Assembly: GCA_905182635.1 (NCBI GenBank)
Contig: CAJJCM010000026.1
Location: 3,568-67,567, forward strand
Length of the DNA: 64,000 nt
Reading direction: 5' to 3'
Origin: an uncultured Candidatus Poseidoniales archaeon
GTDB lineage: Archaea; Thermoplasmatota; Poseidoniia; Poseidoniales; Poseidoniaceae
Shown: positions 1 through 64,000 of the stretch, one piece after another
How positions within the stretch are numbered: the stretch's first letter is position 1
Layout: every line of letters starts with the position of its first letter
Translations under genes and position numbers: made by a program
Notes under the pieces: model-generated
Told to the model about the DNA's origin: nothing
The model's database searches: none
Seen by the model: only the letters and a program-made list of their open reading frames with translations

Positions 1-677
1 TCGATGAAGGAAATGAACCCTATTTCCCTCCTGATGAAAATGCACAGAAGTGGGGGGTTCGTGCTCGATTTTTCCTCGGGTCATTGTTCCTCGTTCCTGT
101 AGCGTATCTTGCGATTCTACAATACCGCACAAAAAAGGTGGCGAATAATCTATTTTTGAAATCAGAGCAACTTGCATGGTTCAAACAGCAAATGGACTCA
201 GGCGAAAAAACGCCTGAACAATCACGTAAGAATCTGGCCAAGGCACTGCAAGCAATTTCTCTACTCAACTGGGAACAAGCAAACAAAGCATGGGGCAAGA
301 CATATCTTGATTATCGAACCGAAAACGTGGCACTTGCCGTATGGAAATTAGACAGGCGCATGGCGAAAAATGAAGGAGGTATTCCGTTGATGGTTGGCGT
401 CCATATCCTCGAAGGGCATTGGGACCTCGCTGCCTTGCGCTTCGATGCTCCTGTCGGCCAAGCATGGAAGGTCGAACATGTTGAGCCTCGTTTCCTTCAT
501 CGGGGTGAAGAAGTGTTCCTTGACACCATGGCCGTAGGAAACCGTACCTTCATTATGGCTGAATTAAGCGGTAATGCTGGTGTTGTGGATATTGAACTTA
601 ATGGTCGAATGGATGGTGTTGCAAGTGCTGCTCGAATCCCAACAACCTTGACACTCTATTCAAATGAAGAAGAGTGA
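1..677 (+). CDS. Hypothetical protein, 5'-truncated by the window edge. The reading frame is open from nt 3; the ORF track starts it at TTG nt 84.
   Basis: Frame 3 has no stop codon from the window start up to the stop at 675-677. Coding-like composition. No motif recognised. Confidence 0.4.
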   Translation, partial: DEGNEPYFPPDENAQKWGVRARFFLGSLFLVPVAYLAILQYRTKKVANNLFLKSEQLAWFKQQMDSGEKTPEQSRKNLAKALQAISLLNWEQANKAWGKTYLDYRTENVALAVWKLDRRMAKNEGGIPLMVGVHILEGHWDLAALRFDAPVGQAWKVEHVEPRFLHRGEEVFLDTMAVGNRTFIMAELSGNAGVVDIELNGRMDGVASAARIPTTLTLYSNEEE

Positions 678-778
678 TACCGTGGGTAGGCAGTGCACTA
701 GCCGACTGAACACCCATTGTACTCCTCCATAGTCTCTTGAGAGGTTTAAAAGAACCCTCATTGCAAAGATGATGGAAA

Positions 779-1654
779 TCAAAGGTATTTCATAAAGAAC
801 GCTCTGCACCGAACGAAGGAATCTGCACGAGCAGTGGGATTACCTTCCACGTGAGCGCCTCTATTCCGCAAGATTCGGATAACCCATCGTCGTTGCCAAC
901 GCTCGTTCAAAGGCAATCGGATACCTAGGAATAATTCCCCAGACATGTTTCCATTCTTGTCGATACGAGCAGTCCTCTTTTTCAAACGAACAGCCTTTGG
1001 AAGCCACTCGAATTCTCTCTCGCTGTCGAAGGAGTGGTGCGCTCCAGGATAGACATGCAGGGTCGCATTTGGCAGTTGAGGCATGAGGTCTTGAACCAAA
1101 TGAACTGGGGTCCAATCGTCAGCATCTCCGTGAAGAATGAAGATGGGTGATTCGGACCAAGTTTGGATTTCGGGGCGAATATGTGCTGCTGGATAGAATG
1201 GTAAATGAGCGTCAAAGGGAGTCCCAAGAATCTCGATAATTGGAGACCATGCAGAATACAGTGCTACGGTTCCACCAAGGCTCCATCCAGCGATTCCAAT
1301 CTTTCCGATACGAGAATCCTGTTCTAACACAGAACGAGTTCTGAAAGCATCAACGAGCATCATTGCATGGGTCACTGAGAGTTGGTCATCAACCGTGGAA
1401 TCAATCGTTCTTGAGGAGAATGAATTCACCTTACAAACTGCAAGCCCAGCATCGAGCCAACCATTGATATGGTCCTGATGATGTGATGCCCAACCTATGC
1501 TTCCGTGAAGGGCAAGTACACATCCGAATGGCCCTTCACCTTCGGGCAGATACAGTTCAGAATCAACGGTTGTTTCTGGAGTTTTTTCCAAACCGGTCAG
1601 TATGTGGTGTATCTCAAATGGAGAGCGAGATTGAACTTGGAATCGCTCGACCAT
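779..1654 (-). CDS. Alpha/beta-fold hydrolase (dienelactone-hydrolase-like esterase)
   Basis: Nucleophile elbow GWSLGG. Upstream HG motif (ALHGSIGW). C-terminal HGDADDWTP and a His (PGAHHSF) typical of the DLH/esterase catalytic triad arrangement. Confidence 0.65.
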   Translation of the reverse strand: MVERFQVQSRSPFEIHHILTGLEKTPETTVDSELYLPEGEGPFGCVLALHGSIGWASHHQDHINGWLDAGLAVCKVNSFSSRTIDSTVDDQLSVTHAMMLVDAFRTRSVLEQDSRIGKIGIAGWSLGGTVALYSAWSPIIEILGTPFDAHLPFYPAAHIRPEIQTWSESPIFILHGDADDWTPVHLVQDLMPQLPNATLHVYPGAHHSFDSEREFEWLPKAVRLKKRTARIDKNGNMSGELFLGIRLPLNERWQRRWVIRILRNRGAHVEGNPTARADSFVRCRAFFMKYL

Positions 1655-1759
1655 GCGTATTGGGATGGCTTACATCATTTCAAATGTGGTTTTTCACAAT
1701 GGAAGAAATCAACGCCTTCTACCACCACTGGAACTGCGCAAGCAATCTCACACACAGGC

Positions 1760-2902
1760 TCAATTCCGACGCTCTTTTGCATCATCTTTGATTCGTTCAA
1801 GAATATCTTTTGGGCCAAGTACAGGCTTCAAATCTTGAAGGACTTTCTTCGACTTCTTGTCGACCTTTTTCGGCATATGTAATTTGAGAAGAACAATCAC
1901 ATCGCCTCGACCACTGCCTCTGCTTCGTGGCAAGCCTCGTTTCTTAATTTCAATCGTATCGCCAGAATTCGAATACGGTGGGATTTTGATGACTAATTCC
2001 TTTCCATCAATGTGCTGTAAAGTAACACTGGTGCCCAATACAAGGTCGGAATAGCCAAGTGGAAGAGACATGATTAAATCTGAAGTTGAACGTTCATACC
2101 AAAGGTGCTGGTCAATGTCAATCTCGATGAATAAATCACCATCTTGACCTTTTCCTTGAGGTGCTGGCTCTCCTTTTCCACGCATGCGTAGACGAGTTCC
2201 TGCTTCAGCACCGGCAGGGATATTGAAGCGAAGTGTTGTCGATTTGATCTCCTTGCCGTTTCCACGACAAGGGCCACAATTTTCATCAATTTGATGGCCT
2301 GCACCCTTGCATCGAGGACAATCACGAACAACATCTTGGACAAAGGGTCCAACTTGCTGACGCATTCGAACGCGACCTTGGCCACTGCAATCGCTGCAAT
2401 CAGAGATGTTTCCATCTTTGGCTCCAGTTCCAGCACACTTGGTACAAGCGACAGGCAGTTCAACTTCGACTTCTTCTGTGCTTCCGGCATAGATTTTTTC
2501 TAAATCAACGGTATGAAACATGCGAATATCGCTGCCACGACGTCGTGAACTTTGACCGCCACCACCGCCACCACCGCCACCAAAGATGTTGGAAAAGAAA
2601 TCGCCACCCATTATATCTTCTAAATTGATGTTAAATCCGCCACCACCAAATCCACCAAACGGTGAACCGCCAGCACTGCCATGACCAAATCGGTCAAATT
2701 GAGCACGCTTTTCATTATCAGAAAGGACTGCATACGCCTCCTGTATTTCTTTGAACATGTTTTCAGCGTCTTCTTCTTCACTACGGTCAGGATGATACTT
2801 TCGTGCAAGACTCCGGAATGCATTTTTGAGGTCGGCAGAAGAGGCATCTTTTGCCACGCCTAAGACTTCATAATAATCCCGCTTCTCCGACATAGCACTC
2901 AC
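1760..2902 (-). CDS. dnaJ: Molecular chaperone DnaJ (Hsp40)
   Basis: N-terminal J domain (DYYEVLGV...KYHPDR). Gly/Phe-rich linker (GGGGGGGGQ, FGGFGGGGF). Four CxxCxGxG zinc-finger repeats (CTKCAGTG, CSDCSGQG, CPRCKGAG, CGPCRGNG). C-terminal substrate-binding region. Confidence 0.95.
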   Translation of the reverse strand: MSAMSEKRDYYEVLGVAKDASSADLKNAFRSLARKYHPDRSEEEDAENMFKEIQEAYAVLSDNEKRAQFDRFGHGSAGGSPFGGFGGGGFNINLEDIMGGDFFSNIFGGGGGGGGGQSSRRRGSDIRMFHTVDLEKIYAGSTEEVEVELPVACTKCAGTGAKDGNISDCSDCSGQGRVRMRQQVGPFVQDVVRDCPRCKGAGHQIDENCGPCRGNGKEIKSTTLRFNIPAGAEAGTRLRMRGKGEPAPQGKGQDGDLFIEIDIDQHLWYERSTSDLIMSLPLGYSDLVLGTSVTLQHIDGKELVIKIPPYSNSGDTIEIKKRGLPRSRGSGRGDVIVLLKLHMPKKVDKKSKKVLQDLKPVLGPKDILERIKDDAKERRN

Positions 2903-2960
2903 CCAACAAAACGAGGGGCATCAAGGACCTCTTTCAACATCTCGCTTGAGAAGGCTCTTT

Positions 2961-3995
2961 TCAAGCGTCAAGACCACAATGTAGACAAAACTGTTCTGAA
3001 ACCGGAATGGTTGCATTACAACCCCTGCACAATGAGCCAGTTGGAGAGACAATGACTTCGGTTGGTTGGGACGTTTCGTATTGAGGAATAGACAGCATGG
3101 CCATTGATTCGATACTTTCGGTCGATTGTTCAGCCGGCGCATTGGAGTCGAAACCATAGACCTTCTCAGTTTGAGGTTTGGTTTGAAACTGGGCTTGATT
3201 TTGAACGGCATCCACAAGCGTATTTCCTGTTTCGGACATGACCGATTCCACTTCACCATCATCAGTCATCGAGGTGAGTGTCAGTTCAGAATCATTCGAA
3301 GATGTGACGCTACGTATAGGAGCAACTGGACGTTGTGCAGTGACCGGTGCTGCTGAAGCCGCAGCACGGAGGGTTTGCTGCCTCTTTTCTTCACGCCGTT
3401 GGTCGGCATCACCTCGGCCAAACATCCGACTCAACATATCAAGAAATGAATCCATAGGGGAATTCTTACGGGTCGCACCAATGGTCGAATCCACAACTTC
3501 GTCATCAAAAGTTTCAGTACCAGTCATTCTTCGATTCGCTTTCCGAATCCGTTCGGATTCAAGCAAAAGGTCGACTTCAACTCGTTCGTCTTCACCTATT
3601 TCGAGTTCCGGAAGTTCATTATCGATACTGGAAACCGGCTGTAGAAGTACTCTTTCTCCTTCTGGACTGAGGTTGCTGTCGAGTTGTACATCGGTTTGCC
3701 AAACACCAGCTTCTTCCGCCTCGTAGACTTTTTTCATCGATTTCATAGTTTTTGAACGATGGAATTCATAATCATGGACCGTACGAGTTTTGCGAAACAA
3801 AAGTAGACCAAGAACGATGCCGATTCCATACCACCCGTACATGAGGTTCGGTTCAACTTCAAACATTTCTTTGAGAGGAGTAACTGTAAAGTGAGTCACA
3901 CCCATGAGAAGCAATGGCAACACTGCAACTCCACGGGCTGTTGCAGTTCGCTCAGACACCATTGTACTCATCCCTCGCTTCAATCGTTCACTCAA
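2961..3995 (-). CDS. Membrane protein with an N-terminal pair of transmembrane helices, an acidic/Ser-rich disordered region and a C-terminal zinc-ribbon (CxxC-x11-CxxC)
   Basis: Hydrophobic segments GVAVLPLLLMGVTHF and YGWYGIGIVLGLLLF. C-terminal CRGCNATIPVSEQFCLHCG. Lies immediately upstream of dnaJ and is co-directional with it. Confidence 0.5.
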   Translation of the reverse strand: MSERLKRGMSTMVSERTATARGVAVLPLLLMGVTHFTVTPLKEMFEVEPNLMYGWYGIGIVLGLLLFRKTRTVHDYEFHRSKTMKSMKKVYEAEEAGVWQTDVQLDSNLSPEGERVLLQPVSSIDNELPELEIGEDERVEVDLLLESERIRKANRRMTGTETFDDEVVDSTIGATRKNSPMDSFLDMLSRMFGRGDADQRREEKRQQTLRAAASAAPVTAQRPVAPIRSVTSSNDSELTLTSMTDDGEVESVMSETGNTLVDAVQNQAQFQTKPQTEKVYGFDSNAPAEQSTESIESMAMLSIPQYETSQPTEVIVSPTGSLCRGCNATIPVSEQFCLHCGLDA

Positions 3996-4025
3996 GTATG
4001 TTGCCGTCTCTTGTATGGCCCTGCA

Positions 4026-5057
4026 TCATCGGTCAGTGGATGCTCGACCTTTACGAAGGAGACCATCAAGCAGTCCAACCGAAAAACTCGAATGAAGCAT
4101 AAGCAAGCAGAATGGAACACCGAAGAGTGTTGAAATACGCTTTGAAATGAAACTGCTGCGAATACCTTCAATCACGAGTACGGCGAAATAACAGCCAGGG
4201 AGAATAAAAGCCAATTCAGTTTGAAAAAAGCAGAGTGCAAGTGTTGTCAACAATCCAAACCAAGGTAAAAACTCCCGAGCACTCACTCGCTTCGGATGCT
4301 TTCGTAAAACTTTCATCCGCCAAAAGCCATACCGATGGCCCATTTTCCACCACTTCAGCAAACCCGAACGTTTCACCATATGGACACTGGTTGCTGGTGT
4401 TCGGTGAATGCTAAAACCTGCTTCAAGAAGACGCATTGAAAGGTCACTGTCTTGACTTGTGATGTAGGATGTATCCCAACCACCAATCTGTTTCAATGCC
4501 AAGCGTGAATGCATGGCGAAGGCAGGAGTATTCGTTGGACCTGAAGTGGAAAAATTATCGAATTGTCCACTGCCACTTCCGAGTGGAGAAGCAAGCGTCG
4601 CTTCAATCCAAGCCTCGACCACTCCATGTTCACCGATGCTTGGTTTCACTCGAATACCAACTGCAGCCAAAGGTCCTGTCGTTGTTGATTCAATACGTCT
4701 CCATTCTTGTAAGCGGATTTCGAGATGATCGGGTTCAACCGTAGAATGTCCAATCATTTCAACGGTGTATTCAATGGAATCAGGAAGCAGGGTAAGGGCG
4801 AGGTTACGTGCTTCAGCAACATGCTTTTTAGGATTGGAATGTAATTCAATTGACGGGCCATTGACCTTTTTACTTCGTTCAATTGCTTTGGACACTTCAT
4901 CGCAGGTCGAATCTTCAGAACCGCCATCAAGTACCAAAATTATATGGCGTTCTGCAGGCAGAGTTTGAGCAATCAGTGAATCCAAACAGGCGCCAATGTA
5001 TGCTGACTCATTCAAGACTGGAATGACAGATGCAATCAACGGTTCTGCATCACTCAT
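4026..5057 (-). CDS. Family-2 glycosyltransferase with C-terminal transmembrane helices (AglJ/AglD or Dol-P-sugar-synthase-like)
   Basis: N-terminal GT-A signature VIPVLNES...LDSLIAQT and DxD-like DGGSED. Motif QDSDL. Several C-terminal hydrophobic helices (LPWFGLLTTLALCFF, ILPGCYFAVLVIEGI, FGVPFCLLMLHSSFSVGLL). Confidence 0.75.
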   Translation of the reverse strand: MSDAEPLIASVIPVLNESAYIGACLDSLIAQTLPAERHIILVLDGGSEDSTCDEVSKAIERSKKVNGPSIELHSNPKKHVAEARNLALTLLPDSIEYTVEMIGHSTVEPDHLEIRLQEWRRIESTTTGPLAAVGIRVKPSIGEHGVVEAWIEATLASPLGSGSGQFDNFSTSGPTNTPAFAMHSRLALKQIGGWDTSYITSQDSDLSMRLLEAGFSIHRTPATSVHMVKRSGLLKWWKMGHRYGFWRMKVLRKHPKRVSAREFLPWFGLLTTLALCFFQTELAFILPGCYFAVLVIEGIRSSFISKRISTLFGVPFCLLMLHSSFSVGLLDGLLRKGRASTDR

Positions 5058-5137
5058 ACCATTGCCAACATGGCTTTGACTTTCACCTCTTCGCCCTTTT
5101 TCGCAACGAAAGGCATGTTCATGTGCAAGCGATGGTT

Positions 5138-5662
5138 GGCGAGTTCATGCAAGACCCAATGCTTCGCCTCAACGGCGTCAATGAAAACTTGCGTATCCTC
5201 ATTGAAACTGAGTTGCGGGGTGCAGACTCTCCTCAAAAGGTAGAACAGGCAGTCTTGGCAATATTCCCAGAATTCCCAAGAGACAATCAATCCGATGAAC
5301 CAACTCTTGGAAAGGCGAGTAATGTGACATGGAGTGCCGAACAAATATCGCTTGAAACATTTCTCAAATTACTCCATGACTACCGAATACTCGATACTGC
5401 ATTGGATGCAATGACCGTTGATTTCGATGGACAGAAAACCAAATTCCGTTTGCTACGCCAGGCAGCAATCGTTGGAAAAGTAGCCTTTCCTTTGCCGAAT
5501 GAGCAGCCACTTGGAGGAGTCATCTCCGTCACACTCGAAGGAGAACATCTTGGTGATTGGCTCGAAGCAGCGACTTGGCATAAAGGTCGAGACATTACTC
5601 CACGTTCGATCAAAGATGACAATGCCATGGGTGAAGATGGTGAAGCGGTTACTTGGTTGTAG
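5138..5662 (+). CDS. Hypothetical cytoplasmic protein. The true start is probably the internal ATG (MVGEFMQ...), because the ORF-track start at 5030 overlaps the divergent GT2 gene.
   Basis: Long ORF with coding-like amino-acid composition. A divergent overlap of 28 nt with the GT2 gene start argues for a downstream start. No recognisable motif. Confidence 0.4.
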   Translation, partial: GEFMQDPMLRLNGVNENLRILIETELRGADSPQKVEQAVLAIFPEFPRDNQSDEPTLGKASNVTWSAEQISLETFLKLLHDYRILDTALDAMTVDFDGQKTKFRLLRQAAIVGKVAFPLPNEQPLGGVISVTLEGEHLGDWLEAATWHKGRDITPRSIKDDNAMGEDGEAVTWL

Positions 5663-6695
5663 GCAAGTACGAAGTTTGTATCATCCAATCGACAACAGCC
5701 TCATCGTTCCCCAGCCAATCAAGAGGCGTGGTATCTGCCAGTGACCTCAAAGCAATTGCATCGTGCGCAGTCCACAATTCCTTATCCTCGAAATGAGGCG
5801 CATCGCCATGAAAAGAGGTCGGTAAGACATGCAAAGCGATGTCGACATCTTTGAGCGAATGATACCAGGTGCCGACTGGGTTCTCACATGCCACATACCA
5901 GCCAAACTCTTCCTGGATTTCTCGTTCTAACGCCTCAGTCAACGTTTCATTTGGCTCGACCTTCCCCCCAGGAAACTCCCATGCCCCCGCATGACTTTCG
6001 GATGGTGAGCGACGAGCGACGAGATATTGGTCGTCGTGAGAAATTAAAGCTGCAACTACCGATAGTACTGGTCGATACATCATGCGTTGAAGGAGTTCTT
6101 GAACCAGTTCGAGAGCGGATGCCAGTGAACAATTTTCGTGTGAAGGAAGATGGAGAAATAAGCATGGTATGACTGATTCATCGACGCTTGATGTGGATTC
6201 GAGAGCAGAAAGGGTTCGGTACAGTGTCTCGTTACAGAGATACGACCCGGCATCCACTGAGAGTTCGCACTCCATCGACCAGTCACGGTTCATCCACGAT
6301 TGCGCCGGCACTGTGACGTAGAGGTCACCTTGCCCTGTGATGGGTTGTTCCATTATTTGACGACCCTTATTGTCGGGTATCCGCATGTCGATTCGGTCTT
6401 GTGCGAGCGTTTCCAAACGAGGAATTCGACATGATTCACATAGCCCAATATGAAGAATAGCATCCCAATTCTGGCCTTGGTGGAGAGCAGATGCAATTTC
6501 GGTCGACCCTGCTTCATCTACGGAGAGTACTCGCGTTTCAATCGAGATGTCGAGCGATTTGGCAGGTTTTTGACGCAAATCTGCCCAAGGGTCGTTCATT
6601 CGAATGTTGGAAGGTAATTCCCTCACCACTTCGCTCGAAATATTACGCCGGTGAGTTCCAAATGGCTCAAAACCAGTCACCAATACCCGAGCCAT
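5649..6695 (-). CDS. Fusion protein of an N-terminal pyroglutamyl-peptidase I (Pcp, peptidase C15) domain and a C-terminal NUDIX hydrolase domain
   Basis: Pcp hallmarks: VLVTGFEPFG N-terminus, ILHIGL segment, catalytic Cys context GSYLCNETLY, His in CLFLHLPSHE. NUDIX box is a perfect match to Gx5Ex7REUxEExGU (GGKVEPNETLTEALEREIQEEFGW), encoded around 5880-5965. Confidence 0.8.
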   Translation of the reverse strand: MARVLVTGFEPFGTHRRNISSEVVRELPSNIRMNDPWADLRQKPAKSLDISIETRVLSVDEAGSTEIASALHQGQNWDAILHIGLCESCRIPRLETLAQDRIDMRIPDNKGRQIMEQPITGQGDLYVTVPAQSWMNRDWSMECELSVDAGSYLCNETLYRTLSALESTSSVDESVIPCLFLHLPSHENCSLASALELVQELLQRMMYRPVLSVVAALISHDDQYLVARRSPSESHAGAWEFPGGKVEPNETLTEALEREIQEEFGWYVACENPVGTWYHSLKDVDIALHVLPTSFHGDAPHFEDKELWTAHDAIALRSLADTTPLDWLGNDEAVVDWMIQTSYLPTTK

Positions 6696-6739
6696 GCCAT
6701 TGCCTTGTCATGGGGGTTTTTGATACTCGTGCCGATTAA

Positions 6740-7132
6740 ATGTCCGTCATCTTGACAAATAAGAACCAACACGACGATACAGTGGGGAGTATGGAGGCAC
6801 ATTCAGAAATGACGCTTATTCTCCCTGAAGAAGAGAAAAAAGGGTTTCTCGAATGGCGCCCTATTCGATTATTGCGTGAAATCTGGAGAGAAATCACATT
6901 TGGAGTCGGTGCATGGGGAACTTTGCGGCCTCTGGTAACTGCGCTTCTTGCCACAATTCCGTTCCTTTTCCTAGGTCAGCATTTCAATCGACAACATCGT
7001 AAGGCTTTCGATTGGATGATGCTCCAAGTTCCACTTGCATTGACCATCGTACTTTGGGTCGGATTGTGGTTTTATTCGATCTTTGATGCATGGCGAGAGG
7101 CGACGAAGCGAATTGCAGCCAAATCGGATTAA
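6740..7132 (+). CDS. Small membrane protein with 2 predicted transmembrane helices. The start may be the internal ATG at about 6788.
   Basis: Hydrophobic segments LVTALLATIPFLFLG and VPLALTIVLWVGLWFYSIF. Convergent with the metallopeptidase gene. Confidence 0.35.
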   Translation: MSVILTNKNQHDDTVGSMEAHSEMTLILPEEEKKGFLEWRPIRLLREIWREITFGVGAWGTLRPLVTALLATIPFLFLGQHFNRQHRKAFDWMMLQVPLALTIVLWVGLWFYSIFDAWREATKRIAAKSD

Positions 7133-7920
7133 GGCTTCCATAATTGGTCAGTGCATGTGATTGTGCCATCGGCTAACCCTTGCAAATCTTTTTTGTCATC
7201 GATGTCGAATTCGGTGGGTAACTCATTATCAAAGAAATTCGCAATGCTCGAAGATTCAATTGCCCAATACATCACTGAATCTTCGTTGTTCGAATGGCCA
7301 GGGTGCTCACTGTCTTCATGATCTTCTGGTGAGGTATAGACTGTGTTAACCAAGCCTAACAGATGACCGAATTCGTGAATAAGAACACTGTTTTCGATTT
7401 TTTCAGCAGAAGGCCTGCGAAGAAAGTTTTCAGCATCATCAATTGAATCCTTGAAGATGGAAATGGTCGATGCATCGACTGCAACTCCAAGTACACTGTC
7501 ATCCTCATAGACGCCAGCAGGGAAGATGACTTGCCAATAAAGGGTTGAACCATCTCTTGGGTCGTGACTCTTCTCCTCCCAGCCTGTTGCGCGAACATCA
7601 TTTGCATCCCAAATATCTTCGTTCACAAAGTCAGTCTCGGTGAATATGAGTTCAATGCCTTGAGGCTTCTTACACACCGAGTCGAGACGTTCTTTCAACA
7701 AATCAGTGGATGATGATTCCGGTTGGTAGCCTGGTTCATAATCAATTTCGATTACCATTGAAGTGTAGGTTGAATCATCAAGACAAGCCAGTGTCAATCC
7801 ACCAGGGATTCCATGTCTCAAACCCAAATCCGTAAAACTATCCGTGCCAATGCAGCCTGAAAGCATTGGAGAGATGAGAACGATGAGCATCCCCAAACTG
7901 ATGCGAACCCCCTTCTCCAT
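7129..7920 (-). CDS. Lipoprotein zinc metallopeptidase (HExxH motif)
   Basis: Signal peptide with lipobox-like LSGC (MLIVLISPMLSGCIGT). Zinc-binding HEFGHLLGL, followed by an acidic His/Glu-rich stretch (EDHEDSEHPGH). Confidence 0.55.
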   Translation of the reverse strand: MEKGVRISLGMLIVLISPMLSGCIGTDSFTDLGLRHGIPGGLTLACLDDSTYTSMVIEIDYEPGYQPESSSTDLLKERLDSVCKKPQGIELIFTETDFVNEDIWDANDVRATGWEEKSHDPRDGSTLYWQVIFPAGVYEDDSVLGVAVDASTISIFKDSIDDAENFLRRPSAEKIENSVLIHEFGHLLGLVNTVYTSPEDHEDSEHPGHSNNEDSVMYWAIESSSIANFFDNELPTEFDIDDKKDLQGLADGTITCTDQLWKP

Positions 7921-7957
7921 GGTGTGCGGTGCAGGTCGCTATTTTCAAACCCATTGC

Positions 7958-8410
7958 TCACCAGTCTTCCGGTATTTCGAGCGGAGAGAACAGTTGCCCG
8001 GGGCCTTTTGCCTTGGCCAGTTGGGTGCGTGAAAGGGCTTCCCAAGGGCGCAGTGCCAGTAATCCTTCTGCCAAAGAAGCATCAATTTCGACAAGTGTGA
8101 CACGAACAAGTGTTGCGAGAATATCCATTCGGTCTTCATCAATGATTTTGAATATTTTTTCAAGTTCAAAACTAAATTCAGGGTCATTACCTTCCGGTGT
8201 TTCAATTGGCCATGGATGGGTCACCGTTTCAGGGAACGTTTGTTGAGTTGCACTAATATGTTCATCTAAAGAACGTGAAAGGCCAGCAATATGCTTGCTC
8301 AAGACAAGACTCACTTCAATCAAGGGCATACTCAATTGATTGATGAGATTGACCATGCGTTCTTGCATAGTCACCATGCCATCAACGGCCGAAGCCTTTT
8401 CTTCAGTCAT
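7958..8410 (-). CDS. Hypothetical acidic cytoplasmic protein lying between the giant surface-protein gene and the metallopeptidase gene on the same strand
   Basis: 150-aa ORF in the same orientation as both flanking genes, 10 nt downstream of the giant gene. No recognisable motif. Confidence 0.4.
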   Translation of the reverse strand: MTEEKASAVDGMVTMQERMVNLINQLSMPLIEVSLVLSKHIAGLSRSLDEHISATQQTFPETVTHPWPIETPEGNDPEFSFELEKIFKIIDEDRMDILATLVRVTLVEIDASLAEGLLALRPWEALSRTQLAKAKGPGQLFSPLEIPEDW

Positions 8411-8419
8411 AGCGACAAC

Positions 8420-11400
8420 TCACTTTTTCATCGCATCGACGTATTGCCATCCGAAATGGCTCCATTGATCAAGGGTCCATCCCTGAGGTAAGCCAGTAGG
8501 TGGAATTGGTGGTGGGTCACGTGCAGTTTCAAGGGCCGGAGGTGCTGCAACTGGCTCTGCAACTGATTGCGGTGGAGGAAGAACCAATCCAATTGGTGGA
8601 GGGATATTTATATCAATTTGAGGAAGCGTCTTTGAAAGATTTAACTCTTCGAGAACATCCTCAGTTTGGTCTTCTACACCGGGTTCTAATTCACCCGAAC
8701 GAATCCGACGATTCACCACTAACAACCACATCGCAAGGCTGAGCGAGACCAGTGCAATGAGGTAGAGCACTATACTGAAAGTTCCTTCCTGTGCCTGAAG
8801 GGCAAGGGCTTCACCATCTCGAATAGTTTCTTCTTTGATGAGCAGTGGGTCGAGCGTTTTACGGTCCATTTCAACTTCATCAACCAAGACAAGAAGACGG
8901 AATTCGATATTTTCACCTGCTTTGACATTGGCGACTGTCGGGAGGGTTCCCGTGATTACAGCACCCGCAGTGGCCACAAGGTCGACACGAGCGGTATCTT
9001 GCCAGAAACCTCCATCAACTGCTCGTTGCAATACAAATGCCACATCACCTTTGCCTCCAAGGTTGCGCACTTCGAAGCCAAGTTCTACAGCTTGTTCCGA
9101 AATTGGACTTGGGTCATCCCATGAAAAGAAACTGGTTGCTGCATCAAGGTCAATACTCGGCCCGAGCAAAGCCAGGGACCAAGAGGCGATTGGTTGACTC
9201 ATTGAATTACCAAGAGTATTGAACGGATTACCCGCTGAATCAGAACCTGAAACCCAGATATCGACCATATACGATGGTAGAAGTGTCGTTGAACCAGAGT
9301 CGGTGAGGTCGAGATTCCCTGTCCAGAAAAATTGCTCGCCGAAAGGAGTCGTATCAGGCAAAGGTACACTACCTCGTGAAATCGATGCTTCACCTGCACG
9401 AACTCGATAATGCAAGACGACTGGCTTATAGAGGTCAAATCCATGGTCGTCGACTGTTTCAAGCATGACGAGTAAATCGCCACAAGCGCCAATCGAAAGG
9501 TCGGAACCAGCTGAAACTTCATTCAAAGAAATAGCAGCAATATTCGGTCGTGAACTGTCTACAGCTAATCGAACCCGCTGAACCGACGGAGTTTCATCCA
9601 TAGCCAAACCAGGTAAATCACTGAGTTCAAGACGTAAGTCAAGGTGACCAGAAGGTACCGACGGAATCAACAGATCGAGGCTAAACTCTCCATCAGAACG
9701 AGTTGATGTTTTCCATGTGTTATCGTAATCTCCAAAAACAACATCAAACGCACCGGGTGGTGCAGGTGTTTCATCCTCTGAAAAGAGCACTCGACCATTG
9801 ACACGTAATGCTTGGCCAGCACCGATGAGCGTTTCTTTGAAATCAGAATTATAGTGGTTGGTTCCATCTCGTAATTCAACAGCACGAATATGACCTTCCG
9901 TGGTATCAAACCTAAAGTCATTATCAAGGCTCCATGCATCGTTCCCTAAGCCAGCAGTTGCTTCGAAGCAGGGGGTTTCTTCCCCCACATTACAAGGTAA
10001 ATCAGTGACCATTACCTTTGGAATAATTTGACTTAGCCCATTTGTATCAAATGATTCAGGAAACGTCCAGGTCAATTGGAATCGTGCAAGGATTTTGATA
10101 ATACTGTTATTATTTTCATCAATATCAACGCTTGAGTAGAGGTTCGAGACTGCAATGTTTGCAGACCCGGATTCGATAACTGCAATCGGGTCTCCATCTG
10201 CGCCTTTGGTCAAAGTGATGAACATGGATGTTTCATCATCATTAAAATCGCCACCAAGTGCGAGTTGAATATATTGAATGTCTTGCCAACCGTTGCGGTC
10301 AGACAGAAGAATTTGTGCAGTATATGGGATACCTGGATGGAGTGGTGTTTGATCATCGTGACCGAGAATGGTTGAGTTGTCAAGGTCGAGTTCAGGTTCG
10401 AATTCGACTCGAATCCGATAGGTCGCCAAATCATTGTCCCAATTTGGAACGACTTCTCCAGGAACATATCCGCATGCGATGTTACTGACGGGGCAGACTG
10501 GCCCACCGCCCATGGCAATGTCATTGTCTTGTGCATCCTTGCCCGAAATGAAGTAAGATACGCTTTGACCATGCTGAAGCATTGAATCATCAATAAGACC
10601 GTCAAAAATATTTAATCCTCCAGTTTGGGTATCAGGTGAAGTAAGTGTTTTCATTTCATATTCATCAGCATTTGGCAAACCATCAAAGTTGTAATCACTG
10701 CAACCAATTGATACGCCGGCTTTACATCCAATCCAATAATTGAGGGTCGCTTGATTCGGAGGGTCAACTGAATCTTGAATCACGATGCTGACTGCTTGAC
10801 CACCTGGTGAAGGAGGCCCTGCGTGGCGTTCACTTCCATCATTAGGAGTCGATAAGAGTACAAGTGGTGAGTTTCCATCCAACACAAGTCGAATGGTATT
10901 GTATCCCGGGTTTGCATATACCGAACCGTTTTGCATCTGGATTGCCTCGACGTAGAAGACCATGCCACCTGGAGCAGATTCAAGTGGTGATTGGAACGTA
11001 AGATTGTATTCACCAAACGCAGGGTTTTGTTCTTGAGCCAAGAGAGTAGGTTCTCCAATTGGGTCTCCATCATAGGTGACATTTTGCCCTAACACACGTA
11101 AAGCAAACTGGCCTGCCAACGGAGTGAGTTGTGAATTTTGGAAATGGATACTGCCTGTGAACGAGAGGTTGAAACCACCACGAACCCAGTCTTGCGAGTA
11201 GAGTTCTCTGCCGGTTTCTTCAAAGACACGCAATCCATCCAACTGAATATCGTTTTCGACAATGATGTCTAAATCTTCAGTTTCCCAACCGGTGACTGCT
11301 TGACCTAAATCATCATCAACAGAAATGAGGGCTTGCAACTTGCTTTCATCATCCCAGGTCCAATTCACTGAAACTGGCATCCGGATGGATACCATTCCGA

Positions 11401-13870
11401 GAGAATCCATCGTCGATGTGCAGTTGGCTACATCAAATTGAACGATACCTCCTGCATCACTGACTACCGAGCAAGTATCTCCCCGTTGCCAATCGAATGC
11501 AGGGTTTTCACCGTAAGAATTGTTCAGAGCGATGAGTGATTCTGTAACACGGTCGACTTCGTCACCTGGAGCGATACGAACCTGAAGGTTTCTGAACACA
11601 CCATCTGGTGAAAGAAGACCCCCTTCTAACGAGGCGTCAACCGCCCGAGTTTGCATCTGGTAAGCAATATCAATATTCGATATTTTTACTCGCCCAGAAG
11701 TTGCTGCTTTCACTGCAATAGGGATTAATACATTTCCATCACCATTCTGAGGTATGATGGAGTTAAAGGCTTGAACAAGCGTTGGTTGGTACTTCACATC
11801 TACGTTGACCACAGATTCGTCGCTCGCAATTACAGCGGACTCATTCAAGAAGAGAAGAGATTCCCAATCCCAAATCAGATCGTTGCCAATATCCAATTTC
11901 GGACGGTCAGGATAACCTTCCTCATATTCAAGTGTGATCAAATCAATAAGAGGTGAGAAGGAAATGTCTGAGGTCGTTAAACTCACTGCATATCGAATGG
12001 TATCTCCTGCCTCAGTTGATGGGAAACTAACCTCCTGATTATTTAATGCAGGAAGCCATGTTGAACCGTTATCATTTGAAACCTGAACCTCAATAGAGGT
12101 TCCCGGAGGTACGTCAGCAATCCAATTCGGCTTCACTTTGCCCACTTTCGTACCTGTGGTATGAGGTGGAGATGTCCAAGTGCCTGCGGGGGCATATTCC
12201 GTTGAATATTCAACATCAACCCACCAAGAAACTGCTGTTGAGCCAATTAATTGTGCTTTCCATAACAATTCTGTGCCCGGGTAAGAAAAGTGAATGGTTG
12301 AATTGGATTCAACGGATTCCCAATGGGTGCCATTATCTGCAGATACCCAATAATCAACACGGTCACCGATCGAAGCTGCGGACCAATATGTTTGCACATT
12401 GACGCTTAAAATGGGATCTCCAGATTCGGTCACAGGGCCCAACCATGTGGTGGTCCCAGGAGCGGGTGTAGTTTTGTATTGCCATCCAGTACCGTATTCA
12501 CGGTAATACAAAGTTGCTGAAGACCAAGAGGAATATCCACAGTCAACCGTTACGAATCGTGAACCGTCAAATTGGAGACCATATCCAAGTGCTGACAACA
12601 GGCGTATTCCAGTTTGAGGAACTAAAGAAGTGGAACTTCCTGAAATGGTCCAAGCTTCAAGTTGGTCCTTATCTTGGCCTGAAGAACCTTTCTGGCAACG
12701 CATGAAGAAGGTTGTTTCATTCACTTCTAATCCGCGAACTTGTTGTCCAGACTTTCCACATTCCCAAGAACTACCTGAAGATGAAGAATAAGAATACATG
12801 TCTTGTCCTCGTGTATATTGACCATCGGCTTGGTCTCCAAAGGTATAAGGTACAATTCTGCGTTGTGCGTTGTGGACAATCCAAACATCTTCGGTCACTC
12901 GGTCATAAGCAATTGCAGTGTAGTCGGAATACTGTGGTGAGACATCGTATGAATCGATGCACTTCCAGATATCATCTCGTGAGATATCCATCTCGAGAAC
13001 ACGATGGTATTGCGTCGGTGCCGATGAGGAGTAATGATAACGATAGCCGGAGAGAATTGCAAACATTCGCTCATCATCAGTAATGGTCCAATCTCGGAAA
13101 CCGTAACTTCCGTAATATGAACTGGGATGAAGCGAAGGAAGGGTGCATTGACCCTGGTCTAATGTAATAACTGACTCCCTCGTTCCATTATTCGGGTAAA
13201 GGCGATGGACAATGTTCTGGAAAGTCGAAGTACTCCAAGTCGACATGAAGAGCCAATCATGATGCTTTAGAATGGCGCCTTGGCTTTGTTTCGTAAGAGT
13301 GGATGAAGTCCTGAGAACTTGTTGCGAGAATCTGCTTTCGGTAGAATTCGAAGTATGCGGTTGTCGAACAGCGTACGAGCCGTTGTCAAGCCATGCATCG
13401 GACGCAGGGTTTTCAAGTTCATCATAGCCGTGTGGGAAAAAAGAAGTTGAACGATTGGAGAAGGCAAGACTTAATTCTCCACTCCGAGCATCTGTAGCGG
13501 AAGATGTTCCTTCAATCCAATCATCGCGGTCATCGGTAACCGTCTGGCTCCATCCAGTCGCAGATGCACCTGAAAGTGTCATGGAAACTTCGGTAACCAA
13601 GGCACCTTTTGGTAGAGAAACAATCGCCCCAGCATCCGGGTTTGCACCTTGATATAAGGCGACGTATTCACTTGAACCATCATGGAGGGAGTAAATATGT
13701 CGAGATACACCTGCAGCATCAGCAGAGCCAACAACAACATCTGCCATTGGTCCCATCGGTGAAAGAACCATGATAAAAAAAAGCACGAACATTATTCCGC
13801 GGCCATTCGATAAATCACTCTGCATGTCTGCCCCTCGATACATCCTTAGAGCCTTTAGCCTTTGAATCAT
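8420..13870 (-). CDS. Giant (about 1800 aa) secreted type-I membrane surface protein with an N-terminal signal peptide, a C-terminal transmembrane anchor and a Pro-rich, Trp-containing cytoplasmic tail
   Basis: Signal-peptide-like MFVLFFIMVLSPMGPMA. Long hydrophilic Thr/Ser/Asn-rich ectodomain. Transmembrane segment FSIVLYLIALVSLSLAMWLLVV followed by NRRIR. Tail PPPIGLVLPPPQ...LPQGWTLDQWSHFGWQYVDAMKK. Confidence 0.8.
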   Translation of the reverse strand: MIQRLKALRMYRGADMQSDLSNGRGIMFVLFFIMVLSPMGPMADVVVGSADAAGVSRHIYSLHDGSSEYVALYQGANPDAGAIVSLPKGALVTEVSMTLSGASATGWSQTVTDDRDDWIEGTSSATDARSGELSLAFSNRSTSFFPHGYDELENPASDAWLDNGSYAVRQPHTSNSTESRFSQQVLRTSSTLTKQSQGAILKHHDWLFMSTWSTSTFQNIVHRLYPNNGTRESVITLDQGQCTLPSLHPSSYYGSYGFRDWTITDDERMFAILSGYRYHYSSSAPTQYHRVLEMDISRDDIWKCIDSYDVSPQYSDYTAIAYDRVTEDVWIVHNAQRRIVPYTFGDQADGQYTRGQDMYSYSSSSGSSWECGKSGQQVRGLEVNETTFFMRCQKGSSGQDKDQLEAWTISGSSTSLVPQTGIRLLSALGYGLQFDGSRFVTVDCGYSSWSSATLYYREYGTGWQYKTTPAPGTTTWLGPVTESGDPILSVNVQTYWSAASIGDRVDYWVSADNGTHWESVESNSTIHFSYPGTELLWKAQLIGSTAVSWWVDVEYSTEYAPAGTWTSPPHTTGTKVGKVKPNWIADVPPGTSIEVQVSNDNGSTWLPALNNQEVSFPSTEAGDTIRYAVSLTTSDISFSPLIDLITLEYEEGYPDRPKLDIGNDLIWDWESLLFLNESAVIASDESVVNVDVKYQPTLVQAFNSIIPQNGDGNVLIPIAVKAATSGRVKISNIDIAYQMQTRAVDASLEGGLLSPDGVFRNLQVRIAPGDEVDRVTESLIALNNSYGENPAFDWQRGDTCSVVSDAGGIVQFDVANCTSTMDSLGMVSIRMPVSVNWTWDDESKLQALISVDDDLGQAVTGWETEDLDIIVENDIQLDGLRVFEETGRELYSQDWVRGGFNLSFTGSIHFQNSQLTPLAGQFALRVLGQNVTYDGDPIGEPTLLAQEQNPAFGEYNLTFQSPLESAPGGMVFYVEAIQMQNGSVYANPGYNTIRLVLDGNSPLVLLSTPNDGSERHAGPPSPGGQAVSIVIQDSVDPPNQATLNYWIGCKAGVSIGCSDYNFDGLPNADEYEMKTLTSPDTQTGGLNIFDGLIDDSMLQHGQSVSYFISGKDAQDNDIAMGGGPVCPVSNIACGYVPGEVVPNWDNDLATYRIRVEFEPELDLDNSTILGHDDQTPLHPGIPYTAQILLSDRNGWQDIQYIQLALGGDFNDDETSMFITLTKGADGDPIAVIESGSANIAVSNLYSSVDIDENNNSIIKILARFQLTWTFPESFDTNGLSQIIPKVMVTDLPCNVGEETPCFEATAGLGNDAWSLDNDFRFDTTEGHIRAVELRDGTNHYNSDFKETLIGAGQALRVNGRVLFSEDETPAPPGAFDVVFGDYDNTWKTSTRSDGEFSLDLLIPSVPSGHLDLRLELSDLPGLAMDETPSVQRVRLAVDSSRPNIAAISLNEVSAGSDLSIGACGDLLVMLETVDDHGFDLYKPVVLHYRVRAGEASISRGSVPLPDTTPFGEQFFWTGNLDLTDSGSTTLLPSYMVDIWVSGSDSAGNPFNTLGNSMSQPIASWSLALLGPSIDLDAATSFFSWDDPSPISEQAVELGFEVRNLGGKGDVAFVLQRAVDGGFWQDTARVDLVATAGAVITGTLPTVANVKAGENIEFRLLVLVDEVEMDRKTLDPLLIKEETIRDGEALALQAQEGTFSIVLYLIALVSLSLAMWLLVVNRRIRSGELEPGVEDQTEDVLEELNLSKTLPQIDINIPPPIGLVLPPPQSVAEPVAAPPALETARDPPPIPPTGLPQGWTLDQWSHFGWQYVDAMKK

Positions 13871-13892
13871 ACGCCCACCGGTTATTGAAACA

Positions 13893-16800
13893 TCAGTCTA
13901 TCTGACGTGAATCATACCGTATTGGAGAGGAGTCGCCACGAATGCCATCGTCCTCATCATCATGGACTTCAAACCAATCGACCATCCAATCACCATCCGT
14001 ATCCCAATTCATCGGATCTGAGCCTTCTGCAATGTGGTCATTATCCAAATCGAGTAAATACCAGCCGAATTCATGTTCACCAACTGCTCGAACAGGCGCA
14101 GTGTTTGGAGAACCAACATAGTAAATCTCCCAAGCATCTGTTCGGTTTCCAGCCAAATATATTTCATCATCACTTGAATCAAGAGAGAGGAAATTGATAT
14201 CTTTATCATCGACTAAGTATGCAAAACGGAAATCATTTCCATTGGATTTATCCATTTTCAAATAATTTTCAGCGCTTGAGCCATTCGAATCTAATTTCAA
14301 CAACGCGGCTCGCAATTGCCACCATTCAAGTACAATCTCTCCGTCATAAATCATGCCACTAAGGCGAACTGCATTCGGGGACGAGAGGTCGGAATCAGTG
14401 ATTGCATAGAATTCTTGGAAATTCGTATAGGGTTCATAGACACATCCAGCGCCTGTGCAATCCCAATTGCCATCTTGGTCAGGGTCATAATTCGCATCGA
14501 CTGGGTCAGCAGGATTCAAAGTAAACCATGTTGAAGATAAGTCTGGACGAGAGAGGACTCCTCCTGAGCCTTGCTGAGATAATGGCAAACAAGAATTTGT
14601 ATCGGTCGAACAAGTACCGCCAGTAGCAGCATCAATCCAAACGACTTGTATTTGCAAAAACGAACTGAAATTGTCGTTTAATTCATTCCATCCTTTGGAA
14701 TATTCAAACCAGTCCGGTAACATATCCCCATCGGTATCGTTATCACTTGGATTGATTCCATACTTGAACACTTCACGCCCATCTGAGAGGTTGAAGTCTT
14801 GTTGATGATAGACGACAACACCATTGGAAACAACCGTCGAATAGGAGACACTGTCTCCATCAGAATCGTTCAAATCAGGACGGGTCGAATTATCCCATTC
14901 CATTTTATTTGTAAATGGTAAGTCCCCAGTGCCGGATTGAATTATTGCTGTGCCAGGTGTGAACACTCGACCCGACCAAGAGCCTTGCTGAGCGGGTTGA
15001 TCGAAGGCAGAACGGTCATACCAGCCATCATGATCTCCATCATAATTGACATCCCAAGGATTCAATGGATTCGAGGCCCAATGGTTGATGGTTGAGGTAT
15101 CTTCCATTCCATACAAAGCATAACAGTATTCCCATCCATCCTCAATCCCGTCAGAATCGGAATCGGTACTCGTTGGGTCTGCAACTCCAAGCAGTGTTCG
15201 ATTGAAGTTATCGTTATCAAATTCGTTAATCATATCCATGCGGTCAGTACTTGATTGGCTCTTTGATACGAAATCAGTGTAAAGCGCTTGTTGAGCCTGT
15301 GCAAAAGTTATTCCAAGTTCTTCCATATACGCTTGCATAGCGTCATTTGCAAAATTTATAACTCCATCAGCAGCAGGAACCGAAAAGCGTGAGAGGTATT
15401 TCCCATAGGTCCGAGATTCCCATTCACGTAAATTCGAGAATCTCTCATCCATTGAAATATTACCATCACCGTCGCAATCGAAACTATCCCCATCAGTGTC
15501 AAGATTGACATCGTTATCGATGAGTGGATTCATACTCCAACGGTTCTCCTCCAAGTTCCATTCAGTAAACCAGTATTCAAATCCATCATACATGCCATCA
15601 TCATCCGTATCCGGATTGGTCGGGTCAGTCATGCCGAGGAGTGTTGAAAGAATAGCATTCGGTGGGACACCTGTCTGCCAATCATTGTAATCATTCAACA
15701 AACGCTTTCCACGAGTTTCTTTGGTGATGAGGATGTTGAAGACTCGCTGAGCTTTTTCTGTTGGTTGTTGTATATCTCCATCGAGGTGCAGGAGTGGGGC
15801 ATCAGAAGGATGTTCTAATCCATTCACTGGATTCTCAATGGCAACGGCAAATTCCTGACGGTCAATAAGGCCATCTCCATCACCATCAAATCCACCATCA
15901 CCAGGCACCAGCGGATTAAGAGTCCAAGTCTGAGCCGATACATTCCAAGAAGTAAACAGTTGTTCAATTCCGTCGATCATCCCGTCTCCGTCTGTGTCGA
16001 CGTTGTTCGGGTCAGAAGTCCAACCGGTCAAGTTCACTTGGTCAGAGGTGATAAAGGAGCCAAAGGAGTATTCTACAGAGTATCCTGGCCATTGTTGTAA
16101 GGCAAAAGCAGAACCAATAGTCGTAACAAACCATTGAGGTGCTGAGCGGTTTTGGTCAGTTTCAGTGAATTCAGGAGATATTGCATTGTATTCTTCCCAA
16201 TTCGCCATACCGTCGTCATCGGCATCTTCCCACCGGTCTGAAGAATCCAATGGATTCAAAGTCCACGCATCGTCAAGAACATTCCAACGAGCGAACCAAA
16301 TTTCCCAGCCATCAGGCATTCCATCGGAATCAGAATCCGCATCGAACGGGTCTGCAGAGCCCCTGTCAGTTAGTGTTTGAAGGGCAGTAACCGAGCCTGA
16401 TGCTCGGTCTCCGAAATTCGCTTCAGGTATTCCTAATGCCGCAACATTCGTGAATAAATCGGTCGAGAAGCCATTTGGAATTGGCTCACCATCAAACGTT
16501 TGGTTTCCTGTGAACAAATTTGAACGGATATGGAATTCCAAATAATTGACAAAGGCTTCAGAATCGTCTAACACTCCATCGTGGTTGATATCATATCCAT
16601 CCCCGTCAGGATTTTTAAAGAGGTCGGAAGCGTTGAGTGGGTTCACTCCTTTCCGAGAAGGGTCCCATGTGCAGGCACCACCTGATTCCCAGCCGTCTGG
16701 CAAAGAATCACCGTCAGAATCAATGTTATTTGGGTCCGCCTCAAACCATTCCAAGGTCGAGTTCACAGACTCACCATGCGATTCAAATAACAATCCTTCA

Positions 16801-19646
16801 AGACCAGCACCACGAACAAGTGACCACTGGTATTCGCAAAGGTTGGCCAGACCATCACGGTCGGCATCCCAATTCGCGTCTTCAGCTCGATTTGGGTCAA
16901 GTGTCCAATTATTGCCTCCATTAAACGAAGAGCCAACCCAACGTCGATGATGAATTTCCCACCCATCTGGCATGCCGTCCCCATCACTGTCAAAATTGGT
17001 TGGGTCCGTACCTCTATCGCTACTTGAAAGGCCGAGGTAAGTCGCATTGGCTGCTTGACCAGCCGCGTCATCACAAATGTACTCCATTTGAACCGAATAA
17101 TGGCACCAAAGTGTAGAGTCTTCATAGAAGAAACCGAAATACTCGCTGCCATCACCCAATCCATCACCATCGGTGTCGCCAACTGCGGGATTGGTCGAAT
17201 TGTACCCGTTTGGAGATTGAGTTTCATAACGGTATTCGTCCAGATTCGTCCAGAGACGTTCCAAGAATCCATCGCCTGCTTGGTCAAGATCAATTCCATC
17301 GCTATCGGTATCGAAAATCGAATCCCAAGGGTCGGTCGGGTCCAATCCATTGGCAACCTCCCATCCATCAGGCATTCCATCGTTATCAGAATCATTCGCA
17401 CCAGGGTTCATCAATTCCAAATTGGCATATCGCCCAGGCGATGAACCGGTGAAGATGGTAGTATTATCACCGATAGTAATTGTTTGAAGAGTGACTATTT
17501 CTCCAAAAACATCCTCCTGATTTTGGAATCCATAGACGGCAGAATAGTCACCGGAAATCGCCCAGAGGCCTTTGTCAGAACCAACTAAGATCTCGTCACC
17601 TGTGGAAATGAGCGAGTGGATGTTGTTGTAATTTCGAGTATATCTTCCTTCGATACCCGGATGTTCAAGCAACCCGCTGTGTGAGATTTTTGTGTCAACA
17701 AGGTTCATCATATGAACTCCCGAAGGAGTGCCGAACCACAGAACCTGTGAATTGGTTGGATTCGGGCCATCGAGTGCCATGGTTCGCACTTCAGCAGGAT
17801 TAGCAACCAGGCCGAGAGAAAGTGACCGTAATTCATCAATTGCTGTTGGATAAGGTGTGACTTCTGGCGTATAATAAAACCTCCACACCGCCTCAAAATC
17901 ACCACGTGCTGTTGTCGTTTCTCCGAACAACAATCCTCGGTCAGTCCCCACATACAGAGTATTATTCCCTCCACCTGCGGCGCCGTGAGCAATTCCTGTC
18001 ACCATGGCATTCGATAGAGTCAGTGCAGTTTCGAGTCCCGTTGCAATGTCGTATTGTTGTGCGATTTGCGAGGAAGTTGTAACCTCGAACACAGCGCCTT
18101 CACCCGATTGACCTAAGCCAATGATATGTTGATTTTGACCATCGAGATTCAAGAGAGAGAGTGCATAGAGTTCGTCAGAAAGTGACCAATCCCAAGTGGT
18201 CAGTGGGCCAATATTTCCATCAGCTTGAAGTGGGGCAATTGCCAAACCAATATTTGTTGCAATCGCTAAAGCAAAGGATGAGTCTTGAGCAGTGAGAAGT
18301 AATGATTCATGCAACTCAACCCCTTGAGGCATCCAGTGGTCGAAACTGACCATTTGGTCATAGTTAAAGACCGTTAATCCATAACGAGTCGTCGCATATA
18401 AAATCGCACCATCTTCATCAAGGTCCCGAATATCATGGTGTATGAGGCTCATTTCATCCGCTGGTGCGATAAAACTCAACGGAACAAACTGATGGCTGTC
18501 GAGTTGATTCCCGAGTAAAACAGATTTCATCCCAGGTAGAACCGAATTACCATCATCAGCATATACAAAGTATTCTTCCAAGGTAGAAAGTGATTCGCCT
18601 AAAGAAAGCGCAGTGAGAGTACGGCTCACATCGGGTGAAATTCCACCATCACGGTTCGCATCCCATCCGTCCGCATCGGGGTCGAGTAAAGCATTGGTTC
18701 GGTTCAAAGGTTCAAGACCGAAATGCACTTCCCATCCGTCAGGGATTCCATCTCCAAAAGAAGGAAACAGTCGGCGAATAGAAAATCCATCCCAATGATA
18801 GCGGTCCGAATCTGCAAGCAGAGGGTCGGTCCCGAGCCAAAGGTCTTCATCGATAACCATCGATGCGTTTTCAGTACAAGCGGAGAGTAAATGTTTGAAT
18901 GTTGCATTTTGGCCTGCGGGGATAAATGGCCAACTTTTGAAGATTGAACCTTCTGGCAAAGTAGCCGAACACCACATCCCATCCAACTCAGTGGTATGAT
19001 TCAATGGTGCACCTTGAATGTATTCTTCCGGTGATGAAAAACGTTCTGTCGTCGACAATACTCCGTCGCGATTAACATCAAATCCATCTTCATCTGGGTC
19101 GTCATACAGATCAGAGCTGTTCAAAGGGTCAAAACTCTGGCATTCATACTTCTGAGTAAAGATGTTGTAACCACCTACGCGCTCACACATGTATGCTTCG
19201 TATCCATCCGGCATTCCATCGCCATCCGTATCGGACATACGAGGGTCAAGATAACTTCGCTCACCCTCGCCATCGACTGTACCAGTCAGTCCACGAGGAA
19301 ATCCTGGGGAGGTACAATTTGCTGGATACGGCCAGCAAAATTCTTCGGTAGCATTCAAACCATCGTGGTCTTGGTCGATAAAAGCATCCGAGGCATTGTT
19401 GCTGTCCATTCCCTGCATGATGACTGCACGGCCATCGACCGTGCTCCAATTCAGCCATTCATCAAACAAATTTTCATGGACATCGGGTATTTTGTCTCCA
19501 TCACTGTCAGTTGTCGGAGGCTTGGAGCCATCCGTCGTATCTGGATGCAGATTCGAAACTGACGAAACTGCAGGAAATTGGGACATGAACATTAAACTCG
19601 CGACAACGGCAAGAGTGGTTAGAAGAGTGGTTAAACTACGACGCAT
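13893..19646 (-). CDS. Giant (1917 aa) secreted calcium-binding repeat protein carrying more than 20 thrombospondin-type-3-like DxDxDG repeats
   Basis: N-terminal signal peptide (LTTLLTTLAVVASLMFMSQFPAVSS). Repeated DTDGDGMPDGWE, DSDGDSLPDGWE, DTDDDGMYDGFE and DTDGDWMVDWFE type loops along the whole length. Central beta-propeller-like region. No C-terminal transmembrane segment. Confidence 0.85.
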   Translation of the reverse strand: MRRSLTTLLTTLAVVASLMFMSQFPAVSSVSNLHPDTTDGSKPPTTDSDGDKIPDVHENLFDEWLNWSTVDGRAVIMQGMDSNNASDAFIDQDHDGLNATEEFCWPYPANCTSPGFPRGLTGTVDGEGERSYLDPRMSDTDGDGMPDGYEAYMCERVGGYNIFTQKYECQSFDPLNSSDLYDDPDEDGFDVNRDGVLSTTERFSSPEEYIQGAPLNHTTELDGMWCSATLPEGSIFKSWPFIPAGQNATFKHLLSACTENASMVIDEDLWLGTDPLLADSDRYHWDGFSIRRLFPSFGDGIPDGWEVHFGLEPLNRTNALLDPDADGWDANRDGGISPDVSRTLTALSLGESLSTLEEYFVYADDGNSVLPGMKSVLLGNQLDSHQFVPLSFIAPADEMSLIHHDIRDLDEDGAILYATTRYGLTVFNYDQMVSFDHWMPQGVELHESLLLTAQDSSFALAIATNIGLAIAPLQADGNIGPLTTWDWSLSDELYALSLLNLDGQNQHIIGLGQSGEGAVFEVTTSSQIAQQYDIATGLETALTLSNAMVTGIAHGAAGGGNNTLYVGTDRGLLFGETTTARGDFEAVWRFYYTPEVTPYPTAIDELRSLSLGLVANPAEVRTMALDGPNPTNSQVLWFGTPSGVHMMNLVDTKISHSGLLEHPGIEGRYTRNYNNIHSLISTGDEILVGSDKGLWAISGDYSAVYGFQNQEDVFGEIVTLQTITIGDNTTIFTGSSPGRYANLELMNPGANDSDNDGMPDGWEVANGLDPTDPWDSIFDTDSDGIDLDQAGDGFLERLWTNLDEYRYETQSPNGYNSTNPAVGDTDGDGLGDGSEYFGFFYEDSTLWCHYSVQMEYICDDAAGQAANATYLGLSSSDRGTDPTNFDSDGDGMPDGWEIHHRRWVGSSFNGGNNWTLDPNRAEDANWDADRDGLANLCEYQWSLVRGAGLEGLLFESHGESVNSTLEWFEADPNNIDSDGDSLPDGWESGGACTWDPSRKGVNPLNASDLFKNPDGDGYDINHDGVLDDSEAFVNYLEFHIRSNLFTGNQTFDGEPIPNGFSTDLFTNVAALGIPEANFGDRASGSVTALQTLTDRGSADPFDADSDSDGMPDGWEIWFARWNVLDDAWTLNPLDSSDRWEDADDDGMANWEEYNAISPEFTETDQNRSAPQWFVTTIGSAFALQQWPGYSVEYSFGSFITSDQVNLTGWTSDPNNVDTDGDGMIDGIEQLFTSWNVSAQTWTLNPLVPGDGGFDGDGDGLIDRQEFAVAIENPVNGLEHPSDAPLLHLDGDIQQPTEKAQRVFNILITKETRGKRLLNDYNDWQTGVPPNAILSTLLGMTDPTNPDTDDDGMYDGFEYWFTEWNLEENRWSMNPLIDNDVNLDTDGDSFDCDGDGNISMDERFSNLREWESRTYGKYLSRFSVPAADGVINFANDAMQAYMEELGITFAQAQQALYTDFVSKSQSSTDRMDMINEFDNDNFNRTLLGVADPTSTDSDSDGIEDGWEYCYALYGMEDTSTINHWASNPLNPWDVNYDGDHDGWYDRSAFDQPAQQGSWSGRVFTPGTAIIQSGTGDLPFTNKMEWDNSTRPDLNDSDGDSVSYSTVVSNGVVVYHQQDFNLSDGREVFKYGINPSDNDTDGDMLPDWFEYSKGWNELNDNFSSFLQIQVVWIDAATGGTCSTDTNSCLPLSQQGSGGVLSRPDLSSTWFTLNPADPVDANYDPDQDGNWDCTGAGCVYEPYTNFQEFYAITDSDLSSPNAVRLSGMIYDGEIVLEWWQLRAALLKLDSNGSSAENYLKMDKSNGNDFRFAYLVDDKDINFLSLDSSDDEIYLAGNRTDAWEIYYVGSPNTAPVRAVGEHEFGWYLLDLDNDHIAEGSDPMNWDTDGDWMVDWFEVHDDEDDGIRGDSSPIRYDSRQID

Positions 19647-19817
19647 TTTGAGACCAGCCTACAAAGCATACGCTTCGCAGGTGTGTATCGCTCTCAAGAC
19701 ACTTATGAGGATGATGGAGCGATGTTCGGACAATTTCGGATTTATTGCCCCCATAATATATATCACGGGGAAAGAATCTGTATGTGCCATGTGTGAGGAG
19801 GGAGGATAAAGTAGTCA

Positions 19818-20696
19818 TTGCATCCTAACTATGCGGTTTCTTCAAAGGCCGCTCGCGCTCGGTGCATATTGATTCAGATGGTCATGACTCTTACGCATCT
19901 TGGTACAGGGAGTCGCGGGAACGCGACTTTGCTCGAAACTGAGCAGGCAAAAGTATTGATTGACCAAGGATTCAGCGGAGCACAACTGGAAAAAAGACTG
20001 GGGCGATTGAATATTCACCCGACTGAACTTGATTTTATTTTCATCAGCCACCACCATGGAGACCACGGCGGAGGTGCGGCAGTAGCGCAAAAACGTTGGG
20101 GAATTAAGATTCAAGCAAATCATCGAACCGCTGATGAACTCGGCCTACTTCCGGAACTCACGCACTATTTCGAATCGTTAGACATGATTCATGTCAGTCA
20201 AGATTTAGCAATTCTCCCCGTCCCAGTACCTCATTCTGGTGCTGATAATGTCGCCTTCATCGCCAGCCATAATGGTGGCCGAGCAGCAGTGATTACAGAT
20301 CTTGGTTCTTGGACAGATGAATTGGTCACTCACGTTCGAGGCTGTGAACACATCGCCATTGAAGCAAATTATGACCATAATCGCTTGATGAACGGACCTT
20401 ACCCCTACTCACTGAAAGACCGAATTAGTGGCCGTGGAGGGCACTTATCCAATGACCAAACAGGACAATTTCTTGCCCAGGTTTGCACCCCTGCTACGAA
20501 GAGCATTTCTCTTACACATTTATCTGAGAAAAATAATCAGCCACACCTCGCTGAATCGACGGTCTTGTATCATATCGATGAAGTATTTACTGGAGATATT
20601 TCAATATCGCTTCAAGATGGCCCTGAATGCTCCCACTATATCGGCAAGAGTGAGCAAGTCGAGCCATCCAACGCACTCAATCCGACGCATCGGTAA
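19818..20696 (+). CDS. MBL-fold metallo-hydrolase (metallo-beta-lactamase superfamily)
   Basis: HxHxDH motif (SHHHGDHGGG), LGTGS N-terminal motif, and downstream His/Asp ligands. The start may be the internal ATG (MVMTLTHLGTGS) near 19881. Confidence 0.8.
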   Translation: MHPNYAVSSKAARARCILIQMVMTLTHLGTGSRGNATLLETEQAKVLIDQGFSGAQLEKRLGRLNIHPTELDFIFISHHHGDHGGGAAVAQKRWGIKIQANHRTADELGLLPELTHYFESLDMIHVSQDLAILPVPVPHSGADNVAFIASHNGGRAAVITDLGSWTDELVTHVRGCEHIAIEANYDHNRLMNGPYPYSLKDRISGRGGHLSNDQTGQFLAQVCTPATKSISLTHLSEKNNQPHLAESTVLYHIDEVFTGDISISLQDGPECSHYIGKSEQVEPSNALNPTHR

Positions 20697-20706
20697 TCTC
20701 TCGAAT

Positions 20707-20726
20707 CACCCCCCTAAGGGGGGGTG
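20707..20726 (+). terminator. GC-rich hairpin (8-bp stem CACCCCCC/GGGGGGTG, 4-nt loop) 11 nt after the MBL stop codon and upstream of the pilin-like operon. A transcript-processing or attenuation element is possible.
   Basis: Palindrome cacccccc-taag-ggggggtg read directly from the sequence. No T-tract follows. Confidence 0.3.
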
Positions 20727-20743
20727 TGAAGGTCAATGGCTAA

Positions 20744-21829
20744 ATGATGCCAAAGGGTGTGCCAACTGTGAACGCACATTCAAGCACCGTTTTGCGCCCG
20801 TCCCTTCGCCGGGAACAAAGGGCTGTGAGCGAAGTGCTTGGCGTGGTCATGATGCTCGCTATGGTGATTACAATCATGGGTGGTGTCTGGGTCTTTTTGA
20901 ATCCATACATCTCTGACTTTGAGGATAACACAAATTGGAACAGTGCAAATGGTATTGCTGAACGATTCCAGGATCGTATCGACGTTGCTGGAAGCGCCCC
21001 TGAAGGCACGGGTATTCGCCATACACTTGCGTTGCAATCAACCATGATTCAGCCGATTGAAAAAGTCGAAACGTGGACGATTGCTGCTGATTTGACTCCA
21101 TACGATGCAGTGACTGTTCGGGATGCAAACAGTTCAACTCTTGGGATTTTAGCGATGAATGAAACCGCTCGGAGTATCTCTGTTGAGACTGAAACGGGTA
21201 CTGAACATTATTTCTTCAACTCTTCACGCCAAGAGGTATTGATAACGCACACATCATCTCGACAACATTGGATGTCAGTGACTGTTTTTAATGCCGATGG
21301 AATTGCCCTCCACCGGAGTGTATCATACATCGTTTCGGGTATTCAAATCTCGACTTCTTTAGGACTCGGAGAGCATCAGATTGCTTTGATGAATGAAGCA
21401 CGAGTTGAGCGGTTCCCGAATGAGCCATGGCGGGTCACGCGATTCCCAAACCTCGAAATCGATACGTTGGTCAACGGTGAGTTCCGACTTTCATTGGTTC
21501 TCAATGATGTTACGATTAATGGCACACTCGGTTCGGGAAACAAAGTTGGTATGACTATGATTTCACTCGGACCGATGATGCTGTTCACTGGACATGCCTA
21601 TAATGTCAAATTTACAGTCATCAATGCCCTCAATGATTTAGTCACTCCCCAATACCATGACCGAATGCTTGACGAATACACTTTGAATCGAGCATCGGGA
21701 ACATTGGACACTTACATCGGATATGCCCCCTTTATGCGTGCAAGTGGCGCTGATGGATTTACCGTTGAAACTCAAGGCGCACAATTATTCTTAGAAGTTG
21801 ATGTCAAACGTGTGGAGGTTTCCAGATGA
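20744..21829 (+). CDS. Archaeal type-IV-pilin-like protein (class-III signal peptide) 1
   Basis: N-terminus RREQRAVSEVLGVVMMLAMVITIMGG matches the archaeal pilin N-terminal domain pattern: [KR]-[AG] followed by a hydrophobic helix, as in RAVSPVIGVILMVAI. The alternative GTG/TTG starts would give a short leader. The stop overlaps the next gene's start (ATGA). Confidence 0.65.
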   Translation: MMPKGVPTVNAHSSTVLRPSLRREQRAVSEVLGVVMMLAMVITIMGGVWVFLNPYISDFEDNTNWNSANGIAERFQDRIDVAGSAPEGTGIRHTLALQSTMIQPIEKVETWTIAADLTPYDAVTVRDANSSTLGILAMNETARSISVETETGTEHYFFNSSRQEVLITHTSSRQHWMSVTVFNADGIALHRSVSYIVSGIQISTSLGLGEHQIALMNEARVERFPNEPWRVTRFPNLEIDTLVNGEFRLSLVLNDVTINGTLGSGNKVGMTMISLGPMMLFTGHAYNVKFTVINALNDLVTPQYHDRMLDEYTLNRASGTLDTYIGYAPFMRASGADGFTVETQGAQLFLEVDVKRVEVSR

Positions 21830-24036
21830 GATCGAGTATGCAGCGAAATGAAGAGGCAGTTTCAGCAGCGGTTGCAACCGTATTGTTATTCGGTGGAGTC
21901 GTGTCAATTATTGCGATGATGATGGTCTCAATGATCCCAGTCATCGAAGAACTTGAGGGGTCAATCGAACGGCATGATATGTCATCTCAAATGACGCTCT
22001 TAGCACATCAAACTGCAGCACTTAGTGAAACGGGGATGCCTGGTGACTCAACTGAAATTGAATTGGTTCCTGTCGATGGGACGCTCAATTGGAACATGAT
22101 GCAGAGCAGCATGTGGTATTCTGCTACATGGGTCGATGATACAAGCTTCCGAGTACAAGGGGCCCTTGACTACGATGATGAATTCAGTGTCCGTCACCCG
22201 GAATCAATGAATACGGCAGTTTGTGTTGATGACCTACGACTTGGTCCTGCAAATCCGTACATGTTCACCATCCCTGAATGGGCGGAAAGTGTCTCGATGA
22301 CTGCATCACCCGGACTTGCACTCCCCCTTGGCCCCATTGAAATTGAAATTTGGAATCAGTCTGTCAAAGAATCTGAACGTGAACTCATGGTTGATGGGAT
22401 GTATACACTTGATGCCAGTTCATACGGTGAAATCGTCATCCACTCATCTCACCAACTTCATCTTCTGATTTCCAGGGGAGATGGTGGCACTGCACTCATG
22501 CAGGCAAATGACCCAAGTCCTGTTGATTCTACCGGGACCTCCTGGTCACTCCCATTACCGAGTGGCACCAGCAAAATTCATGTTGTGAGCGAAGTGGCCA
22601 ATCAAATCATCGTGACAAACCAAACTTCAACTTCCTATTACGCATTACCATCGAATCAGAATCGTGTTGGTGTGACATTCAATCATCAATTCTCTCTTGA
22701 TTCTGCCGAAGTGATACACATCACGACAAGTGCACCTTCACGGTTAGTCGTTCAGACGAATATTGAGTCTGATGTAGGGCAAATTGCTTGGCCAAGTGTC
22801 GATGGGCAATTCCTTGGGCATTCCTTTGTTACTCCTTCTCTCGAGGGCGAGTTCGTCTTCACCAACCCAGGTTTAAACAGCGTAACCGTCACTTGGAGAG
22901 GTGGGGGTCTTTCTGTCGCACCAAATCAGAGTGTGATATTCGATTGGCCACCAGCAGAAATTGATGGGGCGCCGATGCTCGATGCCAATGGTGATCTGTT
23001 CGTTTCATGGCGACGAGATACCAACGGTTCCGGATTACAAGTTATTCCGGCTGATGATACGGGTGCGTTATCTGGCCAATTTCACACACTCCATGTTGAT
23101 GGCACCAACGTCAACAAAATTCATCTTGCGCGAGCAGGAATTGATGCGAAATGGAACTTGACGGGAAGCACGACCTCGAATGGTACTCTTTACGATGAAG
23201 TAACCCAGGCGACTTTGAATCTCAATCAAGGCCTCAACCAAATGGAAATAGAGGATGGTCATGCGCTTCGGCTGTATCATTTACGGGGTCAAGATGGACT
23301 CATACAAGTTCGTCATGATGGTGCTCAACGCTGCCTATCCATCAATGTCCAGGCAAGTGGTTGGATCTCATCCCAACTACCGTGGCAATCGATGAGTGGA
23401 AGAAGTCAAGTCGACCTAAAAAATGCTTGGAGAGCAGGAACGCACCCTGCAAGTATGCAAATCACCTTGATCGGTGTAGATGGTGCCTCAACACATGCGA
23501 ACTTGGGTACCGTTTGGGGATTCCATCTCTCACGTCTTAGTTATGAGTTTAGGTCCTCAATAGTGGGGATGGAAGTGGCATATGTAGGAGGTGCTGTCGT
23601 GACCAACCATCCCGAATTTGAGCCTTATATCATCGTCCCACCTTCCGATCGAGGTGGCCCCGGTCCGAGATTTGCTGCAACCATCCCTTCACTTCATCCA
23701 ACACAATACAGTGTAAGTGGATCAGGGAGTATGAATTTGGATATCGAACTCGCTGACCGTTCATCACTTGCATCCGCAACGGCCTTTGAGGTGCGCAGGG
23801 GGTGGTCAAACCCCTATGGTGTAGCGATTGCTGATGCTTCTGCAGACGGTCTAGAATCAAGTGAAGACTGGACGATTTACCCCGGGAGGATTGACTTGCT
23901 TACCGATTATGTAGGATGGGTCCCTGACCCCTCTTACGCTACTTCGGAAGCAATTTGGCACACCAATGGTCAACCAATTCAATTTACCTTACAAATAGCT
24001 TCACTGAATGCACACATGACCGAGGTGATTTCATGA
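21826..24036 (+). CDS. Large (736 aa) archaeal pilin-like or pilus-associated protein with a class-III signal peptide
   Basis: N-terminus MQRNEEAVSAAVATVLLFGGVVSIIAMMMV. ATGA overlaps with both neighbouring genes indicate translational coupling. Confidence 0.65.
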   Translation: MRSSMQRNEEAVSAAVATVLLFGGVVSIIAMMMVSMIPVIEELEGSIERHDMSSQMTLLAHQTAALSETGMPGDSTEIELVPVDGTLNWNMMQSSMWYSATWVDDTSFRVQGALDYDDEFSVRHPESMNTAVCVDDLRLGPANPYMFTIPEWAESVSMTASPGLALPLGPIEIEIWNQSVKESERELMVDGMYTLDASSYGEIVIHSSHQLHLLISRGDGGTALMQANDPSPVDSTGTSWSLPLPSGTSKIHVVSEVANQIIVTNQTSTSYYALPSNQNRVGVTFNHQFSLDSAEVIHITTSAPSRLVVQTNIESDVGQIAWPSVDGQFLGHSFVTPSLEGEFVFTNPGLNSVTVTWRGGGLSVAPNQSVIFDWPPAEIDGAPMLDANGDLFVSWRRDTNGSGLQVIPADDTGALSGQFHTLHVDGTNVNKIHLARAGIDAKWNLTGSTTSNGTLYDEVTQATLNLNQGLNQMEIEDGHALRLYHLRGQDGLIQVRHDGAQRCLSINVQASGWISSQLPWQSMSGRSQVDLKNAWRAGTHPASMQITLIGVDGASTHANLGTVWGFHLSRLSYEFRSSIVGMEVAYVGGAVVTNHPEFEPYIIVPPSDRGGPGPRFAATIPSLHPTQYSVSGSGSMNLDIELADRSSLASATAFEVRRGWSNPYGVAIADASADGLESSEDWTIYPGRIDLLTDYVGWVPDPSYATSEAIWHTNGQPIQFTLQIASLNAHMTEVIS

Positions 24037-24509
24037 ATAAAGTTTCATTGAAGCATGACGAACGTGCAGCGGCAACTGAGTTGGGATATATTTTTACTTT
24101 CCTTCTTGGAGTATTACTTCTTACCATGTTCAGTTTATGGGCGTATGATATCGAAACTGCGACACGGGAACGATGGAATGAAAATGCTATCCGTTCAAAT
24201 TTAGATGACATCGCTGCAGCGGTGGAAAGAGCAGATGAAGCAAGTCGGATGGGTTCGGTGGAGTACGCAGAGAAAGTGACGTGGCGATTAACTGAAGCAG
24301 ATGAATATCGAATGACACTTATTTTGACTGACACATCAATTGAGTTGATTGATGATGGAGGTACTTTGGATACAAATGTTTCAATTTCAGGTACGGGTAC
24401 TGGAATCCACCACGGCACAGTTGTTCTTGCCGGAGTCACATCTGTATGGATTGTTCACTCGGATGGTATTACATCTTTGCAATACGATAGACCTCAATCA
24501 AATGATTGA
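24033..24509 (+). CDS. Small pilin-like protein (putative class-III signal peptide), third gene of the operon
   Basis: Start MNKVSLKHDERAAATELGYIFTFLLGVLLLTMF: a charged residue, then small residues, then a hydrophobic helix. ATGA overlap with the upstream gene. Confidence 0.5.
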   Translation: MNKVSLKHDERAAATELGYIFTFLLGVLLLTMFSLWAYDIETATRERWNENAIRSNLDDIAAAVERADEASRMGSVEYAEKVTWRLTEADEYRMTLILTDTSIELIDDGGTLDTNVSISGTGTGIHHGTVVLAGVTSVWIVHSDGITSLQYDRPQSND

Positions 24510-24510
24510 T

Positions 24511-27036
24511 TCATCGACCCATGACTGCGGAATGAACTTGAGCTTGAACTTCTCGCATTCTCGATTTTGCACCGAGTTCTCTGAACACTGACAATGCCCT
24601 CTGCAAGTATTCCATTCGACGAGGTTTGTCAGTCGCAACTCCGCCAAGGCGTGAAAGTAATTCTCCGATTTGCATACGGAGATCATTTGCCTCAGCAATA
24701 ACCAATGCTTCCCGATAATGTTCCATTGCTTCTTCTGCCCGACCTGAATCCTGCAAAACTTCACCGAGCAGAATTGTGATTTCAACCAACGATAATAAGT
24801 CACCTGATTGACTCATAGTTTCGAGTGCTATCGAGTAATGATGGGAGGCTACATCCCCATCCCCGACTTTAGCATAGTATCGACCAAGTACAGCTTGGGC
24901 ACGAGCATGCAACAAGACATCATCTCCGCCATCGGTATTTTCGAATGCTTGGAGTGCATGGCTTCTGGCTCGGTCTATTTCGCCGAGTTCAATGAATGCC
25001 CGGGCAAGAGTAAGTTGAGTCCCAATGAGTTCTGTATCATTTGAGCCTTGTAAAATAGTCTCGACTTCACCGTAGGCTTCCAATGCTTTGGGGATGTCAT
25101 TCTTCCGACGGAGTAAATATCCCATATTATTGTAGGAACGTGCTGCACCTTTTGCATCTCCGAACTGAATAAACTTCTCAAGTGCATCATGATGCATAAC
25201 GAGTGCTTTGTCCGTATCACCTTGTTTGAGAGCGATGTCAGCCAAAGCGGAGAGGACTTCAGCATCAAGGCGTGTCACCTTGGAGGTTGATCCGAGCGAT
25301 TGTATTGAGAGGAATGCTTCTTCCGCTTCCAAAAATCGACCAAGCAGGACCAGGATTTCACCCTGGAGTTGTAAAACACGCATTTGAACCTGTGAATCAA
25401 GTGATTCAAGAGAAAGACCTTCCATCAGCCCAAGTAATTCCATGTGGCCTTGAGCAACGAGGTCTCTCCCTTCATCGGCGATGAGTAATGCTGCATCTCC
25501 ACCCTCTCCTGAGCGAATGAGATGAAAAATGCGCTCTATTACAATACCTGCAGAAGGGTTTTGTTTTTCATACCATATGCAACATTTTGCGTGAAATTCT
25601 TTCTTTGTATTTTCATCAAGGCTACGCAAGAGAAACTCTCGAATTAAATCGTGAACATCGTAAAAATCTACATCGCCTTGTCGTGCAAGGCCTTGTTCAA
25701 CCAATGCATCGAGTTCATCGGTATCCAAACCTTGCTCAGCGAGTGCACTCAAAACTACAGGTTCTCGATAAATTGCAAGTGCAGAGAGTACACGCTTTTG
25801 TTCAGCACTCAATTTTGAAAAGATTTCAACAGCGACATAATTTTCCAATGTCTCATGGAATGCGCCTGCCGAAGCACCTCGGTTGATGAGTTCCAATACA
25901 AGTGGGTGTCCTCGGGATAAACCGTGAATATGCAGCCATTGCTCGTCATCGAGGTCTACGAAACTGCTCAAAAGCTGCCGCCCAGCATCAGAATCGAGGC
26001 CATCGAGTGGAAGAACTAAACTTGCAATTCGTCCTTCTGCATCTTTGGTGGGGACAACTGGTTTGAAGGAACGTGAAAAGATGACAAGGCCAATTTCTTC
26101 TTCACTCCCCAGCAAAGCGAGCGACATCGCTTGGAATGTTTGATGGAGTGTTGTATCTGCGACTTTATGAAAGTCATCAATGACGATCAAGGTTGGAGTT
26201 CCCTCTAGAGAGTCAACCAGTAAACGTGCAGCATCAGCGGGTTGAGGTACCGGTGTTGCAGCCAAATAATCTGCAAAAGTCGAATCACCGATGTTCGCTA
26301 ACCAATCAGCAACTGCCTCAAAAAAGGAACGTGAACCTTCCCAATCTTGACATCGATGATATAAGAGATTTCGTCGATGCATAAACCGCTCGATTAATTT
26401 TGATGCAATCGTAGTTTTACCAATTCCAGCAATTCCTGGCACCAATAAAGTGGTAGCTCGTGCATCGATAAGGCTCGCCATATTGTCCATCTCTTTTTCC
26501 CGGCCATAGAAATGTCGCAGCCGTGGCAAATCTCCAAGCGATGTTACTAGTTGTTTTTCAACGTGTTTTGAAAGATCTCTCTCGACCAAGTCAGCAGACA
26601 AGATACGGGTATCCAATACACAATTATCATCCATGTAGCGGATGATATCAACAGGTCGCATTGAGAAGTCAAGATGGTCATTGATTTCACCCAAAGTAGA
26701 ATTAATAATTACCCCATCTTCCATGATGCTACGTAATTGGAAACTCCGTAACCGTACCCAAGTCTCCTCTGAAACATTGATTCCTGGGTCTGTCAAAAAG
26801 TACGCCTTCCGTTTTCGAGAAACGCCTGAAACATGGGCTTGGCGTTCAATCAAGAGGCCTTGGTCTTTCAATCCCGCAATTGCACGAGGAACATTTGACC
26901 GAGCGATTGCCACAGCATTGGCAATCCCCATCTGTGAAAGGGCAAATGGCACCTCGACGCTACTCTTGAAGTCGGAGTAATCAAGCAAATGCAAGAGTAT
27001 TCTCTCTTGCACTCCAGGTTTCGGTTGAAGAGCCAT
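24511..27036 (-). CDS. STAND-like regulator with an N-terminal winged-helix DNA-binding domain, a P-loop NTPase domain and C-terminal TPR repeats
   Basis: Winged-helix-like N-terminus (GIANAVAIARSNVPRAIAGLKDQGLLIE). Walker A GIAGIGKTT. Walker B LIVIDDFH. C-terminal half made of TPR-like repeats (ALEAYGEV..., ARSHALQAFE..., AMEHYREAL...). Confidence 0.8.
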   Translation of the reverse strand: MALQPKPGVQERILLHLLDYSDFKSSVEVPFALSQMGIANAVAIARSNVPRAIAGLKDQGLLIERQAHVSGVSRKRKAYFLTDPGINVSEETWVRLRSFQLRSIMEDGVIINSTLGEINDHLDFSMRPVDIIRYMDDNCVLDTRILSADLVERDLSKHVEKQLVTSLGDLPRLRHFYGREKEMDNMASLIDARATTLLVPGIAGIGKTTIASKLIERFMHRRNLLYHRCQDWEGSRSFFEAVADWLANIGDSTFADYLAATPVPQPADAARLLVDSLEGTPTLIVIDDFHKVADTTLHQTFQAMSLALLGSEEEIGLVIFSRSFKPVVPTKDAEGRIASLVLPLDGLDSDAGRQLLSSFVDLDDEQWLHIHGLSRGHPLVLELINRGASAGAFHETLENYVAVEIFSKLSAEQKRVLSALAIYREPVVLSALAEQGLDTDELDALVEQGLARQGDVDFYDVHDLIREFLLRSLDENTKKEFHAKCCIWYEKQNPSAGIVIERIFHLIRSGEGGDAALLIADEGRDLVAQGHMELLGLMEGLSLESLDSQVQMRVLQLQGEILVLLGRFLEAEEAFLSIQSLGSTSKVTRLDAEVLSALADIALKQGDTDKALVMHHDALEKFIQFGDAKGAARSYNNMGYLLRRKNDIPKALEAYGEVETILQGSNDTELIGTQLTLARAFIELGEIDRARSHALQAFENTDGGDDVLLHARAQAVLGRYYAKVGDGDVASHHYSIALETMSQSGDLLSLVEITILLGEVLQDSGRAEEAMEHYREALVIAEANDLRMQIGELLSRLGGVATDKPRRMEYLQRALSVFRELGAKSRMREVQAQVHSAVMGR

Positions 27037-27095
27037 ATTCTTTACTCCCTCTTATCTCCTCTTCAATACTTCCGGTTCAATGAACCATAGATGCG

Positions 27096-30000
27096 TCACT
27101 GTTCAGGAATATAATTTGGGTCTGGAACCCAGTTATTCGAATCTGCATCCCATATCCATCCCGGATGTTGGGCAACATGTGGTGTAGCAGAAACTTGTTG
27201 CTGAACCACCGCAGGAGTCGTTGGAACCTGTGCCGGAGGAATGCTAACGAGCTCTTTACGGGCTTTTGCCCAAGCATACGGGTCTGCAGTCACCTGTTCT
27301 TCAGCAGCCATCAACTCTGCCTCTTCATCAAGGTCGTCGTATTCGACTTGGAAGAAGAACATTCCAGCACCCAAGAGAATGATCACTCCGACAATAATTG
27401 CCAAAATCCATCCGAAGTTTGAACTCGAGGCCTCTCCATCTCCAACACTGAGTTGAAACATAGCTTCGGAATTTTCACCGGGCAATCTAAAGACTTGGTC
27501 ATCCATTTCGAAAATGATGTTACGCGACCCTTCATTTCCAGCGAGTTGATTACTTGAGATTTCCATACTCCAAGTAGCATCAGCATTGACACGTGTTGAG
27601 TTAAGTCTCAGACCGCTCAAACTATCGTAGCGTGCTTCAATGACGCTGTTTGGTAATCCTTGACCGCTGAAATAGGCTGGCGAACCAGGGCCTAATGGGC
27701 CGTCTCCATCTCGTGTGACGGTGAATGACACTTCAACGACAATTATGTTTACTTTGGCAGAAAATGCTACCGAATCATAGGAATCTCTGGCTTCAAACAT
27801 CAAACCTATAAGCGACCATTCTGAAATATCGTCAGGAAGACCTGTTACAAATGCAGGATTATATTTCACAACTCCATTCGCGTCAAATGTTAGATAATTC
27901 ACGTAATCGTCATCTTCAAAGTTTCCTGGATCGTCATAGACATCGAAGGTGAGTCCATTTGTACTACTACTCACAGGGCCATCAGGGTCAGAAAAGTGAT
28001 CAGTCAAATCGATGCTAATTCCACTATTACAGCGATCTTGTTTTTGTGTATTTGAATCACAGAAAAGAGTAATTGTACTTACCCAATTTGAGTAGTTGAA
28101 CTCCGGGATGAGGTTGTCTGCATCACTCGGATTGTCGATGGTGATTCGGATACTGGATTCCACCGAGTAACTCTTCCCATCCCATGATTTGATGAACAAT
28201 TCATATTGTTGGTCGTGTATAAGATTAGAAGTGTCCCAGGTCGTCTGCCATCCGCCGTTTGGGGCGAAAGTAGTGACTGGGTCCGGGCCGTTATTGATTT
28301 TGGCCCCACTGGCTAAATCATAGATTGTTATTTCAACTCGGGTTACCAAACCATCGTTGTCAAAAGCCCAACCCTCAATCAATTGAGTTTCATTGGCGCG
28401 AAGAATATCGTTGAGTACAGGAGAATTCACTGTGACAAATGGAATTGCGTTTTCAGTGTTCACGCTAATTGTGCGGCTTTCATAGGCACAATCCATCCAA
28501 CTGCTCTTAAGATTACAGAAATCACTGTCAGATGCCCAAATACGGAAAGTATAATCTCCAGTTTGTAATTCTTGGAACATCCAGTCATATGCCCAGGCAG
28601 TTGAACCAGGGATATCAAAATTAGCAGTGTAATCATTTGGCCCGTTAATATCAAACCAAATTGAATTGATGTCACTGCCCCAAGTACCTGAATAGGGGTC
28701 GCTCGCAGTGCCCGTGAATGTCACTTTGGCATTGTCGTGGAAAGTTCCATCATTTGGAGTATTAACCAAAATGCTTGGAGCAACGAGATTGAGTTTGTAC
28801 TTCCGGACTTCCACTGGAGAGTAATCCAATCCGTCATATGAACGAACGCGGAATGTCACATCGCCTTCACCTTCTGGGTGAGCAGACATCTCCCAATCAA
28901 AGTTCCAGGTCTTGAAAGGATGATTCGATTTTGTAATCATGCCGGCAGCACCTGATACATCAATTGCAGAATACCAATCACTTGAACCAGGAGGTTTAAC
29001 TTCAACTCGCTTGATAATACCAAATTGATTTTGATACGCAACGAAGTCAGAATTGCCGTAAGGTCCGGAGATGCCGTCCCATGAAGTACCTGTTAACGTA
29101 ACAGTTGTCGCAAATGAGAATCCATCGTTTTGTGTGACGGTTACGCTCGGTTTGAGGTTATCAAGATTGATCACATCATCAATTGAGCCACTGAGAACAA
29201 AGTCGAATTCCTTTTGCCCTTTACCAAACATGTAAGCTTCTACAAAGTAAAACGGCAATTCGCGGCCATTGGTACAATCGGCATCTTCAGAATCCACTTT
29301 TGTATCGCCGTCATTGTCATAGCCGTCTGCACAAGAATTCTCATCGAGCCAGACAGCAGGAATGGTATTATCATCCTGAACTCGGACATTAAGTTCACCG
29401 ACCAAATGATTCCAATCCCGGTCAAGTAAGAAATCTGAAGGAAGGGATACTTCAGGTGTAAATCCAAAGGCGTCTGTTGTAAGGGTGTAGAGCGGCAAAC
29501 CTGTTGCATCACGAATGATCACTGTTGCATCGACAACGTTGCTGTTCTTTGCTTTGACTTGGTAACGCACCAGTTCACCTTCTCGAACTTGACTTCCCCA
29601 AGCCGAGTTTTGATTTTGCACATGGATTTTAGATGAATCAAAATTCTGTAAATTCGCATATGAGAACACAGTGGAATTCTCTATGACTTCAAGGGCCATT
29701 GGCATAAAAGCCGGAGGCATAAGGGAAGTCGATGGAACCAATAGACATTCTGCGAGGATTAACGGGCATTCTGGACTGAGCCAACTCAGTTGAACTGGAT
29801 ACAATTCATTGCCACCAGCATCCGGAATAAATTCCGATTGAACAATAACTCGTGATTCAGTAATATTGTAGACTTGGGAGGCATTTGTATACGTATTACC
29901 GGAGAAGTACGCAATAGAGCCATACTTGCTGCCAGCGTTATCATCATAATGAGAAATATTTACCGCAAATCCTGTAACTTCGATTGTATTTCTCTGAGCA

Positions 30001-31529
30001 TTGACGATACCACCTTTGATTCGCATTCCATCGCCACCATTGTTGGTCACCGTATTATCATAGAGTGTAGCGGATGACATGAATACATGTATTGCTGGAC
30101 AGGCAAACTCTCCACCATACAATTGGGAATTACAAACACCTGTGTTGTTTGAGATTTGGTTGTTGGCGAAATATAATCGAGCCGCTGTTGGAGTTGGGAT
30201 GCCTTGCCAACTGGAGTCTCCAAAGTGGTATTCTCCAATCAAGACTGCTTCAGCACCAGTGTCTTGGATTGTATTATTTTCTGCACTCACATCCGAAGTA
30301 CCATAAATCCACAATCCATTGTAGCCGGTAATTGGGCCAATCACGTTATTATTTGCAACGACAAAGGAATCACGAATACCGAATCCAGAACCTTTATCAG
30401 CACCAGAAATTGTGTTTCCAGTTGCTTCAACAATTGCACCATCGTAGGCGGTAATTCCTGCACCCTCTACGGTTGTAATGATGTTGTCGCTAAGATAGAG
30501 AGTATGGTTGATTGTCCCAGTGACTTTGTGAGAATTGGTGTCAATCCCGTTGCATTTGACAATGAGGGTCGAGTCGGTTAATGAACCGGAACTTTGTTTC
30601 AAATACACACCTTGTGCATTCTCGTTGATGTCAAGCCGTGAAAAATCAATGTACGAACTTTCTATGTGAATCATACTTCGTCCGTCGTCGCATGATGGTT
30701 CTGTAGTTCCAGTAAAGACTGAATCACGAACCTTCATTGTGGCTAGAATTCCTGCACCTGCACCATAAGCACGGATTGCTGCTGCATCATATCCACTTCC
30801 ATCAATTCCGAGTGTAAATGTGGAATCAGTAATCGTCGGGGATGCTAAATCAAGAGCAAGGATGTTTGAAGTATTGATGTCTTTGAAAGAGAGCCCAGTA
30901 GCGGTTGTTGACGAGCCATCAAACACCAAGACTCCGTATTGCTTACCACTCACTTGGCTGGCGTCAAAAGGAAAACCGTATGCATTTTCAAAGTGAGCAA
31001 ACTTGATCGAAGTGATTGCCTGGTCAATTGTCGACCGAATAATCATCCCCGAACCACAGCCTGTGTCATCGTTCCAATTTGGATTATTACTATTGTTTGA
31101 ATAACATCGTCCAGTGATGGTATAATCAGTAGGTGTCGACCAAACGAATCGTGCTTGGTTACCAGCAGAACCGGAACTTGCGCCACATGAATTATCTGCG
31201 ATACAAATCGCACCTTCGACATCGATATAGGCTCCATATGGAAGGTTGATTGTCGTTCCAGCATTGACAATGAGTTGTGCACCTTCGGCAACGGTAACAT
31301 CACCGTCAAGGTTCATAGTGCCAGTCCAAGTTTCAGTACCGGAGATTATACCCGACTTCGTTTCGTTCACCGCAGATGCGGCTGGTATGGTAATCAATCC
31401 AGTTAAGATGGAAAGCAACAGGAGTGCAACCAACGATATGCTTTTGCGTGATGTTGTGTTCTTCAAAATAGACACCTCTTCATTCCCCCCACTTTCCTCT
31501 CGAATATAAGACTGCGCCTCTATTGCCAC
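27096..31529 (-). CDS. Giant (1477 aa) surface protein with right-handed parallel beta-helix (PbH1/NosD-like) repeats, Ig-like domains, a C-terminal transmembrane anchor and a Trp-containing cytoplasmic tail
   Basis: Signal peptide (LVALLLLSILTGLITIPAASA). Repeated GxxxNNxI/T beta-helix rungs (NTISGADKGSGFGIRDSFVVANNNVIG...). Cys/Asp-rich CADGYDNDGDTKVDSEDADC motif. Transmembrane segment WILAIIVGVIILLGAGMFFF. Tail ends HPGWIWDADSNNWVPDPNYIPEQ. Confidence 0.8.
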   Translation of the reverse strand: MAIEAQSYIREESGGNEEVSILKNTTSRKSISLVALLLLSILTGLITIPAASAVNETKSGIISGTETWTGTMNLDGDVTVAEGAQLIVNAGTTINLPYGAYIDVEGAICIADNSCGASSGSAGNQARFVWSTPTDYTITGRCYSNNSNNPNWNDDTGCGSGMIIRSTIDQAITSIKFAHFENAYGFPFDASQVSGKQYGVLVFDGSSTTATGLSFKDINTSNILALDLASPTITDSTFTLGIDGSGYDAAAIRAYGAGAGILATMKVRDSVFTGTTEPSCDDGRSMIHIESSYIDFSRLDINENAQGVYLKQSSGSLTDSTLIVKCNGIDTNSHKVTGTINHTLYLSDNIITTVEGAGITAYDGAIVEATGNTISGADKGSGFGIRDSFVVANNNVIGPITGYNGLWIYGTSDVSAENNTIQDTGAEAVLIGEYHFGDSSWQGIPTPTAARLYFANNQISNNTGVCNSQLYGGEFACPAIHVFMSSATLYDNTVTNNGGDGMRIKGGIVNAQRNTIEVTGFAVNISHYDDNAGSKYGSIAYFSGNTYTNASQVYNITESRVIVQSEFIPDAGGNELYPVQLSWLSPECPLILAECLLVPSTSLMPPAFMPMALEVIENSTVFSYANLQNFDSSKIHVQNQNSAWGSQVREGELVRYQVKAKNSNVVDATVIIRDATGLPLYTLTTDAFGFTPEVSLPSDFLLDRDWNHLVGELNVRVQDDNTIPAVWLDENSCADGYDNDGDTKVDSEDADCTNGRELPFYFVEAYMFGKGQKEFDFVLSGSIDDVINLDNLKPSVTVTQNDGFSFATTVTLTGTSWDGISGPYGNSDFVAYQNQFGIIKRVEVKPPGSSDWYSAIDVSGAAGMITKSNHPFKTWNFDWEMSAHPEGEGDVTFRVRSYDGLDYSPVEVRKYKLNLVAPSILVNTPNDGTFHDNAKVTFTGTASDPYSGTWGSDINSIWFDINGPNDYTANFDIPGSTAWAYDWMFQELQTGDYTFRIWASDSDFCNLKSSWMDCAYESRTISVNTENAIPFVTVNSPVLNDILRANETQLIEGWAFDNDGLVTRVEITIYDLASGAKINNGPDPVTTFAPNGGWQTTWDTSNLIHDQQYELFIKSWDGKSYSVESSIRITIDNPSDADNLIPEFNYSNWVSTITLFCDSNTQKQDRCNSGISIDLTDHFSDPDGPVSSSTNGLTFDVYDDPGNFEDDDYVNYLTFDANGVVKYNPAFVTGLPDDISEWSLIGLMFEARDSYDSVAFSAKVNIIVVEVSFTVTRDGDGPLGPGSPAYFSGQGLPNSVIEARYDSLSGLRLNSTRVNADATWSMEISSNQLAGNEGSRNIIFEMDDQVFRLPGENSEAMFQLSVGDGEASSSNFGWILAIIVGVIILLGAGMFFFQVEYDDLDEEAELMAAEEQVTADPYAWAKARKELVSIPPAQVPTTPAVVQQQVSATPHVAQHPGWIWDADSNNWVPDPNYIPEQ

Positions 31530-31532
31530 TTT

Positions 31533-31562
31533 TATAATATCAATTCCAATCTATAATATCAC
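31533..31562. promoter_or_regulatory. AT-rich upstream region of the beta-helix protein gene containing a 10-bp direct repeat, tataatatca x2 spaced 20 bp, giving TATA-box-like elements
   Basis: tataatatca occurs at 31533-31542 and again at 31553-31562. It lies immediately 5' of the minus-strand gene start at 31529. Confidence 0.3.
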
Positions 31563-31687
31563 ACATTACCGCCTTATTGTATCAAATAGTTGTCAAAATA
31601 TCAATAGATTTGCTTGGGAAGTAGAGTGAAACAGTCTTAGATAATGCTTTCAGGGGTTTTGACTTCAATTTGAAGCACGTGTTAATT

Positions 31688-32911
31688 TCAACAAGAAGGA
31701 ATCTGAATCGCCAAGTCCTGATACCAATCCAAGGCTTGAAGTTGACCGTATCCCCAATGGTCGTCGTGGGCAACAGAATCATCATACTTGAGCGAGGAGT
31801 TCATCAATGAATATTTTACTTGATCAATGCATTCACCATTCGAGGATGATGTCGGTCTGTACTCTGGAAATGCTTCGAGAAGCAAAGATAATGCGCCAGT
31901 GACGAAGACTGTTGAATCTGAAGTGCCACTGCTCGAATACCAATTGTTACCCATGCCAGTACTGATAATATTCTCACCAGGCGCGATGATTTCAGGCTTC
32001 ATGTGTGGATTCTGTCGAAGAGTTCCATCGGAAAGAATTTGTGAGCCTGCAGAAGAATTCACCCATACTGTTTGTTCTTGAGTTGATGCCCCAACCGTAA
32101 TCACGCGTGGAACATTGCCTGGGACTGAAACTAAACCGTCGTCCGCATCACCACCATCGTTACCCGCAGCAGCGACAACAAATATGCCTGAATCAACCGC
32201 TCGGCGAACAGCAGATACGCTTGAGCCTTCGGTATGCATCTCGATGTTCTGCTCACCACCAAGTGAAAGTGAAATAATATCAGCCTTGAATTCATCTTGA
32301 CACCATGAGATTGCATTTGCCACTGTTTGTTCTGAACCACTGTTCATGTCATCCTCATCAGCAGCTAAAGCAGCAACCATTGCTAGAGTGATATTTGGGG
32401 CGATACCTAATTGATGGCTTCCCGATACAAGAATTCCCGCCATCAGGGTGCCGTGGGCGATAAATCCGTAATCAATCGGTGCATTCGAACTACCAATCAT
32501 ATCTTTGAACGTCACCTCGACTTCAGAAAAGGCAGGATTACTCAAATCCAAACCAGTATCGACCATACATACCTTGACCCCAGCACCCGTAAGACCAAGT
32601 TCGGAAAAATCATTGAATTGAGATTGTTCATTCGCCCATTCAGATTTTGGTGGTGACAGTTCAATAAACAGTAAACCGGAATTCCACACGACGAGTAGGA
32701 TAATGACAAGGACTGCAAAGATTACTCCATTGGTAGCCAGAATCCTCTTTCGTCGTAATTGAGGCATAGGTATGGCATCTAAGGGTGCCCATCCCGTCAC
32801 TTCAGCACGCCAACCATCTTGGAACCCAACTGCGGAAGGGTCAATGGCGGAAAGAATGCGTGAATCTTCGGGTTCAGGGAGATATTCAAAGCTCTCTAAT
32901 CCCTTCATCAT
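31688..32911 (-). CDS. Membrane-anchored subtilisin-like serine protease (peptidase S8)
   Basis: Catalytic Asp VKVCMVDTGLD, His HGTLMAGIL and Ser GTSDSTVFVTGALSLL. N-terminal transmembrane anchor RKRILATNGVIFAVLVIILLVVW. Confidence 0.85.
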   Translation of the reverse strand: MMKGLESFEYLPEPEDSRILSAIDPSAVGFQDGWRAEVTGWAPLDAIPMPQLRRKRILATNGVIFAVLVIILLVVWNSGLLFIELSPPKSEWANEQSQFNDFSELGLTGAGVKVCMVDTGLDLSNPAFSEVEVTFKDMIGSSNAPIDYGFIAHGTLMAGILVSGSHQLGIAPNITLAMVAALAADEDDMNSGSEQTVANAISWCQDEFKADIISLSLGGEQNIEMHTEGSSVSAVRRAVDSGIFVVAAAGNDGGDADDGLVSVPGNVPRVITVGASTQEQTVWVNSSAGSQILSDGTLRQNPHMKPEIIAPGENIISTGMGNNWYSSSGTSDSTVFVTGALSLLLEAFPEYRPTSSSNGECIDQVKYSLMNSSLKYDDSVAHDDHWGYGQLQALDWYQDLAIQIPSC

Positions 32912-32978
32912 TCCACCTCCATGGCACTACACCAACAAAGTTACTTGAGTAACTTTGGATATAATGTGTTGTCTGGTA

Positions 32979-35900
32979 TCAGAATCGAGATGGCGAAGAC
33001 TTAGCACGAGCAGCACGAACTCCACCGAAAATCACAAGAACACCAAGTATGAAAATCGCCACAGTAAGCCATATCGAATCTTCTGAATCTCCAGAGATGT
33101 AATAGTCGATCGAGAAGTCAATCGTTTGTTCTCCATCTTCAATTCCGATTTGTTGAGTTACTTGTGAACTGTCTTCGCCAACAACCTCGACTCGGATTTC
33201 GAATCGAACTGTACCCTTGGCATCATCAGCAAGCAAATCAAATTCAGCAATTGTCGTTCCATTTGGATTGAGGGTAATCGTCTGTTGACCGAGCGACTTA
33301 CCATCGACGATATTTGCAGATACAATTACATCAGAACTCCCTAAGAAACCAAGGTTTGTGACTGGAATCCGGAGTTTTCCTGCAGTGTCAGCATCGTTAT
33401 CGGAAAGTGTCACAATATCTCCTTGATCGATAAAGAGCACGATACTTGCCTTCGAAATAATAACATCAAAGGATTCGGTCTTGATACCGTTTTCACTGGT
33501 CACTTTAACCGTCACAGTCTTACTACCTGAAACAAAGTCATCAGGTGCATATGCAGTAAATAATTGAGAACGACTGTCGTCCTTTGTAATGTTTATGACT
33601 GAATTCATAGGAGTAACTTCCCAACCGTCCGGAATATTATCAAGGAGTTCAATTGTAAACGAATCATCACCATTTCCAGTATTTTCGAGCATGAATCCAA
33701 ATGTGCTACTACCGCCGGCACCAATTCCAATTTCAGTGGGTTTATCATTGGCTTCAAAGTCATAGATTTGCGGAACTTGAACAGTCAGCGCAATTTCACT
33801 GGAAGGTGTCGAATCGGTAATCAAACGCACCTTAAGCGTATGAGGGTCTTGCAAATGCCAGGCTTCGGATTGGTTGGCTGTAAGGATACGAACTCGGAGC
33901 ATTGTTGAAGATTCAACAGTGGTATCATTCGAGTTGTTTCCAATTCCGAGTGAAATCTCATGTGAATCGACAAATGCAGTGCCATTCCAGAATTCAATAC
34001 CCCAGTCCGCCTCGTCTGGTGAAATACCTACTTGTCCAAGAACATCAAACACTTGCACTGTTTCAGTTCCATTGTAGGTAATATTCAAATCAAATACAAT
34101 CACTTTGTAACCTTCATTTTCTTCGATTGCTAAGAATGCAAGTTCAGAACCCTCAACTGTGGTTGCGTTCACCATGCTATCTTCAACCATTGTAATCGTG
34201 GTGTCGGAATTGATAGTACGTGTGTATGAAAGGACAACCGGAGAACGACCTTCTGCAACTTGAGTCACAGCACCGGCGATGTATTTCATCTCGAGATTCA
34301 AATCATGTTGAAGGGTGGTGAAAGAAGAATCCATCTCAATTTCTTCAGCAGGCATGAGAATACTGATGCTGCCATCGGTCCCTACCGCCATATCCCATTC
34401 GATATCAGAACCGATAGCGAAAGTGACCAATGCTGTTTCATTGAGCATTGCAGAGCCATTACCTGAAGAACCAGCATGGTGTTCATCCAGTCCGATGTCT
34501 GTCCACGTTGTTGTCAAATCAATCCATCCGCCAAGAGACATCTCAAGGTCGAGGGTTGCTCCGTCGGAAATACTTGCATCGAGTAAGCCGACTGCAACAC
34601 CGCCACCATTTGTTCCAGCGTTCGCTTCTGTAACGACAACAATCCACTTACCGGGTGCAATAACTGCAGACCAAGTGAGTTGGTCATTCGCAAATTCAGG
34701 AGTGATTGTTTGTGATTCTCCTGCCATTCCTGTTGATGGGTAAAGAACAACAGATGAACCGTTCAATCGGCTCGCATCAATAATATCAGTTACATTACCA
34801 GAAACGCTAACATTTCCTGCTGTCATTTCAATATCGTAAGATTCGGGTTGTGAGTAAACAGGATAAGCGCTCAAATTCGAGACATTGTAGACTTCAGTAC
34901 TGAAACCTTCCTTGCTTACTGAAACTTGATATTCATCTTGAATTGGAACAAAGAGAGTCCAAACTCCGAATTCATCGGTTGTTACGTTGGTATCAATTTC
35001 GGTATTATTCATGCCAATAATGGACACCGTAGTGTTTGCAACACCCTCAGTTCCGTCAGGGATATTATCGTCATCAAGGTCCCAGAAGACCTTTCCACCG
35101 ATTTCAACTTCAAGTACAGCTGTGATGTTTTCAAGGACGATGATACCATCAACTGCCGATGCAGTCGAGAATGGTGACGAAGAGGTGTCAAGACTCCAGT
35201 GATGTTGAGGAGATGTTTCGTTGAGGAACAAACTCCAGTTCCCTGGCATCAATTGCTCACTGATGTTTCCATTTCCATCAGATTTGGAAAGCGTAATATT
35301 ACCAAATCCATCATGACTGACAAGGGTCACACGTATTCCAGACATGTTCGAGTCTGTGTTGAATTCTTGAAGTTGGAACTTCAATTCAATCACATCAAAG
35401 GAAGTTAAATTCAAGCCTGTTCGAACAGAAGAATTATTGCCGACAGTGAACGGGTAACGGAGTGTTTCAGTGCTTTCGTTATCGGCTAAGAATGGTGCAA
35501 AAATTGCGACCCAATCTCCTGCAGGAACATAGGAGGCGAAACTGCCGTTGACATCTGATGCCATATTAAACCACAAATCTTCGGCCTCATTTCTGAGCAA
35601 GAATTGCTTTTCAACAGCGCCGCCACTTAAGTTTGTGAATTCACCAGTGACCAAGTAGTCGTTACGTAGGGGGAACGCCAATGCTTCTTCATACACATCA
35701 AGTCCAACCATGATTGGGTCAAACGTACTTACTCCAGCGAGCATATAGTCCGATGCATTCTCATCTGCTGCCTCTGTTACGTTGAACAGGAGGCTGTAAA
35801 GTCCAGGCTCAAGAACGACGGTGATGTTACCAGCAGAGGAATAGTCAGCCGCAGTGTAATTGTGCTGTAGACCATGGTCATTGAGAGGCATGAGGGTGAA

Positions 35901-38900
35901 GGAAGGACTCATTGCAGTTCCATTTGCAAAGACCCCATCATCGCCAGCATCCATGAAGAGATTCAACTCAATGGTGAGATAATCTGGGTGAACAAACAAT
36001 TCAAGTGGATTCGGCTGTGCGTCCTCCTCATCGATAATGTTGTAATTCGTGATATTCGTAGAGTTCAATGCGTCATCATCAACAGCGAAGTCCCATTCAC
36101 CTGCTTGCAAGTTAAATGAGAACTCTCCAGCGTCAGAAATAGTAGTTCTCCATTCAAGACCATCGGCATTGGTAGCAACAACAGTTTGTACATTGTAACC
36201 CGGAACGAGTCCATCCCAAAGTGAAGAATTGTCGTAAAGGAACACAAATCCATTTGCATTCACCGTCGGCTCAAGATACATAAGACCAAGATCAAGTTCT
36301 GTATCACCGCTAAGTTCAACCAATTGACCTCCAGACATTTGTGAAGCAATGCTAAACAGCGTCATGTGGAAATCATTACCACTCGGTAGACGAATGCTGT
36401 AGTTTCCATCTGTTGCAACTGTGGTTGCGAAGGATAAGTCATTCGCAACAAAGTCAATCTCAAGGCCAGCAGCAGGCTGGCTTTGGTCGAACTTCAGATC
36501 GGCATCTTGTGCGTTCCAAAGAGAATAGGTAAAGTCGGAGTTCAAGAGTCCCCCATCGACGACACGGATACTACCATTGACCCATGTTCCGATTGCATAA
36601 GCACTCGTGGTTGAGATATCTTCTGTTTCAAGTTCGATGTGGTCAAACAAAATGTAATCATCTCCAGTTTCGTCAGAAATCGTATATGACCCCATTGGCA
36701 ACTCAATGTAAACAAGTCCATTCTCGTCTGAAGTTGAGTTGAGCGGTCCAAACAACGGGTCGCTGTTAGTGAAGATTACAACACGTCCAGCAATGTCAGT
36801 GTATGCTTCTTGCGTGAGTGGGTCCACTGGAGAAGTGAGTTGTAAAGAGATATCATGCATCTCAGGAACGCTCATCAGCAACGAAAAGTTTTCACTGGCA
36901 TCTCGAACTAAGATCGTTTCATTCAACTCATACCAGCCATCGCTGTCAACGTCCACTCGGTAATAGTACTCACCTGCTGCAAGAGGCCCGTAGGAAAAGT
37001 TACCATTTTCATCAGTGAGGATTTCCATCACTTTATCAAGACCCAAATCGACATCAACCAACTCAATCGTTTCGTTCGGGAAAGGTTGGTTAAAGAAATC
37101 ATCGAGTGTGTCTTCAAAGATTGAACCCGGCATAGTCATTGCCAAATTATACGAAGGTGAGATTTCAACATTCACTGGGTCCGGTAAAAGAACTTCCTTA
37201 CCGTTATCCAACTGAGCAATCATATTGTAAACACCTGGAATTAATCCTGTGATGTAGAATGAACCTGCCTGAACCATTGGTCCAGAGAAATCACCAGGAC
37301 CGACAAACAGTCCTGTACCATTGAGTGTTCCTGTTCCTTCGAAGGAACCTGTAGCTTCAAACGAGTCACCGACGTGTTCAGTGACCAATGTAGATACTCC
37401 GTCAGAAGTAAGACGGGCGTTCGCTTCTACTTCTCCATCGAGAAGGTAGACCATTGGGGAGGCCGAAGAATCTTGAATACAGAGTGTTTCATTCTCAGGC
37501 ATTGGGGCCGTTTCATTATCGAGACAAGAGTCGACACTTTGGTTCGAAACCCATGAGGCAACAAGTGTTCCCTTACCGCTCCAAGTTCCGTTACTCGTGT
37601 AGACTCGGTTATCCGAAATCAAACGTGTAAACGTTCCAGTAAAGTCATCTGCAAAAGCAACACCTTCACTTTCAAAGGTTCCATTTTCAGTGAAGGTAAC
37701 TTCACCAGTTCCTTGAAGGATACGGCTGTCGACTGACGAGAACGAACCATTGGTTGTTGTCAAGGTATAGTTATCAGTCATCGACCAAATATTACGCAAA
37801 ATGAAATCAGTACTGACCAGAGCATCACCATCAAAGGAATCGTGACCAGTCCATGTTACTTGACCCGAAACACCACTGCTTTCAACAGCAATATCGAATG
37901 GGGTTACGGCAGAAGCATCGTCTTTACGGTCTGCTTGGTCTGCGGTAACGTTCAGTTGAGATTCACCAAGCCAACTCATGTTTGCAACTTCACCAAGAAT
38001 AGCGGTGATGTCGTTGGTTTGACGGTCATCATTTGTCTCCGTTAGAATGTCTGTGAAACCGAGTTGTGAGAAACCACTTGAACGAATGTTATCTTGGGCA
38101 GTAATTGGGTTGTAGTCACCCGCATATGCACTGACGCGGATTCGACCGGCAGGAGCTTCAAATGACCAATCGCCATTTTCGTCAGCATCGGTGAAACCGA
38201 TTGGAACCCAATAGGTATCAGGATCAAGATCTTCGACACCTTCACCAGAGAAGGCGTCACGTTCAATCAGCAATCGAACACCAGGTAGGCCTTGGCCGTT
38301 GTCACTCATGGTAACTTGACCGGAAATCTCTGCACCGGAGTAATACTTGAGAATCTTGACAAGCGTATTTACTGTTGCCATACCTGTAGATTGCTGTCCA
38401 ATCGTCACTGAGCTGTTGGCTTCAGGTGAATACCAATTTGAGATGACAAAGTGATTTTGCATAGCACCAGGCAGTGGAGGGGCTTGGGTTAGAATACTGC
38501 CAGGGCTACCGGATTGACCAAAGTGTTGCGCTGGTTGAGGATTCGACGAACCTGAATCGAGACCAAGTGTTGAGGCGCCATATCCAATATAGGTTCGTGC
38601 AAGCATTGTATCAAAGAAGGCTGAGTTGTGATCGACTCGGACATCTTCAACTTGTAATGGGTCAATATCTGCACCCGATTGTTGGTTGAGGAAATCTTCG
38701 GTAATCGCTTGGTCAACTTCGGCACGGGTCATTTCATCAGGGAAATCGCCTCGCATAGTTTCGTACACTTCATTCATGTAAGTAGAAATATCCTGTCCAC
38801 TCAAAATAGTAGGTGCTCCGAAAATACCCATCGGTTGTCCTTGATTGTAATTCATGTCTTGAGTATAACGGCCAGCACGAGGGTACAATCTGTTGTCAAT

Positions 38901-41900
38901 TGCCAAGTATCGAATTTCATGGTCACGCTCAATGAGATCACCTGGGGCGCCGTTGTAATCTTGAACGGAATAATATCCTTCAAGGTTAATCAAGTCGTCA
39001 TACATGTCAATAATTTGCCCGTCATCAAGACTGAGTGTTAATAATTGAACGGTCAAAGAGAGACGGGTATTCGCACGATGGATGTTGGTCGCGACTGAAT
39101 CATATTCTACAATAAGGTCTGCAGTGTACCAGTATTCTCCAACTATGTAATGGGTAGTCTCATAGACATTGTCAGCACCTGTGCGGATGTTGTTTGTGAA
39201 AGTACGGTTCGCTTCGGACTGTTCAGACCAGTCTCCATCGACACATGTTGCCGACTGGGCCTCGGTACAGAGCATACGTTCTCCACCTTCGTAAATCCGC
39301 CAGTATTGAGTCGATGCGTCAAACACGCCATCGGTTTGATGGTGGCCGACTGCCAGCACGACATCGTCATTCGTTTGGAACGCTTCGAAACTGTTCAATT
39401 TAGCCAAAGTAATCATTTCGTCATGGTTATAATTGGTAGAAATGGTAGAAAAGAGGTCCATTTGGTCATCGGTGAGGTACGAATCAACGATGTTGCTGTA
39501 ACCTGAAGTGAAAGCGGTGTTATCAGTTCGAGCCTGATTGTATCCGATGTCGCCTTGGCCAAGTTGCCAGATGAACATCGAAACGAGGTCTTCTTGGCTG
39601 CGCGCCAGCAACATGTTACCGGTCGCAGGAATACCAGATTGGAAGTTATCGGAAACGGATGGGTGTTCACCCGTATCAAGTGCTTGGAATCCGTAGTCCC
39701 ACCAAGAAACGAAAGCTGGGCGCTGTGAATATGTCTCATCGGCATCTTGGGCAGCAAGCCATTGATATGCCTTGTTCCAACCTTGGTCATTGAATCCAGA
39801 ACCGAACGAGCCGAGATACCAGTTTCCATCATAACCGCTGTCGTCAAGAAGCGAAAATCCACCGACTTCCCAGCGGAATGCATCAGGGATAATGTTGTAA
39901 ATCACTTCATCAAGATCATCTTCAGCATTGTTGCTGCCAGGGATAGCAGCGTCAAGACCGTAGGTAAATTGCTGTCCCATGAGCATGACCATCACAAGCA
40001 TGATTGCAGAGAATGATGGTGTGCGCCATACTGCAATTCGAGCACCACGAATACGATCTTCAGGAGAACGGATTCCCAGTTTCTTCCAAGTCTTCACAAG
40101 GCCGTCCCAGTTTGCCCACTTCCATAGAGATACGATACCCCATGCGCCGAGAACGGCGATTGCAGGTGTGGCATTGAACATGAAACGAGCCGCTGTCCAA
40201 GCCATGAAAGAGGCTGCAAGAATCCAAACGCCGAACACGAGTTTTGTTTGTTTACGTTCACGAACAGCAGACCAAAGACAGAGGACGCCCATAATCAATG
40301 AGAGCACAAAGGTAATCGGTCCGAACTGAGCAAAGAGTTGGCCACGGTCTGGAGCGTTTGCTTCAGCAACTGTTCCGAAAATCTTAGTTTTGGTGAAATA
40401 GCCACTACCGGTAAACAAAACGTCCCATGCATTCGAGATGTTCGCTTGCTTGAGGAGCCACAATGCCAAGAAGAAAACAGCACCAGCACTGGCAAGAACG
40501 CCCAAGATAAGCAACCAAGGCTTGTCTCGGAATCCGGTTGTTACAAAGCTAATTGCCAAAGTAAACGCGAAGATGAACAAGAACGGTTGCAGACCTGTGC
40601 CATTGAGGATAAGGTTAATTTGAGGATGTCCGTAGAACGGAATTGCCATCAAGAAATTGACTGAAAGCATGGTCATGAATAAGACATTGAGTGTGGTTGA
40701 GTCACGGCGGCGGAACATGTTGAGAGCAACTTGTCCTGCATATGCAAGGAAGAGAATCGATGGTCCAACAACGAAACCTTTCCAACCAAGAGAAACAATA
40801 CCGAAACTGACACCTGCCAAAACTGCGGCGGCGAAAGCGGCTTTCCGTTGATTGATAACCGCTGAAATTGAAGCAACGAAAGCCATCGGTGTCGCTGAAG
40901 AAGTACGAATCAATCGCTCTGTTCCAGCATACTTAACCGCTCGCAACCAAAACATAAACCCGAGCGTGATGAACAGCATGATGAAAGCATCGTGGTCTGC
41001 AAGAGCCCATGTTGTGTGGCTCACGTGTGCAGGCATAAAGGCGAGAAGCCATGCTGCGATTACTGCTGCTTTTACACCGACGTGTTCGCGTGCAATAATA
41101 GCAACTGGCAAAATGGTAAGAGCGCCGTAGATAGCAGGGAGGGAAAGGATTGCCCACCAAACTGCATCGCCATTCGCAAAGAACGGTTCAAGCAACATTG
41201 CAACGACTGCAATCGACCATGTGAAAATCGGAGGTCGAGGGTTGATTCCACCGACGGGGTAGAAACGGTCAGCATCAACAATCATGTGAGCATTATTGGC
41301 AAGAATATAGTCAACAACTCGCTTCATGTACCATGGGTCAGAACCACCGGTCATGTCCCAGTTCCCAGTTCCGTATGCATTCATTGATGGCACAACATAC
41401 CATTGTGTGCGAATGACCAGACCAAAGAAGAAAGCAAGTCCAATCATGACGCCTGCCCAATGCTGATTCCAGAATAAACGAGCACCTGAATATTCATGCT
41501 CTTCACGGTTCACCCATCCGCCCCATGAATCATGGGTGGAAATTGAATAAATGGCCACGCCGATAAAGAAGGTGATTCCGAGCCAGATCAAACTGCCCCA
41601 GTTTCCGTTCAACATGTCCACAGAGAACATGCCTGAATCATACCATGATGAAACCAAATACAAAGTCCACATTGATCCGAGAGTCATTGCACGGGTATGC
41701 CAGCGCTCGGAGAACATCCCTGCGACAATCAGTGCAACCATACCGGTGAAGAAGGCTGGCCAGTAGCCAAAGTAGCCATGGTAGCCCTCAACGGTATTGA
41801 TTCCGAGTTGGTCGGCAACCGAGACACTGTCGAAATGCCAGAGACTTGCAATGTGAGCAAAAGACCAGACGGCAAGAGCAATTTGCAAGGGTAAGTTTTT

Positions 41901-42593
41901 CTTGTTGATGATTGAAGAACTCTCATTGTTCATGAAACTAAACCAACCGGTTTCGCTTACGGGTGTCAAAACTCCTCGTGCCATTGTAGCGACAAGAACA
42001 CCAAGAAGTGTGAAGAGTGTCACATAGGAAAAGAATTGGTATCCAACAGCCTGATATTTCAAATTCAATGTCCTGACCTCTTCAATCAACGGCAATCCAG
42101 TATTCGGATTTATCTCATCCGGACCTGCCATGTTGTAATACTCTGGGAGAAGCGCAAGAGCGTCTCCAGCAGCAACGATTCCAACGTTGATTCCAACCGC
42201 CATGAAGATGATGATGGTTGCAAGTTCGTGTCGCCCACGGCTGGTCATGAAATGAACGCCGAAGGTGACCAATGCGAACAGGAGGCCGGATAATGCTCCA
42301 TAACCCTGCATGTAGATGATTTCCGCACCAATAAGAGCAGAGGCCAGCATTAAGAGGGAAAGAGTGGCCTTTGAAAGTGAAACGGATTCAGATTGTTTGA
42401 GCATCGATGGGAGAAGTCCCAAGATACTTGCGACGACGATAAAAATCATCGGCGTCATGTTGTCTACATCGAGCTCGAAGGTGACTCCAGCGAGCTTGAT
42501 GGCTGCGATAGCGAGCAGGACTGCAAGGGGGGCAATAAGCCATCCAAGCGGTGCTGCTGGCGCAGTGCGGTTTGTGCCAGTTTTTTGTTCCAT
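32979..42593 (-). CDS. aglB: Giant (3204 aa) oligosaccharyltransferase AglB (STT3 family). It carries an extra N-terminal polytopic membrane domain and a roughly 2100-aa extracellular C-terminal extension ending in a transmembrane anchor.
   Basis: WWDYG catalytic motif encoded around 39702-39716. EL1-type motifs SDPWYMKR and VDADRFYPVGG, close to eukaryotic/archaeal STT3 DPYFNYR and DDRAWYPLGR. At least 13 transmembrane helices in the core. About 380 residues with roughly 10 additional transmembrane helices precede the STT3 core. Long Ig-like / carboxypeptidase-regulatory-like repeat region after the core. Final hydrophobic helix SIWLTVAIFILGVLVIFGG. Confidence 0.85.
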   Translation of the reverse strand: MEQKTGTNRTAPAAPLGWLIAPLAVLLAIAAIKLAGVTFELDVDNMTPMIFIVVASILGLLPSMLKQSESVSLSKATLSLLMLASALIGAEIIYMQGYGALSGLLFALVTFGVHFMTSRGRHELATIIIFMAVGINVGIVAAGDALALLPEYYNMAGPDEINPNTGLPLIEEVRTLNLKYQAVGYQFFSYVTLFTLLGVLVATMARGVLTPVSETGWFSFMNNESSSIINKKNLPLQIALAVWSFAHIASLWHFDSVSVADQLGINTVEGYHGYFGYWPAFFTGMVALIVAGMFSERWHTRAMTLGSMWTLYLVSSWYDSGMFSVDMLNGNWGSLIWLGITFFIGVAIYSISTHDSWGGWVNREEHEYSGARLFWNQHWAGVMIGLAFFFGLVIRTQWYVVPSMNAYGTGNWDMTGGSDPWYMKRVVDYILANNAHMIVDADRFYPVGGINPRPPIFTWSIAVVAMLLEPFFANGDAVWWAILSLPAIYGALTILPVAIIAREHVGVKAAVIAAWLLAFMPAHVSHTTWALADHDAFIMLFITLGFMFWLRAVKYAGTERLIRTSSATPMAFVASISAVINQRKAAFAAAVLAGVSFGIVSLGWKGFVVGPSILFLAYAGQVALNMFRRRDSTTLNVLFMTMLSVNFLMAIPFYGHPQINLILNGTGLQPFLFIFAFTLAISFVTTGFRDKPWLLILGVLASAGAVFFLALWLLKQANISNAWDVLFTGSGYFTKTKIFGTVAEANAPDRGQLFAQFGPITFVLSLIMGVLCLWSAVRERKQTKLVFGVWILAASFMAWTAARFMFNATPAIAVLGAWGIVSLWKWANWDGLVKTWKKLGIRSPEDRIRGARIAVWRTPSFSAIMLVMVMLMGQQFTYGLDAAIPGSNNAEDDLDEVIYNIIPDAFRWEVGGFSLLDDSGYDGNWYLGSFGSGFNDQGWNKAYQWLAAQDADETYSQRPAFVSWWDYGFQALDTGEHPSVSDNFQSGIPATGNMLLARSQEDLVSMFIWQLGQGDIGYNQARTDNTAFTSGYSNIVDSYLTDDQMDLFSTISTNYNHDEMITLAKLNSFEAFQTNDDVVLAVGHHQTDGVFDASTQYWRIYEGGERMLCTEAQSATCVDGDWSEQSEANRTFTNNIRTGADNVYETTHYIVGEYWYTADLIVEYDSVATNIHRANTRLSLTVQLLTLSLDDGQIIDMYDDLINLEGYYSVQDYNGAPGDLIERDHEIRYLAIDNRLYPRAGRYTQDMNYNQGQPMGIFGAPTILSGQDISTYMNEVYETMRGDFPDEMTRAEVDQAITEDFLNQQSGADIDPLQVEDVRVDHNSAFFDTMLARTYIGYGASTLGLDSGSSNPQPAQHFGQSGSPGSILTQAPPLPGAMQNHFVISNWYSPEANSSVTIGQQSTGMATVNTLVKILKYYSGAEISGQVTMSDNGQGLPGVRLLIERDAFSGEGVEDLDPDTYWVPIGFTDADENGDWSFEAPAGRIRVSAYAGDYNPITAQDNIRSSGFSQLGFTDILTETNDDRQTNDITAILGEVANMSWLGESQLNVTADQADRKDDASAVTPFDIAVESSGVSGQVTWTGHDSFDGDALVSTDFILRNIWSMTDNYTLTTTNGSFSSVDSRILQGTGEVTFTENGTFESEGVAFADDFTGTFTRLISDNRVYTSNGTWSGKGTLVASWVSNQSVDSCLDNETAPMPENETLCIQDSSASPMVYLLDGEVEANARLTSDGVSTLVTEHVGDSFEATGSFEGTGTLNGTGLFVGPGDFSGPMVQAGSFYITGLIPGVYNMIAQLDNGKEVLLPDPVNVEISPSYNLAMTMPGSIFEDTLDDFFNQPFPNETIELVDVDLGLDKVMEILTDENGNFSYGPLAAGEYYYRVDVDSDGWYELNETILVRDASENFSLLMSVPEMHDISLQLTSPVDPLTQEAYTDIAGRVVIFTNSDPLFGPLNSTSDENGLVYIELPMGSYTISDETGDDYILFDHIELETEDISTTSAYAIGTWVNGSIRVVDGGLLNSDFTYSLWNAQDADLKFDQSQPAAGLEIDFVANDLSFATTVATDGNYSIRLPSGNDFHMTLFSIASQMSGGQLVELSGDTELDLGLMYLEPTVNANGFVFLYDNSSLWDGLVPGYNVQTVVATNADGLEWRTTISDAGEFSFNLQAGEWDFAVDDDALNSTNITNYNIIDEEDAQPNPLELFVHPDYLTIELNLFMDAGDDGVFANGTAMSPSFTLMPLNDHGLQHNYTAADYSSAGNITVVLEPGLYSLLFNVTEAADENASDYMLAGVSTFDPIMVGLDVYEEALAFPLRNDYLVTGEFTNLSGGAVEKQFLLRNEAEDLWFNMASDVNGSFASYVPAGDWVAIFAPFLADNESTETLRYPFTVGNNSSVRTGLNLTSFDVIELKFQLQEFNTDSNMSGIRVTLVSHDGFGNITLSKSDGNGNISEQLMPGNWSLFLNETSPQHHWSLDTSSSPFSTASAVDGIIVLENITAVLEVEIGGKVFWDLDDDNIPDGTEGVANTTVSIIGMNNTEIDTNVTTDEFGVWTLFVPIQDEYQVSVSKEGFSTEVYNVSNLSAYPVYSQPESYDIEMTAGNVSVSGNVTDIIDASRLNGSSVVLYPSTGMAGESQTITPEFANDQLTWSAVIAPGKWIVVVTEANAGTNGGGVAVGLLDASISDGATLDLEMSLGGWIDLTTTWTDIGLDEHHAGSSGNGSAMLNETALVTFAIGSDIEWDMAVGTDGSISILMPAEEIEMDSSFTTLQHDLNLEMKYIAGAVTQVAEGRSPVVLSYTRTINSDTTITMVEDSMVNATTVEGSELAFLAIEENEGYKVIVFDLNITYNGTETVQVFDVLGQVGISPDEADWGIEFWNGTAFVDSHEISLGIGNNSNDTTVESSTMLRVRILTANQSEAWHLQDPHTLKVRLITDSTPSSEIALTVQVPQIYDFEANDKPTEIGIGAGGSSTFGFMLENTGNGDDSFTIELLDNIPDGWEVTPMNSVINITKDDSRSQLFTAYAPDDFVSGSKTVTVKVTSENGIKTESFDVIISKASIVLFIDQGDIVTLSDNDADTAGKLRIPVTNLGFLGSSDVIVSANIVDGKSLGQQTITLNPNGTTIAEFDLLADDAKGTVRFEIRVEVVGEDSSQVTQQIGIEDGEQTIDFSIDYYISGDSEDSIWLTVAIFILGVLVIFGGVRAARAKSSPSRF

Positions 42594-42770
42594 ATTTTAT
42601 CCCTCAAAGGTGTTTGTGCGACTGCAACAAGGCAGAAGCGACTTCGCCACTTGAAAGCCTCTTTTAATGATGACTATGCGAGAGCAACAGATTAAAGCCA
42701 CGCTGCGCCTCATTTCACCGGTGTAATCCGACCCGTGATTTTAGCCAGATTTGGACGGCTGAGTGCAGCG

Positions 42771-44045
42771 TTAAAGTGCTCTCGATGCAATATCTGTTCT
42801 GTAGTGAGAGCCTTCTAATTCGATGGTACGAATGAGCTCATATGCTAACTTCACAGACGCCTCAAGAGTAGGTCCAGAAGCACTGCAAGAGAGAACACGC
42901 CCCCCAGTCGAAACGAGATGGCCTTGCGCGTCGAAACTGGTGCCTGCATGATTTACCCAAGCCTTTGCCCCAGCTGATTGGATGGTGTTCTTGGAGAGGC
43001 CATGAATCAAACGACCTTTGACTGGAGTGTTTGGGTATCCCTCTGCGGCAAGGACAACGGTCGCAGCAAAGAGGTCATGGAACTCGATGTTGAGTTCTGC
43101 TAATCGGTCGGTCGAAGCGGCTTCAAGAACTTCGTAGACATCAGTTTTCAGCAGAGGGAGTGTGATTTGACATTCAGGGTCGCCGAATCGGACATTAAAT
43201 TCAACCACATTTGGTTCTCCCGATTCAGGAATCATCAACCCGACATAGAGGACGCCACGGTATGGAGTTCCAGATGAAGTGAGATACTTGTGCATCGGTT
43301 CAATGATCGATTCAATCGTTTTTTGACATACTGCATCTGTAACCAACGGTGCAGGGCAATAGGCGCCCATCCCACCAGTATTTGGCCCTTCATCGCCATC
43401 AAAAGCACGCTTGTGGTCTTGACTTGCAGGCAAGCAAACATAGCCGGAACCATCCATAATCACCAACATACTTGCTTCTTCGCCGGGTAAAAATTCTTCG
43501 AGCAGAACTTGCTCATCACTTTGAATTGAAGTGTTGATGAATGTTCGTGCTTCATTACGGTCTTCTGTTACAACGACGCCTTTGCCACCTGCTAAAACAT
43601 CACGTTTTACAACCCACGGATTTCCGGCGAAATCATCCAACGCCGCCTCGATATCACTTGTGTCTGAGAGAACATGAAAGGCCGCAGTAGGAACATTCGC
43701 TTTTTGCATAACTTGCTTTGCATGCAACTTTGAACCCTCGAGTTGAGCGAGGTGTGCTACAGGTCCAAAACATGGAATCCCAATGTCTTCTAAGCGGTCT
43801 GCGAGTGCTGCACACAAAGGTGCCTCCGGACCTACCACGACCAAATCAGCACCAAGTATTTCCGCTAAATTCAACAATCCCTCAACATCCGTTGCTGAAA
43901 TTGCATGATTCTTTGCCAAAAAAGAAGTTCCTGCATTCCCCGGGGCACAATGGAGTTCACCAACATGCTTGGATTGCTTCAATTCCATGCAAAGCGCATG
44001 TTCACGTCCACCTCCACCGACAACGAGGACCACCTTGTCTGCCAT
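42771..44045 (-). CDS. purD: Phosphoribosylamine--glycine ligase (GAR synthetase)
   Basis: N-terminus MADKVVLVVGGGGREHAL (the ORF track begins 9 codons upstream at 44072). ATP-grasp fold motifs. Collinear similarity to PurD throughout. Confidence 0.9.
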   Translation of the reverse strand: MADKVVLVVGGGGREHALCMELKQSKHVGELHCAPGNAGTSFLAKNHAISATDVEGLLNLAEILGADLVVVGPEAPLCAALADRLEDIGIPCFGPVAHLAQLEGSKLHAKQVMQKANVPTAAFHVLSDTSDIEAALDDFAGNPWVVKRDVLAGGKGVVVTEDRNEARTFINTSIQSDEQVLLEEFLPGEEASMLVIMDGSGYVCLPASQDHKRAFDGDEGPNTGGMGAYCPAPLVTDAVCQKTIESIIEPMHKYLTSSGTPYRGVLYVGLMIPESGEPNVVEFNVRFGDPECQITLPLLKTDVYEVLEAASTDRLAELNIEFHDLFAATVVLAAEGYPNTPVKGRLIHGLSKNTIQSAGAKAWVNHAGTSFDAQGHLVSTGGRVLSCSASGPTLEASVKLAYELIRTIELEGSHYRTDIASRAL

Positions 44046-44174
44046 GGTCTGCCTCGGTCGCCGCCATCCCATAATCCCATCGCGTCTACATGCAGACTGT
44101 TCGCTCTCTAAAGCCGTTTCAAAGGGGATGCTTCAAAGACCGTCCCTCAAGCCACCAAATAAGGGTGTGAACCT

Positions 44175-44840
44175 TTGGTGATTGAAATGAATTTTCTTGG
44201 ACTCTGTGCGTTGACGCTTTGGCTTTACTTACCTGGATTTTTGGCGAATACCTTCGCCATGATGTGGGGCAAATGGCTACCGAAAACAGGATATGGCCCT
44301 TGGCCAATTGATGGCGGCAGGACACTCAGCGATGGAAATCGAATTCTTGGCGACGGTAAAACTTGGAACGGACTCATTGGTGGTTCGTTGACATCTGGAC
44401 TCTTGTGCATGCTCATTGTAGCCTCATTCGGCGAAGTCCCTGCAACGGGTGCAGTCATCGGAGAAAATGGTGTTTTTGCCCATCCATTACAAGGGGCTGA
44501 GGATGCGTGGTTTTCAATTGGAGGAAACATGCTCACCGCATTCATATTAGGTTCATTCCTCGGCTTCTTTTGTCTCGTCGGTGACAGTACGGGGTCTTTC
44601 CTGAAACGTCGACGGGGCCTCAAGCGTGAAGGTGATATCTCTTCGAAAGCGCCTCTTCTCGACACTCTACCTTTTGCCATCATGGTCTTCTTAGCAGGGC
44701 AACTTATGCTTGGAACTTCAGTCCTAGCCGACTCGGAATTAAGACTCCCAATGTTGGCATTGATTGTATTCACACCTGTTTTACATCGGTCATTCAATCT
44801 CATTGGCTACAAGATTGGCTGGAAAGATGTACCCTATTGA
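44175..44840 (+). CDS. carS: CTP-transferase family membrane protein, probable CDP-archaeol synthase (CarS, DUF46)
   Basis: About 6 transmembrane helices. SFLKRRRGLKREG resembles the CdsA/CarS signature S-x-h-K-R-x4-K-[DR]-x-G. GDGKTWNG motif. Size is typical of CarS. Confidence 0.55.
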   Translation: MVIEMNFLGLCALTLWLYLPGFLANTFAMMWGKWLPKTGYGPWPIDGGRTLSDGNRILGDGKTWNGLIGGSLTSGLLCMLIVASFGEVPATGAVIGENGVFAHPLQGAEDAWFSIGGNMLTAFILGSFLGFFCLVGDSTGSFLKRRRGLKREGDISSKAPLLDTLPFAIMVFLAGQLMLGTSVLADSELRLPMLALIVFTPVLHRSFNLIGYKIGWKDVPY

Positions 44841-44884
44841 TTCCGGAGAGAAGCCTATAATGTGGCTTTGTTCTACCTCGGTAT

Positions 44885-46588
44885 ATGCGAACCGCCCTAT
44901 CCTTGACATTTCTCTTGATTGTCACCACATTAAGTACACTTGCTGGAGTTCATGCTGAAGTTCCAAGCGACGGTACAACTGTCATCATCAGTGCGGATGA
45001 AACATGGAATGGAACGAATACCATGAATGGAAACCTCATTGTGGAAAGCGGTGCAACATTGACGATTGAAGGTGATGTCACACTTGCAACGGGCAATTCA
45101 ATCACCGTCGAAGAAGGTGGAGCACTCATGCTGACCGGTGCGCTGCTTGGAGACCAATTGGATTCAGGACTTGCAATAATGAACGACACCCAATTACACA
45201 TGAATTTTGGAGATTTAGCAGAGTCAGGACAATTGAGAATCGATTTCAACCAAGTGATTCCTGAATCGGCCATGTTCAACGTGACCATTGGTGAACAAAC
45301 AAGTGATGCTGCAGGTTCAGACCACATTTTCATTGATGTATCACTTAATGGTAGTGATTTGCTCGCTGACTTTTACACATACTATGCATTTGAGATACAG
45401 GTCGTTTCTGTCCAAGCCCTACATTCGGGTAGCGGTGAAGCGGCAATCCTCTTGGCGAGTGAACTCAATCAGACCGGTGGAAGTTTAATTTGGAACAGTG
45501 CTTCATTTGCGCTCGACGTTCAAGGAACGTTGCACTTAGATGGAGCTACTTTGTATGGGGCTGAACTCACCTGTTCCGGCGTATGCGAGATGCATTCGAG
45601 CACCTTGATTGGTAGCGCCCCCATCAATGTCGATGACGGCACAAGTATCGTTGTCAACTCCAGTTCTATTCTCGGCAGTCGTACCGATGAAGACATTATT
45701 GTCCATGACCTTGCTGAGATCACCTACACCGATAATCAAGGAACCGGTGGCGTAACAGATGGATGGATTCGACTGTTGTCTCAACGACAAATTCAAACCA
45801 ATGCAGGAAACATAACGGTTCACCAAACTGGAATTGGGTATGGGGGTTCCACTCGTGACGATTTTACAAACTCAAATGGATTGATTGACATTGGAGGAAG
45901 TGAATGGCAACGAATCGTGGAATGGGTTGACCAGAACGGCGTCTATCATTCAGAAGACGCTGAACTTGTATTCACACTCAGCACTGGATGGGGTGACTTT
46001 TCTACGACTGTCGCTGCACCTCAAACACCAACTGCGATTATTGACGTACCCTTACCTTACATCGAAATCGTTTCAATCGATGCTGAAGACACAACCGCTG
46101 AAGTGGATAAGAAAATAGGTGCTATGATAACGGTCCGAAATACTGGCAATGCAACTGCTACTGTCAACATCTGGTGCTATGTTGATGAGAACCTTACTGA
46201 AACGACTGCCCTCACAACGACACTTACCCCTGGTGAAGAAAAGAAACTCCCTGTCTCTTGGTGGGCCAATACTGACGGGCCTCAAATTCTCAACTGCCGT
46301 ACGCTTATCCCTAATATTTTGAAAGCGATTGCAGAGGATGTCACCAACGTCGAGGGTGGAAACTCCCAAGAAGTCGGTTGGTATATTGGCGAAGAGACTG
46401 AAGACCAACCATTCATTGTCTATGGTATTCTCGTCGTCCTCATCGTCATTGGAAGTGCTTTGTTTGCACGAAAAGCAGGTGAGAAGATCTCAACGATAGA
46501 GTTCAATGAACCCTTGGAAGAGGAAGAACAAGAAGTGACTGAAGATAGAAAAGAAGTCGAAGAAACGAACGAAGATGACGAAGTTTGA
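44885..46588 (+). CDS. Secreted type-I membrane protein (567 aa) with a signal peptide, a C-terminal transmembrane anchor and an acidic cytoplasmic tail
   Basis: Signal peptide MRTALSLTFLLIVTTLSTLAGVHA. Transmembrane segment PFIVYGILVVLIVIGSALFA. Tail rich in Glu/Asp (EEEEQEVTEDRKEVEETNEDDEV). Confidence 0.6.
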   Translation: MRTALSLTFLLIVTTLSTLAGVHAEVPSDGTTVIISADETWNGTNTMNGNLIVESGATLTIEGDVTLATGNSITVEEGGALMLTGALLGDQLDSGLAIMNDTQLHMNFGDLAESGQLRIDFNQVIPESAMFNVTIGEQTSDAAGSDHIFIDVSLNGSDLLADFYTYYAFEIQVVSVQALHSGSGEAAILLASELNQTGGSLIWNSASFALDVQGTLHLDGATLYGAELTCSGVCEMHSSTLIGSAPINVDDGTSIVVNSSSILGSRTDEDIIVHDLAEITYTDNQGTGGVTDGWIRLLSQRQIQTNAGNITVHQTGIGYGGSTRDDFTNSNGLIDIGGSEWQRIVEWVDQNGVYHSEDAELVFTLSTGWGDFSTTVAAPQTPTAIIDVPLPYIEIVSIDAEDTTAEVDKKIGAMITVRNTGNATATVNIWCYVDENLTETTALTTTLTPGEEKKLPVSWWANTDGPQILNCRTLIPNILKAIAEDVTNVEGGNSQEVGWYIGEETEDQPFIVYGILVVLIVIGSALFARKAGEKISTIEFNEPLEEEEQEVTEDRKEVEETNEDDEV

Positions 46589-46600
46589 ATTCGTCTAAAC

Positions 46601-47836
46601 TTAAGGCGTGCAGGGTTTCATTTCGGAGTTCGACTCCCGGCTGTCAAAGTCGAGTTGCCAAGCATTTTCACTGATGAACACACCATTTCCCGGTGAGGCA
46701 TCATTCATTGTAGAGTGGAAGTCATTGGTGACGATGATTTGGAAATTATAACATCCATCATCTTCGAAAAATTCATCTCTCTCAATGAATTCATACAGTT
46801 TGTTTTCGTCCATAGCGTTTCCAGGCATCGAGAACCAACCGTTTGTACTACCAAAGTTAGCTAAATCCTCATCTGCCGATGCTGGTTCCCATGTAGCAGC
46901 AAGACCATCCACCTTTATTTCTGCTGATTCATACGTTTGTGTGCTACCTTGGAGAATCTTCAGTTGGATTGTATAGTCCGACGGAACCGGTAAACGCTTT
47001 TGAGAAGTGCTGGACATGTCATGTTCCCCACCAACACTTGCAGCAGCGGAACTGGAAAACATTCCAACCAATGCCAAAACGGTGACACCGGTAACGAGTT
47101 GATCCCCCTCCTCTGTGGTTTCAGTCCGAGTGATCAGTTTAGCTGCAGAGTTTTCCACTTCACGATTGAGAAGCGAAGGTGAAATTTCCACTGTTGATGT
47201 ATCCCCGGTATTGGCGACCACACGTATTGAATAGGTGTTTACCGTACTCAAGAGATGGTCTTGTGAATTACCCATGAAAATCGTTTCGAGAAGAACTGTG
47301 AATTTGCTTCGGTCGTTACTCATATCCTTTGATTCGGACCAAAGGGACTCATCGCCAAGGAGAATTTCAGAGGTTGCTGAAGAAAAGGAACCTCGGACAA
47401 CAAAAGAAAATTCATTCGTATCTTCATTTACACTTATCTCTGAAACACCAGGGCTGCTTCCGAGTTCGAGACCTGCAAGATACGGTAGACCTGTTAACAA
47501 TAAATAGCCAACAGCCAGAGTCAATGTTTTTTGTCGGTCAATTGAGTCCCAAACAAGATAAAAAGAACCTGCCATAATCAATACAACAACAAGACCAAAG
47601 GGAATTGGTCCAGTGATGTCTTCGAGGAAATAATTATTCAAAAACCACATTAGGACGAATCCAAGTGCACCTAATCCCAAGCCAATTGGATTTGCTGTTT
47701 GGAGAAAGGTTTCACCTTTTGGGGTTGAAGGTGCATCAACCACCTTAGCAACATTTACTGTCACTTTTTTAGTGACAACTTCAGCATCGACTGTCTCAGT
47801 TTTTGTAGCGTTGGCTTTGTCTAGTAATCCACCCAT
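46601..47836 (-). CDS. Membrane protein (411 aa) with N-terminal transmembrane helices and a C-terminal extracytoplasmic domain
   Basis: Hydrophobic helices IGLGLGALGFVLMWFL, FGLVVVLIMAGSFYLVW and LAVGYLLLTGLPYLAGL, followed by a hydrophilic Ser/Thr-rich domain. Confidence 0.5.
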   Translation of the reverse strand: MGGLLDKANATKTETVDAEVVTKKVTVNVAKVVDAPSTPKGETFLQTANPIGLGLGALGFVLMWFLNNYFLEDITGPIPFGLVVVLIMAGSFYLVWDSIDRQKTLTLAVGYLLLTGLPYLAGLELGSSPGVSEISVNEDTNEFSFVVRGSFSSATSEILLGDESLWSESKDMSNDRSKFTVLLETIFMGNSQDHLLSTVNTYSIRVVANTGDTSTVEISPSLLNREVENSAAKLITRTETTEEGDQLVTGVTVLALVGMFSSSAAASVGGEHDMSSTSQKRLPVPSDYTIQLKILQGSTQTYESAEIKVDGLAATWEPASADEDLANFGSTNGWFSMPGNAMDENKLYEFIERDEFFEDDGCYNFQIIVTNDFHSTMNDASPGNGVFISENAWQLDFDSRESNSEMKPCTP

Positions 47837-47936
47837 AGTAATCCCTGTTAAATGAGCGTTTAACGGAGGGGATTATCAAAGCAACCCCTGTGAGAGTCGA
47901 TTTCGACCCCTTTGTTGTAGGTTCGAGTAAAAGCCG

Positions 47937-48866
47937 TCACAGCCCGGGAGCCGAGTCATGCCAGACAAAGTCTTCTTCTTCGTCTCGGTTTTCTGTTAGT
48001 CGACGACCGGCTACTGCTGCAGCAAGGACGACCATTGAAAGAGCGGGAACGACTTCGAAGCCTGGCAGGTAAACACCACGGACATAGACTGTGATCATTT
48101 GTGATTCACGGATACATCCACCGTTATTACACTGGAATTCGGATTCTGCAAAGAAGTCAAGGACGTGGTAAGCATCGCTCCATCCCTGAGTTTTCGGTGT
48201 TCGTACCATGATTCGAACTTTCGTTGCGGTTGGTATTGCATCGATTTGAACCTTGACTGCTGGCAAGTTAATGGTGAAACCAGCTTCTTCAAGATTATCA
48301 CGACTGGTTTCAGTAATTCCGACCTTCATGAAGTCAATTTGGTTACCGAGGTTGTAAACTTTGAATTCGAAGTTCTTGTCTTTCTTTGGCATCAATTGAA
48401 CAAAAGGCTCGACTGCTTCAACTTGGACCAAAGAATATTGCATGATGTTGACAATCATGTTGTTCTGAGATGAAGCAGAGTTGACTGGAGGCAATGAGTT
48501 GATCTCTTGAACTGTAGCAGAGACCGAGAGTGTTCGACTTTGCATCACCATGTAAGGAGTCGCTCGAACCGAAATTTGGAAGTCGACTTCCGAGTTACCA
48601 CCAATATACATGTCACCAGGGGCTGCGGTTGCAAGACCATCACTGGTTACGAGAATACTAATTTTTTCTTGATAAGTGGTTGGGTTGTTTGCCGTGCAGG
48701 TTGTGAAACCGTTGTAGGTTGAACCAGGTTTGACTTCAATATTAATTGAAATCGGTGCACATGAAAGTGAGACCGCCGCAGTCGGGGCTTGTGCCGCAGC
48801 AGGAACGGCGACAATCATGACTGAGCAAAGGTAGAGGGCAAGCAAGAACATAGCACGCTTCATCAT
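47937..48866 (-). CDS. Secreted surface protein (309 aa) with a signal peptide and a PGF-CTERM-like archaeosortase sorting motif. The motif is followed by an unusual tail of about 20 aa.
   Basis: Signal peptide MMKRAMFLLALYLCSVMIVAVPAAAQA. C-terminal LPGFEVVPALSMVVLAAAVAGRRL matches the PGF-transmembrane-RR architecture, then TENRDEEEDFVWHDSAPGL. Confidence 0.55.
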   Translation of the reverse strand: MMKRAMFLLALYLCSVMIVAVPAAAQAPTAAVSLSCAPISINIEVKPGSTYNGFTTCTANNPTTYQEKISILVTSDGLATAAPGDMYIGGNSEVDFQISVRATPYMVMQSRTLSVSATVQEINSLPPVNSASSQNNMIVNIMQYSLVQVEAVEPFVQLMPKKDKNFEFKVYNLGNQIDFMKVGITETSRDNLEEAGFTINLPAVKVQIDAIPTATKVRIMVRTPKTQGWSDAYHVLDFFAESEFQCNNGGCIRESQMITVYVRGVYLPGFEVVPALSMVVLAAAVAGRRLTENRDEEEDFVWHDSAPGL

Positions 48867-48965
48867 AGAGGTTTCACCTATTAGTCAACCCCAGCAATGA
48901 GACCCTCATAACCGTTACGCCAAGATGGTTCCAAAAATAGCCTACGCTGACCTCAAATGATTAAG

Positions 48966-49039
48966 TGGGCCCGAAGGGACTTGAACCCTTGACCCCCCGG
49001 TTATGAGCCGGGTGCTCCAACCAACTAAGCTACGGGCCC
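48966..49039 (-). tRNA. tRNA-Met (anticodon CAT; elongator-type G1-C72 acceptor; could alternatively be a CAU tRNA-Ile2)
   Basis: Reverse complement GGGCCCGTAGCTTAGTTGGTTGGAGCACCCGGCTCATAACCGGGGGGTCAAGGGTTCAAGTCCCTTCGGGCCCA. 7-bp acceptor stem, anticodon loop CUCAUAA, T-arm GGGTTCAAGTCCC. No encoded CCA. Confidence 0.85.
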
Positions 49040-49082
49040 CTATGCCGAGGGAATAGGCGCAAGACAAGAACTTACCTCTACG

Positions 49083-50426
49083 TCATTCAAACTGAGTAAG
49101 CGAAGACTGCGAGGGTTTAATCCATTCACGGACATTGATTTCGAGTTCATCTCGAATCGCATCAGGGACGAAAATAAGCACTCGCTCGTTTGGCTGGCTG
49201 AGTGAACGGACCAGCGGCGAGTGATCGGCTGCATCTCGGCCATCTTCAAGGATAATTCCTTGTTCATAAGGCATGTAGCCACGTTTTGAGATGCGAGCTG
49301 TGATGACATCGATTGAGGGATTGTATCCAGCAGCTTCAACCAGAGGCTTGAGTCTTGGTAAGACCACATCAACCATTTCAGCAGAGAGGCCTTCAATCCG
49401 CAACGATTTATGGAAATCTCTACGTGAGAGCAAACGCATTGCATAATGGGCCAAAATTGTGTCCTGGTGCTCTGCCCACTCGGGTAAAGCCACGCGTATG
49501 TGTGCATCATTCAATGCAGCATATCCTTTGGCATCAAGTGCGGGATTCAACAACATATTCTCGAGTGGTGGTGAGAGTTGGAGTGAACCTTCTTTGGCAA
49601 GATTACGAGCACGTGAAAGCATTCTGACAAGATAATTTTGAGTCAACATATTGACTTTATGGAAATAGACTTGATGATACATATGGTAACGAGTAACAAG
49701 ATAGGCTTCGATTGCAGGCAAGCCCCACGATTTCACATAGAAATGACCCTCTTTGTTGACACGCAGCGCACGAATAACCCGAGCAATGTCAAAACCGCCG
49801 ATTTGTGCACCTGTATTTGCTTGGTCTCGAACCATGTAATCCATACGGTCAACATCCAGTTGACTGGAGACTATTTCTTTCATGTAAGGTGGAATCGTAA
49901 TCCCTTCGTGTTCAGATGCTCCATCCATGAGTGCGAATAAACGATCTCGGCGTTGTTGGCCGAGTACCTCGAGGAGTGCCATTCCGATTTCAGTATCTTC
50001 GGATTCCAGTAAGACTCGGCCCCAGTGTTCATGTGAATGATAGGTCGCAAACACTTCTGGAGTTTCCAACACGTGTGAAAATGGTGGGTGGCCAATATCG
50101 TGAAGCAATGCAGCTAATCGGATCAGTTCACTGTCTTCACCTGAAACAAGGTTGGGCTGAACTTCATTGAGCGAAGAGATCAATGTTCCTGCCAAGTGGT
50201 AGGCGCCGAGTGAATGTGAAAAACGATTATGGTTGGCGGCGGGGAATACATACTCACAGGTAGAGAGTTGTTGGATTGAACGAAGACGTTGAAACTCACG
50301 TGTATCGATTATTTTTGCATGGCTCGCAGGAACGAGAATATCTTTGTGAATCTCATCACGAATCACACGGTCACGCATAGCCATCCCCATGAAGCGGTCT
50401 GCTTTTCCATTAAAAAGGCCCCGCAC
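49083..50426 (-). CDS. HD-domain dNTP triphosphohydrolase-like protein (dGTPase / SAMHD1-like family)
   Basis: RDRVIRDEIH...IIDTREFQRLRSIQQL...RFSHSLGAYHLAG and LHDIGHPPFSH (HD motif). Typical dGTPase-family N-terminal architecture. The start may be an internal Met. Confidence 0.8.
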   Translation of the reverse strand: MRGLFNGKADRFMGMAMRDRVIRDEIHKDILVPASHAKIIDTREFQRLRSIQQLSTCEYVFPAANHNRFSHSLGAYHLAGTLISSLNEVQPNLVSGEDSELIRLAALLHDIGHPPFSHVLETPEVFATYHSHEHWGRVLLESEDTEIGMALLEVLGQQRRDRLFALMDGASEHEGITIPPYMKEIVSSQLDVDRMDYMVRDQANTGAQIGGFDIARVIRALRVNKEGHFYVKSWGLPAIEAYLVTRYHMYHQVYFHKVNMLTQNYLVRMLSRARNLAKEGSLQLSPPLENMLLNPALDAKGYAALNDAHIRVALPEWAEHQDTILAHYAMRLLSRRDFHKSLRIEGLSAEMVDVVLPRLKPLVEAAGYNPSIDVITARISKRGYMPYEQGIILEDGRDAADHSPLVRSLSQPNERVLIFVPDAIRDELEINVREWIKPSQSSLTQFE

Positions 50427-50475
50427 GCAAAAAAACTTGGTGATTTGCGAAATAACAACTGAATGCTAAGGGACA

Positions 50476-52257
50476 ATGCCTAAGCACGGGGGGTATGTGA
50501 ACACCAACATGGCAGATCCTCTGAAGGACATTATGCTAAAAATAACGGATGATAATCCTGCGACTCGTGGGCAAAAATTGTGGGTTATGTTTGCACTTTC
50601 TCTCTTCTTAGTTGCCACTTTGAATTGGTATGCAATGGTTCGAGAACCTCAAGTTGTCGAGATTGACGATTTAATTCAGCACAAAAATGAAGTTGTATTA
50701 GTCGAAGGAAAAGTCATTTCGTGGATTGAAGACCGATATGGCAATGGGGAAGACCGAGTCGATTTAGTTATTGAAGATGATACTGGCGTCATACAAGTAC
50801 GTTGGTTTTCAACCGGAACGATCCCTCCAATCGGTACCAATGTTACGGTGATGGGTGATGTTGTCGATTATAATGGCAGATTTTACATGCAAGCAACTGG
50901 TTCAGGTGCGTTGGATTGGGAGCCAGAAGATTTACCTGTTCTCGAACGAGTTTCTCTTTCAGATCTTGCCGTAGCTCCCGAAACCTACGTAGGGGAGATT
51001 TTGACTGTGACCGGATACATCAGTGAAGCTGTAAATCCAGATGCAACATTTACCTCTGCTTACCTCACAGATGCCTCGCACCAAATGCAACTCCTTGTTC
51101 AATCTGCTACAGGAGTTTGGATTGAATCCGATTCTAAAATTGAAGTGACTGGTATGCTCGCTTACCAAGAAATGAGTTTGCGATGGGCACTGATGACTCA
51201 AGGTCCGACCATCCTCGTCGTCACAAGCTATTCACCTCCAATCAATAATCTCGAATGGTCGGGTGAATCCACATGGAGTTACGAATCAGGAAGCATGGTC
51301 TCTATGGCAGGTACCGTATTGATTTCTAACGGCCAATGGACGCTGTCTGGGCCAAACGGCAACGTGATGTGTATTCTCCCAACCGATGAAGACATCACAA
51401 GCGCTGCTACGCAGGGTTACAACGGCTCTACTTACGAAGCCTCAGGCCGCTTAATGTGGAATGACGTTCGCAGCATGTGGTGTATTGATGCCAACAATGG
51501 TAATGGCACCAATCTCATTGACCCAATGTCCGCAATGTCGATGCAAGCCATGCTCTCCGCTAGCCCGGCATCAATGTTGCAAACACCTAGCAAACAATAC
51601 ACGCTCAGCACATTCATGCAATACTCCTTCGAACCACTCGATACGGAAGGCTATTTTGTTGATAGTCAGGGCTACACCTTTGGACAAACACGTGTGGCCA
51701 TGTCGTTCCCTTCAACACGAACCGAATGGATCGAAGCTGGTCAGGGCATCATTGCCAACGTCACTGTATCGTGGGACGACGAAAAAATGATGATGCGAAT
51801 CATGGTTGACACCTACCAGTTGGTTGGAAACCCTCCGGAACCTCAGACCATACTTTGGGACGCTGGAGCAACCCAATGGGGCTATACCAAGAACCAGTTA
51901 GTGTTAATCGATGGAAAAGCAGCCCTCCATGATGATGGCTGGTATCTCGAACGCCCAGGTTCAGAACAATCCATCAAACTAAATGTCCGACTCAATGCAA
52001 TTGGTACTGATACGTTGCACGAAAATCAATCCCTTACATGGAATGGAAGACTACGGCAAATCGAACATCCCAGTGATTTGGCTCTGGTCTTTTCTCTTGA
52101 TAATGCAGATGCTTTGGATGAGGATGGCGACCGTCTGGCAGATAGTTTTGAAGATGCCACCGGCTTCAATTCAAACACCATCGATTCGGATGGGGATGGA
52201 ATCAATGACCGCGAAGAAATGGAGAATGGAACCGGTCCAAACAACCAAAACTCCTGA
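50476..52257 (+). CDS. N-terminally anchored extracytoplasmic protein (593 aa) with a C-terminal TSP3-like calcium-binding repeat
   Basis: Single N-terminal transmembrane segment LWVMFALSLFLVATLNWYAMV. C-terminus DEDGDRLADSFEDATGFNSNTIDSDGDGINDREE. Confidence 0.5.
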   Translation: MPKHGGYVNTNMADPLKDIMLKITDDNPATRGQKLWVMFALSLFLVATLNWYAMVREPQVVEIDDLIQHKNEVVLVEGKVISWIEDRYGNGEDRVDLVIEDDTGVIQVRWFSTGTIPPIGTNVTVMGDVVDYNGRFYMQATGSGALDWEPEDLPVLERVSLSDLAVAPETYVGEILTVTGYISEAVNPDATFTSAYLTDASHQMQLLVQSATGVWIESDSKIEVTGMLAYQEMSLRWALMTQGPTILVVTSYSPPINNLEWSGESTWSYESGSMVSMAGTVLISNGQWTLSGPNGNVMCILPTDEDITSAATQGYNGSTYEASGRLMWNDVRSMWCIDANNGNGTNLIDPMSAMSMQAMLSASPASMLQTPSKQYTLSTFMQYSFEPLDTEGYFVDSQGYTFGQTRVAMSFPSTRTEWIEAGQGIIANVTVSWDDEKMMMRIMVDTYQLVGNPPEPQTILWDAGATQWGYTKNQLVLIDGKAALHDDGWYLERPGSEQSIKLNVRLNAIGTDTLHENQSLTWNGRLRQIEHPSDLALVFSLDNADALDEDGDRLADSFEDATGFNSNTIDSDGDGINDREEMENGTGPNNQNS

Positions 52258-52266
52258 GGTATTCAC

Positions 52267-53778
52267 ATGCTTGAGGCCTATTTATATGAATTGAGTTGGA
52301 TGTTAGCAGCCTTGTTCATGGGTGTTGCAATGGGGACACTTACTGGAATCATTCCAGGTTTTCACGTCAACAATGTCGCACTGATTTTACTTGCTTTAGC
52401 ACCTGCATTGTTAAGTTTAGGAATTCCTCTTTCGGCAGTGGCTGGCATCATTGTTTCAACGGGAACAGTACATACATTTCTCAATTACATACCTTCGGCC
52501 TTGATGGGTGCGCCGGATGCTGACCAAGCGTTGTCACTCTTACCCGGTCACAGGATGTTACTCTCTGGAAATGCTGCACGTGGAGTTGCTTGGTCAGCTC
52601 GAGGCTCACAACTCGGTTTGTTCCTTTCACTCCCACTGATTATTGTGGCTCGTATTGCCTTTGGTCCCGAATTGGGCTGGTATACTCAATTACGTGCCTT
52701 TTTACCATTCATTTTACTGACGATTTCATTATTATTATTGGCGACTGAAACCACACGTCTCGATTGGCCAAAATGGTTGAAAATGGTAACGCGCGGAAAA
52801 CTCGGTAACGATTCTCGATTGGCAGGTTTCTTTTCCGCAACAGCCTTTTTCTTGCTCACCGGACTGTTTGGCTGGACCATCCTTGGCCCGCATTCACTCC
52901 CAGCACGTTCACCACTTGACATGCCTGGAGCGAGTCTTTTACTTCCGAGTTTAGCCGGATTATTTGGTATAGCCAATCTCCTCGATATTTATGCAACAAC
53001 ATCCCATCTTCCTCCACAGAAAGAAAACTGGGATTTGCCTCCTGTTAAGCCATTATTGGTTCCATGCTTTTGGTCAGGCGTCGCAGGAGCATCGATGGGT
53101 GTCCTCCCTGGAATGACGGCATCTCAAGCGACTGTCCTTGTCATGGGTGGACGAAACGTCGCTGCTAAAATGCAAGGCAAACAAGGCTTTGGAATGGATT
53201 GGGAAACTCGGCGACTCACTGAATTAACCGATGACGAATTACTCGAAATTGCAAAAGCCGAATCCGAAGAGGGCGTCGAAGGACCTCAAACGAAGCAAGA
53301 TTTGGAAATTATTGCGATTCTATCAGCGGTGAACACTGCTGTTACAGTATGTGTCCTTGGATTCCTCTACATCATCGGCCGTTCACGATCTGGTGCAACC
53401 TTGGCACTCAAAGCGATGTACCCTGTCGACACGTGGAGTAGTCTTGAACCAACTGCGGATTTCATTCGTTTGCTAGCCATCACTCTTGCTGCTGGCCTCA
53501 TGGCTATGCCCATTATGCGATTCGTCGGAAAAGGTATGTTGCGACTTCACGCAGCAATTCCATTACAACAGATGATTATGAGTGTCATTGTTTTCGTCGC
53601 TGCTCTGGTGTTCGTCAGTACTGGTTTCATCGGATTAGCAGTCCTCATTGTCGGAACCATGCTGGGGCTCTTACCTCCTCGATTAGGTATTCGCCGTAGT
53701 CACGCAATGGGTGTTATTTTAGTACCAATTACGTATCTCTTATTCGAGAACTTGGTCGATAACGCAGGATTCCTTTGA
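52267..53778 (+). CDS. Polytopic membrane protein resembling the TctA family (DUF112) of tripartite tricarboxylate transporter large subunits
   Basis: 503 aa, at least 10 transmembrane helices. N-terminal G-x3-G-x2-PG motif (GTLTGIIPGF). Gly/Ala/Pro-rich repeats typical of TctA. Confidence 0.55.
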   Translation: MLEAYLYELSWMLAALFMGVAMGTLTGIIPGFHVNNVALILLALAPALLSLGIPLSAVAGIIVSTGTVHTFLNYIPSALMGAPDADQALSLLPGHRMLLSGNAARGVAWSARGSQLGLFLSLPLIIVARIAFGPELGWYTQLRAFLPFILLTISLLLLATETTRLDWPKWLKMVTRGKLGNDSRLAGFFSATAFFLLTGLFGWTILGPHSLPARSPLDMPGASLLLPSLAGLFGIANLLDIYATTSHLPPQKENWDLPPVKPLLVPCFWSGVAGASMGVLPGMTASQATVLVMGGRNVAAKMQGKQGFGMDWETRRLTELTDDELLEIAKAESEEGVEGPQTKQDLEIIAILSAVNTAVTVCVLGFLYIIGRSRSGATLALKAMYPVDTWSSLEPTADFIRLLAITLAAGLMAMPIMRFVGKGMLRLHAAIPLQQMIMSVIVFVAALVFVSTGFIGLAVLIVGTMLGLLPPRLGIRRSHAMGVILVPITYLLFENLVDNAGFL

Positions 53779-53858
53779 ACAGGATTAAGTTATTCTTCGG
53801 AAAGGCTTAGGGAAAGTGATATGCCCTTAGACCGAATCCATGGCATGTTGGTGATACC

Positions 53859-56800
53859 ATGAATGCCGTCGTTCGCTCCCTCTGCCTCGCAACCCTCATG
53901 GTGATTTCAATAATTGCCCCCTTTGGTATTTCATCTCTTGAAGAGGTACCTGATGTGCCTGCAACTTCCAGTCGTTCACTGGCTTGTACAGGTGATATCT
54001 GCCTTAACGAAGCACTTCCAAATCCAAACGGCTACGATAATGCAAGTTGGTCAGGTGGCGAATGGATGGAGATTCATAACTCGGGAAACACAACCGTTGA
54101 TGTTCGAGATTGGTATTTAACCAATAAGGCTTCCAAAACTCTGTACTTCAATTCGACCTCGATTGTTGATTACGATACTATGGATTCTACCAGTTGGGAA
54201 ATTGAACCGGATGAATACATGGTCATCGCTCGAAATGGATTGCCAAGCTCGATTTTTTATCTGGCGAATACAAATGACATCATCTCGTTGTTCAATTCTT
54301 CCGGTGTTCAACTTGACCAAGCGACATGGACCTTTTCATCCTCTGCTCCTTCAGGCTCAAGCCTTGAAGAAGACAGTTTCAGTGCAACTGGTGACTGGGT
54401 TGCTACAAACGGTCCAACACCTGGCGCCATCAACTCTGGAGGCTCAACGGGTGGCCCAACTGTATACCCTTCTGATCTTGTCATCAATGAAGTCATGTCC
54501 AACCCTTGGCCTTCTTTCGATAACGCAACATGGCCAGGAGGCGAATGGGTTGAAATCTTCAACTCCGGAATGACCGCTATGAACTTGACAGGATGGTCCC
54601 TTCAAGATACTGCAGGCAATATTCTTGCCTTTGACGAAAACCATCTCGTCGGATATACGAACGATTCCAATTCGACCATCATCGCTCCGGGTGATACAAG
54701 AATCATTGCCGTTAACGGTTCTGGGAATTCTGGTGTATTGAACAATGGTGTCGAAACATTATCCTTGTTTTGGCCAAATGGAACCAAAGCACAACAAATC
54801 TCTTGGACTGATACTGAAGCTGGATTCGCACTTGTCGAGAGTTCATCATCCCAATACTGGACCTATGCTGCCTACCCAACTCCAAATGCAAGTAACCCTC
54901 TTGATTTTTCTATAATTGCCTCTACTCCCTCACCAATTGAATTTGCTGAATTATTATCAAACAGCAGTTCAGATGGTTCTACTTTCCCAGATGGGGAGTG
55001 GATTGAATTGCTCAATACTGGAAACACAACGGTGGATTTGTCAGGTTGGTCAGTCATTGATGGAATGGGTAATGTCACGTATCTAGACCCTGGTTCACTT
55101 GTCTTCAACCAAACTCAAGGTGCTACTTCAATTGATGCTGAAGAGCGACGACTGATTCAATTTAATGCTGATACTGAACTATGGGATTATTACAATCAAC
55201 TCATGCTTCGTGATTCAACTGGATTGATTGTTGATTCTGCTTGGTATACAACTGATTACGGTGAAAACATTTCGCTGATTCCTGCGGAAATGGATGCAGA
55301 CCCATGGGTCCCATCAACCTGGATGACACCCGGTCAACCAGACCCTGGTGAAACACCTTCAACAGGCCTCGCGATTTTCACCGAAGTATTTCCGGATGCT
55401 GTTGGCAATGATAATCAACAATGGCCCCTTGGAGAATGGCTTGAAATATACAACAATGGGACCGCTGCGCTTGACGTAGGTGGGTGGAAATTACAGTCCT
55501 CCAATAGTCGTTCACTGACTCTGCATCAATTCAACATGCCGCTCCAAGCAACCTCGATTATTCAACCGGGAGATGTCGCATTAATTGCTTTGAATGGTAC
55601 CACAAGTTTTTACCTAAAACACACGACTCCAGACTCTATTATCTTGATTGATGGAAACGGGAACATGGTTGATTCTATCTCTTGGGTTTCTACGACTGAA
55701 GGTGAATCTTTGATTGCTCCAAACAGCACGCACGCAGGTGCTGGACCTCTTGGAACAGGTGCATCAAACGGCAGTGATTGGATTCAATCCGCTTGGGCAA
55801 CTCCAGGCGAGGGGAATCCAGTTTGGCCAATGTATGCAGGCACCCATGACCTGGTTCTCACTGAAATTTTGGCGTATTGCAATGATGATTCAATCGACCC
55901 ACTGGAAGATTGGGTCGAAGTCATGAACGTTGGCACTCTTGATCTCAATTTGAGCCGATGGAGAGTTGATTCAAGTGATGGAGACCGACGCTTTTTCAGA
56001 ACAACTTCAATGTGGAATCAAACTGATGATTCGATGCTCCTCGCCCCACAAGAGCGCGCTGTCCTGCTGATGGAAAACAATGTAATTTCAGGTTTAGGAG
56101 ACCAATTACAACTCTCGGATCCTGATGGGAATTCGGTTCAAATGGCACAATGGAACATCGTCAGTGATTGCCAAACGATGGGGCCTGGCGAGACTGAACT
56201 CGACGGTTGGGAATTACTCCTTTGGCCAACTCCTGGCTACGAAGAGCCAGATGCGACCCTTTTTGCTGAGGCACAAGATATTGTCTTCAGCCGCTTTATG
56301 CCCGAAGGTTCAACCTCCATTTCAAGTAATACAGAATTCATTGAAATTACGAACATCGGTGATAGCCTTGCTTACATGGAGGGATGGACCTTCACACTCA
56401 TCAATTCAGCAAATGAAGCCACGGATTATTCCTTTGGTGAAGTCGCGATTCCTTCCAACGGTTCGGTGATTCTTGCTTCAGACCCAAGCGGTCTTTCTGT
56501 CTACGAAGATGGCACAATCATTGGATTTGATTCTGCCATGTCCATCTCGGGATTGACACTTCCTGATTCAGGGGCTGCTCTTCAGATATCAACGCCTTCG
56601 GGTGTCCTTGCAGATACAGTGGTCTACGGTAACGGTCCAGTTGAATCCGCAGGTTGGAGTGGTATTAGTTTGGTCGAACCTGTCACCAGTCTTTCTCTTC
56701 TTGTTTATCATCGCGGCGATGGATGTGGCAATTTACCAGATACTGATGTCGCCTTGGATTGGCAACATCGTTGGGGACGTTTAGGTGCAAGCACCTTCTG

Positions 56801-58775
56801 TGGTCCAACACTGTTCTCAGGCATAAGTACCATCACGCCATTGATTGGTCCTCAAGAAGGCCTCGTTGACTTGGTCGCCTGGATTGACAATGCTACTGAA
56901 TCGTTACATGTTCACCTTTATCAGATCGAACAGCCAAATTTGGTTCAAGCACTCATTGAAGCACATAACCGAGGTGTTGATGTTACCGTAGTTCTTAACG
57001 CTGCGGAATACTGGTGGAATAATTACGATAAGAACAACCAACTCGGCACGGCAAACATACTTGCAACTGCTGGAATCAATACGTTCTGGTTTGGTGGACA
57101 AAATGATGACCCTTATTCCTATATTCACAGCAAAGTAGCCGTAAAAGACAATGGAAGTGTATGGATTGGTTCAGGTAATTGGAAGAGTTCCTCACAACCT
57201 GCACCTGGTGAACGCGGAAACTCTGAATGGGGAGTCTTAATCGATAACGCAGACCTTGCTCAAAAGGTCATGAATCAACTTGCCTATGATGAATCTTCGA
57301 GTCGCACCTACATCACACAAGTCTACCCAGGTTCAGCACCATCCGATTGGTCGATGGATGCACTCAAACCCCTTGTCAATGGAACGATGGCGGAACCGAT
57401 TACAACCAATGTGTCTGGCCGTCTCATCACGTGCCCAGACACTTGTATTGACGGCTTGGTCTGGATGATTGAACAAGCAGATGAAGAAATTCTATTGTCG
57501 TTGCAATATCTCGATGTGGATTGGAGCTGGGGTTGGGGAGAGAATCCAATTGTCACCGCTTTGGAAAACGCTGCACAAAGTGGCATTCGTATTCGTTTGA
57601 TTTTGAACGGTGCTTATCTCGATAAGGATATTCAAGATGTCGTTGATACCTTCAATGAAGAATGGAACTCGACCCTTGGATACGACATCAATGCGATCAT
57701 CATGAGTGAAGATGATGAAGTTTCGAAATTGCATAACAAGGGTGTTATTGTTGATGCTGAGCACGTACTGATTTCATCAATTAATTGGGGTGATTCTGCC
57801 ACAACACGGAACCGTGAAATGGGCCTCATTCTCAGTAGCGCAGAAGTCACTGCTCCTTTCCTTGCTGGATGGTATCGGGATTGGGTCCGTACTGACAATG
57901 TGACGGATACCGATAACGATGGTCTGCCGGATTATTGGGAAGTGGCCAATGGACTCAACCGTACAACACGCACTCTTGCCATGCTCAATATTCTTGAGGG
58001 AGCGTATGATGCGGATGGAGATGGATTACTGAATGAAGTGGAATACATTTTCGGTAGTCATGCAACCAATCCTGATACCGATGGAGATTGTATTCCAGAT
58101 GCAATCGAAGTTTCGTGGGCACAAGCAACTGCTCAAGATTCTACGATTCCTGATGTCTCTCCAACCGCAGCATTGACACTTGCTGATGCTGATGGCGATG
58201 GTGTCAATGAATCAGAACTTCTTGGCTGTGACCTTGGTGGAATTCTGACTGATGGAAATCAAACTCTCATTGACAACAGCACATTAGATGATGACGCTGA
58301 TATGGTCATCAATCGGGATGACATCTGCCCGAATACCGGTGCAAATATTCCAGTTAACGTCGATGGTTGCTCGACTGAACAGAGAAATGCTAATGCTGCA
58401 CCGAGTGCCGATACAAGTTCTAATTTCGCCTCTGGAATGATGCTTACGTTCATGCTTGCAGGAATCGGATTGGCTGCTGGAGCATTCCTCATCTTGAGGA
58501 ACATCGAAACTGAGGGTGAAGAAATCAAGGATTTGATTACCATCGAGAGTGAAAACCTCGACGCACTTGCTGAAACGAATATTGATGCTGACAATTGGAA
58601 TATGCCGGTTCTTGACGGGAGTGGAGAAGCACCAATGCCTTCGGGACTTTCATCCGAAGATCTCGCACGTTGTCCAGGGTGGCCAGAAGCAACGATTCAA
58701 TCCTATCTTGACCAGGGATGGTCGATTGACCAACTGGCGGAGTACTATCAAGAACAGGTCAATGAACACGCTTGA
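53859..58775 (+). CDS. Giant (1638 aa) surface-anchored protein with six lamin-tail-like domains, a phospholipase-D / Nuc-type two-HKD domain, TSP3 repeats, a C-terminal transmembrane anchor and a Trp-containing tail
   Basis: Signal peptide MNAVVRSLCLATLMVISIIAPFGISS. Six LTD-like repeats (for example LVINEVMSNPWPSF...GEWVEIFNSGMTAMNLTGWSLQD). HKD motifs YIHSKVAVKDNGSVWIGSGNW (about 57122-57180) and LHNKGVIVDAEHVLISSINWG (about 57729-57790). DTDNDGLPDYWE and DTDGDCIPDAIE loops. Transmembrane segment MMLTFMLAGIGLAAGAFLIL. Tail ends CPGWPEATIQSYLDQGWSIDQLAEYYQEQVNEHA. Confidence 0.8.
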   Translation: MNAVVRSLCLATLMVISIIAPFGISSLEEVPDVPATSSRSLACTGDICLNEALPNPNGYDNASWSGGEWMEIHNSGNTTVDVRDWYLTNKASKTLYFNSTSIVDYDTMDSTSWEIEPDEYMVIARNGLPSSIFYLANTNDIISLFNSSGVQLDQATWTFSSSAPSGSSLEEDSFSATGDWVATNGPTPGAINSGGSTGGPTVYPSDLVINEVMSNPWPSFDNATWPGGEWVEIFNSGMTAMNLTGWSLQDTAGNILAFDENHLVGYTNDSNSTIIAPGDTRIIAVNGSGNSGVLNNGVETLSLFWPNGTKAQQISWTDTEAGFALVESSSSQYWTYAAYPTPNASNPLDFSIIASTPSPIEFAELLSNSSSDGSTFPDGEWIELLNTGNTTVDLSGWSVIDGMGNVTYLDPGSLVFNQTQGATSIDAEERRLIQFNADTELWDYYNQLMLRDSTGLIVDSAWYTTDYGENISLIPAEMDADPWVPSTWMTPGQPDPGETPSTGLAIFTEVFPDAVGNDNQQWPLGEWLEIYNNGTAALDVGGWKLQSSNSRSLTLHQFNMPLQATSIIQPGDVALIALNGTTSFYLKHTTPDSIILIDGNGNMVDSISWVSTTEGESLIAPNSTHAGAGPLGTGASNGSDWIQSAWATPGEGNPVWPMYAGTHDLVLTEILAYCNDDSIDPLEDWVEVMNVGTLDLNLSRWRVDSSDGDRRFFRTTSMWNQTDDSMLLAPQERAVLLMENNVISGLGDQLQLSDPDGNSVQMAQWNIVSDCQTMGPGETELDGWELLLWPTPGYEEPDATLFAEAQDIVFSRFMPEGSTSISSNTEFIEITNIGDSLAYMEGWTFTLINSANEATDYSFGEVAIPSNGSVILASDPSGLSVYEDGTIIGFDSAMSISGLTLPDSGAALQISTPSGVLADTVVYGNGPVESAGWSGISLVEPVTSLSLLVYHRGDGCGNLPDTDVALDWQHRWGRLGASTFCGPTLFSGISTITPLIGPQEGLVDLVAWIDNATESLHVHLYQIEQPNLVQALIEAHNRGVDVTVVLNAAEYWWNNYDKNNQLGTANILATAGINTFWFGGQNDDPYSYIHSKVAVKDNGSVWIGSGNWKSSSQPAPGERGNSEWGVLIDNADLAQKVMNQLAYDESSSRTYITQVYPGSAPSDWSMDALKPLVNGTMAEPITTNVSGRLITCPDTCIDGLVWMIEQADEEILLSLQYLDVDWSWGWGENPIVTALENAAQSGIRIRLILNGAYLDKDIQDVVDTFNEEWNSTLGYDINAIIMSEDDEVSKLHNKGVIVDAEHVLISSINWGDSATTRNREMGLILSSAEVTAPFLAGWYRDWVRTDNVTDTDNDGLPDYWEVANGLNRTTRTLAMLNILEGAYDADGDGLLNEVEYIFGSHATNPDTDGDCIPDAIEVSWAQATAQDSTIPDVSPTAALTLADADGDGVNESELLGCDLGGILTDGNQTLIDNSTLDDDADMVINRDDICPNTGANIPVNVDGCSTEQRNANAAPSADTSSNFASGMMLTFMLAGIGLAAGAFLILRNIETEGEEIKDLITIESENLDALAETNIDADNWNMPVLDGSGEAPMPSGLSSEDLARCPGWPEATIQSYLDQGWSIDQLAEYYQEQVNEHA

Positions 58776-59572
58776 ACATCACAAGATTGACAAAGGACCT
58801 CGATGTCCAAAGATTGATTGCTATGGCCTACAACACAAGTAACCCTGTTCTTTCAAACAAGTTTTGGAGTAATATCGAAGGACATGAGTCCATGTCCTAT
58901 GAAGGGACAATGCAAAAAATTGGCATCATGTTCGGCACCACGGTCTTGTTTGCCGCATTAACTGCTTATGCTGCAATTGCGATTAACATGAATCTCGCCA
59001 TGGCCGCAATGATTATCGGTGGGATTACCGGTTTCATCCTTGTTCTCATTCTGGTTTTTTCTCGACCAAAGAATCCAGTGCCGTTAATGCTCTCCTATGC
59101 TGTATTCGAGGGCCTTTTTGTTGGAGGAGTTTCCCTGATCTTCGAACAGATGTATTCTGGAATTGTATTCCAAGCAGCAGTTGGAACAATGTGCATTGTT
59201 GGCGCCATGTATGGGCTGTATGCGACTCGGATTATCAAAGCCACTCCGATGTTTCAAAAGGTAGTCATGAGCCTCGTAATGGGTATTATGTTGTTGTATG
59301 TGGTCTCGTTTATCCTTTCCTTCATCCCAGGCTCTTTTCAAGTTCCATTCCTTCATTCATCAGGACCAATCGGAATTCTACTCACATTGTTTATTCTTGG
59401 TGTGGCTTCCTTGTGTTTAATTCTCGATTTTAATTTCATTGAAACTGGAATTCAACAACAAACACCGAAAGTGGGTGAATGGTGGGGGGCCTTTGGACTC
59501 CTTGTAACAGTCATTTGGATTTATATCGAAATGCTACGACTTCTCTCGAAAGTGCGTAGTAATCTCGACTGA
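58772..59572 (+). CDS. Bax-inhibitor-1 / YccA (TMBIM) family membrane protein. The start is uncertain: the ORF track uses TTG, and the true start may be an internal ATG up to about 58910.
   Basis: Seven predicted transmembrane helices. C-terminal EWWGAFGLLVTVIWIYIEMLRLL resembles the BI-1 family C-terminal signature. Confidence 0.6.
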   Translation: MNITRLTKDLDVQRLIAMAYNTSNPVLSNKFWSNIEGHESMSYEGTMQKIGIMFGTTVLFAALTAYAAIAINMNLAMAAMIIGGITGFILVLILVFSRPKNPVPLMLSYAVFEGLFVGGVSLIFEQMYSGIVFQAAVGTMCIVGAMYGLYATRIIKATPMFQKVVMSLVMGIMLLYVVSFILSFIPGSFQVPFLHSSGPIGILLTLFILGVASLCLILDFNFIETGIQQQTPKVGEWWGAFGLLVTVIWIYIEMLRLLSKVRSNLD

Positions 59573-59582
59573 TGAAGGTGGA

Positions 59583-60542
59583 ATGATGCGAAGCATCCCT
59601 GTCATAGACTTCTCGGATTACACCAGCGGTGACCTTCAACGACAACAGACATTCATACAAGCAGTGGGTGACTCCCTCAAGGAAATCGGATTCTTTGCAT
59701 TAAAGAACCATGAGATTCCTTTGAAAGCAATCGAACAAGCATATGAACAAGGGGATGCTTTTTTCTCGCTTCGTCAAGTTACCAAGAACGCCTACCTTCA
59801 ACCTCAAATTGACCATCAACGTGGCTATACCGCTTTTGGAATTGAGCATGCCAAGAACAACCCTGCACCCGATTTGAAGGAGTTTTGGCAAAGTGGGCGT
59901 AGCCATCCAACCACGGGTGAAAAGCCGACCTATGTAGCAAATGTATGGCCTGAGCAAGATGTTCCTGAATTCAAACCAGTCATTGAGGGATTATTTGCAC
60001 GGATGGAAGCAGTATCGCAAAGTCTCTTGCATTCATGCAGCCTTTATCTTGGAAAAGAAGAAAATTGGCTCAGTTCAATGGCAGCAGATGGCAATACCAT
60101 CATGCGAATCATTCACTATCCTCCACTTGGTGAAGAAGTACCTGAAGGTGCAGTCCGTTCAGCAGCCCATGAAGATATCAATTTCATCACCTTACTGGTT
60201 ACTGCGACAGCAGATGGTCTTGAAGTGAAGGACAATGATGGAAGTTGGATTAAGGTCAAAGGCGATGCAAGCCACATCATTGTCGACTCTGGAGATATGC
60301 TACAGAATCTTACCAATGGATTATTCAAATCGACAACGCATCGTGTCGTAAATCCGAGTAACTCGAATGCTCGGCGATTTTCAATGCCGATGTTTGTCCA
60401 TCCACGTAATGATATCGATTTGACACCACGAGAGGAGTTTATTCGGCTCACTGGGGGAGTATCGTTGTTTCAATCGATTACTGCAGGTCAATATCTCCAT
60501 CAGCGTTTGGTCGAAATAGGTCTTACAGAAGACGGTGTGTGA
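59583..60542 (+). CDS. 2-oxoglutarate/Fe(II)-dependent dioxygenase (isopenicillin-N-synthase-like family)
   Basis: N-terminal DIOX_N-like region (IPVIDFSDY). Facial triad H-x-D...H (HEDINFITLL...THRVVNP). RxS 2OG-binding motif (RFSMPMF). Confidence 0.85.
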   Translation: MMRSIPVIDFSDYTSGDLQRQQTFIQAVGDSLKEIGFFALKNHEIPLKAIEQAYEQGDAFFSLRQVTKNAYLQPQIDHQRGYTAFGIEHAKNNPAPDLKEFWQSGRSHPTTGEKPTYVANVWPEQDVPEFKPVIEGLFARMEAVSQSLLHSCSLYLGKEENWLSSMAADGNTIMRIIHYPPLGEEVPEGAVRSAAHEDINFITLLVTATADGLEVKDNDGSWIKVKGDASHIIVDSGDMLQNLTNGLFKSTTHRVVNPSNSNARRFSMPMFVHPRNDIDLTPREEFIRLTGGVSLFQSITAGQYLHQRLVEIGLTEDGV

Positions 60543-61869
60543 GCCAATGGGTGAAGACCTCATTGAACGCTTATGTGCTTCGATTCAGTTGAAGGAATCA
60601 ATGGTGATGGCGGATTTGACGATGTTCATTGATGGTGTTGCCCAACGCCAATTTCAAGTTGAAGACATTGAAAAATGGCTTCGGTGTGTCCATACCAATG
60701 GTATTTCAGTTGATGATACAACTGCACTCACGCGTGGTATGATGAATTCAGGTGCTGTATTAGAATGGCAGGGACTGACCAATGTTGCAGACAAACACAG
60801 CACTGGAGGAGTTGGTGATAAGATGTCATTGATTCTCGCTCCGGCTCTTGCTGCATGTGGTCTTCGAGTTCCAATGTTAGCAGGTAGAGGATTAGGTCAC
60901 ACTGGAGGCACGATTGACAAGCTCGAATCGATTCCTGGTTTCAATTGCAATCTCACCCCCTACCAGATGCAAGAAGCCGTTGAAAAAGTTGGGTGTTGTA
61001 TCGCAGCCCAAAACGATGCGATTGCGCCTGCTGATGGCTTACTCTATGCGATACGTGATGTCACAAATACCGTCGATAGCATCCCTCTCATTACGGCTTC
61101 TATCATTTCGAAAAAAGCGGCAGAAGGATTGAATGCACTTGTGCTTGATGTCAAATGCGGTCGTGCTGCCTTCATGAAAACTGAGCACGACGCCCTTGCT
61201 TTAGCCGAATCAATGGTCAGTGCAGCCAAGGGCTTAGGAATCAATACGGTTGCTCAAATTACGGATATGAATGAACCGATTGGCACTCATATTGGTAATG
61301 CACTCGAAGTCCTTGGTAGTGTTCACGTGCTTCAGGGAAAGGGCTCCGCTGATACACGAAACTTAGTCGCCCTCCAAGGTGGACAATTACTTGCACTTAC
61401 TGGAATATCTCCATCTCTAGAGCAGGGTATCCAGATGATTTTGGAAGTACTGGATAACGGCGAAGCATTACGTTTCTTTGTCGAGATGTGTGTACAACAA
61501 GGAACAGAGCGAAAGATGGCTGAACTACTTGTAAACGAGCCGGAGCATGTTCTTCCGAAGTCAAAGCATGTGACTTCGGTTGTAGCTGCCGAATCGGGAT
61601 ACGTTCAATCGATCGATGCAATGGCACTGGCCGAAGTGGCAAGAGAACTTGGTGCTGGTCGGTTTTCCATGGAAGATTCAATCAATCATGGGGTTGGCTA
61701 CGTCATTGAAGCCACAAGAAATATGACTCTTTCCAAAAACCAGCCTTGGATTTCGATTCACCATGACCATCCGCTTAGCTCTCAGCACCTCACTCAAATC
61801 GGAGATGCCTTGCAAATTGGAAATGTACCAACGGCAGAGTTTCAACGACTCATCCGCATCATACACTAG
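60535..61869 (+). CDS. deoA: Thymidine / pyrimidine-nucleoside phosphorylase (bacterial DeoA-like)
   Basis: DKHSTGGVGDK phosphate-binding motif. GRGLGHTGGTIDKLESIPGF and TVDSIPLITASIISKKAAEG, nearly collinear with E. coli thymidine phosphorylase. 8-nt overlap with the upstream dioxygenase gene. Confidence 0.9.
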   Translation: MCEPMGEDLIERLCASIQLKESMVMADLTMFIDGVAQRQFQVEDIEKWLRCVHTNGISVDDTTALTRGMMNSGAVLEWQGLTNVADKHSTGGVGDKMSLILAPALAACGLRVPMLAGRGLGHTGGTIDKLESIPGFNCNLTPYQMQEAVEKVGCCIAAQNDAIAPADGLLYAIRDVTNTVDSIPLITASIISKKAAEGLNALVLDVKCGRAAFMKTEHDALALAESMVSAAKGLGINTVAQITDMNEPIGTHIGNALEVLGSVHVLQGKGSADTRNLVALQGGQLLALTGISPSLEQGIQMILEVLDNGEALRFFVEMCVQQGTERKMAELLVNEPEHVLPKSKHVTSVVAAESGYVQSIDAMALAEVARELGAGRFSMEDSINHGVGYVIEATRNMTLSKNQPWISIHHDHPLSSQHLTQIGDALQIGNVPTAEFQRLIRIIH

Positions 61870-61916
61870 CCGAGTGAATAGAAGTCGTCATAAAGGGGAG
61901 GCTATTCGCCCAAGTT

Positions 61917-61989
61917 GCCGATTTAGCTTAGCTGGTGGAGCGTGGGACTGTTAATCCCAAGGTCGAGGGTTCGAACCCCTCAATCGGCG
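61917..61989 (+). tRNA. tRNA-Asn (anticodon GTT)
   Basis: GCCGATTTAGCTTAGCTGGTGGAGCGTGGGACTGTTAATCCCAAGGTCGAGGGTTCGAACCCCTCAATCGGCG. 7-bp acceptor stem, anticodon loop CUGUUAA, T-arm GAGGGTTCGAACCCCTC. No encoded CCA. Confidence 0.85.
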
Positions 61990-62016
61990 TTTACTCAAGA
62001 ATGTTGTACTGAAGGC

Positions 62017-62024
62017 TTTTTTTT
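62017..62024 (+). terminator. Oligo-T tract (8 T) about 28 nt downstream of tRNA-Asn, a candidate archaeal transcription terminator
   Basis: gaaggctttttttt read directly. Archaeal RNA polymerase terminates at T-runs. Confidence 0.35.
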
Positions 62025-62155
62025 AGATTTGAAATCAAACTTTCCGCATGAAAATATTCTCGTGTCAAAACCCGATTTTAGTTCAAGAAGAGGGTAGAAA
62101 TATGCCATCAAAGAGTAGGGATTGAAAGCCAAATGTAGTACTCAGAAGTACCTGA

Positions 62156-63130
62156 TTATTCCCATTCAATTGTGCCTGGTGGTTTGTGTGTAATGTCATA
62201 GACAACACGATTTGCAGCACCCTTGACTGTATTTGTGATACGGGTACTGATTTTCTGTAAGATCGAATGAGGAATCTCTGAATATCGGGCCGACATTCCA
62301 TCGATGGACTGAACCGCACGAACGACAATCGTCTCACCGTAAGCACGCACGTCACCGTGAACACCAACGCTACGGACTGGAAGTAAGGCAGCAAAGTATT
62401 GCCATGGAATTTCCATCTTCCCTTCTGCGGCTGCTAATTCAAATTCTTCTTCAACAATAGCACAAGCTTCTCGGACTACTGCGACACGCTCAGGCGTTAA
62501 GTCACCCAAGGTGCGAACTGCAAGTCCAGGACCAGGGAATGGTTGGCGCTCAGCCACATTGATCTCAAGAGTTCGAGCAAGTTGACGAACTTCATCTTTG
62601 TACAAATCACGAAGAGGTTCGACCACCGTGAGAGTCATGTCCTCTGGTAGTCCACCAACATTGTGATGAGACTTGATGGTATCACGAACGCCGCCACCAG
62701 ATTCAATCCAATCTGGAGCAATCGTTCCTTGAATCAAATATTTAGCACCGCATTTCTTTTGTTCATCTTCAAAAATACGGATGAATAATTCGCCAATCAC
62801 CTTACGCTTTTGTTCAGGCTCTGTAATTCCTTCAAGTGCTTCAAAATAACGGTCTGCCGCTTTGACAGTTACCAAATTCTTGATACCTTGTTCAGCCAAG
62901 AGTGCCTCGATTTCTTCAGTTTCGCCTTTGCGCATAAAACCAGTGTCAACATAGACGCAATGCAAGAGTTCACCAACTGCTTGATTAGCGATCACTGCTG
63001 CTACTGTTGAATCAACACCGCCAGAACAAGCAATGATAGCGATGTCATCAATGGTTGCTTTGAGGGTTACAATTGATTCTTGAATGAATTCATTTGAATC
63101 AAACATTTCACTGGCCCCCGTTGACATCAC
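62156..63130 (-). CDS. guaAB: GMP synthase (glutamine-hydrolysing) subunit B, the ATP-pyrophosphatase subunit of the split archaeal enzyme
   Basis: PP-loop SGGVDSTV and a GMP synthase C-terminal dimerisation domain. Only about 320 aa, with no GATase domain. The likely true start is MFDSNEF at 63106, one nt after the purE stop codon. Confidence 0.9.
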   Translation of the reverse strand: MMSTGASEMFDSNEFIQESIVTLKATIDDIAIIACSGGVDSTVAAVIANQAVGELLHCVYVDTGFMRKGETEEIEALLAEQGIKNLVTVKAADRYFEALEGITEPEQKRKVIGELFIRIFEDEQKKCGAKYLIQGTIAPDWIESGGGVRDTIKSHHNVGGLPEDMTLTVVEPLRDLYKDEVRQLARTLEINVAERQPFPGPGLAVRTLGDLTPERVAVVREACAIVEEEFELAAAEGKMEIPWQYFAALLPVRSVGVHGDVRAYGETIVVRAVQSIDGMSARYSEIPHSILQKISTRITNTVKGAANRVVYDITHKPPGTIEWE

Positions 63131-63587
63131 GGTCTTGGGCTTTTACTCGTTCGATTTGATCGAGTTTATTCTGTTTTAATGCAGCCTCAAAGAGAGGATT
63201 TTTGAGTGCTAGGATTTGGGTTGCTAGGTAGCCAGCATTGTCTCCACGGTCTACACCAACCGTGGCCGCAGGAACTCCCGGTGGAAGTTGAACGATTGAA
63301 AGAAGCGAATCGAATGGGACTTTACCTCCGCATGGGACCCCGATGACCGGCTTGGTCGTTAGCGCAGCAACCGCACCAGGTAGAGCAGCAGCTAATCCGG
63401 CCATAGCAACAAAGACTTGGCAACCATCTGCTTCAGCCTGTTGAACAATATCTTCCATGAATTTTGGGGAACGATGAGCGCTTGCTACCCTTAATTGGTA
63501 ACTGACGTTGAAGAGTTCGAGAATTTTGGTACACTTTTCAGCGACCGGCAAATCGGAGGAAGAGCCCAGCAGTATGGTGACATCCAT
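63108..63587 (-). CDS. purE: N5-carboxyaminoimidazole ribonucleotide mutase
   Basis: MDVTILLGSSSDLPV...SAHRSPKFM...GLAAALPGAVAALTTKPVIGVPC matches PurE throughout. The ORF track begins 10 codons upstream at 63617. Confidence 0.9.
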   Translation of the reverse strand: MDVTILLGSSSDLPVAEKCTKILELFNVSYQLRVASAHRSPKFMEDIVQQAEADGCQVFVAMAGLAAALPGAVAALTTKPVIGVPCGGKVPFDSLLSIVQLPPGVPAATVGVDRGDNAGYLATQILALKNPLFEAALKQNKLDQIERVKAQDRDVNGGQ

Positions 63588-63654
63588 GTTACTACGCCGG
63601 CGCGGGTGGTTCATCAAGATGTCTCTTGATTATGGCGGAATTCACAAGCGAATC

Positions 63655-64000
63655 TCACTCTTCTTGAGTTAATTCGTTGATCTGGAATTCCGGCCAATCA
63701 ACACCAAAATTGAGATTTTTGAACTGTTCACGCGTTTGGCAACCAAATAAATCAAATCTCAAAAAAGTAGATTCACCTTTAACAGCACCATAGATTTGGA
63801 CGTATTGATTTGCATCGAATCGCTTGATAGCCATGCATGTTTGGGAGAATCGCGTAGTTTTAACATCCCAATCGCTCAACGCATCAATTGGCAACTTTTC
63901 CTTGACATCCCAATCCATCTCGAATACATAGCCGGCATCTTTGAAAATGAAATCTAATGCTTTAACGAGAAGATAAATCGATGCAGATGAATACAACAGG
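63655..64000 (-). CDS. Hypothetical protein, probably N-terminally truncated by the window end
   Basis: ORF of at least 113 aa on the minus strand running to the window edge. No recognisable motif. Confidence 0.35.
   Translation of the reverse strand, partial: LLYSSASIYLLVKALDFIFKDAGYVFEMDWDVKEKLPIDALSDWDVKTTRFSQTCMAIKRFDANQYVQIYGAVKGESTFLRFDLFGCQTREQFKNLNFGVDWPEFQINELTQEE

What the first reader, a model, noticed from the sequence alone, without database searches (positions are those of the whole stretch)
8420..58775. Shared Trp-rich C-terminal cytoplasmic tail motif on three unrelated giant type-I surface proteins
Three proteins have different ectodomains yet the same ending. Each finishes with one transmembrane helix, a basic stop-transfer, an 85-100 aa Pro/acidic tail, and then a terminal motif. 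The proteins and motifs are:
- Low-complexity protein: LPQGWTLDQWSHFGWQYVD, encoded about 8423-8491.
- Beta-helix protein: HPGWIWDADSNNWVPDPNY, encoded about 27099-27167.
- LTD-PLD protein: CPGWPEATIQSYLDQGWSIDQLAEYY, encoded about 58671-58772.
A conserved PGW...(LDQ)W...Y cytoplasmic terminus on otherwise unrelated surface giants looks like a dedicated sorting, export or anchoring signal, or a docking site for a cytoplasmic partner. The other large proteins in the island lack it: the AglB fusion, the 567-aa protein with the acidic tail, and the 1917-aa TSP3 protein.
Basis: seen in the sequence. Interest (0 to 1): 0.7.

Follow-up and report, generated by a model that had tools for sequence, protein, structure and literature searches.

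The report
Shared cytoplasmic tail module, archaeal surface proteins
Two of the three proteins (the low-complexity giant and the LTD-PLD protein) end in the same previously undescribed ~27-residue tryptophan-rich module. This module sits on the cytoplasmic tails of hundreds of otherwise unrelated surface proteins of the abundant marine archaea Poseidoniales, and probably acts as a common docking handle. The third protein carries a different, family-specific tail motif.

Summary
The window is a Poseidoniaceae (Marine Group II) contig. All three giant proteins have a signal peptide, an ectodomain, one TM helix and an 82-97 aa tail ending in a Trp-rich motif, at the stated coordinates.

**P1 and P3 share a real motif.**
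- The P1/P3 match scores 42 against shuffles of 17.3±3.7 (0/5000).
- The profile-profile comparison gives E 8e-6 (0/200 column shuffles).

**P2 is different.** Its HPGW[IL]WDxxxNxWVxDPNY is invariant in 77 orthologue loci but not detectably related to the other two.

**The P1 motif belongs to a large undescribed family.** The consensus is PP[LIV]PxxGLPxGW[TS]MEQWx[HY]YGxQ[YW]L[DE].
- An exhaustive profile search found 617 representative proteins.
- Carriers include subtilases, arylsulfotransferase-like proteins, β-propeller proteins, CARDB/PKD proteins and the P1 family. P3 is a tandem-core variant.
- The module lies on the cytoplasmic side. In ~70% of tails its Trp is 17-21 residues from the C-terminus. 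It also occurs N-terminally in one N-in protein.
- AlphaFold2 predicts a Pro-rich segment plus a helix.
- There is no Pfam, NCBIfam, PDB or literature match.

**Best reading:** a folded docking handle on a flexible cytoplasmic tether. The partner and the function are unknown.

The parts
8420..13870 (-). P1: 1816-aa type-I surface protein with no Pfam domain. It is a canonical carrier of the tail module.
   Evidence: ORF and translation. No Pfam family. Orthologues P0011-P0103.
8714..8776 (-). P1 transmembrane helix (SIVLYLIALVSLSLAMWLLVV), followed by NRRIR.
   Evidence: Kyte-Doolittle mean 2.54 over 21 aa.
8423..8713 (-). P1 cytoplasmic tail: 97 aa, 18% Pro, with a variable linker.
   Evidence: The linker is not conserved among orthologues.
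8435..8515 (-). P1 tail module PPPIPPTGLPQGWTLDQWSHFGWQYVD: a Pro-rich segment, then GLPxGW, then a capped aromatic helix.
   Evidence: Translation. Conserved in 58 distinct orthologue tails. Seeds a profile that finds 617 representative proteins. AlphaFold2: helix at residues 28-43 of the 44-aa query, pLDDT 82-91 over the module.
53859..58775 (+). P3: 1638-aa type-I protein with six Lamin-tail-domain stretches, two PLD-like stretches and a TSP3 repeat. It carries a tandem-core variant of the module.
   Evidence: Pfam. Orthologues P0293-P0357.
58434..58496 (+). P3 transmembrane helix (GMMLTFMLAGIGLAAGAFLIL).
   Evidence: Kyte-Doolittle mean 2.10.
58593..58622 (+). P3 tail, upstream conserved island NWNMPVLDGS (W..PVLDG).
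   Evidence: Conserved in the P3 orthologue tails listed.
58671..58712 (+). P3 core 1: CPGWPEATIQSYLD. Distant orthologues read PGWTAEQVQKYLD, which fits GW[TS]xEQhxxY.
   Evidence: AlphaFold2 helix at residues 33-41 of the 61-aa query.
58713..58760 (+). P3 core 2: QGWSIDQLAEYYQEQV. It is in register with the canonical W[TS]x[DE]Q[WL]xxY....[LV][DN].
   Evidence: Segment score 42 vs P1, 0/5000 shuffles. hhalign of the canonical vs P3-type profiles: probability 83.5%, E 8.3e-6, 0/200 column shuffles. AlphaFold2 helix at residues 46-60.
27096..31529 (-). P2: 1477-aa type-I protein with a right-handed beta-helix and a Big_7 domain. It carries a different, family-specific tail motif.
   Evidence: Pfam. 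78 related loci in Poseidoniales genomes.
27345..27407 (-). P2 transmembrane helix (ILAIIVGVIILLGAGMFFFQV), followed by an acidic stretch and no basic residues.
   Evidence: Kyte-Doolittle mean 2.65.
27261..27284 (-). P2 tail, juxtamembrane conserved island DPYAWAKA.
   Evidence: At least 95% column conservation of DPYAW.K in 74 distinct orthologue tails.
27111..27167 (-). P2 terminal motif HPGWIWDADSNNWVPDPNY. Family consensus: HPGW[IL]WDxxxNxW[VA]xDP[ND]Y.
   Evidence: Invariant H,P,G,W,W,D,N,W,D,P across orthologues down to 37% identity. Not related to the canonical module: hhalign probability 0.1% and score at the shuffle mean.

Best explanation
P1 and P3 end in versions of one undescribed module of about 27 residues. 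Its consensus is PP[LIV]P-x-x-GLP-x-GW[TS]-M-E-Q-W-x-[HY]-Y-G-x-Q-[YW]-L-[DE].

**What is shown**
- The module is conserved at the peptide level.
- It is shared by many unrelated membrane-anchored exoproteins of Poseidoniales.
- It lies on the cytoplasmic side, tethered to the TM helix by a 26-219 aa variable linker rich in Pro, Ala, Glu, Ser and Gln.

**What is predicted**
- A Pro-rich stretch packs next to a Ser/Thr-x-x-Glu-capped aromatic helix, forming a small folded knob. P3 has two tandem helix cores and lacks the Pro-rich prefix.

**What is inferred**
- The knob is a common docking handle. A conserved cytoplasmic or inner-face partner would use it to hold, sort or organise the cell's surface enzymes and adhesins.
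- It would work together with other short tail elements: a juxtamembrane acidic-Trp site, ANSMYGG.Q.IFQQ, VQNITYNISDSAISG, and a terminal LLDDLDL.

**P2**
- P2's HPGW[IL]WD...N.WV.DPNY is a separate tail motif, restricted to the P2 family in the sequence sampled here. It may do an analogous job but is not the same element.
For: **Real and selected**
- P1/P3 segment score is 42 against shuffles of 17.3±3.7.
- The canonical and P3-type profiles align with E 8.3e-6, 0/200 column shuffles.
- The motif is kept in P1 orthologues (58 distinct tails) and P3 orthologues (62 distinct tails) while the linkers diverge.
- In 16 tandem paralogue pairs, 106 of 190 identical non-Trp/Met residues use different codons.

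**Modular**
- 617 representative proteins match at E<=1e-3 among 1.84 billion.
- More than 600 pattern matches were found in JGI metagenomes, 541 of them confirmed.
- Carriers include an S8 subtilase (1651 aa), arylsulfotransferase-like proteins (830-1036 aa), a beta-propeller protein (806 aa), CARDB/PKD/NPCBM_assoc proteins (~1100-1300 aa), the P1 family, and small proteins.

**Cytoplasmic**
- K+R average 2.76 in the 12 aa after the TM and 0.34 before it.
- A 2-TM N-in/C-in carrier exists, P0227.
- An N-in protein carries SAP domain + module + acidic linker + TM.

**Folded rather than a bare peptide**
- AlphaFold2 with a 50-sequence alignment gives mean pLDDT 81 and 91 in the core. The helix spans residues 28-43 and the Pro-rich part is confident.
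- The P3 tail is predicted as three short helices with pLDDT 76-86.

**Not a membrane anchor**
- Module net charge averages -3.0, with 0.4 K+R per module. Hydrophobic moment is 0.36 and mean hydrophobicity is -0.08.

**Tails look like multi-site platforms**
- Several further conserved short elements recur in different combinations.
- Every LLDDLDL-ending carrier is followed, tightly coupled, by one conserved ~190-aa gene.
Against: - No partner was identified. Neighbours of carriers are mostly housekeeping genes in conserved synteny.
- All strongly conserved residues could be explained by the module's own fold, leaving no obvious binding surface.
- The AlphaFold2 model is of a 44-residue peptide. 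Coordinates were not inspected, so Pro-helix packing is inferred from confidence values only.
- Foldseek found no analogue.
- Taxonomic names are available for only a few members, so restriction to Poseidoniales is not proven.
- The number of carriers per genome was not measured.
Confidence: 0.5

Rival explanations
1. The module is a self-association or structural knob. It would dimerise or cluster tails of different surface proteins in cis, forming patches or a coat. Alternatively it would simply act as a folded stopper that stabilises the single-TM anchor. No separate partner protein would be needed.
For: - The conserved residues are mostly aromatic, Pro, or helix-capping, which fits fold or self-packing.
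- AlphaFold2 predicts a compact unit.
- Many different carriers in one organism share it, and 16 of 80 loci have two carriers in tandem.
- No partner gene was found.
Against: - A stopper would not need near-invariant sequence across hundreds of proteins.
- The linker length is highly variable (26-219 aa).
- The module is strongly acidic (net charge -3), which disfavours simple self-clustering without a bridging factor.
Confidence: 0.2
2. The module is a recognition tag for a processing, sorting or quality-control machine. Examples would be a cytoplasmic or intramembrane protease that sheds or turns over the ectodomains, a dedicated insertion or retention factor, or sorting into vesicles.
For: - The position is constrained. 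In ~70% of tails the Trp lies 17-21 residues from the C-terminus.
- The module is restricted to membrane-anchored exported proteins.
- There is a conceptual parallel with C-terminal sorting tags of other prokaryotes.
Against: - About a quarter of tails extend 30-85 aa beyond the module, and one protein has it N-terminally, so a free C-terminus is not required.
- It emerges from the ribosome after the ectodomain is already exported, so it cannot target export.
- No sortase-like or protease gene is consistently adjacent.
Confidence: 0.15
3. The module is an interfacial membrane-binding helix. The Trp/Tyr-rich amphipathic helix would loop back and lie in the inner leaflet, acting as a second anchor.
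For: - It is rich in Trp and Tyr.
- The helix is predicted to be amphipathic.
- The linker is long enough to reach back to the membrane.
Against: - Net charge is -3.0 with almost no Lys or Arg.
- Mean hydrophobicity is -0.08 and the hydrophobic moment is only 0.36.
- Polar Glu, Gln and the GLP/PPLP positions are near-invariant (91-100% in the pooled tails), which generic membrane binding does not require.
Confidence: 0.08
4. The three tails resemble each other only by chance or by Trp-rich composition.
For: For P2 vs P1 and P2 vs P3, the similarity is no better than shuffles.
Against: For P1/P3 this is excluded by:
- 0/5000 sequence shuffles and 0/200 profile shuffles reaching the observed scores;
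- 0 regex hits in 975,462 aa of background;
- conservation in orthologues;
- 617 family members.
Confidence: 0.02

Closest known systems
C-terminal sorting tags of prokaryotic surface proteins (PGF-CTERM/archaeosortase, LPXTG/sortase, PEP-CTERM/exosortase)
   Same: A short conserved element near the C-terminus, next to a single TM helix, shared by many unrelated exported proteins of one lineage.
   Different: - In those tags the signature lies on the outer side immediately before the TM. The protein then ends in a few basic residues, and the tag is cleaved by a membrane transpeptidase.
- Here the element lies 26-219 residues after the TM on the cytoplasmic side.
- The tail is 82-97 aa in the window proteins.
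- No NCBIfam sorting-signal model reaches its cut-off.
WW domain (PF00397)
   Same: - The module starts with (G)LPxGW, then has Gly about 8 residues later and Tyr-[Leu/Val]-[Asp/Asn]. This resembles strands 1-2 of a WW domain.
- WW domains are the best, though non-significant, PDB sequence hits (E 0.28-0.7).
- hhalign against a small WW set gives P 1.3e-4, with 1/200 column shuffles reaching it.
- The module also contains PPLP, a known ligand type of class II WW domains (my own knowledge).
   Different: - There is no second Trp 20-22 residues on and no Trp-x-x-Pro. The Trp-Trp spacing is 5.
- Most proteins end 3-8 residues after Y-L-D, so a third strand cannot exist.
- AlphaFold2 predicts a helix, not a sheet.
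- There is no Pfam WW hit even at E<=10.
Pancreatic-polypeptide fold and Trp-cage miniproteins (polyproline helix packed on an aromatic alpha-helix)
   Same: The size is similar (~30 residues). The order is a Pro-rich stretch, a turn, then an amphipathic helix with Trp/Tyr on one face. The Pro-rich stretch is predicted with high confidence although it has no regular secondary structure.
   Different: There is no sequence relationship. Packing was not verified on coordinates. Foldseek found nothing. Those peptides are secreted hormones or designed proteins, not membrane-protein tails.
Eukaryotic cytoplasmic-tail docking motifs of type-I receptors and adhesins (integrin NPxY, cadherin catenin-binding region, PDZ ligands, GYF ligands PPGW)
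   Same: Both are type-I surface proteins with a flexible cytoplasmic tail carrying one or more short conserved elements, shared across different ectodomains.
   Different: This is an archaeon and no adaptor is known. The element is longer and probably folded. No homology is implied.
FtsZ C-terminal peptide bound by SepF (PMC8178401)
   Same: - This comparison concerns only the extra terminal ...DLLDDLDL* found on one carrier sub-family. It is an acidic-hydrophobic C-terminal peptide resembling the LDDFI/DLDV part of FtsZ tails that sits in the SepF groove.
- The gene that always follows these carriers has SepF-like organisation: an N-terminal amphipathic segment, a linker and a ~90-aa core.
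   Different: - The SepF assignment is weak: 1 of 12 members hits Pfam SepF at E 0.0076, and hhalign probability is 0.5%.
- The archaeal FtsZ 'GID' signature is absent.
- This sub-family and its neighbouring gene are not in the window.

Membership tests
Archaeosortase/sortase/exosortase-type C-terminal sorting signals (PGF-CTERM, LPXTG, PEP-CTERM) | Signature motif on the extracytoplasmic side, directly N-terminal to the TM helix. | tested here: not met
   The motif lies after the TM helix, 26-219 aa downstream in 169 tails. The window proteins have 82-97 aa tails with the motif at the end.
Archaeosortase/sortase/exosortase-type C-terminal sorting signals (PGF-CTERM, LPXTG, PEP-CTERM) | The protein ends a few, mostly basic, residues after the TM helix. 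| tested here: not met
   The tails are 97, 82 and 92 aa.
Archaeosortase/sortase/exosortase-type C-terminal sorting signals (PGF-CTERM, LPXTG, PEP-CTERM) | Match to the curated NCBIfam/TIGRFAM sorting-signal models. | tested here: not met
   The only hit is LPXTG_anchor on the P3 TM region, at E 4.1 and 8.2 bits against a cut-off of 15.9. There is no PGF-CTERM or PEP-CTERM hit.
Archaeosortase/sortase/exosortase-type C-terminal sorting signals (PGF-CTERM, LPXTG, PEP-CTERM) | A cognate sortase-like enzyme encoded in the genome. | not testable with these tools
   None was seen among the window's annotated genes. The rest of the genome could not be read.
WW domain | Two Trp 20-22 residues apart, the second followed by x-x-Pro. 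| tested here: not met
   The conserved Trp residues are 5 apart. In ~70% of tails only 17-21 residues remain from the first Trp to the C-terminus.
WW domain | Match to the Pfam WW model or a significant match to solved WW domains. | tested here: not met
   No Pfam hit at E<=10. PDB profile search gives WW domains only at E 0.28-0.7. hhalign P is 1.3e-4, but 1/200 column shuffles reach it and only strands 1-2 are covered.
WW domain | Three-stranded antiparallel beta-sheet. | tested here: not met
   AlphaFold2 predicts a 16-residue alpha-helix with pLDDT about 90.
Polyproline-helix/alpha-helix miniprotein (pancreatic-polypeptide or Trp-cage type) | A Pro-rich extended segment packed against the aromatic face of a following alpha-helix, forming an autonomous fold of ~30 residues. 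| tested here: inconclusive
   AlphaFold2 gives a helix at residues 28-43. pLDDT is 82 over residues 11-20 (Pro-rich) and 91 over residues 21-30, with pTM 0.53. Contacts were not inspected. Foldseek against PDB found no match.
Cytoplasmic-tail docking element (functional class, not a homology family) | Located on the cytoplasmic side of the membrane. | tested here: met
   Positive-inside bias: 2.76 K+R after the TM against 0.34 before it. N-terminal signal-like segments in P1-P3. A 2-TM N-in/C-in carrier, P0227. The module lies next to a SAP domain in an N-in protein. This is prediction only, with no experimental topology.
Cytoplasmic-tail docking element (functional class, not a homology family) | A conserved element embedded in a fast-evolving, low-complexity linker and shared by proteins with unrelated ectodomains. 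| tested here: met
   (motif vs linker). (unrelated ectodomains). (synonymous differences).
Cytoplasmic-tail docking element (functional class, not a homology family) | An identified binding partner. | not testable with these tools
   No consistent neighbour was found.
P2 motif as a member of the P1/P3 module family | Profile similarity beyond the PGW tripeptide. | tested here: not met
   hhalign probability is 0.1% vs canonical and 1.1% vs P3-type. The score of 7.4 is below the column-shuffle mean of 8.6.

The most novel reading that the evidence does not exclude
Poseidoniales may wire their whole set of membrane-anchored surface enzymes and adhesins to the cell interior through eukaryote-style modular cytoplasmic tails.
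- The tails would combine a folded PPLP-GLPxGW-helix handle with several short linear motifs: an acidic-Trp site, VQNITYNISDSAISG, and a terminal LLDDLDL.
- Dedicated adaptors would read these elements.
- One candidate adaptor is the ~190-aa protein encoded directly after the LLDDLDL carriers. It has a SepF-like layout and a WW-like P.GW.GP.TPDGE.FHDL segment.
- If so, this would be an archaeal surface-to-cytoskeleton or divisome coupling system with no described counterpart in prokaryotes.
Probability: 0.2. Interest if true: 0.85.

Novelty: new variant of a known kind. Interest (0 to 1): 0.68.

Why it matters
Marine Group II archaea are among the most abundant heterotrophs of the surface ocean. 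They are uncultured, and their cell envelope and surface-protein biology are essentially unknown.

**What the result provides**
- One sequence module marks the cytoplasmic ends of hundreds of their exposed proteases, sulfotransferase-like enzymes, nuclease/phospholipase-like proteins and adhesins. That gives a simple handle for cataloguing their surface proteome.
- It points to an unrecognised intracellular machinery that organises, retains or regulates that proteome.
- It would be the first general cytoplasmic-tail module described for prokaryotic surface proteins. Known prokaryotic tags all act on the outer face of the membrane.

**Why it is testable**
- The module is short, probably self-folding and highly conserved. 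Peptide structure, pull-downs and complex prediction are all practical.

Tried and rejected
- **Pfam and NCBIfam scans** of the three tails at E<=10 found nothing relevant. The weak DUF433, GltJ and LPXTG hits are all below cut-off.
- **Word-indexed protein search with a 48-aa tail profile** returned only 10 short fragments. That tool favours targets of similar length, so the exhaustive representative search was used instead.
- **P2 as a member of the same motif family** was rejected.
- **'GWVPDPSY' in the 736-aa pilin-like DUF7289 protein (21826-24036)** resembles P2's WVPDPNY. Distant orthologues read WVPVPSH inside a globular region, so this is coincidence.
- **The HTH-STAND-TPR gene next to P2 as a specific partner** could not be supported. 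The whole AglB-S8-P2-STAND-pilin region is syntenic in essentially all 77 loci, so adjacency is uninformative.
- **Viral contigs** contain only an internal PEGWSIEQWIYY in an 876-aa portal-like phage protein, which is unrelated.
- **Foldseek of both AlphaFold2 models against PDB** found nothing.
- **Recurrent neighbours of carriers as partners** are mostly housekeeping genes in synteny (TBP, mevalonate kinase, thermosome, Lon, GlmS, Maf, KaiC-like, judged by reading the sequences).
- **SepF identity of the ~190-aa neighbour** was not established.
- **The 150-aa protein after P1 vs that neighbour**: no similarity.
- **DNA-level homogenisation as the cause of conservation** was rejected, because 56% of identical residues use different codons.
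- **Literature**: 0 papers contain the motif string, and nothing relevant appears for Poseidoniales tails.
Full report
**Source and setting**

The window matches marine metagenome contigs and a MAG (GCA_046710865.1) exactly. Close relatives of its genes are all Candidatus Poseidoniales/Poseidoniaceae, that is Marine Group II archaea. G+C content is even, at 0.43-0.49.

The region encodes:
- archaeal pilin-like proteins and a 3204-aa protein containing an STT3/AglB domain;
- an S8 peptidase and an HTH-STAND-TPR protein;
- several large secreted proteins, among ordinary housekeeping genes.

**The observation**

- P1: 8420-13870(-), 1816 aa.
- P2: 27096-31529(-), 1477 aa.
- P3: 53859-58775(+), 1638 aa.

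Each has an N-terminal hydrophobic signal-like segment and one strong C-terminal TM helix. The tails are 97, 82 and 92 residues. The ectodomains are unrelated: no Pfam domain for P1, Beta_helix+Big_7 for P2, and LTD+PLD for P3.

Some details of the description are inexact.
- Only P1 has a basic cluster after the helix. P2's tail starts EYDDLDEE.
- Only P1's tail is Pro-rich.
- No other ORF in the window ends in such a motif.

**Chance or not**

The last 30 residues of P1 and P3 share LPQGWTLDQWSHFGWQYVD / LDQGWSIDQLAEYYQEQVN, one residue out of register relative to the C-terminus. The ungapped BLOSUM62 score is 42, against 17.3±3.7 for composition-preserving shuffles (0 of 5000).

A regular expression for the core had no match in 975,462 residues of six-frame ORFs from 78 related loci.

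P2 scores 21 against P1 and 18 against P3, exactly what shuffles give. For P2 it fails as a claim of the same motif.

- *P1:* 58 distinct orthologue tails keep PP[LIV]PP[TS]GLPxGW[TS]x[ED]QWxx[FY]G[WHQ]x[YF][LIV][ED] down to about 45% identity, while the preceding linker is free to vary.
- *P3:* 62 distinct tails keep W..PVLDG and [FCV]PGW..E..[IVM]Q.[YF][LM]..GW[TS].[DE]QL..[YW]YQ.Q down to about 35% identity.
- The more distant P3 orthologues read PGWTAEQVQKYLDSGWTEDQLAEWY. That is two tandem copies of the core GW[TS]xEQhxxY.
- *P2:* orthologues were found in 77 of the 78 Poseidoniales loci. All keep HPGW[IL]WDxxxNxW[VA]xDP[ND]Y and a second island, DPYAW.K, down to 37% identity.

None of the three motifs is lost in orthologues.

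**A large modular family**

A 32-position profile of P1-type tails was scored against 1.84 billion representative proteins.
- 617 matched at E<=1e-3 and 86 at E<=1e-10.
- Among the 150 listed, nearly every match lies at the extreme C-terminus.
- One listed hit, P0170, is a false positive on a GLPHGF repeat.

Of these, 541 were confirmed and 80 loci were kept, containing 96 modules. Sixteen loci have two carrier genes in tandem.

Pooling 241 distinct tails gives the following conservation. Positions that the selecting regex fixed are not counted as evidence.

| Position | Conservation |
|---|---|
| P, P | 93% each |
| [LIV] | 99% |
| P | 100% |
| x x G L P x G W [TS] | fixed by the regex |
| M | 73% |
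| E | 91% |
| Q, W | 100% each |
| [HY] | 94% |
| Y | 94% |
| G | 100% |
| Q | 86% |
| [YW] | 99% |
| L | 88% |
| [DE] | 77% |

Carrier ectodomains are diverse:
- an S8 subtilase of 1651 aa;
- arylsulfotransferase-like proteins of 830-1036 aa;
- a beta-propeller protein of 806 aa;
- a large set of ~1100-1300-aa CARDB/PKD/NPCBM_assoc proteins;
- the P1 family;
- a 357-aa protein and a 2-TM protein.

With many sequences, single-linkage clustering merges the Ig-repeat carriers into one superfamily. The enzyme-bearing carriers, P1 and P3 are clearly unrelated to it.

The few named members are Poseidoniaceae, Poseidoniales or 'Euryarchaeota archaeon', all annotated as hypothetical.

P3 belongs to this family as a variant. 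hhalign of the canonical profile against the P3-type profile gives probability 83.5%, E 8.3e-6 and score 28.2. Column shuffles give 10.4±2.7 with a maximum of 22.2 (0/200).

P2 does not belong. Its probabilities are 0.1% and 1.1%, and its score is at the shuffle mean.

**Topology and position**

Lys+Arg average 2.76 in the 12 residues after the TM helix and 0.34 before it.

The module also occurs in two other topologies:
- at the C-terminus of a predicted N-in/C-in 2-TM protein, P0227;
- in L104, in the N-terminal part of an N-in protein, directly after a SAP domain (Pfam E 2.8e-6) and before an acidic linker and the TM helix.

So the module appears always cytoplasmic but not always terminal. 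In 170 of 241 tails the Trp is 17-21 residues from the end. About a quarter extend 30-85 residues further.

The distance from the TM helix is 26-219 residues (median 64). The linkers are rich in Pro, Ala, Glu, Ser and Gln.

**Selection level**

In 16 within-locus tandem paralogue pairs, 106 of 190 identical non-Trp/Met residues of the core use different codons. Conservation therefore acts on the peptide, not through DNA homogenisation or an overlapping nucleic-acid element.

**Structure**

AlphaFold2 on the last 44 residues of P1, with a 50-sequence alignment, gives:
- mean pLDDT 81 and pTM 0.53;
- a helix over LDQWSHFGWQYVDAMK;
- pLDDT 82-91 over the Pro-rich and GLPQGWT segments.

The [TS]-x-x-E after GW is a classical helix N-capping box (established knowledge).

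The P3 tail is predicted as three short helices, each GW directly preceding one, with pLDDT 76-86. Foldseek found no analogue for either model.

The module is acidic and not strongly amphipathic:
- mean net charge -3.0;
- 0.4 Lys+Arg per module;
- hydrophobic moment 0.36;
- mean hydrophobicity -0.08.

**Comparison with known families**

- No Pfam or NCBIfam model matches.
- The literature library has no paper with the motif string, and nothing on Poseidoniales tail motifs.
- Sortase-, archaeosortase- and exosortase-type signals are excluded by topology and by the models.
- The nearest sequence resemblance is to the first two strands of WW domains (LPxGW...G..Y[YL][DN]).
  - PDB E-values are 0.28-0.7.
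  - hhalign gives P 1.3e-4, reached by 1/200 shuffles.
  - The defining second Trp-x-x-Pro, the length and the predicted fold all fail. I treat this as a resemblance, not membership.
- A polyproline-plus-aromatic-helix miniprotein (pancreatic-polypeptide or Trp-cage type) is the best structural analogy, but it is unverified.

**Mechanism**

Shown:
- a conserved, modular, cytoplasm-facing element on a flexible tether;
- carried by many exported enzymes and adhesins of one archaeal order.

Predicted:
- it folds on its own.

Inferred:
- it is a docking handle for a conserved intracellular or inner-face partner that retains, sorts or organises surface proteins.

In favour of a platform model, the tails carry further short conserved elements in varying combinations:
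- a Trp in acidic context 10-25 residues after the helix, in 88 of 168 linkers;
- ANSMYGG.Q.IFQQ;
- VVQNITYNI[ST]DSA[IV]SG, which occurs in tails of P1 orthologues, P2 orthologues and other carriers, and so links the P2 family to the same repertoire;
- a terminal ...DLLDDLDL* on one sub-family.

That sub-family is followed in all 29 cases by a tightly coupled ~190-aa gene, with a gap of -37 to +9 nt. The protein has this layout:
- an N-terminal MGNLWQFFGLPDPE segment;
- a linker;
- a WW-like P.GW.GP.TPDGE.FHDL segment;
- a core only faintly SepF-like.

In M. smithii, the part of the FtsZ tail that lies in the SepF groove is LDDFI (PMC8178401). This is a lead to a partner class, not a result.

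Rival explanations (self-association or stopper, processing or sorting tag, interfacial membrane helix) are listed with their tests. The last is disfavoured by charge and hydrophobicity.

**Limits**

- No complete genome could be scanned, so carriers per genome and enrichment statistics are missing.
- Taxonomy rests on a few named members.
- Topology is predicted, not measured.
- Model coordinates could not be inspected.
- No partner was identified.

**Verdict**

- It is wrong in lumping P2 with them.
- The functional interpretation remains a reasonable but untested inference.
- The module appears undescribed.

Noticed in passing
L088-L167 (e.g. L094 6593-10201 and 10143-10757; L101 6554-10198 and 10186-10755): One carrier sub-family continues 50-86 aa past the Trp module and ends in ...[SA]L[SA]DLLDDLDL* (28 ORFs). 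In all 29 loci where the neighbour gene is seen, a conserved ~190-aa gene follows the carrier at -37 to +9 nt. Its layout is N-terminal MGNLWQFFGLPDPE, a linker, a WW-like P.GW.GP.TPDGE.FHDL segment, and a faintly SepF-like core. This gene is a possible tail partner.
   Followed up: partly
L010, L042, L053, L057, L063, L070 (P2 orthologue tails); P0034, P0066, P0110 (P1 orthologues); P0153, P0219, P0243, P0251: A third tail element, VVQNITYNI[ST]DSA[IV]SG[DN][IL], appears sporadically before or after the terminal motif in tails of different carrier families, including P2's. It contains two N-x-S/T sequons although the tail is predicted to be cytoplasmic.
   Followed up: partly
L104 1558-3945 (+): A membrane protein carries the Trp module in its N-terminal cytoplasmic part, directly after a SAP domain (Pfam E 2.8e-6). 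A very acidic linker and a TM helix follow. This is the only non-C-terminal instance seen.
   Followed up: partly
window 7958-8410 (-): A 150-aa soluble protein with no Pfam match starts 9 nt after the P1 stop codon. A 49%-identical orthologue sits 17 nt after a distant P1 orthologue (L168 7230-7652). The conserved C-terminal end is GPGQLFSP.EIP.D[WF]*. The whole region is syntenic, so linkage is suggestive only.
   Followed up: partly
window 24511-27036 (-): An 841-aa HTH + AAA_16 (STAND) + TPR protein lies 59 nt downstream of P2. It is much better conserved (68-92% identity) than P2 itself across 77 loci. TPR domains commonly bind terminal peptides, but the entire neighbourhood is syntenic.
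   Followed up: partly
window 32979-42593 (-): A 3204-aa protein contains an STT3/AglB oligosaccharyltransferase domain fused to a very long extracellular region. It ends in a TM helix plus a short basic tail and has no Trp module.
   Followed up: no
window 20744-24036 (+): Two adjacent archaeal pilin-like/DUF7289 proteins of 361 and 736 aa. The larger has GWVPDPSY near its C-terminus, which mimics P2's WVPDPNY. It drifts to WVPVPSH in distant orthologues, so this is coincidence.
   Followed up: yes
L084 4536-7166 (also L085-L087, IMG/VR contigs): An 876-aa portal-like phage protein (my reading of the sequence, not tested) contains an internal NVPEGWSIEQWIYYAEIIGW. This was the only confirmed match to the motif pattern in the viral collection and is unrelated to the tail module.
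   Followed up: yes
L088-L167 linkers; window 27261-27284 and 58593-58622: About half of all carrier linkers (88 of 168) have a single Trp 10-25 residues after the TM helix in an acidic context (WD[SDE], WSE, WAD). It is often followed by ...P and, in one group, by ANSMYGG.Q.IFQQ. P2 (DPYAWAKA) and P3 (NWNMPVLDG) have comparable juxtamembrane Trp islands. P1 does not.
   Followed up: partly

Follow-up and report, generated by a model that had tools for sequence, protein, structure and literature searches.

Giant predicted surface-protein genes and an AglB/STT3-like oligosaccharyltransferase fusion keep a fixed order among housekeeping genes in Poseidoniaceae

Introduction

Marine group II (MGII) archaea, which are uncultured, rank among the most abundant archaea of the surface ocean. 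In marine microbes, flexible ("metagenomic") cell-surface islands are an established concept. The agl gene clusters for archaeal N-glycosylation surround aglB, for example in Haloferax volcanii. AglB, AglD and the S-layer glycoprotein of that species are cited in PMC3750248. The oligosaccharyltransferase (OST) AglB-L of Archaeoglobus fulgidus (~870 aa; 3WAJ, 5GMY, 7E9S) shares with STT3 and PglB a GT-C fold and an external C-terminal domain. The wall-less Thermoplasma acidophilum has a membrane glycoprotein coat, with N-glycosylated membrane proteins (cited in PMC11407970). The MGII literature treats adhesion and thrombospondin genes in general terms only; we found in it neither work on the giant proteins of Poseidoniales nor a description of the MGII cell envelope, and a metatranscriptome study from the Red Sea contains no data on the genes treated here.

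The Poseidoniaceae block described here resembles each of these systems in part. Like flexible marine islands, it packs giant secreted proteins, glycosylation and pilin genes into tens of kilobases; unlike them, it is conserved, syntenic and compositionally native. As in agl clusters, the OST gene stands in a cell-surface context, with surface glycoproteins as presumed substrates, but it lacks an adjoining set of glycan-assembly glycosyltransferases or a flippase; instead, genes for a protease and for the presumed substrates are its neighbours, and the OST has a substrate-like domain of its own. With the T. acidophilum coat the block shares the class Thermoplasmata, a single membrane and anchored surface proteins predicted to be heavily N-glycosylated, and the giant AglB architecture is common to Poseidoniales and other Thermoplasmata. 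The MGII coat is, however, predicted from genes, and sequence-based predictions of an S-layer or coat failed in the cultured Thermoplasmata relative Cuniculiplasma (PMC5155288).

Results

Gene content

We analysed a 64-kb stretch of DNA (the window). The features of the block at 8420-58775 and of its left border are listed below in window positions.

7129..7920 (-): lipoprotein zinc metallopeptidase, 263 aa; 'LSGC' lipobox, HEFGH motif
7958..8410 (-): 150-aa conserved protein without domain match
8420..13870 (-): 1816-aa anchored surface protein; signal/anchor 24-48, TM 1695-1721
13893..19646 (-): 1917-aa secreted acidic protein (pI 4.05); N-terminal signal, no C-terminal TM
19818..20696 (+): MBL-fold metallo-hydrolase, cytoplasmic housekeeping type; synteny anchor
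20744..21829 (+): pilin-like protein 1, 361 aa; putative archaeal class-III-type N-terminus RAVSEVLGVVMMLAMVITI, TM 26-56
21826..24036 (+): pilin-like protein 2, 736 aa; DUF7289 N-terminus, large ectodomain
24033..24509 (+): pilin-like protein 3, ~158 aa; N-terminus RAAATELGYIFTFLLGVLLL, ATG overlapping the stop of the preceding gene
24511..27036 (-): wHTH, STAND (AAA_16) NTPase and TPR regulator by Pfam, 841 aa, cytoplasmic
27096..31529 (-): 1477-aa anchored surface protein; right-handed beta-helix, Big_7, TM 1367-1397
31688..32911 (-): membrane-anchored subtilisin-family S8 protease, 407 aa (Pfam E 3.1e-36)
32979..42593 (-): 3204-aa OST fusion, by STT3 Pfam match above cut-off, structure model and motifs
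42771..44045 (-): purD, GAR synthetase, housekeeping; synteny anchor
44175..44840 (+): carS, CDP-archaeol synthase, membrane-lipid housekeeping (Pfam E 3e-27; NCBIfam PRK04032 E 3.8e-36)
44885..46588 (+): 567-aa anchored surface protein; CARDB domain, acidic cytoplasmic tail
46601..47836 (-): 411-aa membrane protein; 3-4 TM and ~290-aa ectodomain
47937..48866 (-): 309-aa 'choice-of-anchor T' surface protein (NCBIfam NF041740 E 4.5e-87)
48965..49039 (-): tRNA-Met (CAT), between the HD and 309-aa genes
49083..50426 (-): HD-domain phosphohydrolase by domain searches, dGTPase-like (weak matches), cytoplasmic
50476..52257 (+): 593-aa N-terminally anchored surface protein; C-terminal TSP3-like motif
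52267..53778 (+): TctA-family membrane transporter subunit (Pfam E 7.5e-44)
53859..58775 (+): 1638-aa anchored surface enzyme; six LTD and two PLDc_2 stretches

An earlier note on this DNA had reported at least eight giant surface-protein genes here. Intact ORFs of 1816, 1917, 1477, 3204, 1638, 736, 593 and 567 aa lie where it placed them. They sum to 11,948 codons, short of the more than 12,000 it gave, a figure that is exceeded once smaller surface genes are counted (pilin-like 361 aa, S8 407 aa, 309 aa, 411 aa). A Kyte-Doolittle scan bore out its signal peptides and anchors, with a hydrophobic N-terminal signal or anchor in all eight proteins and a C-terminal TM segment in five (1816, 1477, 3204, 567 and 1638 aa). 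Pfam annotation gave the surface domains TSP3 (TSP3_bac just under cut-off), beta-helix, Big_7, CARDB and LTD together with S8, STT3 and regulator domains. Its account of the content holds: the region is heavily loaded with predicted surface proteins and also holds a membrane S8 protease, a predicted N-glycosylating OST, a wHTH-STAND-TPR regulator and three pilin-like genes. Some details changed. The lipoprotein metallopeptidase gene exists but sits just outside the region, the OST has no gene of its own but makes up the first third of the 3204-aa giant, and purD and carS are not the sole interruptions, as the MBL-fold hydrolase, the STAND regulator, the HD/dGTPase-like phosphohydrolase, the TctA-family transporter and tRNA-Met also lie inside.

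With genes on either strand, the region divides into at least five transcription blocks. The source is a Poseidoniaceae (MGIIa) archaeon: relatives of the purD gene were Poseidoniaceae/Poseidoniales MAGs. Domain searches of all ORFs of at least 150 aa detected no transposase or integrase, as the earlier note had said, two tRNAs were the only Rfam matches, and profile searches of the region's proteins gave no S-layer family match. All-against-all BLASTP revealed no paralogy among the giants except short TSP3 stretches, so an origin by local duplication was rejected. A defence island was rejected as well: PADLOC matches were only generic (TPR, subtilase, dGTPase, DrmC-type PLD), and the PLD protein is exported.

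Left part of the block

The zinc metallopeptidase gene is co-directional with the 150-, 1816- and 1917-aa genes; it adjoins the 150-aa gene in four related loci (L075, L088, L089, L104) and is absent in the deep lineage (L101-L103). The 1816-aa protein has a 95-aa cytoplasmic tail and no Pfam or NCBIfam match. Its 168 homologues all measure 1754-1856 aa, and none is named. The AlphaFold model (pLDDT 76.7) strings together Ig/FN3-like sandwiches and a propeller-like module, all of beta structure. Fold matches were mastigoneme, integrin and biofilm proteins, which are generic Ig/FN3/propeller surface types, and no enzyme was matched. This gene is lineage-restricted and dispensable: it is missing in seven of the 31 testable loci, where the 150-aa gene directly abuts the 1917-aa orthologue. 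Its dN/dS was 0.036 (against L062). The 1917-aa protein carries 11 TSP3-like DxDxDGxxD calcium-binding motifs (TSP3_bac 24.4 bits, just under the 25-bit Pfam cut-off). Its orthologue (1895-1983 aa) is present in nearly all loci, at 43% identity in the deep lineage, and its dN/dS (0.066) equals that of the MBL gene.

The N-termini of the three pilin-like proteins, read from translations, carry the motifs 'RAVSEV..', 'EAVSAAV..' and 'RAAATEL..'. For the first, Pilin_N (E 3.9e-4, 21.7 bits, cut-off 25.2) and DUF7289 both fell below cut-off; DUF7289 scored 21.9 and 27.2 bits for the first and second (cut-off 27). The operon is absent from the deep lineage. No pilus assembly ATPase, PilC-like platform protein or prepilin peptidase was found in the window; these may be encoded elsewhere.

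The 841-aa protein (HTH_Crp_2 20.6 bits, weak; AAA_16 38 bits; TPR_12 74.7 bits; weak MalT/AfsR-type matches) has a predicted MalT/AfsR-like STAND architecture of wHTH, NTPase and TPR. No other protein in the left half is as well conserved (50-93% identity), and PADLOC assigned the regulator to no defence system. The cytoplasmic tail of the 1477-aa protein (dN/dS 0.07-0.12) ends in a conserved 'QHPGW(I/L)WD..N.WVPDPNY'; conserved cytoplasmic tail motifs had no Pfam match. The S8 protease (TM 54-88; triad motifs D118/H153/GTS) is encoded immediately downstream of the giant OST.

The giant OST fusion

The 3204-aa protein begins with a multi-TM extension of ~370 aa, followed by an AglB/STT3 core at about residues 371-1150 and a beta-sandwich ectodomain of ~2,000-2,200 aa, which includes four or more CarboxypepD_reg-like stretches. 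A TM anchor and a basic tail form the C-terminus. Pfam recovered STT3 and CarboxypepD_reg but no family in the extension; NCBIfam archaeo_STT3 scored 157 bits, below its 450-bit cut-off. The AlphaFold model of residues 371-1150 (pLDDT 87.2, pTM 0.85) predicts a GT-C multi-TM fold with an external C-terminal domain, and the best 19 PDB matches by Foldseek were all STT3/AglB/PglB (E 5e-17 to 1e-8, TM 0.44-0.62). The catalytic-motif region aligns to AfAglB residues 38-292. Among 46 homologues, the Asp of GGSDPWY and T371/E374 (TIAE) are invariant and the consensus includes 'DHD'; WWDYG, near residue 963, is invariant in the same alignment and present in 18 of 18 representatives checked. With these acidic motifs in EL1 and the next loop, TIxE in EL5 and WWDYG in the C-terminal domain, the protein is a predicted AglB/STT3 enzyme and resembles AglB-L, STT3 and PglB. 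The DK/MI motif region after WWDYG showed only a degenerate 'DLVSMFIW' when read by eye. AglB-L has neither the N-terminal extension nor the sequon-rich beta-sandwich tail of ~2,000 aa with its second, terminal membrane anchor.

Sequons number 64 in the 3204-aa protein against 28 expected (z=7.4-7.7). Seventeen orthologues share this excess (z 3.4-9.5), and 21 of the 64 sites each recur in half or more of the distant orthologues. Neighbouring proteins also have an excess (1638 aa, z=3.5; 1917 aa, z=3.1; 1816 aa, z=2.2), and the cytoplasmic proteins of the region have none. The excess in its own tail and in neighbouring surface proteins lends indirect support to the predicted transfer of a lipid-linked glycan to the Asn of N-X-S/T. 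A lone GT2 gene at 4026-5057 was the only glycosyltransferase gene found, with no glycan-assembly cluster beside the OST.

The fusion of OST and ectodomain is conserved across Thermoplasmata, where NCBI names the giant AglB relatives only 'carboxypeptidase regulatory-like domain-containing protein'; automated annotation now hides the OST of Poseidoniales and related lineages. One distant MAG of the Thermoplasmata encodes an 8356-aa protein and a 1077-aa Ig/PKD protein directly upstream of its giant AglB, and in Caldiplasma a CARDB gene adjoins the giant AglB. A universal coupling of S8 to the giant AglB was rejected, as the two genes were not adjacent in the lineages examined outside Poseidoniales. 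We found no description of giant AglB fusions in the literature on AglB in Thermoplasmata, Poseidoniales or marine group II, and the architecture appears to be undescribed.

Right part of the block

The 567-aa protein evolves fast (median identity 0.31 where purD has 0.65). The adjacent 411-aa gene occurs in two allele classes that are swapped at strain level with a sharp breakpoint at window position 46592. It is the one truly hypervariable gene of the block and alone behaves like a flexible cassette. The C-terminus of the 309-aa protein is PGF-CTERM-like ('LPGF', TM, 'RR').

In the 1638-aa protein (LTD E 2.7e-71, PLDc_2 E 4.4e-36 by Pfam), both HKD motifs are intact (H1090-K-D and H1292-K-D), giving the two HxK(x)4D motifs expected of a Nuc-type PLD phosphodiesterase. 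The nearest solved relatives by sequence, for both half-domains, are the single-HKD nucleases Nuc (1BYR), NucT (6EHI) and Zucchini/MitoPLD (4GGJ). Unlike these, the protein joins both halves in a single chain, preceded by six lamin-tail domains, and is predicted to be exported and membrane-anchored with a cytoplasmic tail. It is probably an extracellular phosphodiesterase or nuclease, with DNA, RNA and phospholipid as candidate substrates. Orthologues measure 1612-1654 aa and have the same neighbours in relatives.

Gene order, composition and selection

We compared gene order in 53 genome loci and ~45 metagenome loci, using MBL and purD as anchors; the relatives were MAG or metagenome contigs with at most +-10 kb per locus. 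At most junctions, adjacency was kept in all testable relatives (21/21 to 52/52), across Poseidoniaceae into the deep lineage. Genes were adjacent at the junctions 1917-MBL (43/43 loci), MBL-pilin 1 (41/44, pilin 1 being absent in L101-L103), pilin 1-pilin 2 (37/37), pilin 2-pilin 3 (35/35), STAND-1477 (32/32), S8-OST (33/33 genome loci and 2/2 deep-lineage loci), OST-purD (52/52), purD-carS (52/53), carS-567 (50/51), HD-593 (22/22), 593-TctA (21/21) and TctA-LTD-PLD (8/8). The 1477-S8 junction, which no MGIIa relative locus spans, was seen in the window and two deep-lineage loci only. The deep lineage (L101/L103; MBL identity 52%) retains a 1917-MBL-STAND-1477-S8-OST backbone. Overall, order is conserved across ~100 relatives, down to 52-59% anchor identity, and collinearity extends into BaxI, 2OG oxygenase, thymidine phosphorylase, tRNA-Asn, guaA and purE. 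Real variation is small and confined to the 1816-aa gene, the pilin operon (deep lineage) and the 411-aa gene; presence/absence or rearrangement typical of a flexible island was otherwise not seen. The position of tRNA-Met is the same in 12 of 12 relatives checked, which argues against a tRNA-linked integration site, and domain searches showed no mobility genes in the block.

The composition of the region was indistinguishable from that of its flanks. GC varied from 0.43 to 0.49 without a step, tetranucleotide r was 0.85-0.955 in every 5-kb window, RSCU of the giants correlated with that of the flanks at r=0.965, and GC3 was 0.405 for the giants and 0.399 for the flanks. The dN/dS ratios were 0.04-0.12 for the giants against 0.04-0.07 for their neighbours, which are approximate values because dS (0.7-2) is near saturation. 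Identity of the giants to relatives tracks that of MBL and purD, and lengths are conserved (e.g., OST 3145-3266 aa). The giants are single, intact, length-conserved orthologues under purifying selection, in fixed order among interspersed housekeeping genes (purD, carS, MBL hydrolase, tRNA-Met, HD hydrolase, TctA); they are not the fragmented pseudogenes that the earlier note had allowed for.

Discussion

We consider it probable that the block is a vertically inherited, collinear stretch of the Poseidoniaceae core chromosome that pools genes for a large share of the conserved envelope proteins of the lineage, with functions that would combine as follows. After export, the giants would stay attached to the single membrane through signals or anchors at the N-terminus and TM helices at the C-terminus. 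They may coat the cell, which probably lacks a wall, with acidic, N-glycosylated proteins that bind calcium, and this coat would bear surface enzymes (the S8 protease, the zincin lipoprotein and the LTD-Nuc-type phosphodiesterase). The AglB/STT3 encoded in the block would N-glycosylate this coat. Being fused to an ectodomain that is rich in sequons and anchored in the membrane at either end, the enzyme probably serves as catalyst and as a major glycoprotein of the coat alike. The wHTH-STAND-TPR protein is a candidate regulator of the adjoining genes. These roles of the surface genes are predicted from domains and topology.

The earlier note had read the region as a specialised adhesion or surface-remodelling island, accessory rather than core, with an unexplained mechanism of acquisition or variation. 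Its content is indeed typical of marine flexible islands, a tRNA gene lies inside, the 1816-aa gene and the pilin operon are missing from some relatives, and the 411-aa gene is swapped between strains. Synteny and composition, the comparisons which that note had itself proposed, nevertheless both speak against it: hardly any junction differs in order or content among ~100 relatives, the flanks share the composition and codon usage of the region, ORFs of at least 150 aa gave no integrase or transposase match, the tRNA keeps its position and the giants diverge in step with housekeeping neighbours. Lineage-wide conservation with core-like composition is what the note had named as refuting its reading, and we regard an island as highly improbable.

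Two other readings accept the conservation and differ on what it means. The housekeeping genes on the flanks and inside are equally collinear, so the clustering could reflect genome stability rather than functional coupling, with OST, protease, regulator and giants being neighbours merely because giant genes fill space on highly syntenic chromosomes. The spread over both strands, the lack of paralogy among the giants and the absence of an S8-AglB link outside Poseidoniales fit such neutrality. We nonetheless judge it unlikely, given five proteins >1,400 aa and at least six smaller surface proteins per 50 kb, a density that would be high for a small genome, the giant surface genes beside the giant AglB in a distant Thermoplasmata MAG and the CARDB gene beside it in Caldiplasma, and a sequon excess that marks the same proteins as likely OST substrates. 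The giants might instead be a conserved set of adhesins for conditional attachment to particles or phytoplankton and not a constitutive coat, as proposed for MGII, whose adhesion-domain and thrombospondin-type proteins have been linked to particle association (PMC4511931; PMC6461757). In favour are domains typical of adhesins (TSP3, LTD, CARDB, Ig-like and beta-helix), the likeness of the 1816-aa model to integrin, biofilm-associated and mastigoneme proteins, and the neighbouring STAND regulator, which could gate expression. However, the genes occur in every lineage sampled and are not limited to particle-associated ones, their rate of evolution is about as low as that of enzymes, OST, S8 and PLD are enzymes rather than adhesins, and North Sea MGII populations were found to be mostly free-living (PMC6864105). 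We hold attachment as the main role to be possible but rather doubtful.

Under the core-chromosome reading, ~36 kb of giant surface-protein genes are a fixed, order-wide part of the core, which changes how such genes are read: being fixed, the giants are candidate components of the lineage's basic envelope and not strain-specific accessories. The block provides metaproteomics, glycoproteomics and cryo-ET with a defined set of targets. For the question of how archaea without a wall build a coat of glycoproteins, the giant AglB fusion common to Thermoplasmata offers a lead that can be tested. We suggest, tentatively, that the N-glycosylating enzyme of Poseidoniales and many Thermoplasmata is an obligate fusion of an OST to a sequon-enriched ectodomain of 1,500-2,200 residues tied to the membrane at both ends, not a stand-alone AglB, and that in wall-less archaea it may be a principal, self-glycosylating building block of the coat, in Poseidoniales possibly matured by S8. 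The 411-aa gene, a sharply bounded site of allele swapping, may be a point on which selection by viruses or grazers acts.

Content of the block

The block at 8420-58775 had been described in the earlier note as a specialised surface island lying apart from the core genome. Its ORFs were all found where they had been placed, every one uninterrupted. Among its exported or anchored products, the eight largest (1816, 1917, 736, 1477, 3204, 567, 593 and 1638 aa) sum to 11,948 codons and are strongly acidic (pI 4.05-4.6). In a hydropathy scan, all eight possessed an N-terminal signal or anchor, and the 1816, 1477, 3204, 567 and 1638 aa proteins also a C-terminal transmembrane (TM) helix. The giants (1816, 1917, 1477, 3204 and 1638 aa) are not paralogues of one another. 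Pfam bore out the domains claimed for the surface proteins, TSP3-like repeats included; the 1917-aa protein additionally carries 11 DxDxDGxxD motifs.

Features of the block
32979-42593 (-), 3204-aa giant AglB fusion (OST)
46601-47836 (-), 411-aa membrane protein
47937-48866, 309-aa protein of the 'choice-of-anchor T' family
53859-58775 (+), 1638-aa protein (LTD-PLD), six LTD and two PLDc_2 stretches (Pfam)
1477-aa protein, Beta_helix and Big_7 (Pfam)
567-aa protein, CARDB (Pfam)
S8, subtilisin-family protease, membrane protein (Pfam)
STAND, protein with wHTH, AAA_16 and TPR domains (Pfam)
pil1, pil2, pil3, pilin-like genes, all three with putative archaeal pilin-type N-termini

Two parts of the earlier description had to be amended. 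The OST is not a gene of its own but occupies the N-terminal third of the giant 3204-aa protein, and purD and carS are not the sole interruptions: an MBL-fold hydrolase (MBL), the STAND regulator, an HD-domain phosphohydrolase (HD), a TctA transporter and a tRNA-Met also lie inside. The statement that no transposase or integrase was seen holds, as domain searches of the window ORFs of 150 aa or more detected neither. Searches for RNA families in the window returned two tRNAs and no other.

Gene order in relatives

The synteny comparison that the earlier note proposed was run on two samples: 10 kb on either side of purD in 53 archaeal genomes, and 10 kb on either side of MBL in about 45 MGII metagenome contigs (MBL 52-93% identical). 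Trimmed to its likely start, purD matched marine metagenome contigs exactly; its relatives in species-representative genomes were Candidatus Poseidoniaceae/Poseidoniales MAGs (59-88% identity), which assigns the window to a marine group IIa (MGIIa) archaeon. Every window protein was placed in the compared loci by tblastn. Gene order was held almost everywhere it was testable across these genome and metagenome loci, with nearly all junctions kept.

Junctions kept in relatives (adjacent/testable; testable, contig reaching far enough)
1816, 1917: 24/31
1917, MBL: 43/43
MBL, pil1: 41/44
pil1, pil2: 37/37
pil2, pil3: 35/35
pil3, STAND: 35/38
STAND, 1477: 32/32
S8, OST: 33/33
OST, purD: 52/52
purD, carS: 52/53
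carS, 567: 50/51
567, 411: 32/35
411, 309: 28/30
309, HD: 24/26
HD, 593: 22/22
593, TctA: 21/21
TctA, LTD-PLD: 8/8

The series DnaJ ... 150-1917-MBL-STAND-1477-S8-OST was still in place in a deep lineage (L101-L103, MBL 52% identical), the OST of which is closest to Thalassarchaeaceae-like representatives. LTD-PLD orthologues (53% and 75% identity) had unchanged neighbours through BaxI, a 2OG oxygenase, thymidine phosphorylase, tRNA-Asn, guaA and purE. An 'island' and a 'flank' are not separated by any boundary. The tRNA-Met inside the block kept its position in 12/12 relatives.

In the left flank, 5649-6695 encodes a fusion of a pyroglutamyl-peptidase (C15) with a NUDIX domain, kept in relatives including the deep lineage.

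Composition and constraint

The proposed compositional comparison, also run, showed no departure in GC, tetranucleotides or codon usage. GC was flat across the window, tetranucleotide frequencies of each 5-kb window correlated with those of the whole (r 0.85-0.955), and codon usage of the giants was close to that of the flanks (RSCU r 0.965; GC3 0.405 vs 0.399). The composition of the block is native.

None of the giants is decaying. In relatives, reading frames of the OST span 3145-3266 aa and 1917-aa orthologues 1895-1983 aa, lengths in the 1816-aa and LTD-PLD families are tightly conserved, and frame breaks in giants were seen in two or three MAGs. The dN/dS of the giants was 0.04-0.12, compared with 0.04-0.07 in adjoining enzymes, and their identity to relatives follows that of MBL and purD. 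The block failed every genomic-island test. Because order and content are conserved and composition is core-like, the reading as an island or accessory region is refuted; what remains is a cell-envelope block that is conserved and contains an unusual OST.

A giant AglB fusion

Residues 383-1001 of the 3204-aa protein match archaeal STT3 (NCBIfam E 4.7e-46; Pfam STT3 above cut-off), and phmmer matched it to A. fulgidus AglB-L. The motifs 'GGSDPWY', 'DHD', 'TIAE' and 'WWDYG' are conserved across 46 homologues. When residues 371-1150 were modelled with AlphaFold (pLDDT 87.2, pTM 0.85), the top 19 PDB matches of the model were all STT3/AglB/PglB structures. By fold and motifs the protein is an AglB/STT3, in a strongly extended variant: the core is preceded by a multi-TM extension of about 370 aa, for which no family match was found, and followed by about 2,000 aa in which CarboxypepD_reg-type beta-sandwiches number at least four; a TM helix and then a basic tail close the protein. 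The protein is alignable end to end across the order, most conserved at residues 400-1000 and 1200-1900.

The region C-terminal to the core is rich in N-X-S/T sequons (64 vs 28 expected, z 7.4), densest at residues 1700-2800. Each of the 17 orthologues tested also showed an excess (z 3.4-9.5), and at 21 sites the sequon is retained by half or more of the distant orthologues.

An exhaustive search of representatives yielded 252 clusters at E < 1e-30. Giant AglB of MGIIa and MGIIb is 3146-3228 aa long, N-terminal extension included. A second group (2,000-2,770 aa), from other Thermoplasmata including Caldiplasma sukawensis, lacks that extension; its only annotation is 'carboxypeptidase regulatory-like domain-containing protein'. 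All giant AglB examined share WWDxG, a C-terminal anchor and numerous sequons. We found no description of this fusion architecture in the literature.

Three independent Logan contigs (L003-L005) all stop at window position 41508 (OST residue ~362), where the N-terminal extension specific to Poseidoniales meets the STT3 core; either a variant in the population or a break in assembly may account for this. A 2,449-aa AglB fusion of a distant Thermoplasmata MAG (L145/L146, 1-8004) has two large genes immediately upstream, one of 8,309-8,356 aa with no Pfam match and one of 1,077 aa with Ig/PKD domains.

Other surface proteins

The 1638-aa protein has two intact HKD motifs, and its PLD halves are most like the nucleases Nuc, NucT and Zucchini; it probably acts as a phosphodiesterase anchored on the outside of the cell. 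In the model of the 1816-aa protein (pLDDT 76.7), Ig/FN3-like sandwiches form a string that includes a propeller-like module. The 309-aa protein ends in a PGF-CTERM-like stretch ('LPGF', TM, 'RR') and 19 extra residues, which hints at archaeosortase-type processing in MGII. Beyond the OST, sequon excess was detected in the 1638 (z 3.5), 1917 (z 3.1) and 1816 aa proteins (z 2.2) and in none of the cytoplasmic proteins of the block.

In three giants, the cytoplasmic tail that follows the C-terminal TM anchor ends in a conserved Trp-rich motif. These motifs have no Pfam match and may serve as a common signal for sorting or docking.

Trp-rich tail motifs
8420-8540, 1816-aa family, 'LPxGWTxEQWxHYGWQY'
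27096-27330, 1477-aa protein, 'QHPGW(I/L)WD..N.WVPDPNY', ~30 orthologues including the deep lineage
58650-58775, 1638-aa protein, 'CPGW...DQGWSIDQL'

A putative surface coat and the cause of clustering

Judged from sequence, the products of the block would be exported and fixed in the cell's single membrane, and the fused AglB would N-glycosylate them. Jointly, the surface proteins could form an acidic, calcium-binding glycoprotein coat bearing surface hydrolases. In Cuniculiplasma, S-layer prediction from sequence failed (PMC5155288). S8 always adjoins the OST in Poseidoniales, not in other Thermoplasmata, and may process products of adjoining genes. The STAND protein, whose gene is better conserved than any other in the left half, is a candidate regulator.

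Clustering of the surface genes could also reflect neutral synteny, a serious rival explanation, as housekeeping genes are just as strongly collinear. In the distant Thermoplasmata MAG, too, the giant AglB has giant surface genes as neighbours (8356 aa and 1077 aa), which argues that their association with AglB is not accidental. Thrombospondin-type and adhesion-domain proteins had been noted as widespread in MGII (PMC6461757; PMC4511931), so the presence of such genes was already known; for their order-wide fixed arrangement in one ~50-kb core block we found no description in the literature.

Variable spots

The 1816-aa gene was cleanly absent from 7/31 testable loci (L075, L088, L089, L104 and the deep lineage), where the 150-aa and 1917-aa genes are direct neighbours. 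The family of the 1816-aa protein numbers only 168, every member a 'hypothetical protein' of Poseidoniaceae type. The deep lineage also lacks pil1-pil3, MBL there abutting STAND.

The 411-aa gene exists in two allele classes (~38-40% identity) that cross genus lines. Over 5 kb up to 46592, one contig (L003) matched the window at 99.88% identity; it was unalignable beyond, where it carries the other allele (L003 1-507; 40% identical to that of the window). The breakpoint falls in the 12-bp spacer that separates the 567-aa gene from the 411-aa gene, and another assembly stops at the identical base. The 411-aa gene shows strain-level allele replacement and is the only flexible cassette of the region.

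Small lineage-specific insertions also occur. In L028 (3603-7552), one of ~4 kb separates the 411-aa from the 567-aa gene; others, of ~0.9-1.6 kb between tRNA-Met and the 309-aa gene, were seen in several genera (L029, L041, L044, L051). The tRNA-Met of L022 has the reverse orientation.

Follow-up and report, generated by a model that had tools for sequence, protein, structure and literature searches.

Three overlapping pilin-like genes of Poseidoniales and the surface complex they may encode

What do three pilin-like surface proteins do where no pilus machinery is encoded beside them? The question is raised by a locus of a Poseidoniaceae archaeon (marine group II, Poseidoniales). In the window, the whole stretch of 64,000 nucleotides that was analysed, three overlapping genes encode surface proteins with type-IV-pilin-style N-termini:

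20744–21829, plus strand: pil361, a pilin-like protein of 361 aa
21826–24036, plus strand: pil736, a pilin-like protein of 736 aa
24033–24509, plus strand: pil158, a pilin-like protein of 158 aa read from the ATG at 24033

The favoured reading, given a probability of roughly 0.5 as a whole, is that the trio are Poseidoniales-specific type-IV-pilin-like proteins, distantly related to the haloarchaeal families DUF7289 (pil361 and pil736) and DUF7266 (pil158), and form a surface complex particular to this lineage, resembling minor pilins or adhesins, whose assembly machinery is encoded elsewhere. An earlier note on this DNA described ORFs of 361, 736 and 158 aa joined by ATGA start/stop overlaps, and both junctions bear this out; the third ORF may alternatively start at a TTG at 23955, giving 184 aa instead of the 158 aa read from the ATG. 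Overlaps of 4 nt or 1 nt are retained in 71/73 and 72/76 related loci, one count for each junction, a conservation that would imply coupled, roughly stoichiometric expression of the three proteins.

Each trio protein displays exactly one hydrophobic segment, ~22–25 residues long, which is N-terminal and immediately follows an [R/E]-A motif, with a charged leader before it. The predicted cleavage sites, with the cut marked by a slash, are RA/VSEVLG in pil361, EA/VSAAVA in pil736 and RA/AATELG in pil158. Aligned over ~75 species, the leaders vary, position -1 is occupied by Ala or Gly without exception, and the invariant part opens exactly at +1. The arrangement that defines class III signals (a short charged leader, Gly/Ala at -1 and ~20 hydrophobic residues) is present in all three families, with Ala or Gly at -1 throughout the 74–78 loci compared. 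The sites also resemble the RAVS/DAVS sites experimentally used by the Haloferax volcanii PilA proteins (PMC4371748, Table 1). The N-termini behave like the class III signals that the earlier note had proposed. In pil361 the predicted leader comprises residues 1–27 (nt 20744–20824), with cleavage at RA/VSEVLGVVMMLAMV, alignment invariance from V28 onward and a site logo of [AG]/VSE[IV][LM]GV over 74 loci. The leader of pil736 spans residues 1–11 (nt 21826–21858), with cleavage at EA/VSAAVATVLLF, V12 as the first mature residue and a logo of DE[ED]A/VSAA[VI]AT over 78 loci. Similarly, pil158 has a leader of residues 1–12 (nt 24033–24068), cleavage at RA/AATELGYIFTFLLGV, a mature start at A13 and a logo of D[ET]x[AG]/AATE[LI]GY over 78 loci. 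The site logos reveal an acidic residue at +3 in pil361 and at +4 in pil158 (Glu in both window proteins) and none in the mature N-terminus of pil736. Similarity among the three families is confined to the N-terminal ~45 residues (E 2e-4).

Comparison with pilin families followed the curated cut-offs of 25.2 bits for Pilin_N (PF07790), 20 for TIGR02537, 27 for DUF7289 (PF23960, 238 model positions) and 27.6 for DUF7266 (PF23928, 145 model positions). The HMM search suggested in the earlier note yields weak matches to Pilin_N, DUF7289 and DUF7266, the Pilin_N score being sub-threshold: pil361 reaches 21.7 bits on Pilin_N (E 3.9e-4) and 14.7 bits on TIGR02537, trio orthologues score 14.7–16.9 bits on Pilin_N, and pil736 and pil158 have no Pilin_N match at all in the Pfam scan. 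On DUF7289 pil361 scores 21.9 bits (E 1.4e-4, positions 1–55), also below the gathering score, and its divergent orthologues match the same two families. Pil736 attains 27.2 bits on DUF7289 against a gathering score of 27, through its N-terminal 80 aa only (model positions 2–78). Divergent trio orthologues score 18–22 bits on this model, with similarity restricted to the N-terminal helix region, and many trio homologues carry precomputed PF23960 marks. The match of pil158 itself to DUF7266 is weak (E 0.05, 13.9 bits), and 4/25 of its homologues match that family at E 1 or better. The orthologues from the divergent loci L011 (E 2e-5, 24.7 bits, model positions 4–141) and L012 (16.6 bits, model positions 2–143) resemble DUF7266 over its full length yet below threshold, which suggests that the pil158 family is distantly homologous to it. 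Pfam scores thus lie at or below gathering thresholds, with the two larger proteins covered at their N-terminal segment only; beyond its single N-terminal hydrophobic helix pil361 belongs to no recognised family. The globular parts of the trio had MGII matches only when 1.84 billion representative proteins were searched by profile, and no sequence or fold match was obtained among solved pilins, archaellins and ArlF/G. DUF7289, DUF7266 and Pilin_N are presumably archaeal, mainly haloarchaeal, families, and the first two may correspond to the PilB4-type pilin set.

Pil158, the most conserved member of the trio, is modelled by AF2 (pLDDT 76) as a long N-terminal helix (3–72) carrying a small seven-strand β domain, a "lollipop" for which Foldseek retrieved no solved pilin (best E 0.06, TM 0.25 or less). 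In pil736 conservation is high up to about residue 150 and again over the C-terminal 170 aa, and the middle is a variable β-sandwich array. Structure prediction of this protein, advised in the earlier note, succeeded in part: residues 110–567 form an all-β model with pLDDT ~90, but residues 568–736 have pLDDT ~25, and the AF2 monomer gives the N-terminal helices low confidence. Since the conserved C-terminal 170 aa are unfolded in the monomer model, this architecture is incomplete; Foldseek returned generic jelly-roll matches only (TM 0.12 or less). Within the conserved block described below, pil361 and pil736 evolve fastest, as expected of exposed parts.

Pfam scanning of nearly all ORFs of 150 aa or more in the 64-kb window revealed no T2SSE ATPase, T2SSF/TadC platform or A24 peptidase, and no candidate major pilin was found in the window. 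Similarly, 92 related loci hold no ATPase, platform or peptidase within ~10 kb of the trio, so the earlier note was right that a pilus ATPase or platform is absent nearby, and across these loci the absence holds throughout the lineage. Distant machinery is unsurprising because it is established for the pilins of euryarchaea and Thermoplasmatales, which are often encoded far from ATPase/TadC genes (PMC4858521; PMC12448462). MGIIa carries flaH/I/J, and extra flaI, flaJ and tadC are reported for MGIIa MAGs from a single North Sea study (PMC6461757; PMC6864105; PMC6336850); flaK is unreported in the cited MGII literature. By the contig positions given in the literature, the archaellum operon (flaI/flaJ) and the trio lie on different contigs in NAT37, NP65, SP210, RS348 and SAT165. 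Dependence of the trio on the archaellum motor is doubtful, because the trio is present in UBA59, for which no flaI/flaJ is reported: Tully's tabulation of genomes in which flaI, flaJ or flagellin was recorded does not list the UBA59 clade (three MAGs, 72–75% complete), nor UBA60 and Guaymas26.

In the favoured reading, the N-terminal hydrophobic segment, apparent in the sequence architecture, would insert each protein into the membrane, and a PibD/ArlK-type prepilin peptidase encoded elsewhere would cut the short charged leader after the conserved Ala/Gly. The three conserved N-terminal helices may pack into a small heteromeric minor-pilin-like complex, in which pil158 and pil361 would contribute the acidic residue that core-forming pilins typically carry. 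With no such residue but a fast-evolving β-sandwich array, pil736 would sit exposed at the distal end as an adhesin-like subunit. Assembly or extrusion would be driven in trans by a type-IV-pilus-type ATPase and platform, for example ArlI/ArlJ or another TadC-type system reported for MGIIa.

Known systems offer partial parallels to such a complex. In bacterial tip complexes, such as GspI-GspJ-GspK of type II secretion and PilVWX/FimU with PilY1 of type IVa pili, the largest prepilin-type protein lacks the conserved acidic residue and has an extra exposed domain, and the others keep the residue. As in the trio, neighbouring co-translated genes supply GspIJK and minor-pilin tip complexes with prepilin-type proteins of small, medium and large size, and by this analogy the acidic-residue pattern of the trio, absent from the largest member and present in the others, would fit a GspIJK-like tip complex. 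In contrast to GspIJK, the acidic residue lies at +3/+4 and not at +5, neither sequence nor structure showed homology, and the secretin, ATPase or platform context of the bacterial complexes is missing. Archaeal parallels include the in-trans pilin sets of Haloferax and other euryarchaea, exemplified by Haloferax volcanii PilA1-6 with PilB3/C3 and by the PilB4/C4 locus with its "two relatively large pilins" (PMC4371748; Makarova et al. 2016, PMC4858521). These share with the trio class III-type N-termini, RAVS/DAVS-like sites, tandem pilin-like genes, large all-β "minor pilin" paralogues of variable length (arCOG02911, 250–550 aa) and pilin genes set apart from ATPase and TadC genes, and the best Pfam neighbours of the trio are DUF7289, DUF7266 and Pilin_N. 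Unlike these sets, the trio has one member of 736–768 aa, larger than described minor pilins, misses Pfam thresholds or matches them marginally, has globular parts unmatched outside Poseidoniales and is fixed in a conserved envelope-gene block, with no PilB/PilC partner found at the locus. In the CdiP pilus of Cuniculiplasma divulgatum, likewise of the Thermoplasmatota, the class III pilins cdiPA/cdiPB are also encoded far from ATPase and platform, ~500 kb from the machinery operon (PMC12448462), and a poorly expressed "minor pilin" adjoins the major one. CdiPB, however, is a small major pilin whose filament structure has been solved, whereas the trio proteins are much larger, include no evident major pilin and have no similarity to solved pilins. 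Sulfolobus bindosome sugar-binding proteins are, like the trio, large extracellular proteins with class III signals whose genes lie away from the assembly ATPase; they are non-pilus subunits, recognisable as solute-binding proteins beside ABC transporters, and the trio lacks such domains and neighbours.

The trio is part of a rigid block of surface genes, in the order giant surface protein, MBL, trio, STAND regulator, β-helix protein, subtilase and a 3,200-aa AglB fusion. Its other features in the window are:

13893–19646, minus strand: giant secreted protein, 1917 aa, with TSP3-type repeats (TSP3_bac match) and a Sec-like signal, without membrane anchor
19878–20696, plus strand: MBL-fold metallo-hydrolase, cytoplasmic, without signal peptide (listed as a TTG-start ORF from 19818)
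20707–20729, plus strand: GC-rich perfect hairpin, tcacccccc-taa-ggggggtga, between the MBL gene and pil361
20730–20743, plus strand: conserved AGGTCAAT..CTAA element, immediately 5' of the pil361 start
24511–27036, minus strand: STAND-type regulator (candidate), 841 aa, with N-terminal wHTH, AAA_16 NTPase and TPR array
27096–31529, minus strand: β-helix/Big_7 protein (Pfam), 1477 aa, with a C-terminal TM anchor
31688–32911, minus strand: S8 subtilase (Pfam)
32979–42593, minus strand: STT3/AglB fusion (Pfam), 3204 aa

This block is invariant in 80/80 species-representative loci examined and in 12 metagenomic loci, in both families, and pil158 relatives occur in 251 GTDB species representatives. 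The gene for the giant protein is the upstream member, in divergent orientation, in all loci reaching that far; downstream of the STAND gene, order and strands are identical in all loci extending there. The STAND gene (Pfam AAA_16, TPR_12, TPR_MalT and HTH_Crp_2) adjoins pil158 in 80/80 loci and is convergent with the trio, its stop lying 1 nt from that of pil158. It is the best-conserved block gene, with 51–58% identity to L009, L011 and L012, the three most divergent loci compared, and its product is a candidate regulator of the block. Near-universal retention of the trio in this rigid envelope block, even in streamlined MGIIb genomes, seems to suit a core component of the envelope better than an accessory pilus.

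This constancy is one argument for a rival explanation that is tentative and, on balance, rather unlikely, namely that the trio are core membrane-anchored envelope components held by their N-terminal helices, PibD-cleaved or uncleaved, which serve independently of any ATPase, filament or type IV pilus motor as a stalk or anchor for the neighbouring anchor-less giant secreted glycoproteins. It is consistent with the Sec signal and missing anchor of the 1917-aa neighbour, with the trio-bearing lineages that have no reported flaI/flaJ, with the conserved pil736 C-terminus, which in the model is unfolded alone as may be expected of a partner-binding region, and with the existence of non-pilus PibD substrates, the Sulfolobus sugar-binding proteins (PMC4858521). 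Synteny, however, may come from a low genome rearrangement rate and not from function, the argument from absent ATPases is weakened by MAG incompleteness and by KEGG-based searches in the cited papers that may have missed divergent PilB/TadC, and both the +3/+4 acidic residue and the lollipop shape of pil158 are traits of subunits that form filaments.

That the trio are uncleaved signal-anchor (type II) membrane proteins, with a convergent class III resemblance, is improbable. The sub-threshold or marginal Pfam pilin-type matches, a position -2 that is often acidic or neutral and not Lys/Arg, and the lack of a Foldseek match to pilins would agree with it; yet an acidic -2 occurs in proven Haloferax pilins (DAVS), the N-terminal similarity is common to the three families, DUF7289 and Pilin_N, and an ordinary anchor would leave unexplained why three unrelated proteins, over ~75 species, all have the invariant Ala/Gly and, exactly at the helix start, an invariant polar-containing motif (VSEVLG, AATELG). 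Still less probable is a role as archaellum accessory proteins, an ArlF/ArlG-like (FlaF/FlaG) stator/anchor or tip encoded away from the arl operon. Some pil361 homologues bear the JGI labels "FlaG/FlaF family flagellin" or "flagellin-like protein", pil158 is ArlF/G-like in size and in its N-terminal helix and β domain, and an archaellum operon is present in all MGIIa (PMC6461757). Against this, the trio matches no Arch_flagellin or FlaF/G family in Pfam or NCBIfam at E 0.1 or better and no solved ArlF/ArlG in Foldseek, the MGII archaellum operon, which lies on other contigs in the five MAGs above, already includes an annotated FlaG, and the trio occurs in lineages without detected archaellum genes.

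A single functional operon of MBL and trio, for instance a pseudopilus that takes up DNA with the help of an MBL nuclease, in analogy to ComG/ComEC, is very unlikely even though the MBL gene lies immediately 5' on the same strand in every locus, with no T-run terminator before the trio in the window, for the MBL protein is small, cytoplasmic, without a ComEC channel domain and without a specific family assignment, and in other lineages T-runs or a 400-bp spacer bearing repeats separate MBL from pil361. The MBL protein matches Lactamase_B_2 (E 9e-13) and Lactamase_B (E 2e-12) in Pfam and no NCBIfam model at cut-off; its true start is probably the ATG at 19878, giving 272 aa, since homologues are called at 270–273 aa. 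Its gene is found upstream of the trio wherever the locus extends that far, L011 included, but this adjacency is uninformative because the ten genes of the block are all fixed. The unit of MBL hydrolase plus pilin-like genes drawn in the earlier note is not supported, as seven other genes are equally fixed and one lineage has the 400-bp spacer; the MBL is a positional neighbour of the trio and not a demonstrated partner. The hairpin of the same note is present in the window but is no general feature, being kept only among close relatives (the window and L001); other sequence or T-runs occupy its position in L004, L005 and L007. It lacks a T-tail and was therefore not called by the terminator scan. 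The columns of the AGGTCAAT..CTAA element are invariant in a five-locus alignment in which the proteins are only 47–85% identical, and the AGGT 10 nt before the pil361 ATG is likely to be a Shine-Dalgarno-type ribosome binding site.

Three coupled genes, pil361, pil736 and pil158 (361, 736 and 158 aa), most likely encode a lineage-specific prepilin-type surface complex, a reading to which we assign a probability of about 0.5. The trio would form a small assembly resembling a minor-pilin, tip or adhesin complex, with pil736 as its exposed, variable subunit, and would be processed and assembled by components encoded elsewhere. Gene structure, coupling, the conserved N-terminal architecture, distribution and context are observed directly; cleavage, association of the three proteins, exposure at the surface and reliance on a machine encoded in trans are inferred from them. 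The ORF listing and the window sequence bear out the earlier note's description of three ATGA-coupled reading frames following an MBL-fold metallo-hydrolase gene (MBL) and a GC hairpin:

19818-20696, plus strand, MBL-fold ORF, 292 aa from TTG (ORF listing)
20707-20729, perfect GC hairpin, tcacccccc-taa-ggggggtga
20744-21829, plus strand, pil361, 361 aa
21826-24036, plus strand, pil736, 736 aa
23955-24509 (184 aa, TTG) or from the ATG at 24033 (158 aa), plus strand, pil158

ATGA is the sequence at both the pil361/pil736 and the pil736/pil158 junctions of the window, and overlaps of 4 nt or 1 nt within the trio are preserved in 71/73 and 72/76 loci. The pil361 start is preceded by a AGGTCAAT..CTAA / AGGTCAAT..CTAAATGAT element (20730-20749), which is invariant among loci with only ~47% protein identity and is probably the ribosome binding site. 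A mini-ORF, ATGGCTAAATGA (M-A-K-stop), lies within this element and overlaps the pil361 start in the window only. The hairpin is ruled out as a conserved terminator by its absence beyond close relatives. At the 3' side, pil158 and the convergent gene of a STAND regulator end 1 nt apart (24509-24511), and in a Thalassarchaeaceae locus the two 3' ends overlap by 4 nt (L009:12708-12711), thus leaving no space for separate terminators.

The source names of close homologues assign the window to Candidatus Poseidoniaceae, marine group IIa. Members of the pil736 family have a restricted range. Profile searching against 1.84 billion representative proteins gave 134 matches, ~13 of them full-length clusters; the named members are all Poseidoniales, Thalassarchaeaceae included, and no member was found beyond marine group II. 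In a survey with one genome for each GTDB species, relatives of pil158 occur in 251 species representatives, and the best 80 of these 251 are all Poseidoniales MAGs, from both Poseidoniaceae and Thalassarchaeaceae. The closest resemblance to the trio is offered by haloarchaeal DUF7289 and DUF7266 proteins and by the 'pilins in trans' arrangement; as the pil736 family does not reach beyond marine group II, this haloarchaeal link consists of Pfam matches alone. The most DUF7266-like orthologue had no match by tblastn against PLSDB plasmids, where a haloarchaeal locus was sought, and literature searches on DUF7289, DUF7266, DUF7287 and DUF7288 found nothing. The trio lies in a block of ten genes (~29-30 kb) whose arrangement does not change across the Poseidoniaceae and Thalassarchaeaceae loci examined (L001-L092), order and strands being identical, as far as contigs reach, in the 12 metagenomic loci and all 80 species-representative loci (the best 80 of 251). 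The order of the block, at window 13893-42593, is:

giant secreted TSP3-repeat protein, minus strand
MBL, plus strand
pil361, pil736 and pil158, plus strand
STAND regulator (HTH, AAA_16 and TPR domains), minus strand
beta-helix/Big_7 protein, ~1,450 aa, with a C-terminal anchor, minus strand
S8 subtilase, minus strand
STT3/AglB fusion, ~3,200 aa, minus strand

In the most divergent loci compared (L009, L011 and L012), the regulator is 51-58% identical to its window counterpart, the giant protein 43-45%, pil158 39-45%, and pil361 and pil736 just 31-34%.

Almost every window ORF of at least 150 aa was scanned with Pfam, and no T2SSE-type ATPase, T2SSF/TadC platform or A24 peptidase was detected, in agreement with the earlier observation that no pilus ATPase or platform gene accompanies the trio. 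The lack of an ATPase gene nearby is in itself not unusual. Euryarchaeal pilin sets are often encoded apart from the ATPase and TadC genes, and arCOG02911 is an example of large, all-beta 'minor pilins' whose length varies (PMC4858521). In Cuniculiplasma (Thermoplasmatales) the pilin genes lie ~500 kb from the machinery (PMC12448462). Genes flaH/I/J are present in all MGIIa and only some MGIIb, and extra flaI, flaJ and tadC genes are found in MGIIa MAGs of one North Sea study (PMC6461757, PMC6336850, PMC6864105). Matching Tully's Table S3 to the trio loci shows trio and archaellum operon on separate contigs in NAT37, NP65, SP210, RS348 and SAT165. The trio is also present in UBA59 (L065), UBA60 (L035) and Guaymas26 (L052). 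The table lists the genomes in which flaI, flaJ or flagellin occurs, and these three are missing from it, as are the other two genomes of the UBA59 clade (72-75% complete). Judged from this absence, the trio would occur in lineages without an archaellum, which is suggestive, not conclusive, evidence that it does not depend on the archaellum motor. The same lineages, with the trio and without reported flaI/flaJ, and the rigid, near-universal association of the trio with envelope genes favour the main rival to the surface complex, according to which the three proteins are core, motor-independent envelope components anchoring the neighbouring giant glycoproteins; we regard this account as possible, if somewhat doubtful. 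A bolder joint claim appears unlikely, namely that the trio is no pilus but the membrane-anchoring core of the Poseidoniales envelope, a motor-independent, class III-signal-based stalk holding anchor-less, AglB-glycosylated giants encoded in an order-wide invariant ~30-kb block with a dedicated STAND regulator and subtilase. If so, the type IV pilin module would serve a new purpose, in the surface ocean's most abundant archaea.

Poseidoniales, which are uncultured, are the dominant archaea of the surface ocean. The adhesion factors discussed in published genomic surveys are the archaellum operon, thrombospondin-like proteins and flotillin only, and the trio is not mentioned in the MGII genome papers searched. 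It is noteworthy that the trio stays invariant across the order within a ~30-kb block whose genes encode surface proteins, glycosylation functions, a protease and a regulator, and that it does so in the most abundant planktonic archaea; together with this fixed block, its giant surface proteins and its oligosaccharyltransferase, the trio is a concrete candidate for surface building or decoration and particle attachment. Should no pilus motor be needed, the trio would widen the known range of roles of prepilin-type proteins, while an ordinary minor-pilin set assembled in trans would be a useful annotation and no surprise.

Each trio protein contains one strongly hydrophobic segment, which is N-terminal and preceded by a charged leader. 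In the homologue alignments the leaders vary freely, position -1 is always Ala or Gly, and invariance starts at the next residue. The site logos from 74-78 loci of different species are [DE][EQD][RDS..][AG]/VSE[IV][LM]GV for pil361, DE[ED]A/VSAA[VI]AT for pil736 and D[ET]x[AG]/AATE[LI]GY for pil158, the slash marking the predicted site. The N-termini were assessed from these conservation logos and published processing sites; a FlaFind-like regular expression, which was not relied on, matches pil736 only. The experimentally studied adhesion pilins of Haloferax volcanii have the processing sites RAVS and DAVS (PMC4371748, Table 1), and the trio sites are of the same type as these PilA sites, including the tolerated acidic residue at -2. 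An acidic residue at +3/+4 of the predicted mature N-terminus is kept in pil361 and pil158, and pil736 has none. The hydrophobic segments span 22-25 residues with no AxA-type site after them, which makes a Sec-type signal unlikely from the sequence. Pfam matches are weak. Protein pil361 matches DUF7289 (E 1.4e-4) and Pilin_N (E 3.9e-4), both sub-threshold, pil736 matches DUF7289 over its first ~80 residues only (27.2 bits against a cut-off of 27) and the window pil158 matches DUF7266 at E 0.05. Divergent orthologues show the same weak pattern, pil158 of L011 covering the whole DUF7266 model at E 2e-5, below cut-off. The suggested pilin HMM check yielded Pilin_N, DUF7289 and DUF7266 matches that fall below the curated thresholds or only just reach them. 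The part common to the three families in hhalign is the N-terminal ~45 residues only, hence the trio proteins are not tandem paralogues across their globular parts. Their N-terminal architecture and weak family matches place them with archaeal class III-signal, pilin-like proteins. It is improbable that they are plain uncleaved membrane anchors, which would leave unexplained the small residue and polar motif conserved at the helix start of three otherwise unrelated proteins.

In the AlphaFold2 model of pil158 (pLDDT 76), residues 3-72 form one long helix and the remainder a seven-strand domain; in general outline the model is a pilin-like lollipop. A Foldseek search with this model returned no solved pilin, archaellin or ArlF/G, the best E of 0.06 being sliding-clamp noise only, and we consider it very improbable that the trio represents ArlF/G-like archaellum parts. 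The proposed structure prediction of the 736-aa protein succeeded in revealing a folded region, residues 110-567 forming a confident series of beta-sandwich domains, and failed to provide an informative match, as Foldseek against the PDB gave generic jelly-roll or cupin/Cry/C1q matches only (TM 0.12 or less). Confidence is very low for the N-terminal helices and for the 170 C-terminal residues. Conservation of pil736 is inverse to model confidence: the N-terminus to ~residue 150 and residues 571-720 are conserved and the well-folded middle is variable, suggesting an exposed, fast-evolving middle with conserved ends that would contact partners. Residues ~571-736 (window 23536-24036) are its most conserved part, with invariant GPGPRFAAT, RRGW..PYG and DYVGWVPDP and a pLDDT of ~25; this part may need a partner to fold, or the alignment may be too shallow. 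GspK, the largest minor pseudopilin of bacterial systems, is without the conserved Glu and caps the tip; the acidic residue is missing in both GspK and pil736, a likeness offered as analogy only. Profile searches of all three trio families against PDB sequences gave nothing significant. Because its family scores miss the thresholds or only just reach them, and neither a structural counterpart among solved pilins nor its machinery was found, the trio is not a confirmed member of the pilin-like class.

The window MBL matches Lactamase_B_2 (E 9e-13), is assigned to no specific family by NCBIfam, and probably starts at the ATG at 19878, since its homologues are called at 270-273 aa. Apyc1 (anti-Pycsar) was ruled out at 16.7 bits against a cut-off of 50. 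There is no specific evidence that MBL acts together with the trio, and an MBL-coupled function of the trio is scarcely credible. Every block gene is equally constant, so that its adjacency is no specific sign of joint work; the earlier grouping of MBL and trio as a unit thus gives way to a fixed neighbour like all block genes, separated from pil361 in L011, of a GC-rich lineage, by a ~400-bp spacer with GC-rich direct repeats (CCGTTCAGACCCTCG...). The real MBL of L011 lies at 7806-8585 and is 67% identical to that of the window (tblastn); the spurious 244-aa minus-strand ORF called over MBL in this region (L011:7569-9000) is a gene-calling error and not a loss of MBL.

The window AglB fusion (32979-42593, minus strand) is unusually large at 3204 aa: its STT3 domain lies near residues 416-678, and CarboxypepD_reg/SdrD_B-like domains are among the >2,500 residues beyond it. 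Its orthologues of 3146-3239 aa occupy the same position in most related loci, that of L009 being called at 2803 aa. A second giant protein of 1816 aa (8420-13870, minus strand) has no Pfam match and an N-terminus, ..NGRG/IMFVLFFIMVLSP..ADA, that is Sec-type in look; one such giant lies ahead of the block in L007, L008 and L012, and two in most other metagenomic loci. The pil361, pil736, STAND and beta-helix genes are split into two or more ORFs at L004:8918-10004, L005:13776-20702 and L006:11083-13310, probably through assembly frameshift errors in these long-read contigs (two named 'pilon') and not as pseudogenes. A 593-aa protein (50476-52257, plus strand), 26 kb from MBL and the pilin-like genes, has weak OB-fold, DUF4131 (ComEC N-terminal domain), CBM_5_12 and C-terminal TSP3 matches, all sub-threshold, and a link to those genes is unsupported. 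A 1638-aa protein (53859-58775, plus strand) carries six lamin-tail domains (LTD, E 3e-71), two phospholipase-D-like domains and a TSP3 repeat, and by this domain content resembles a large secreted protein of the nuclease or phospholipase type.
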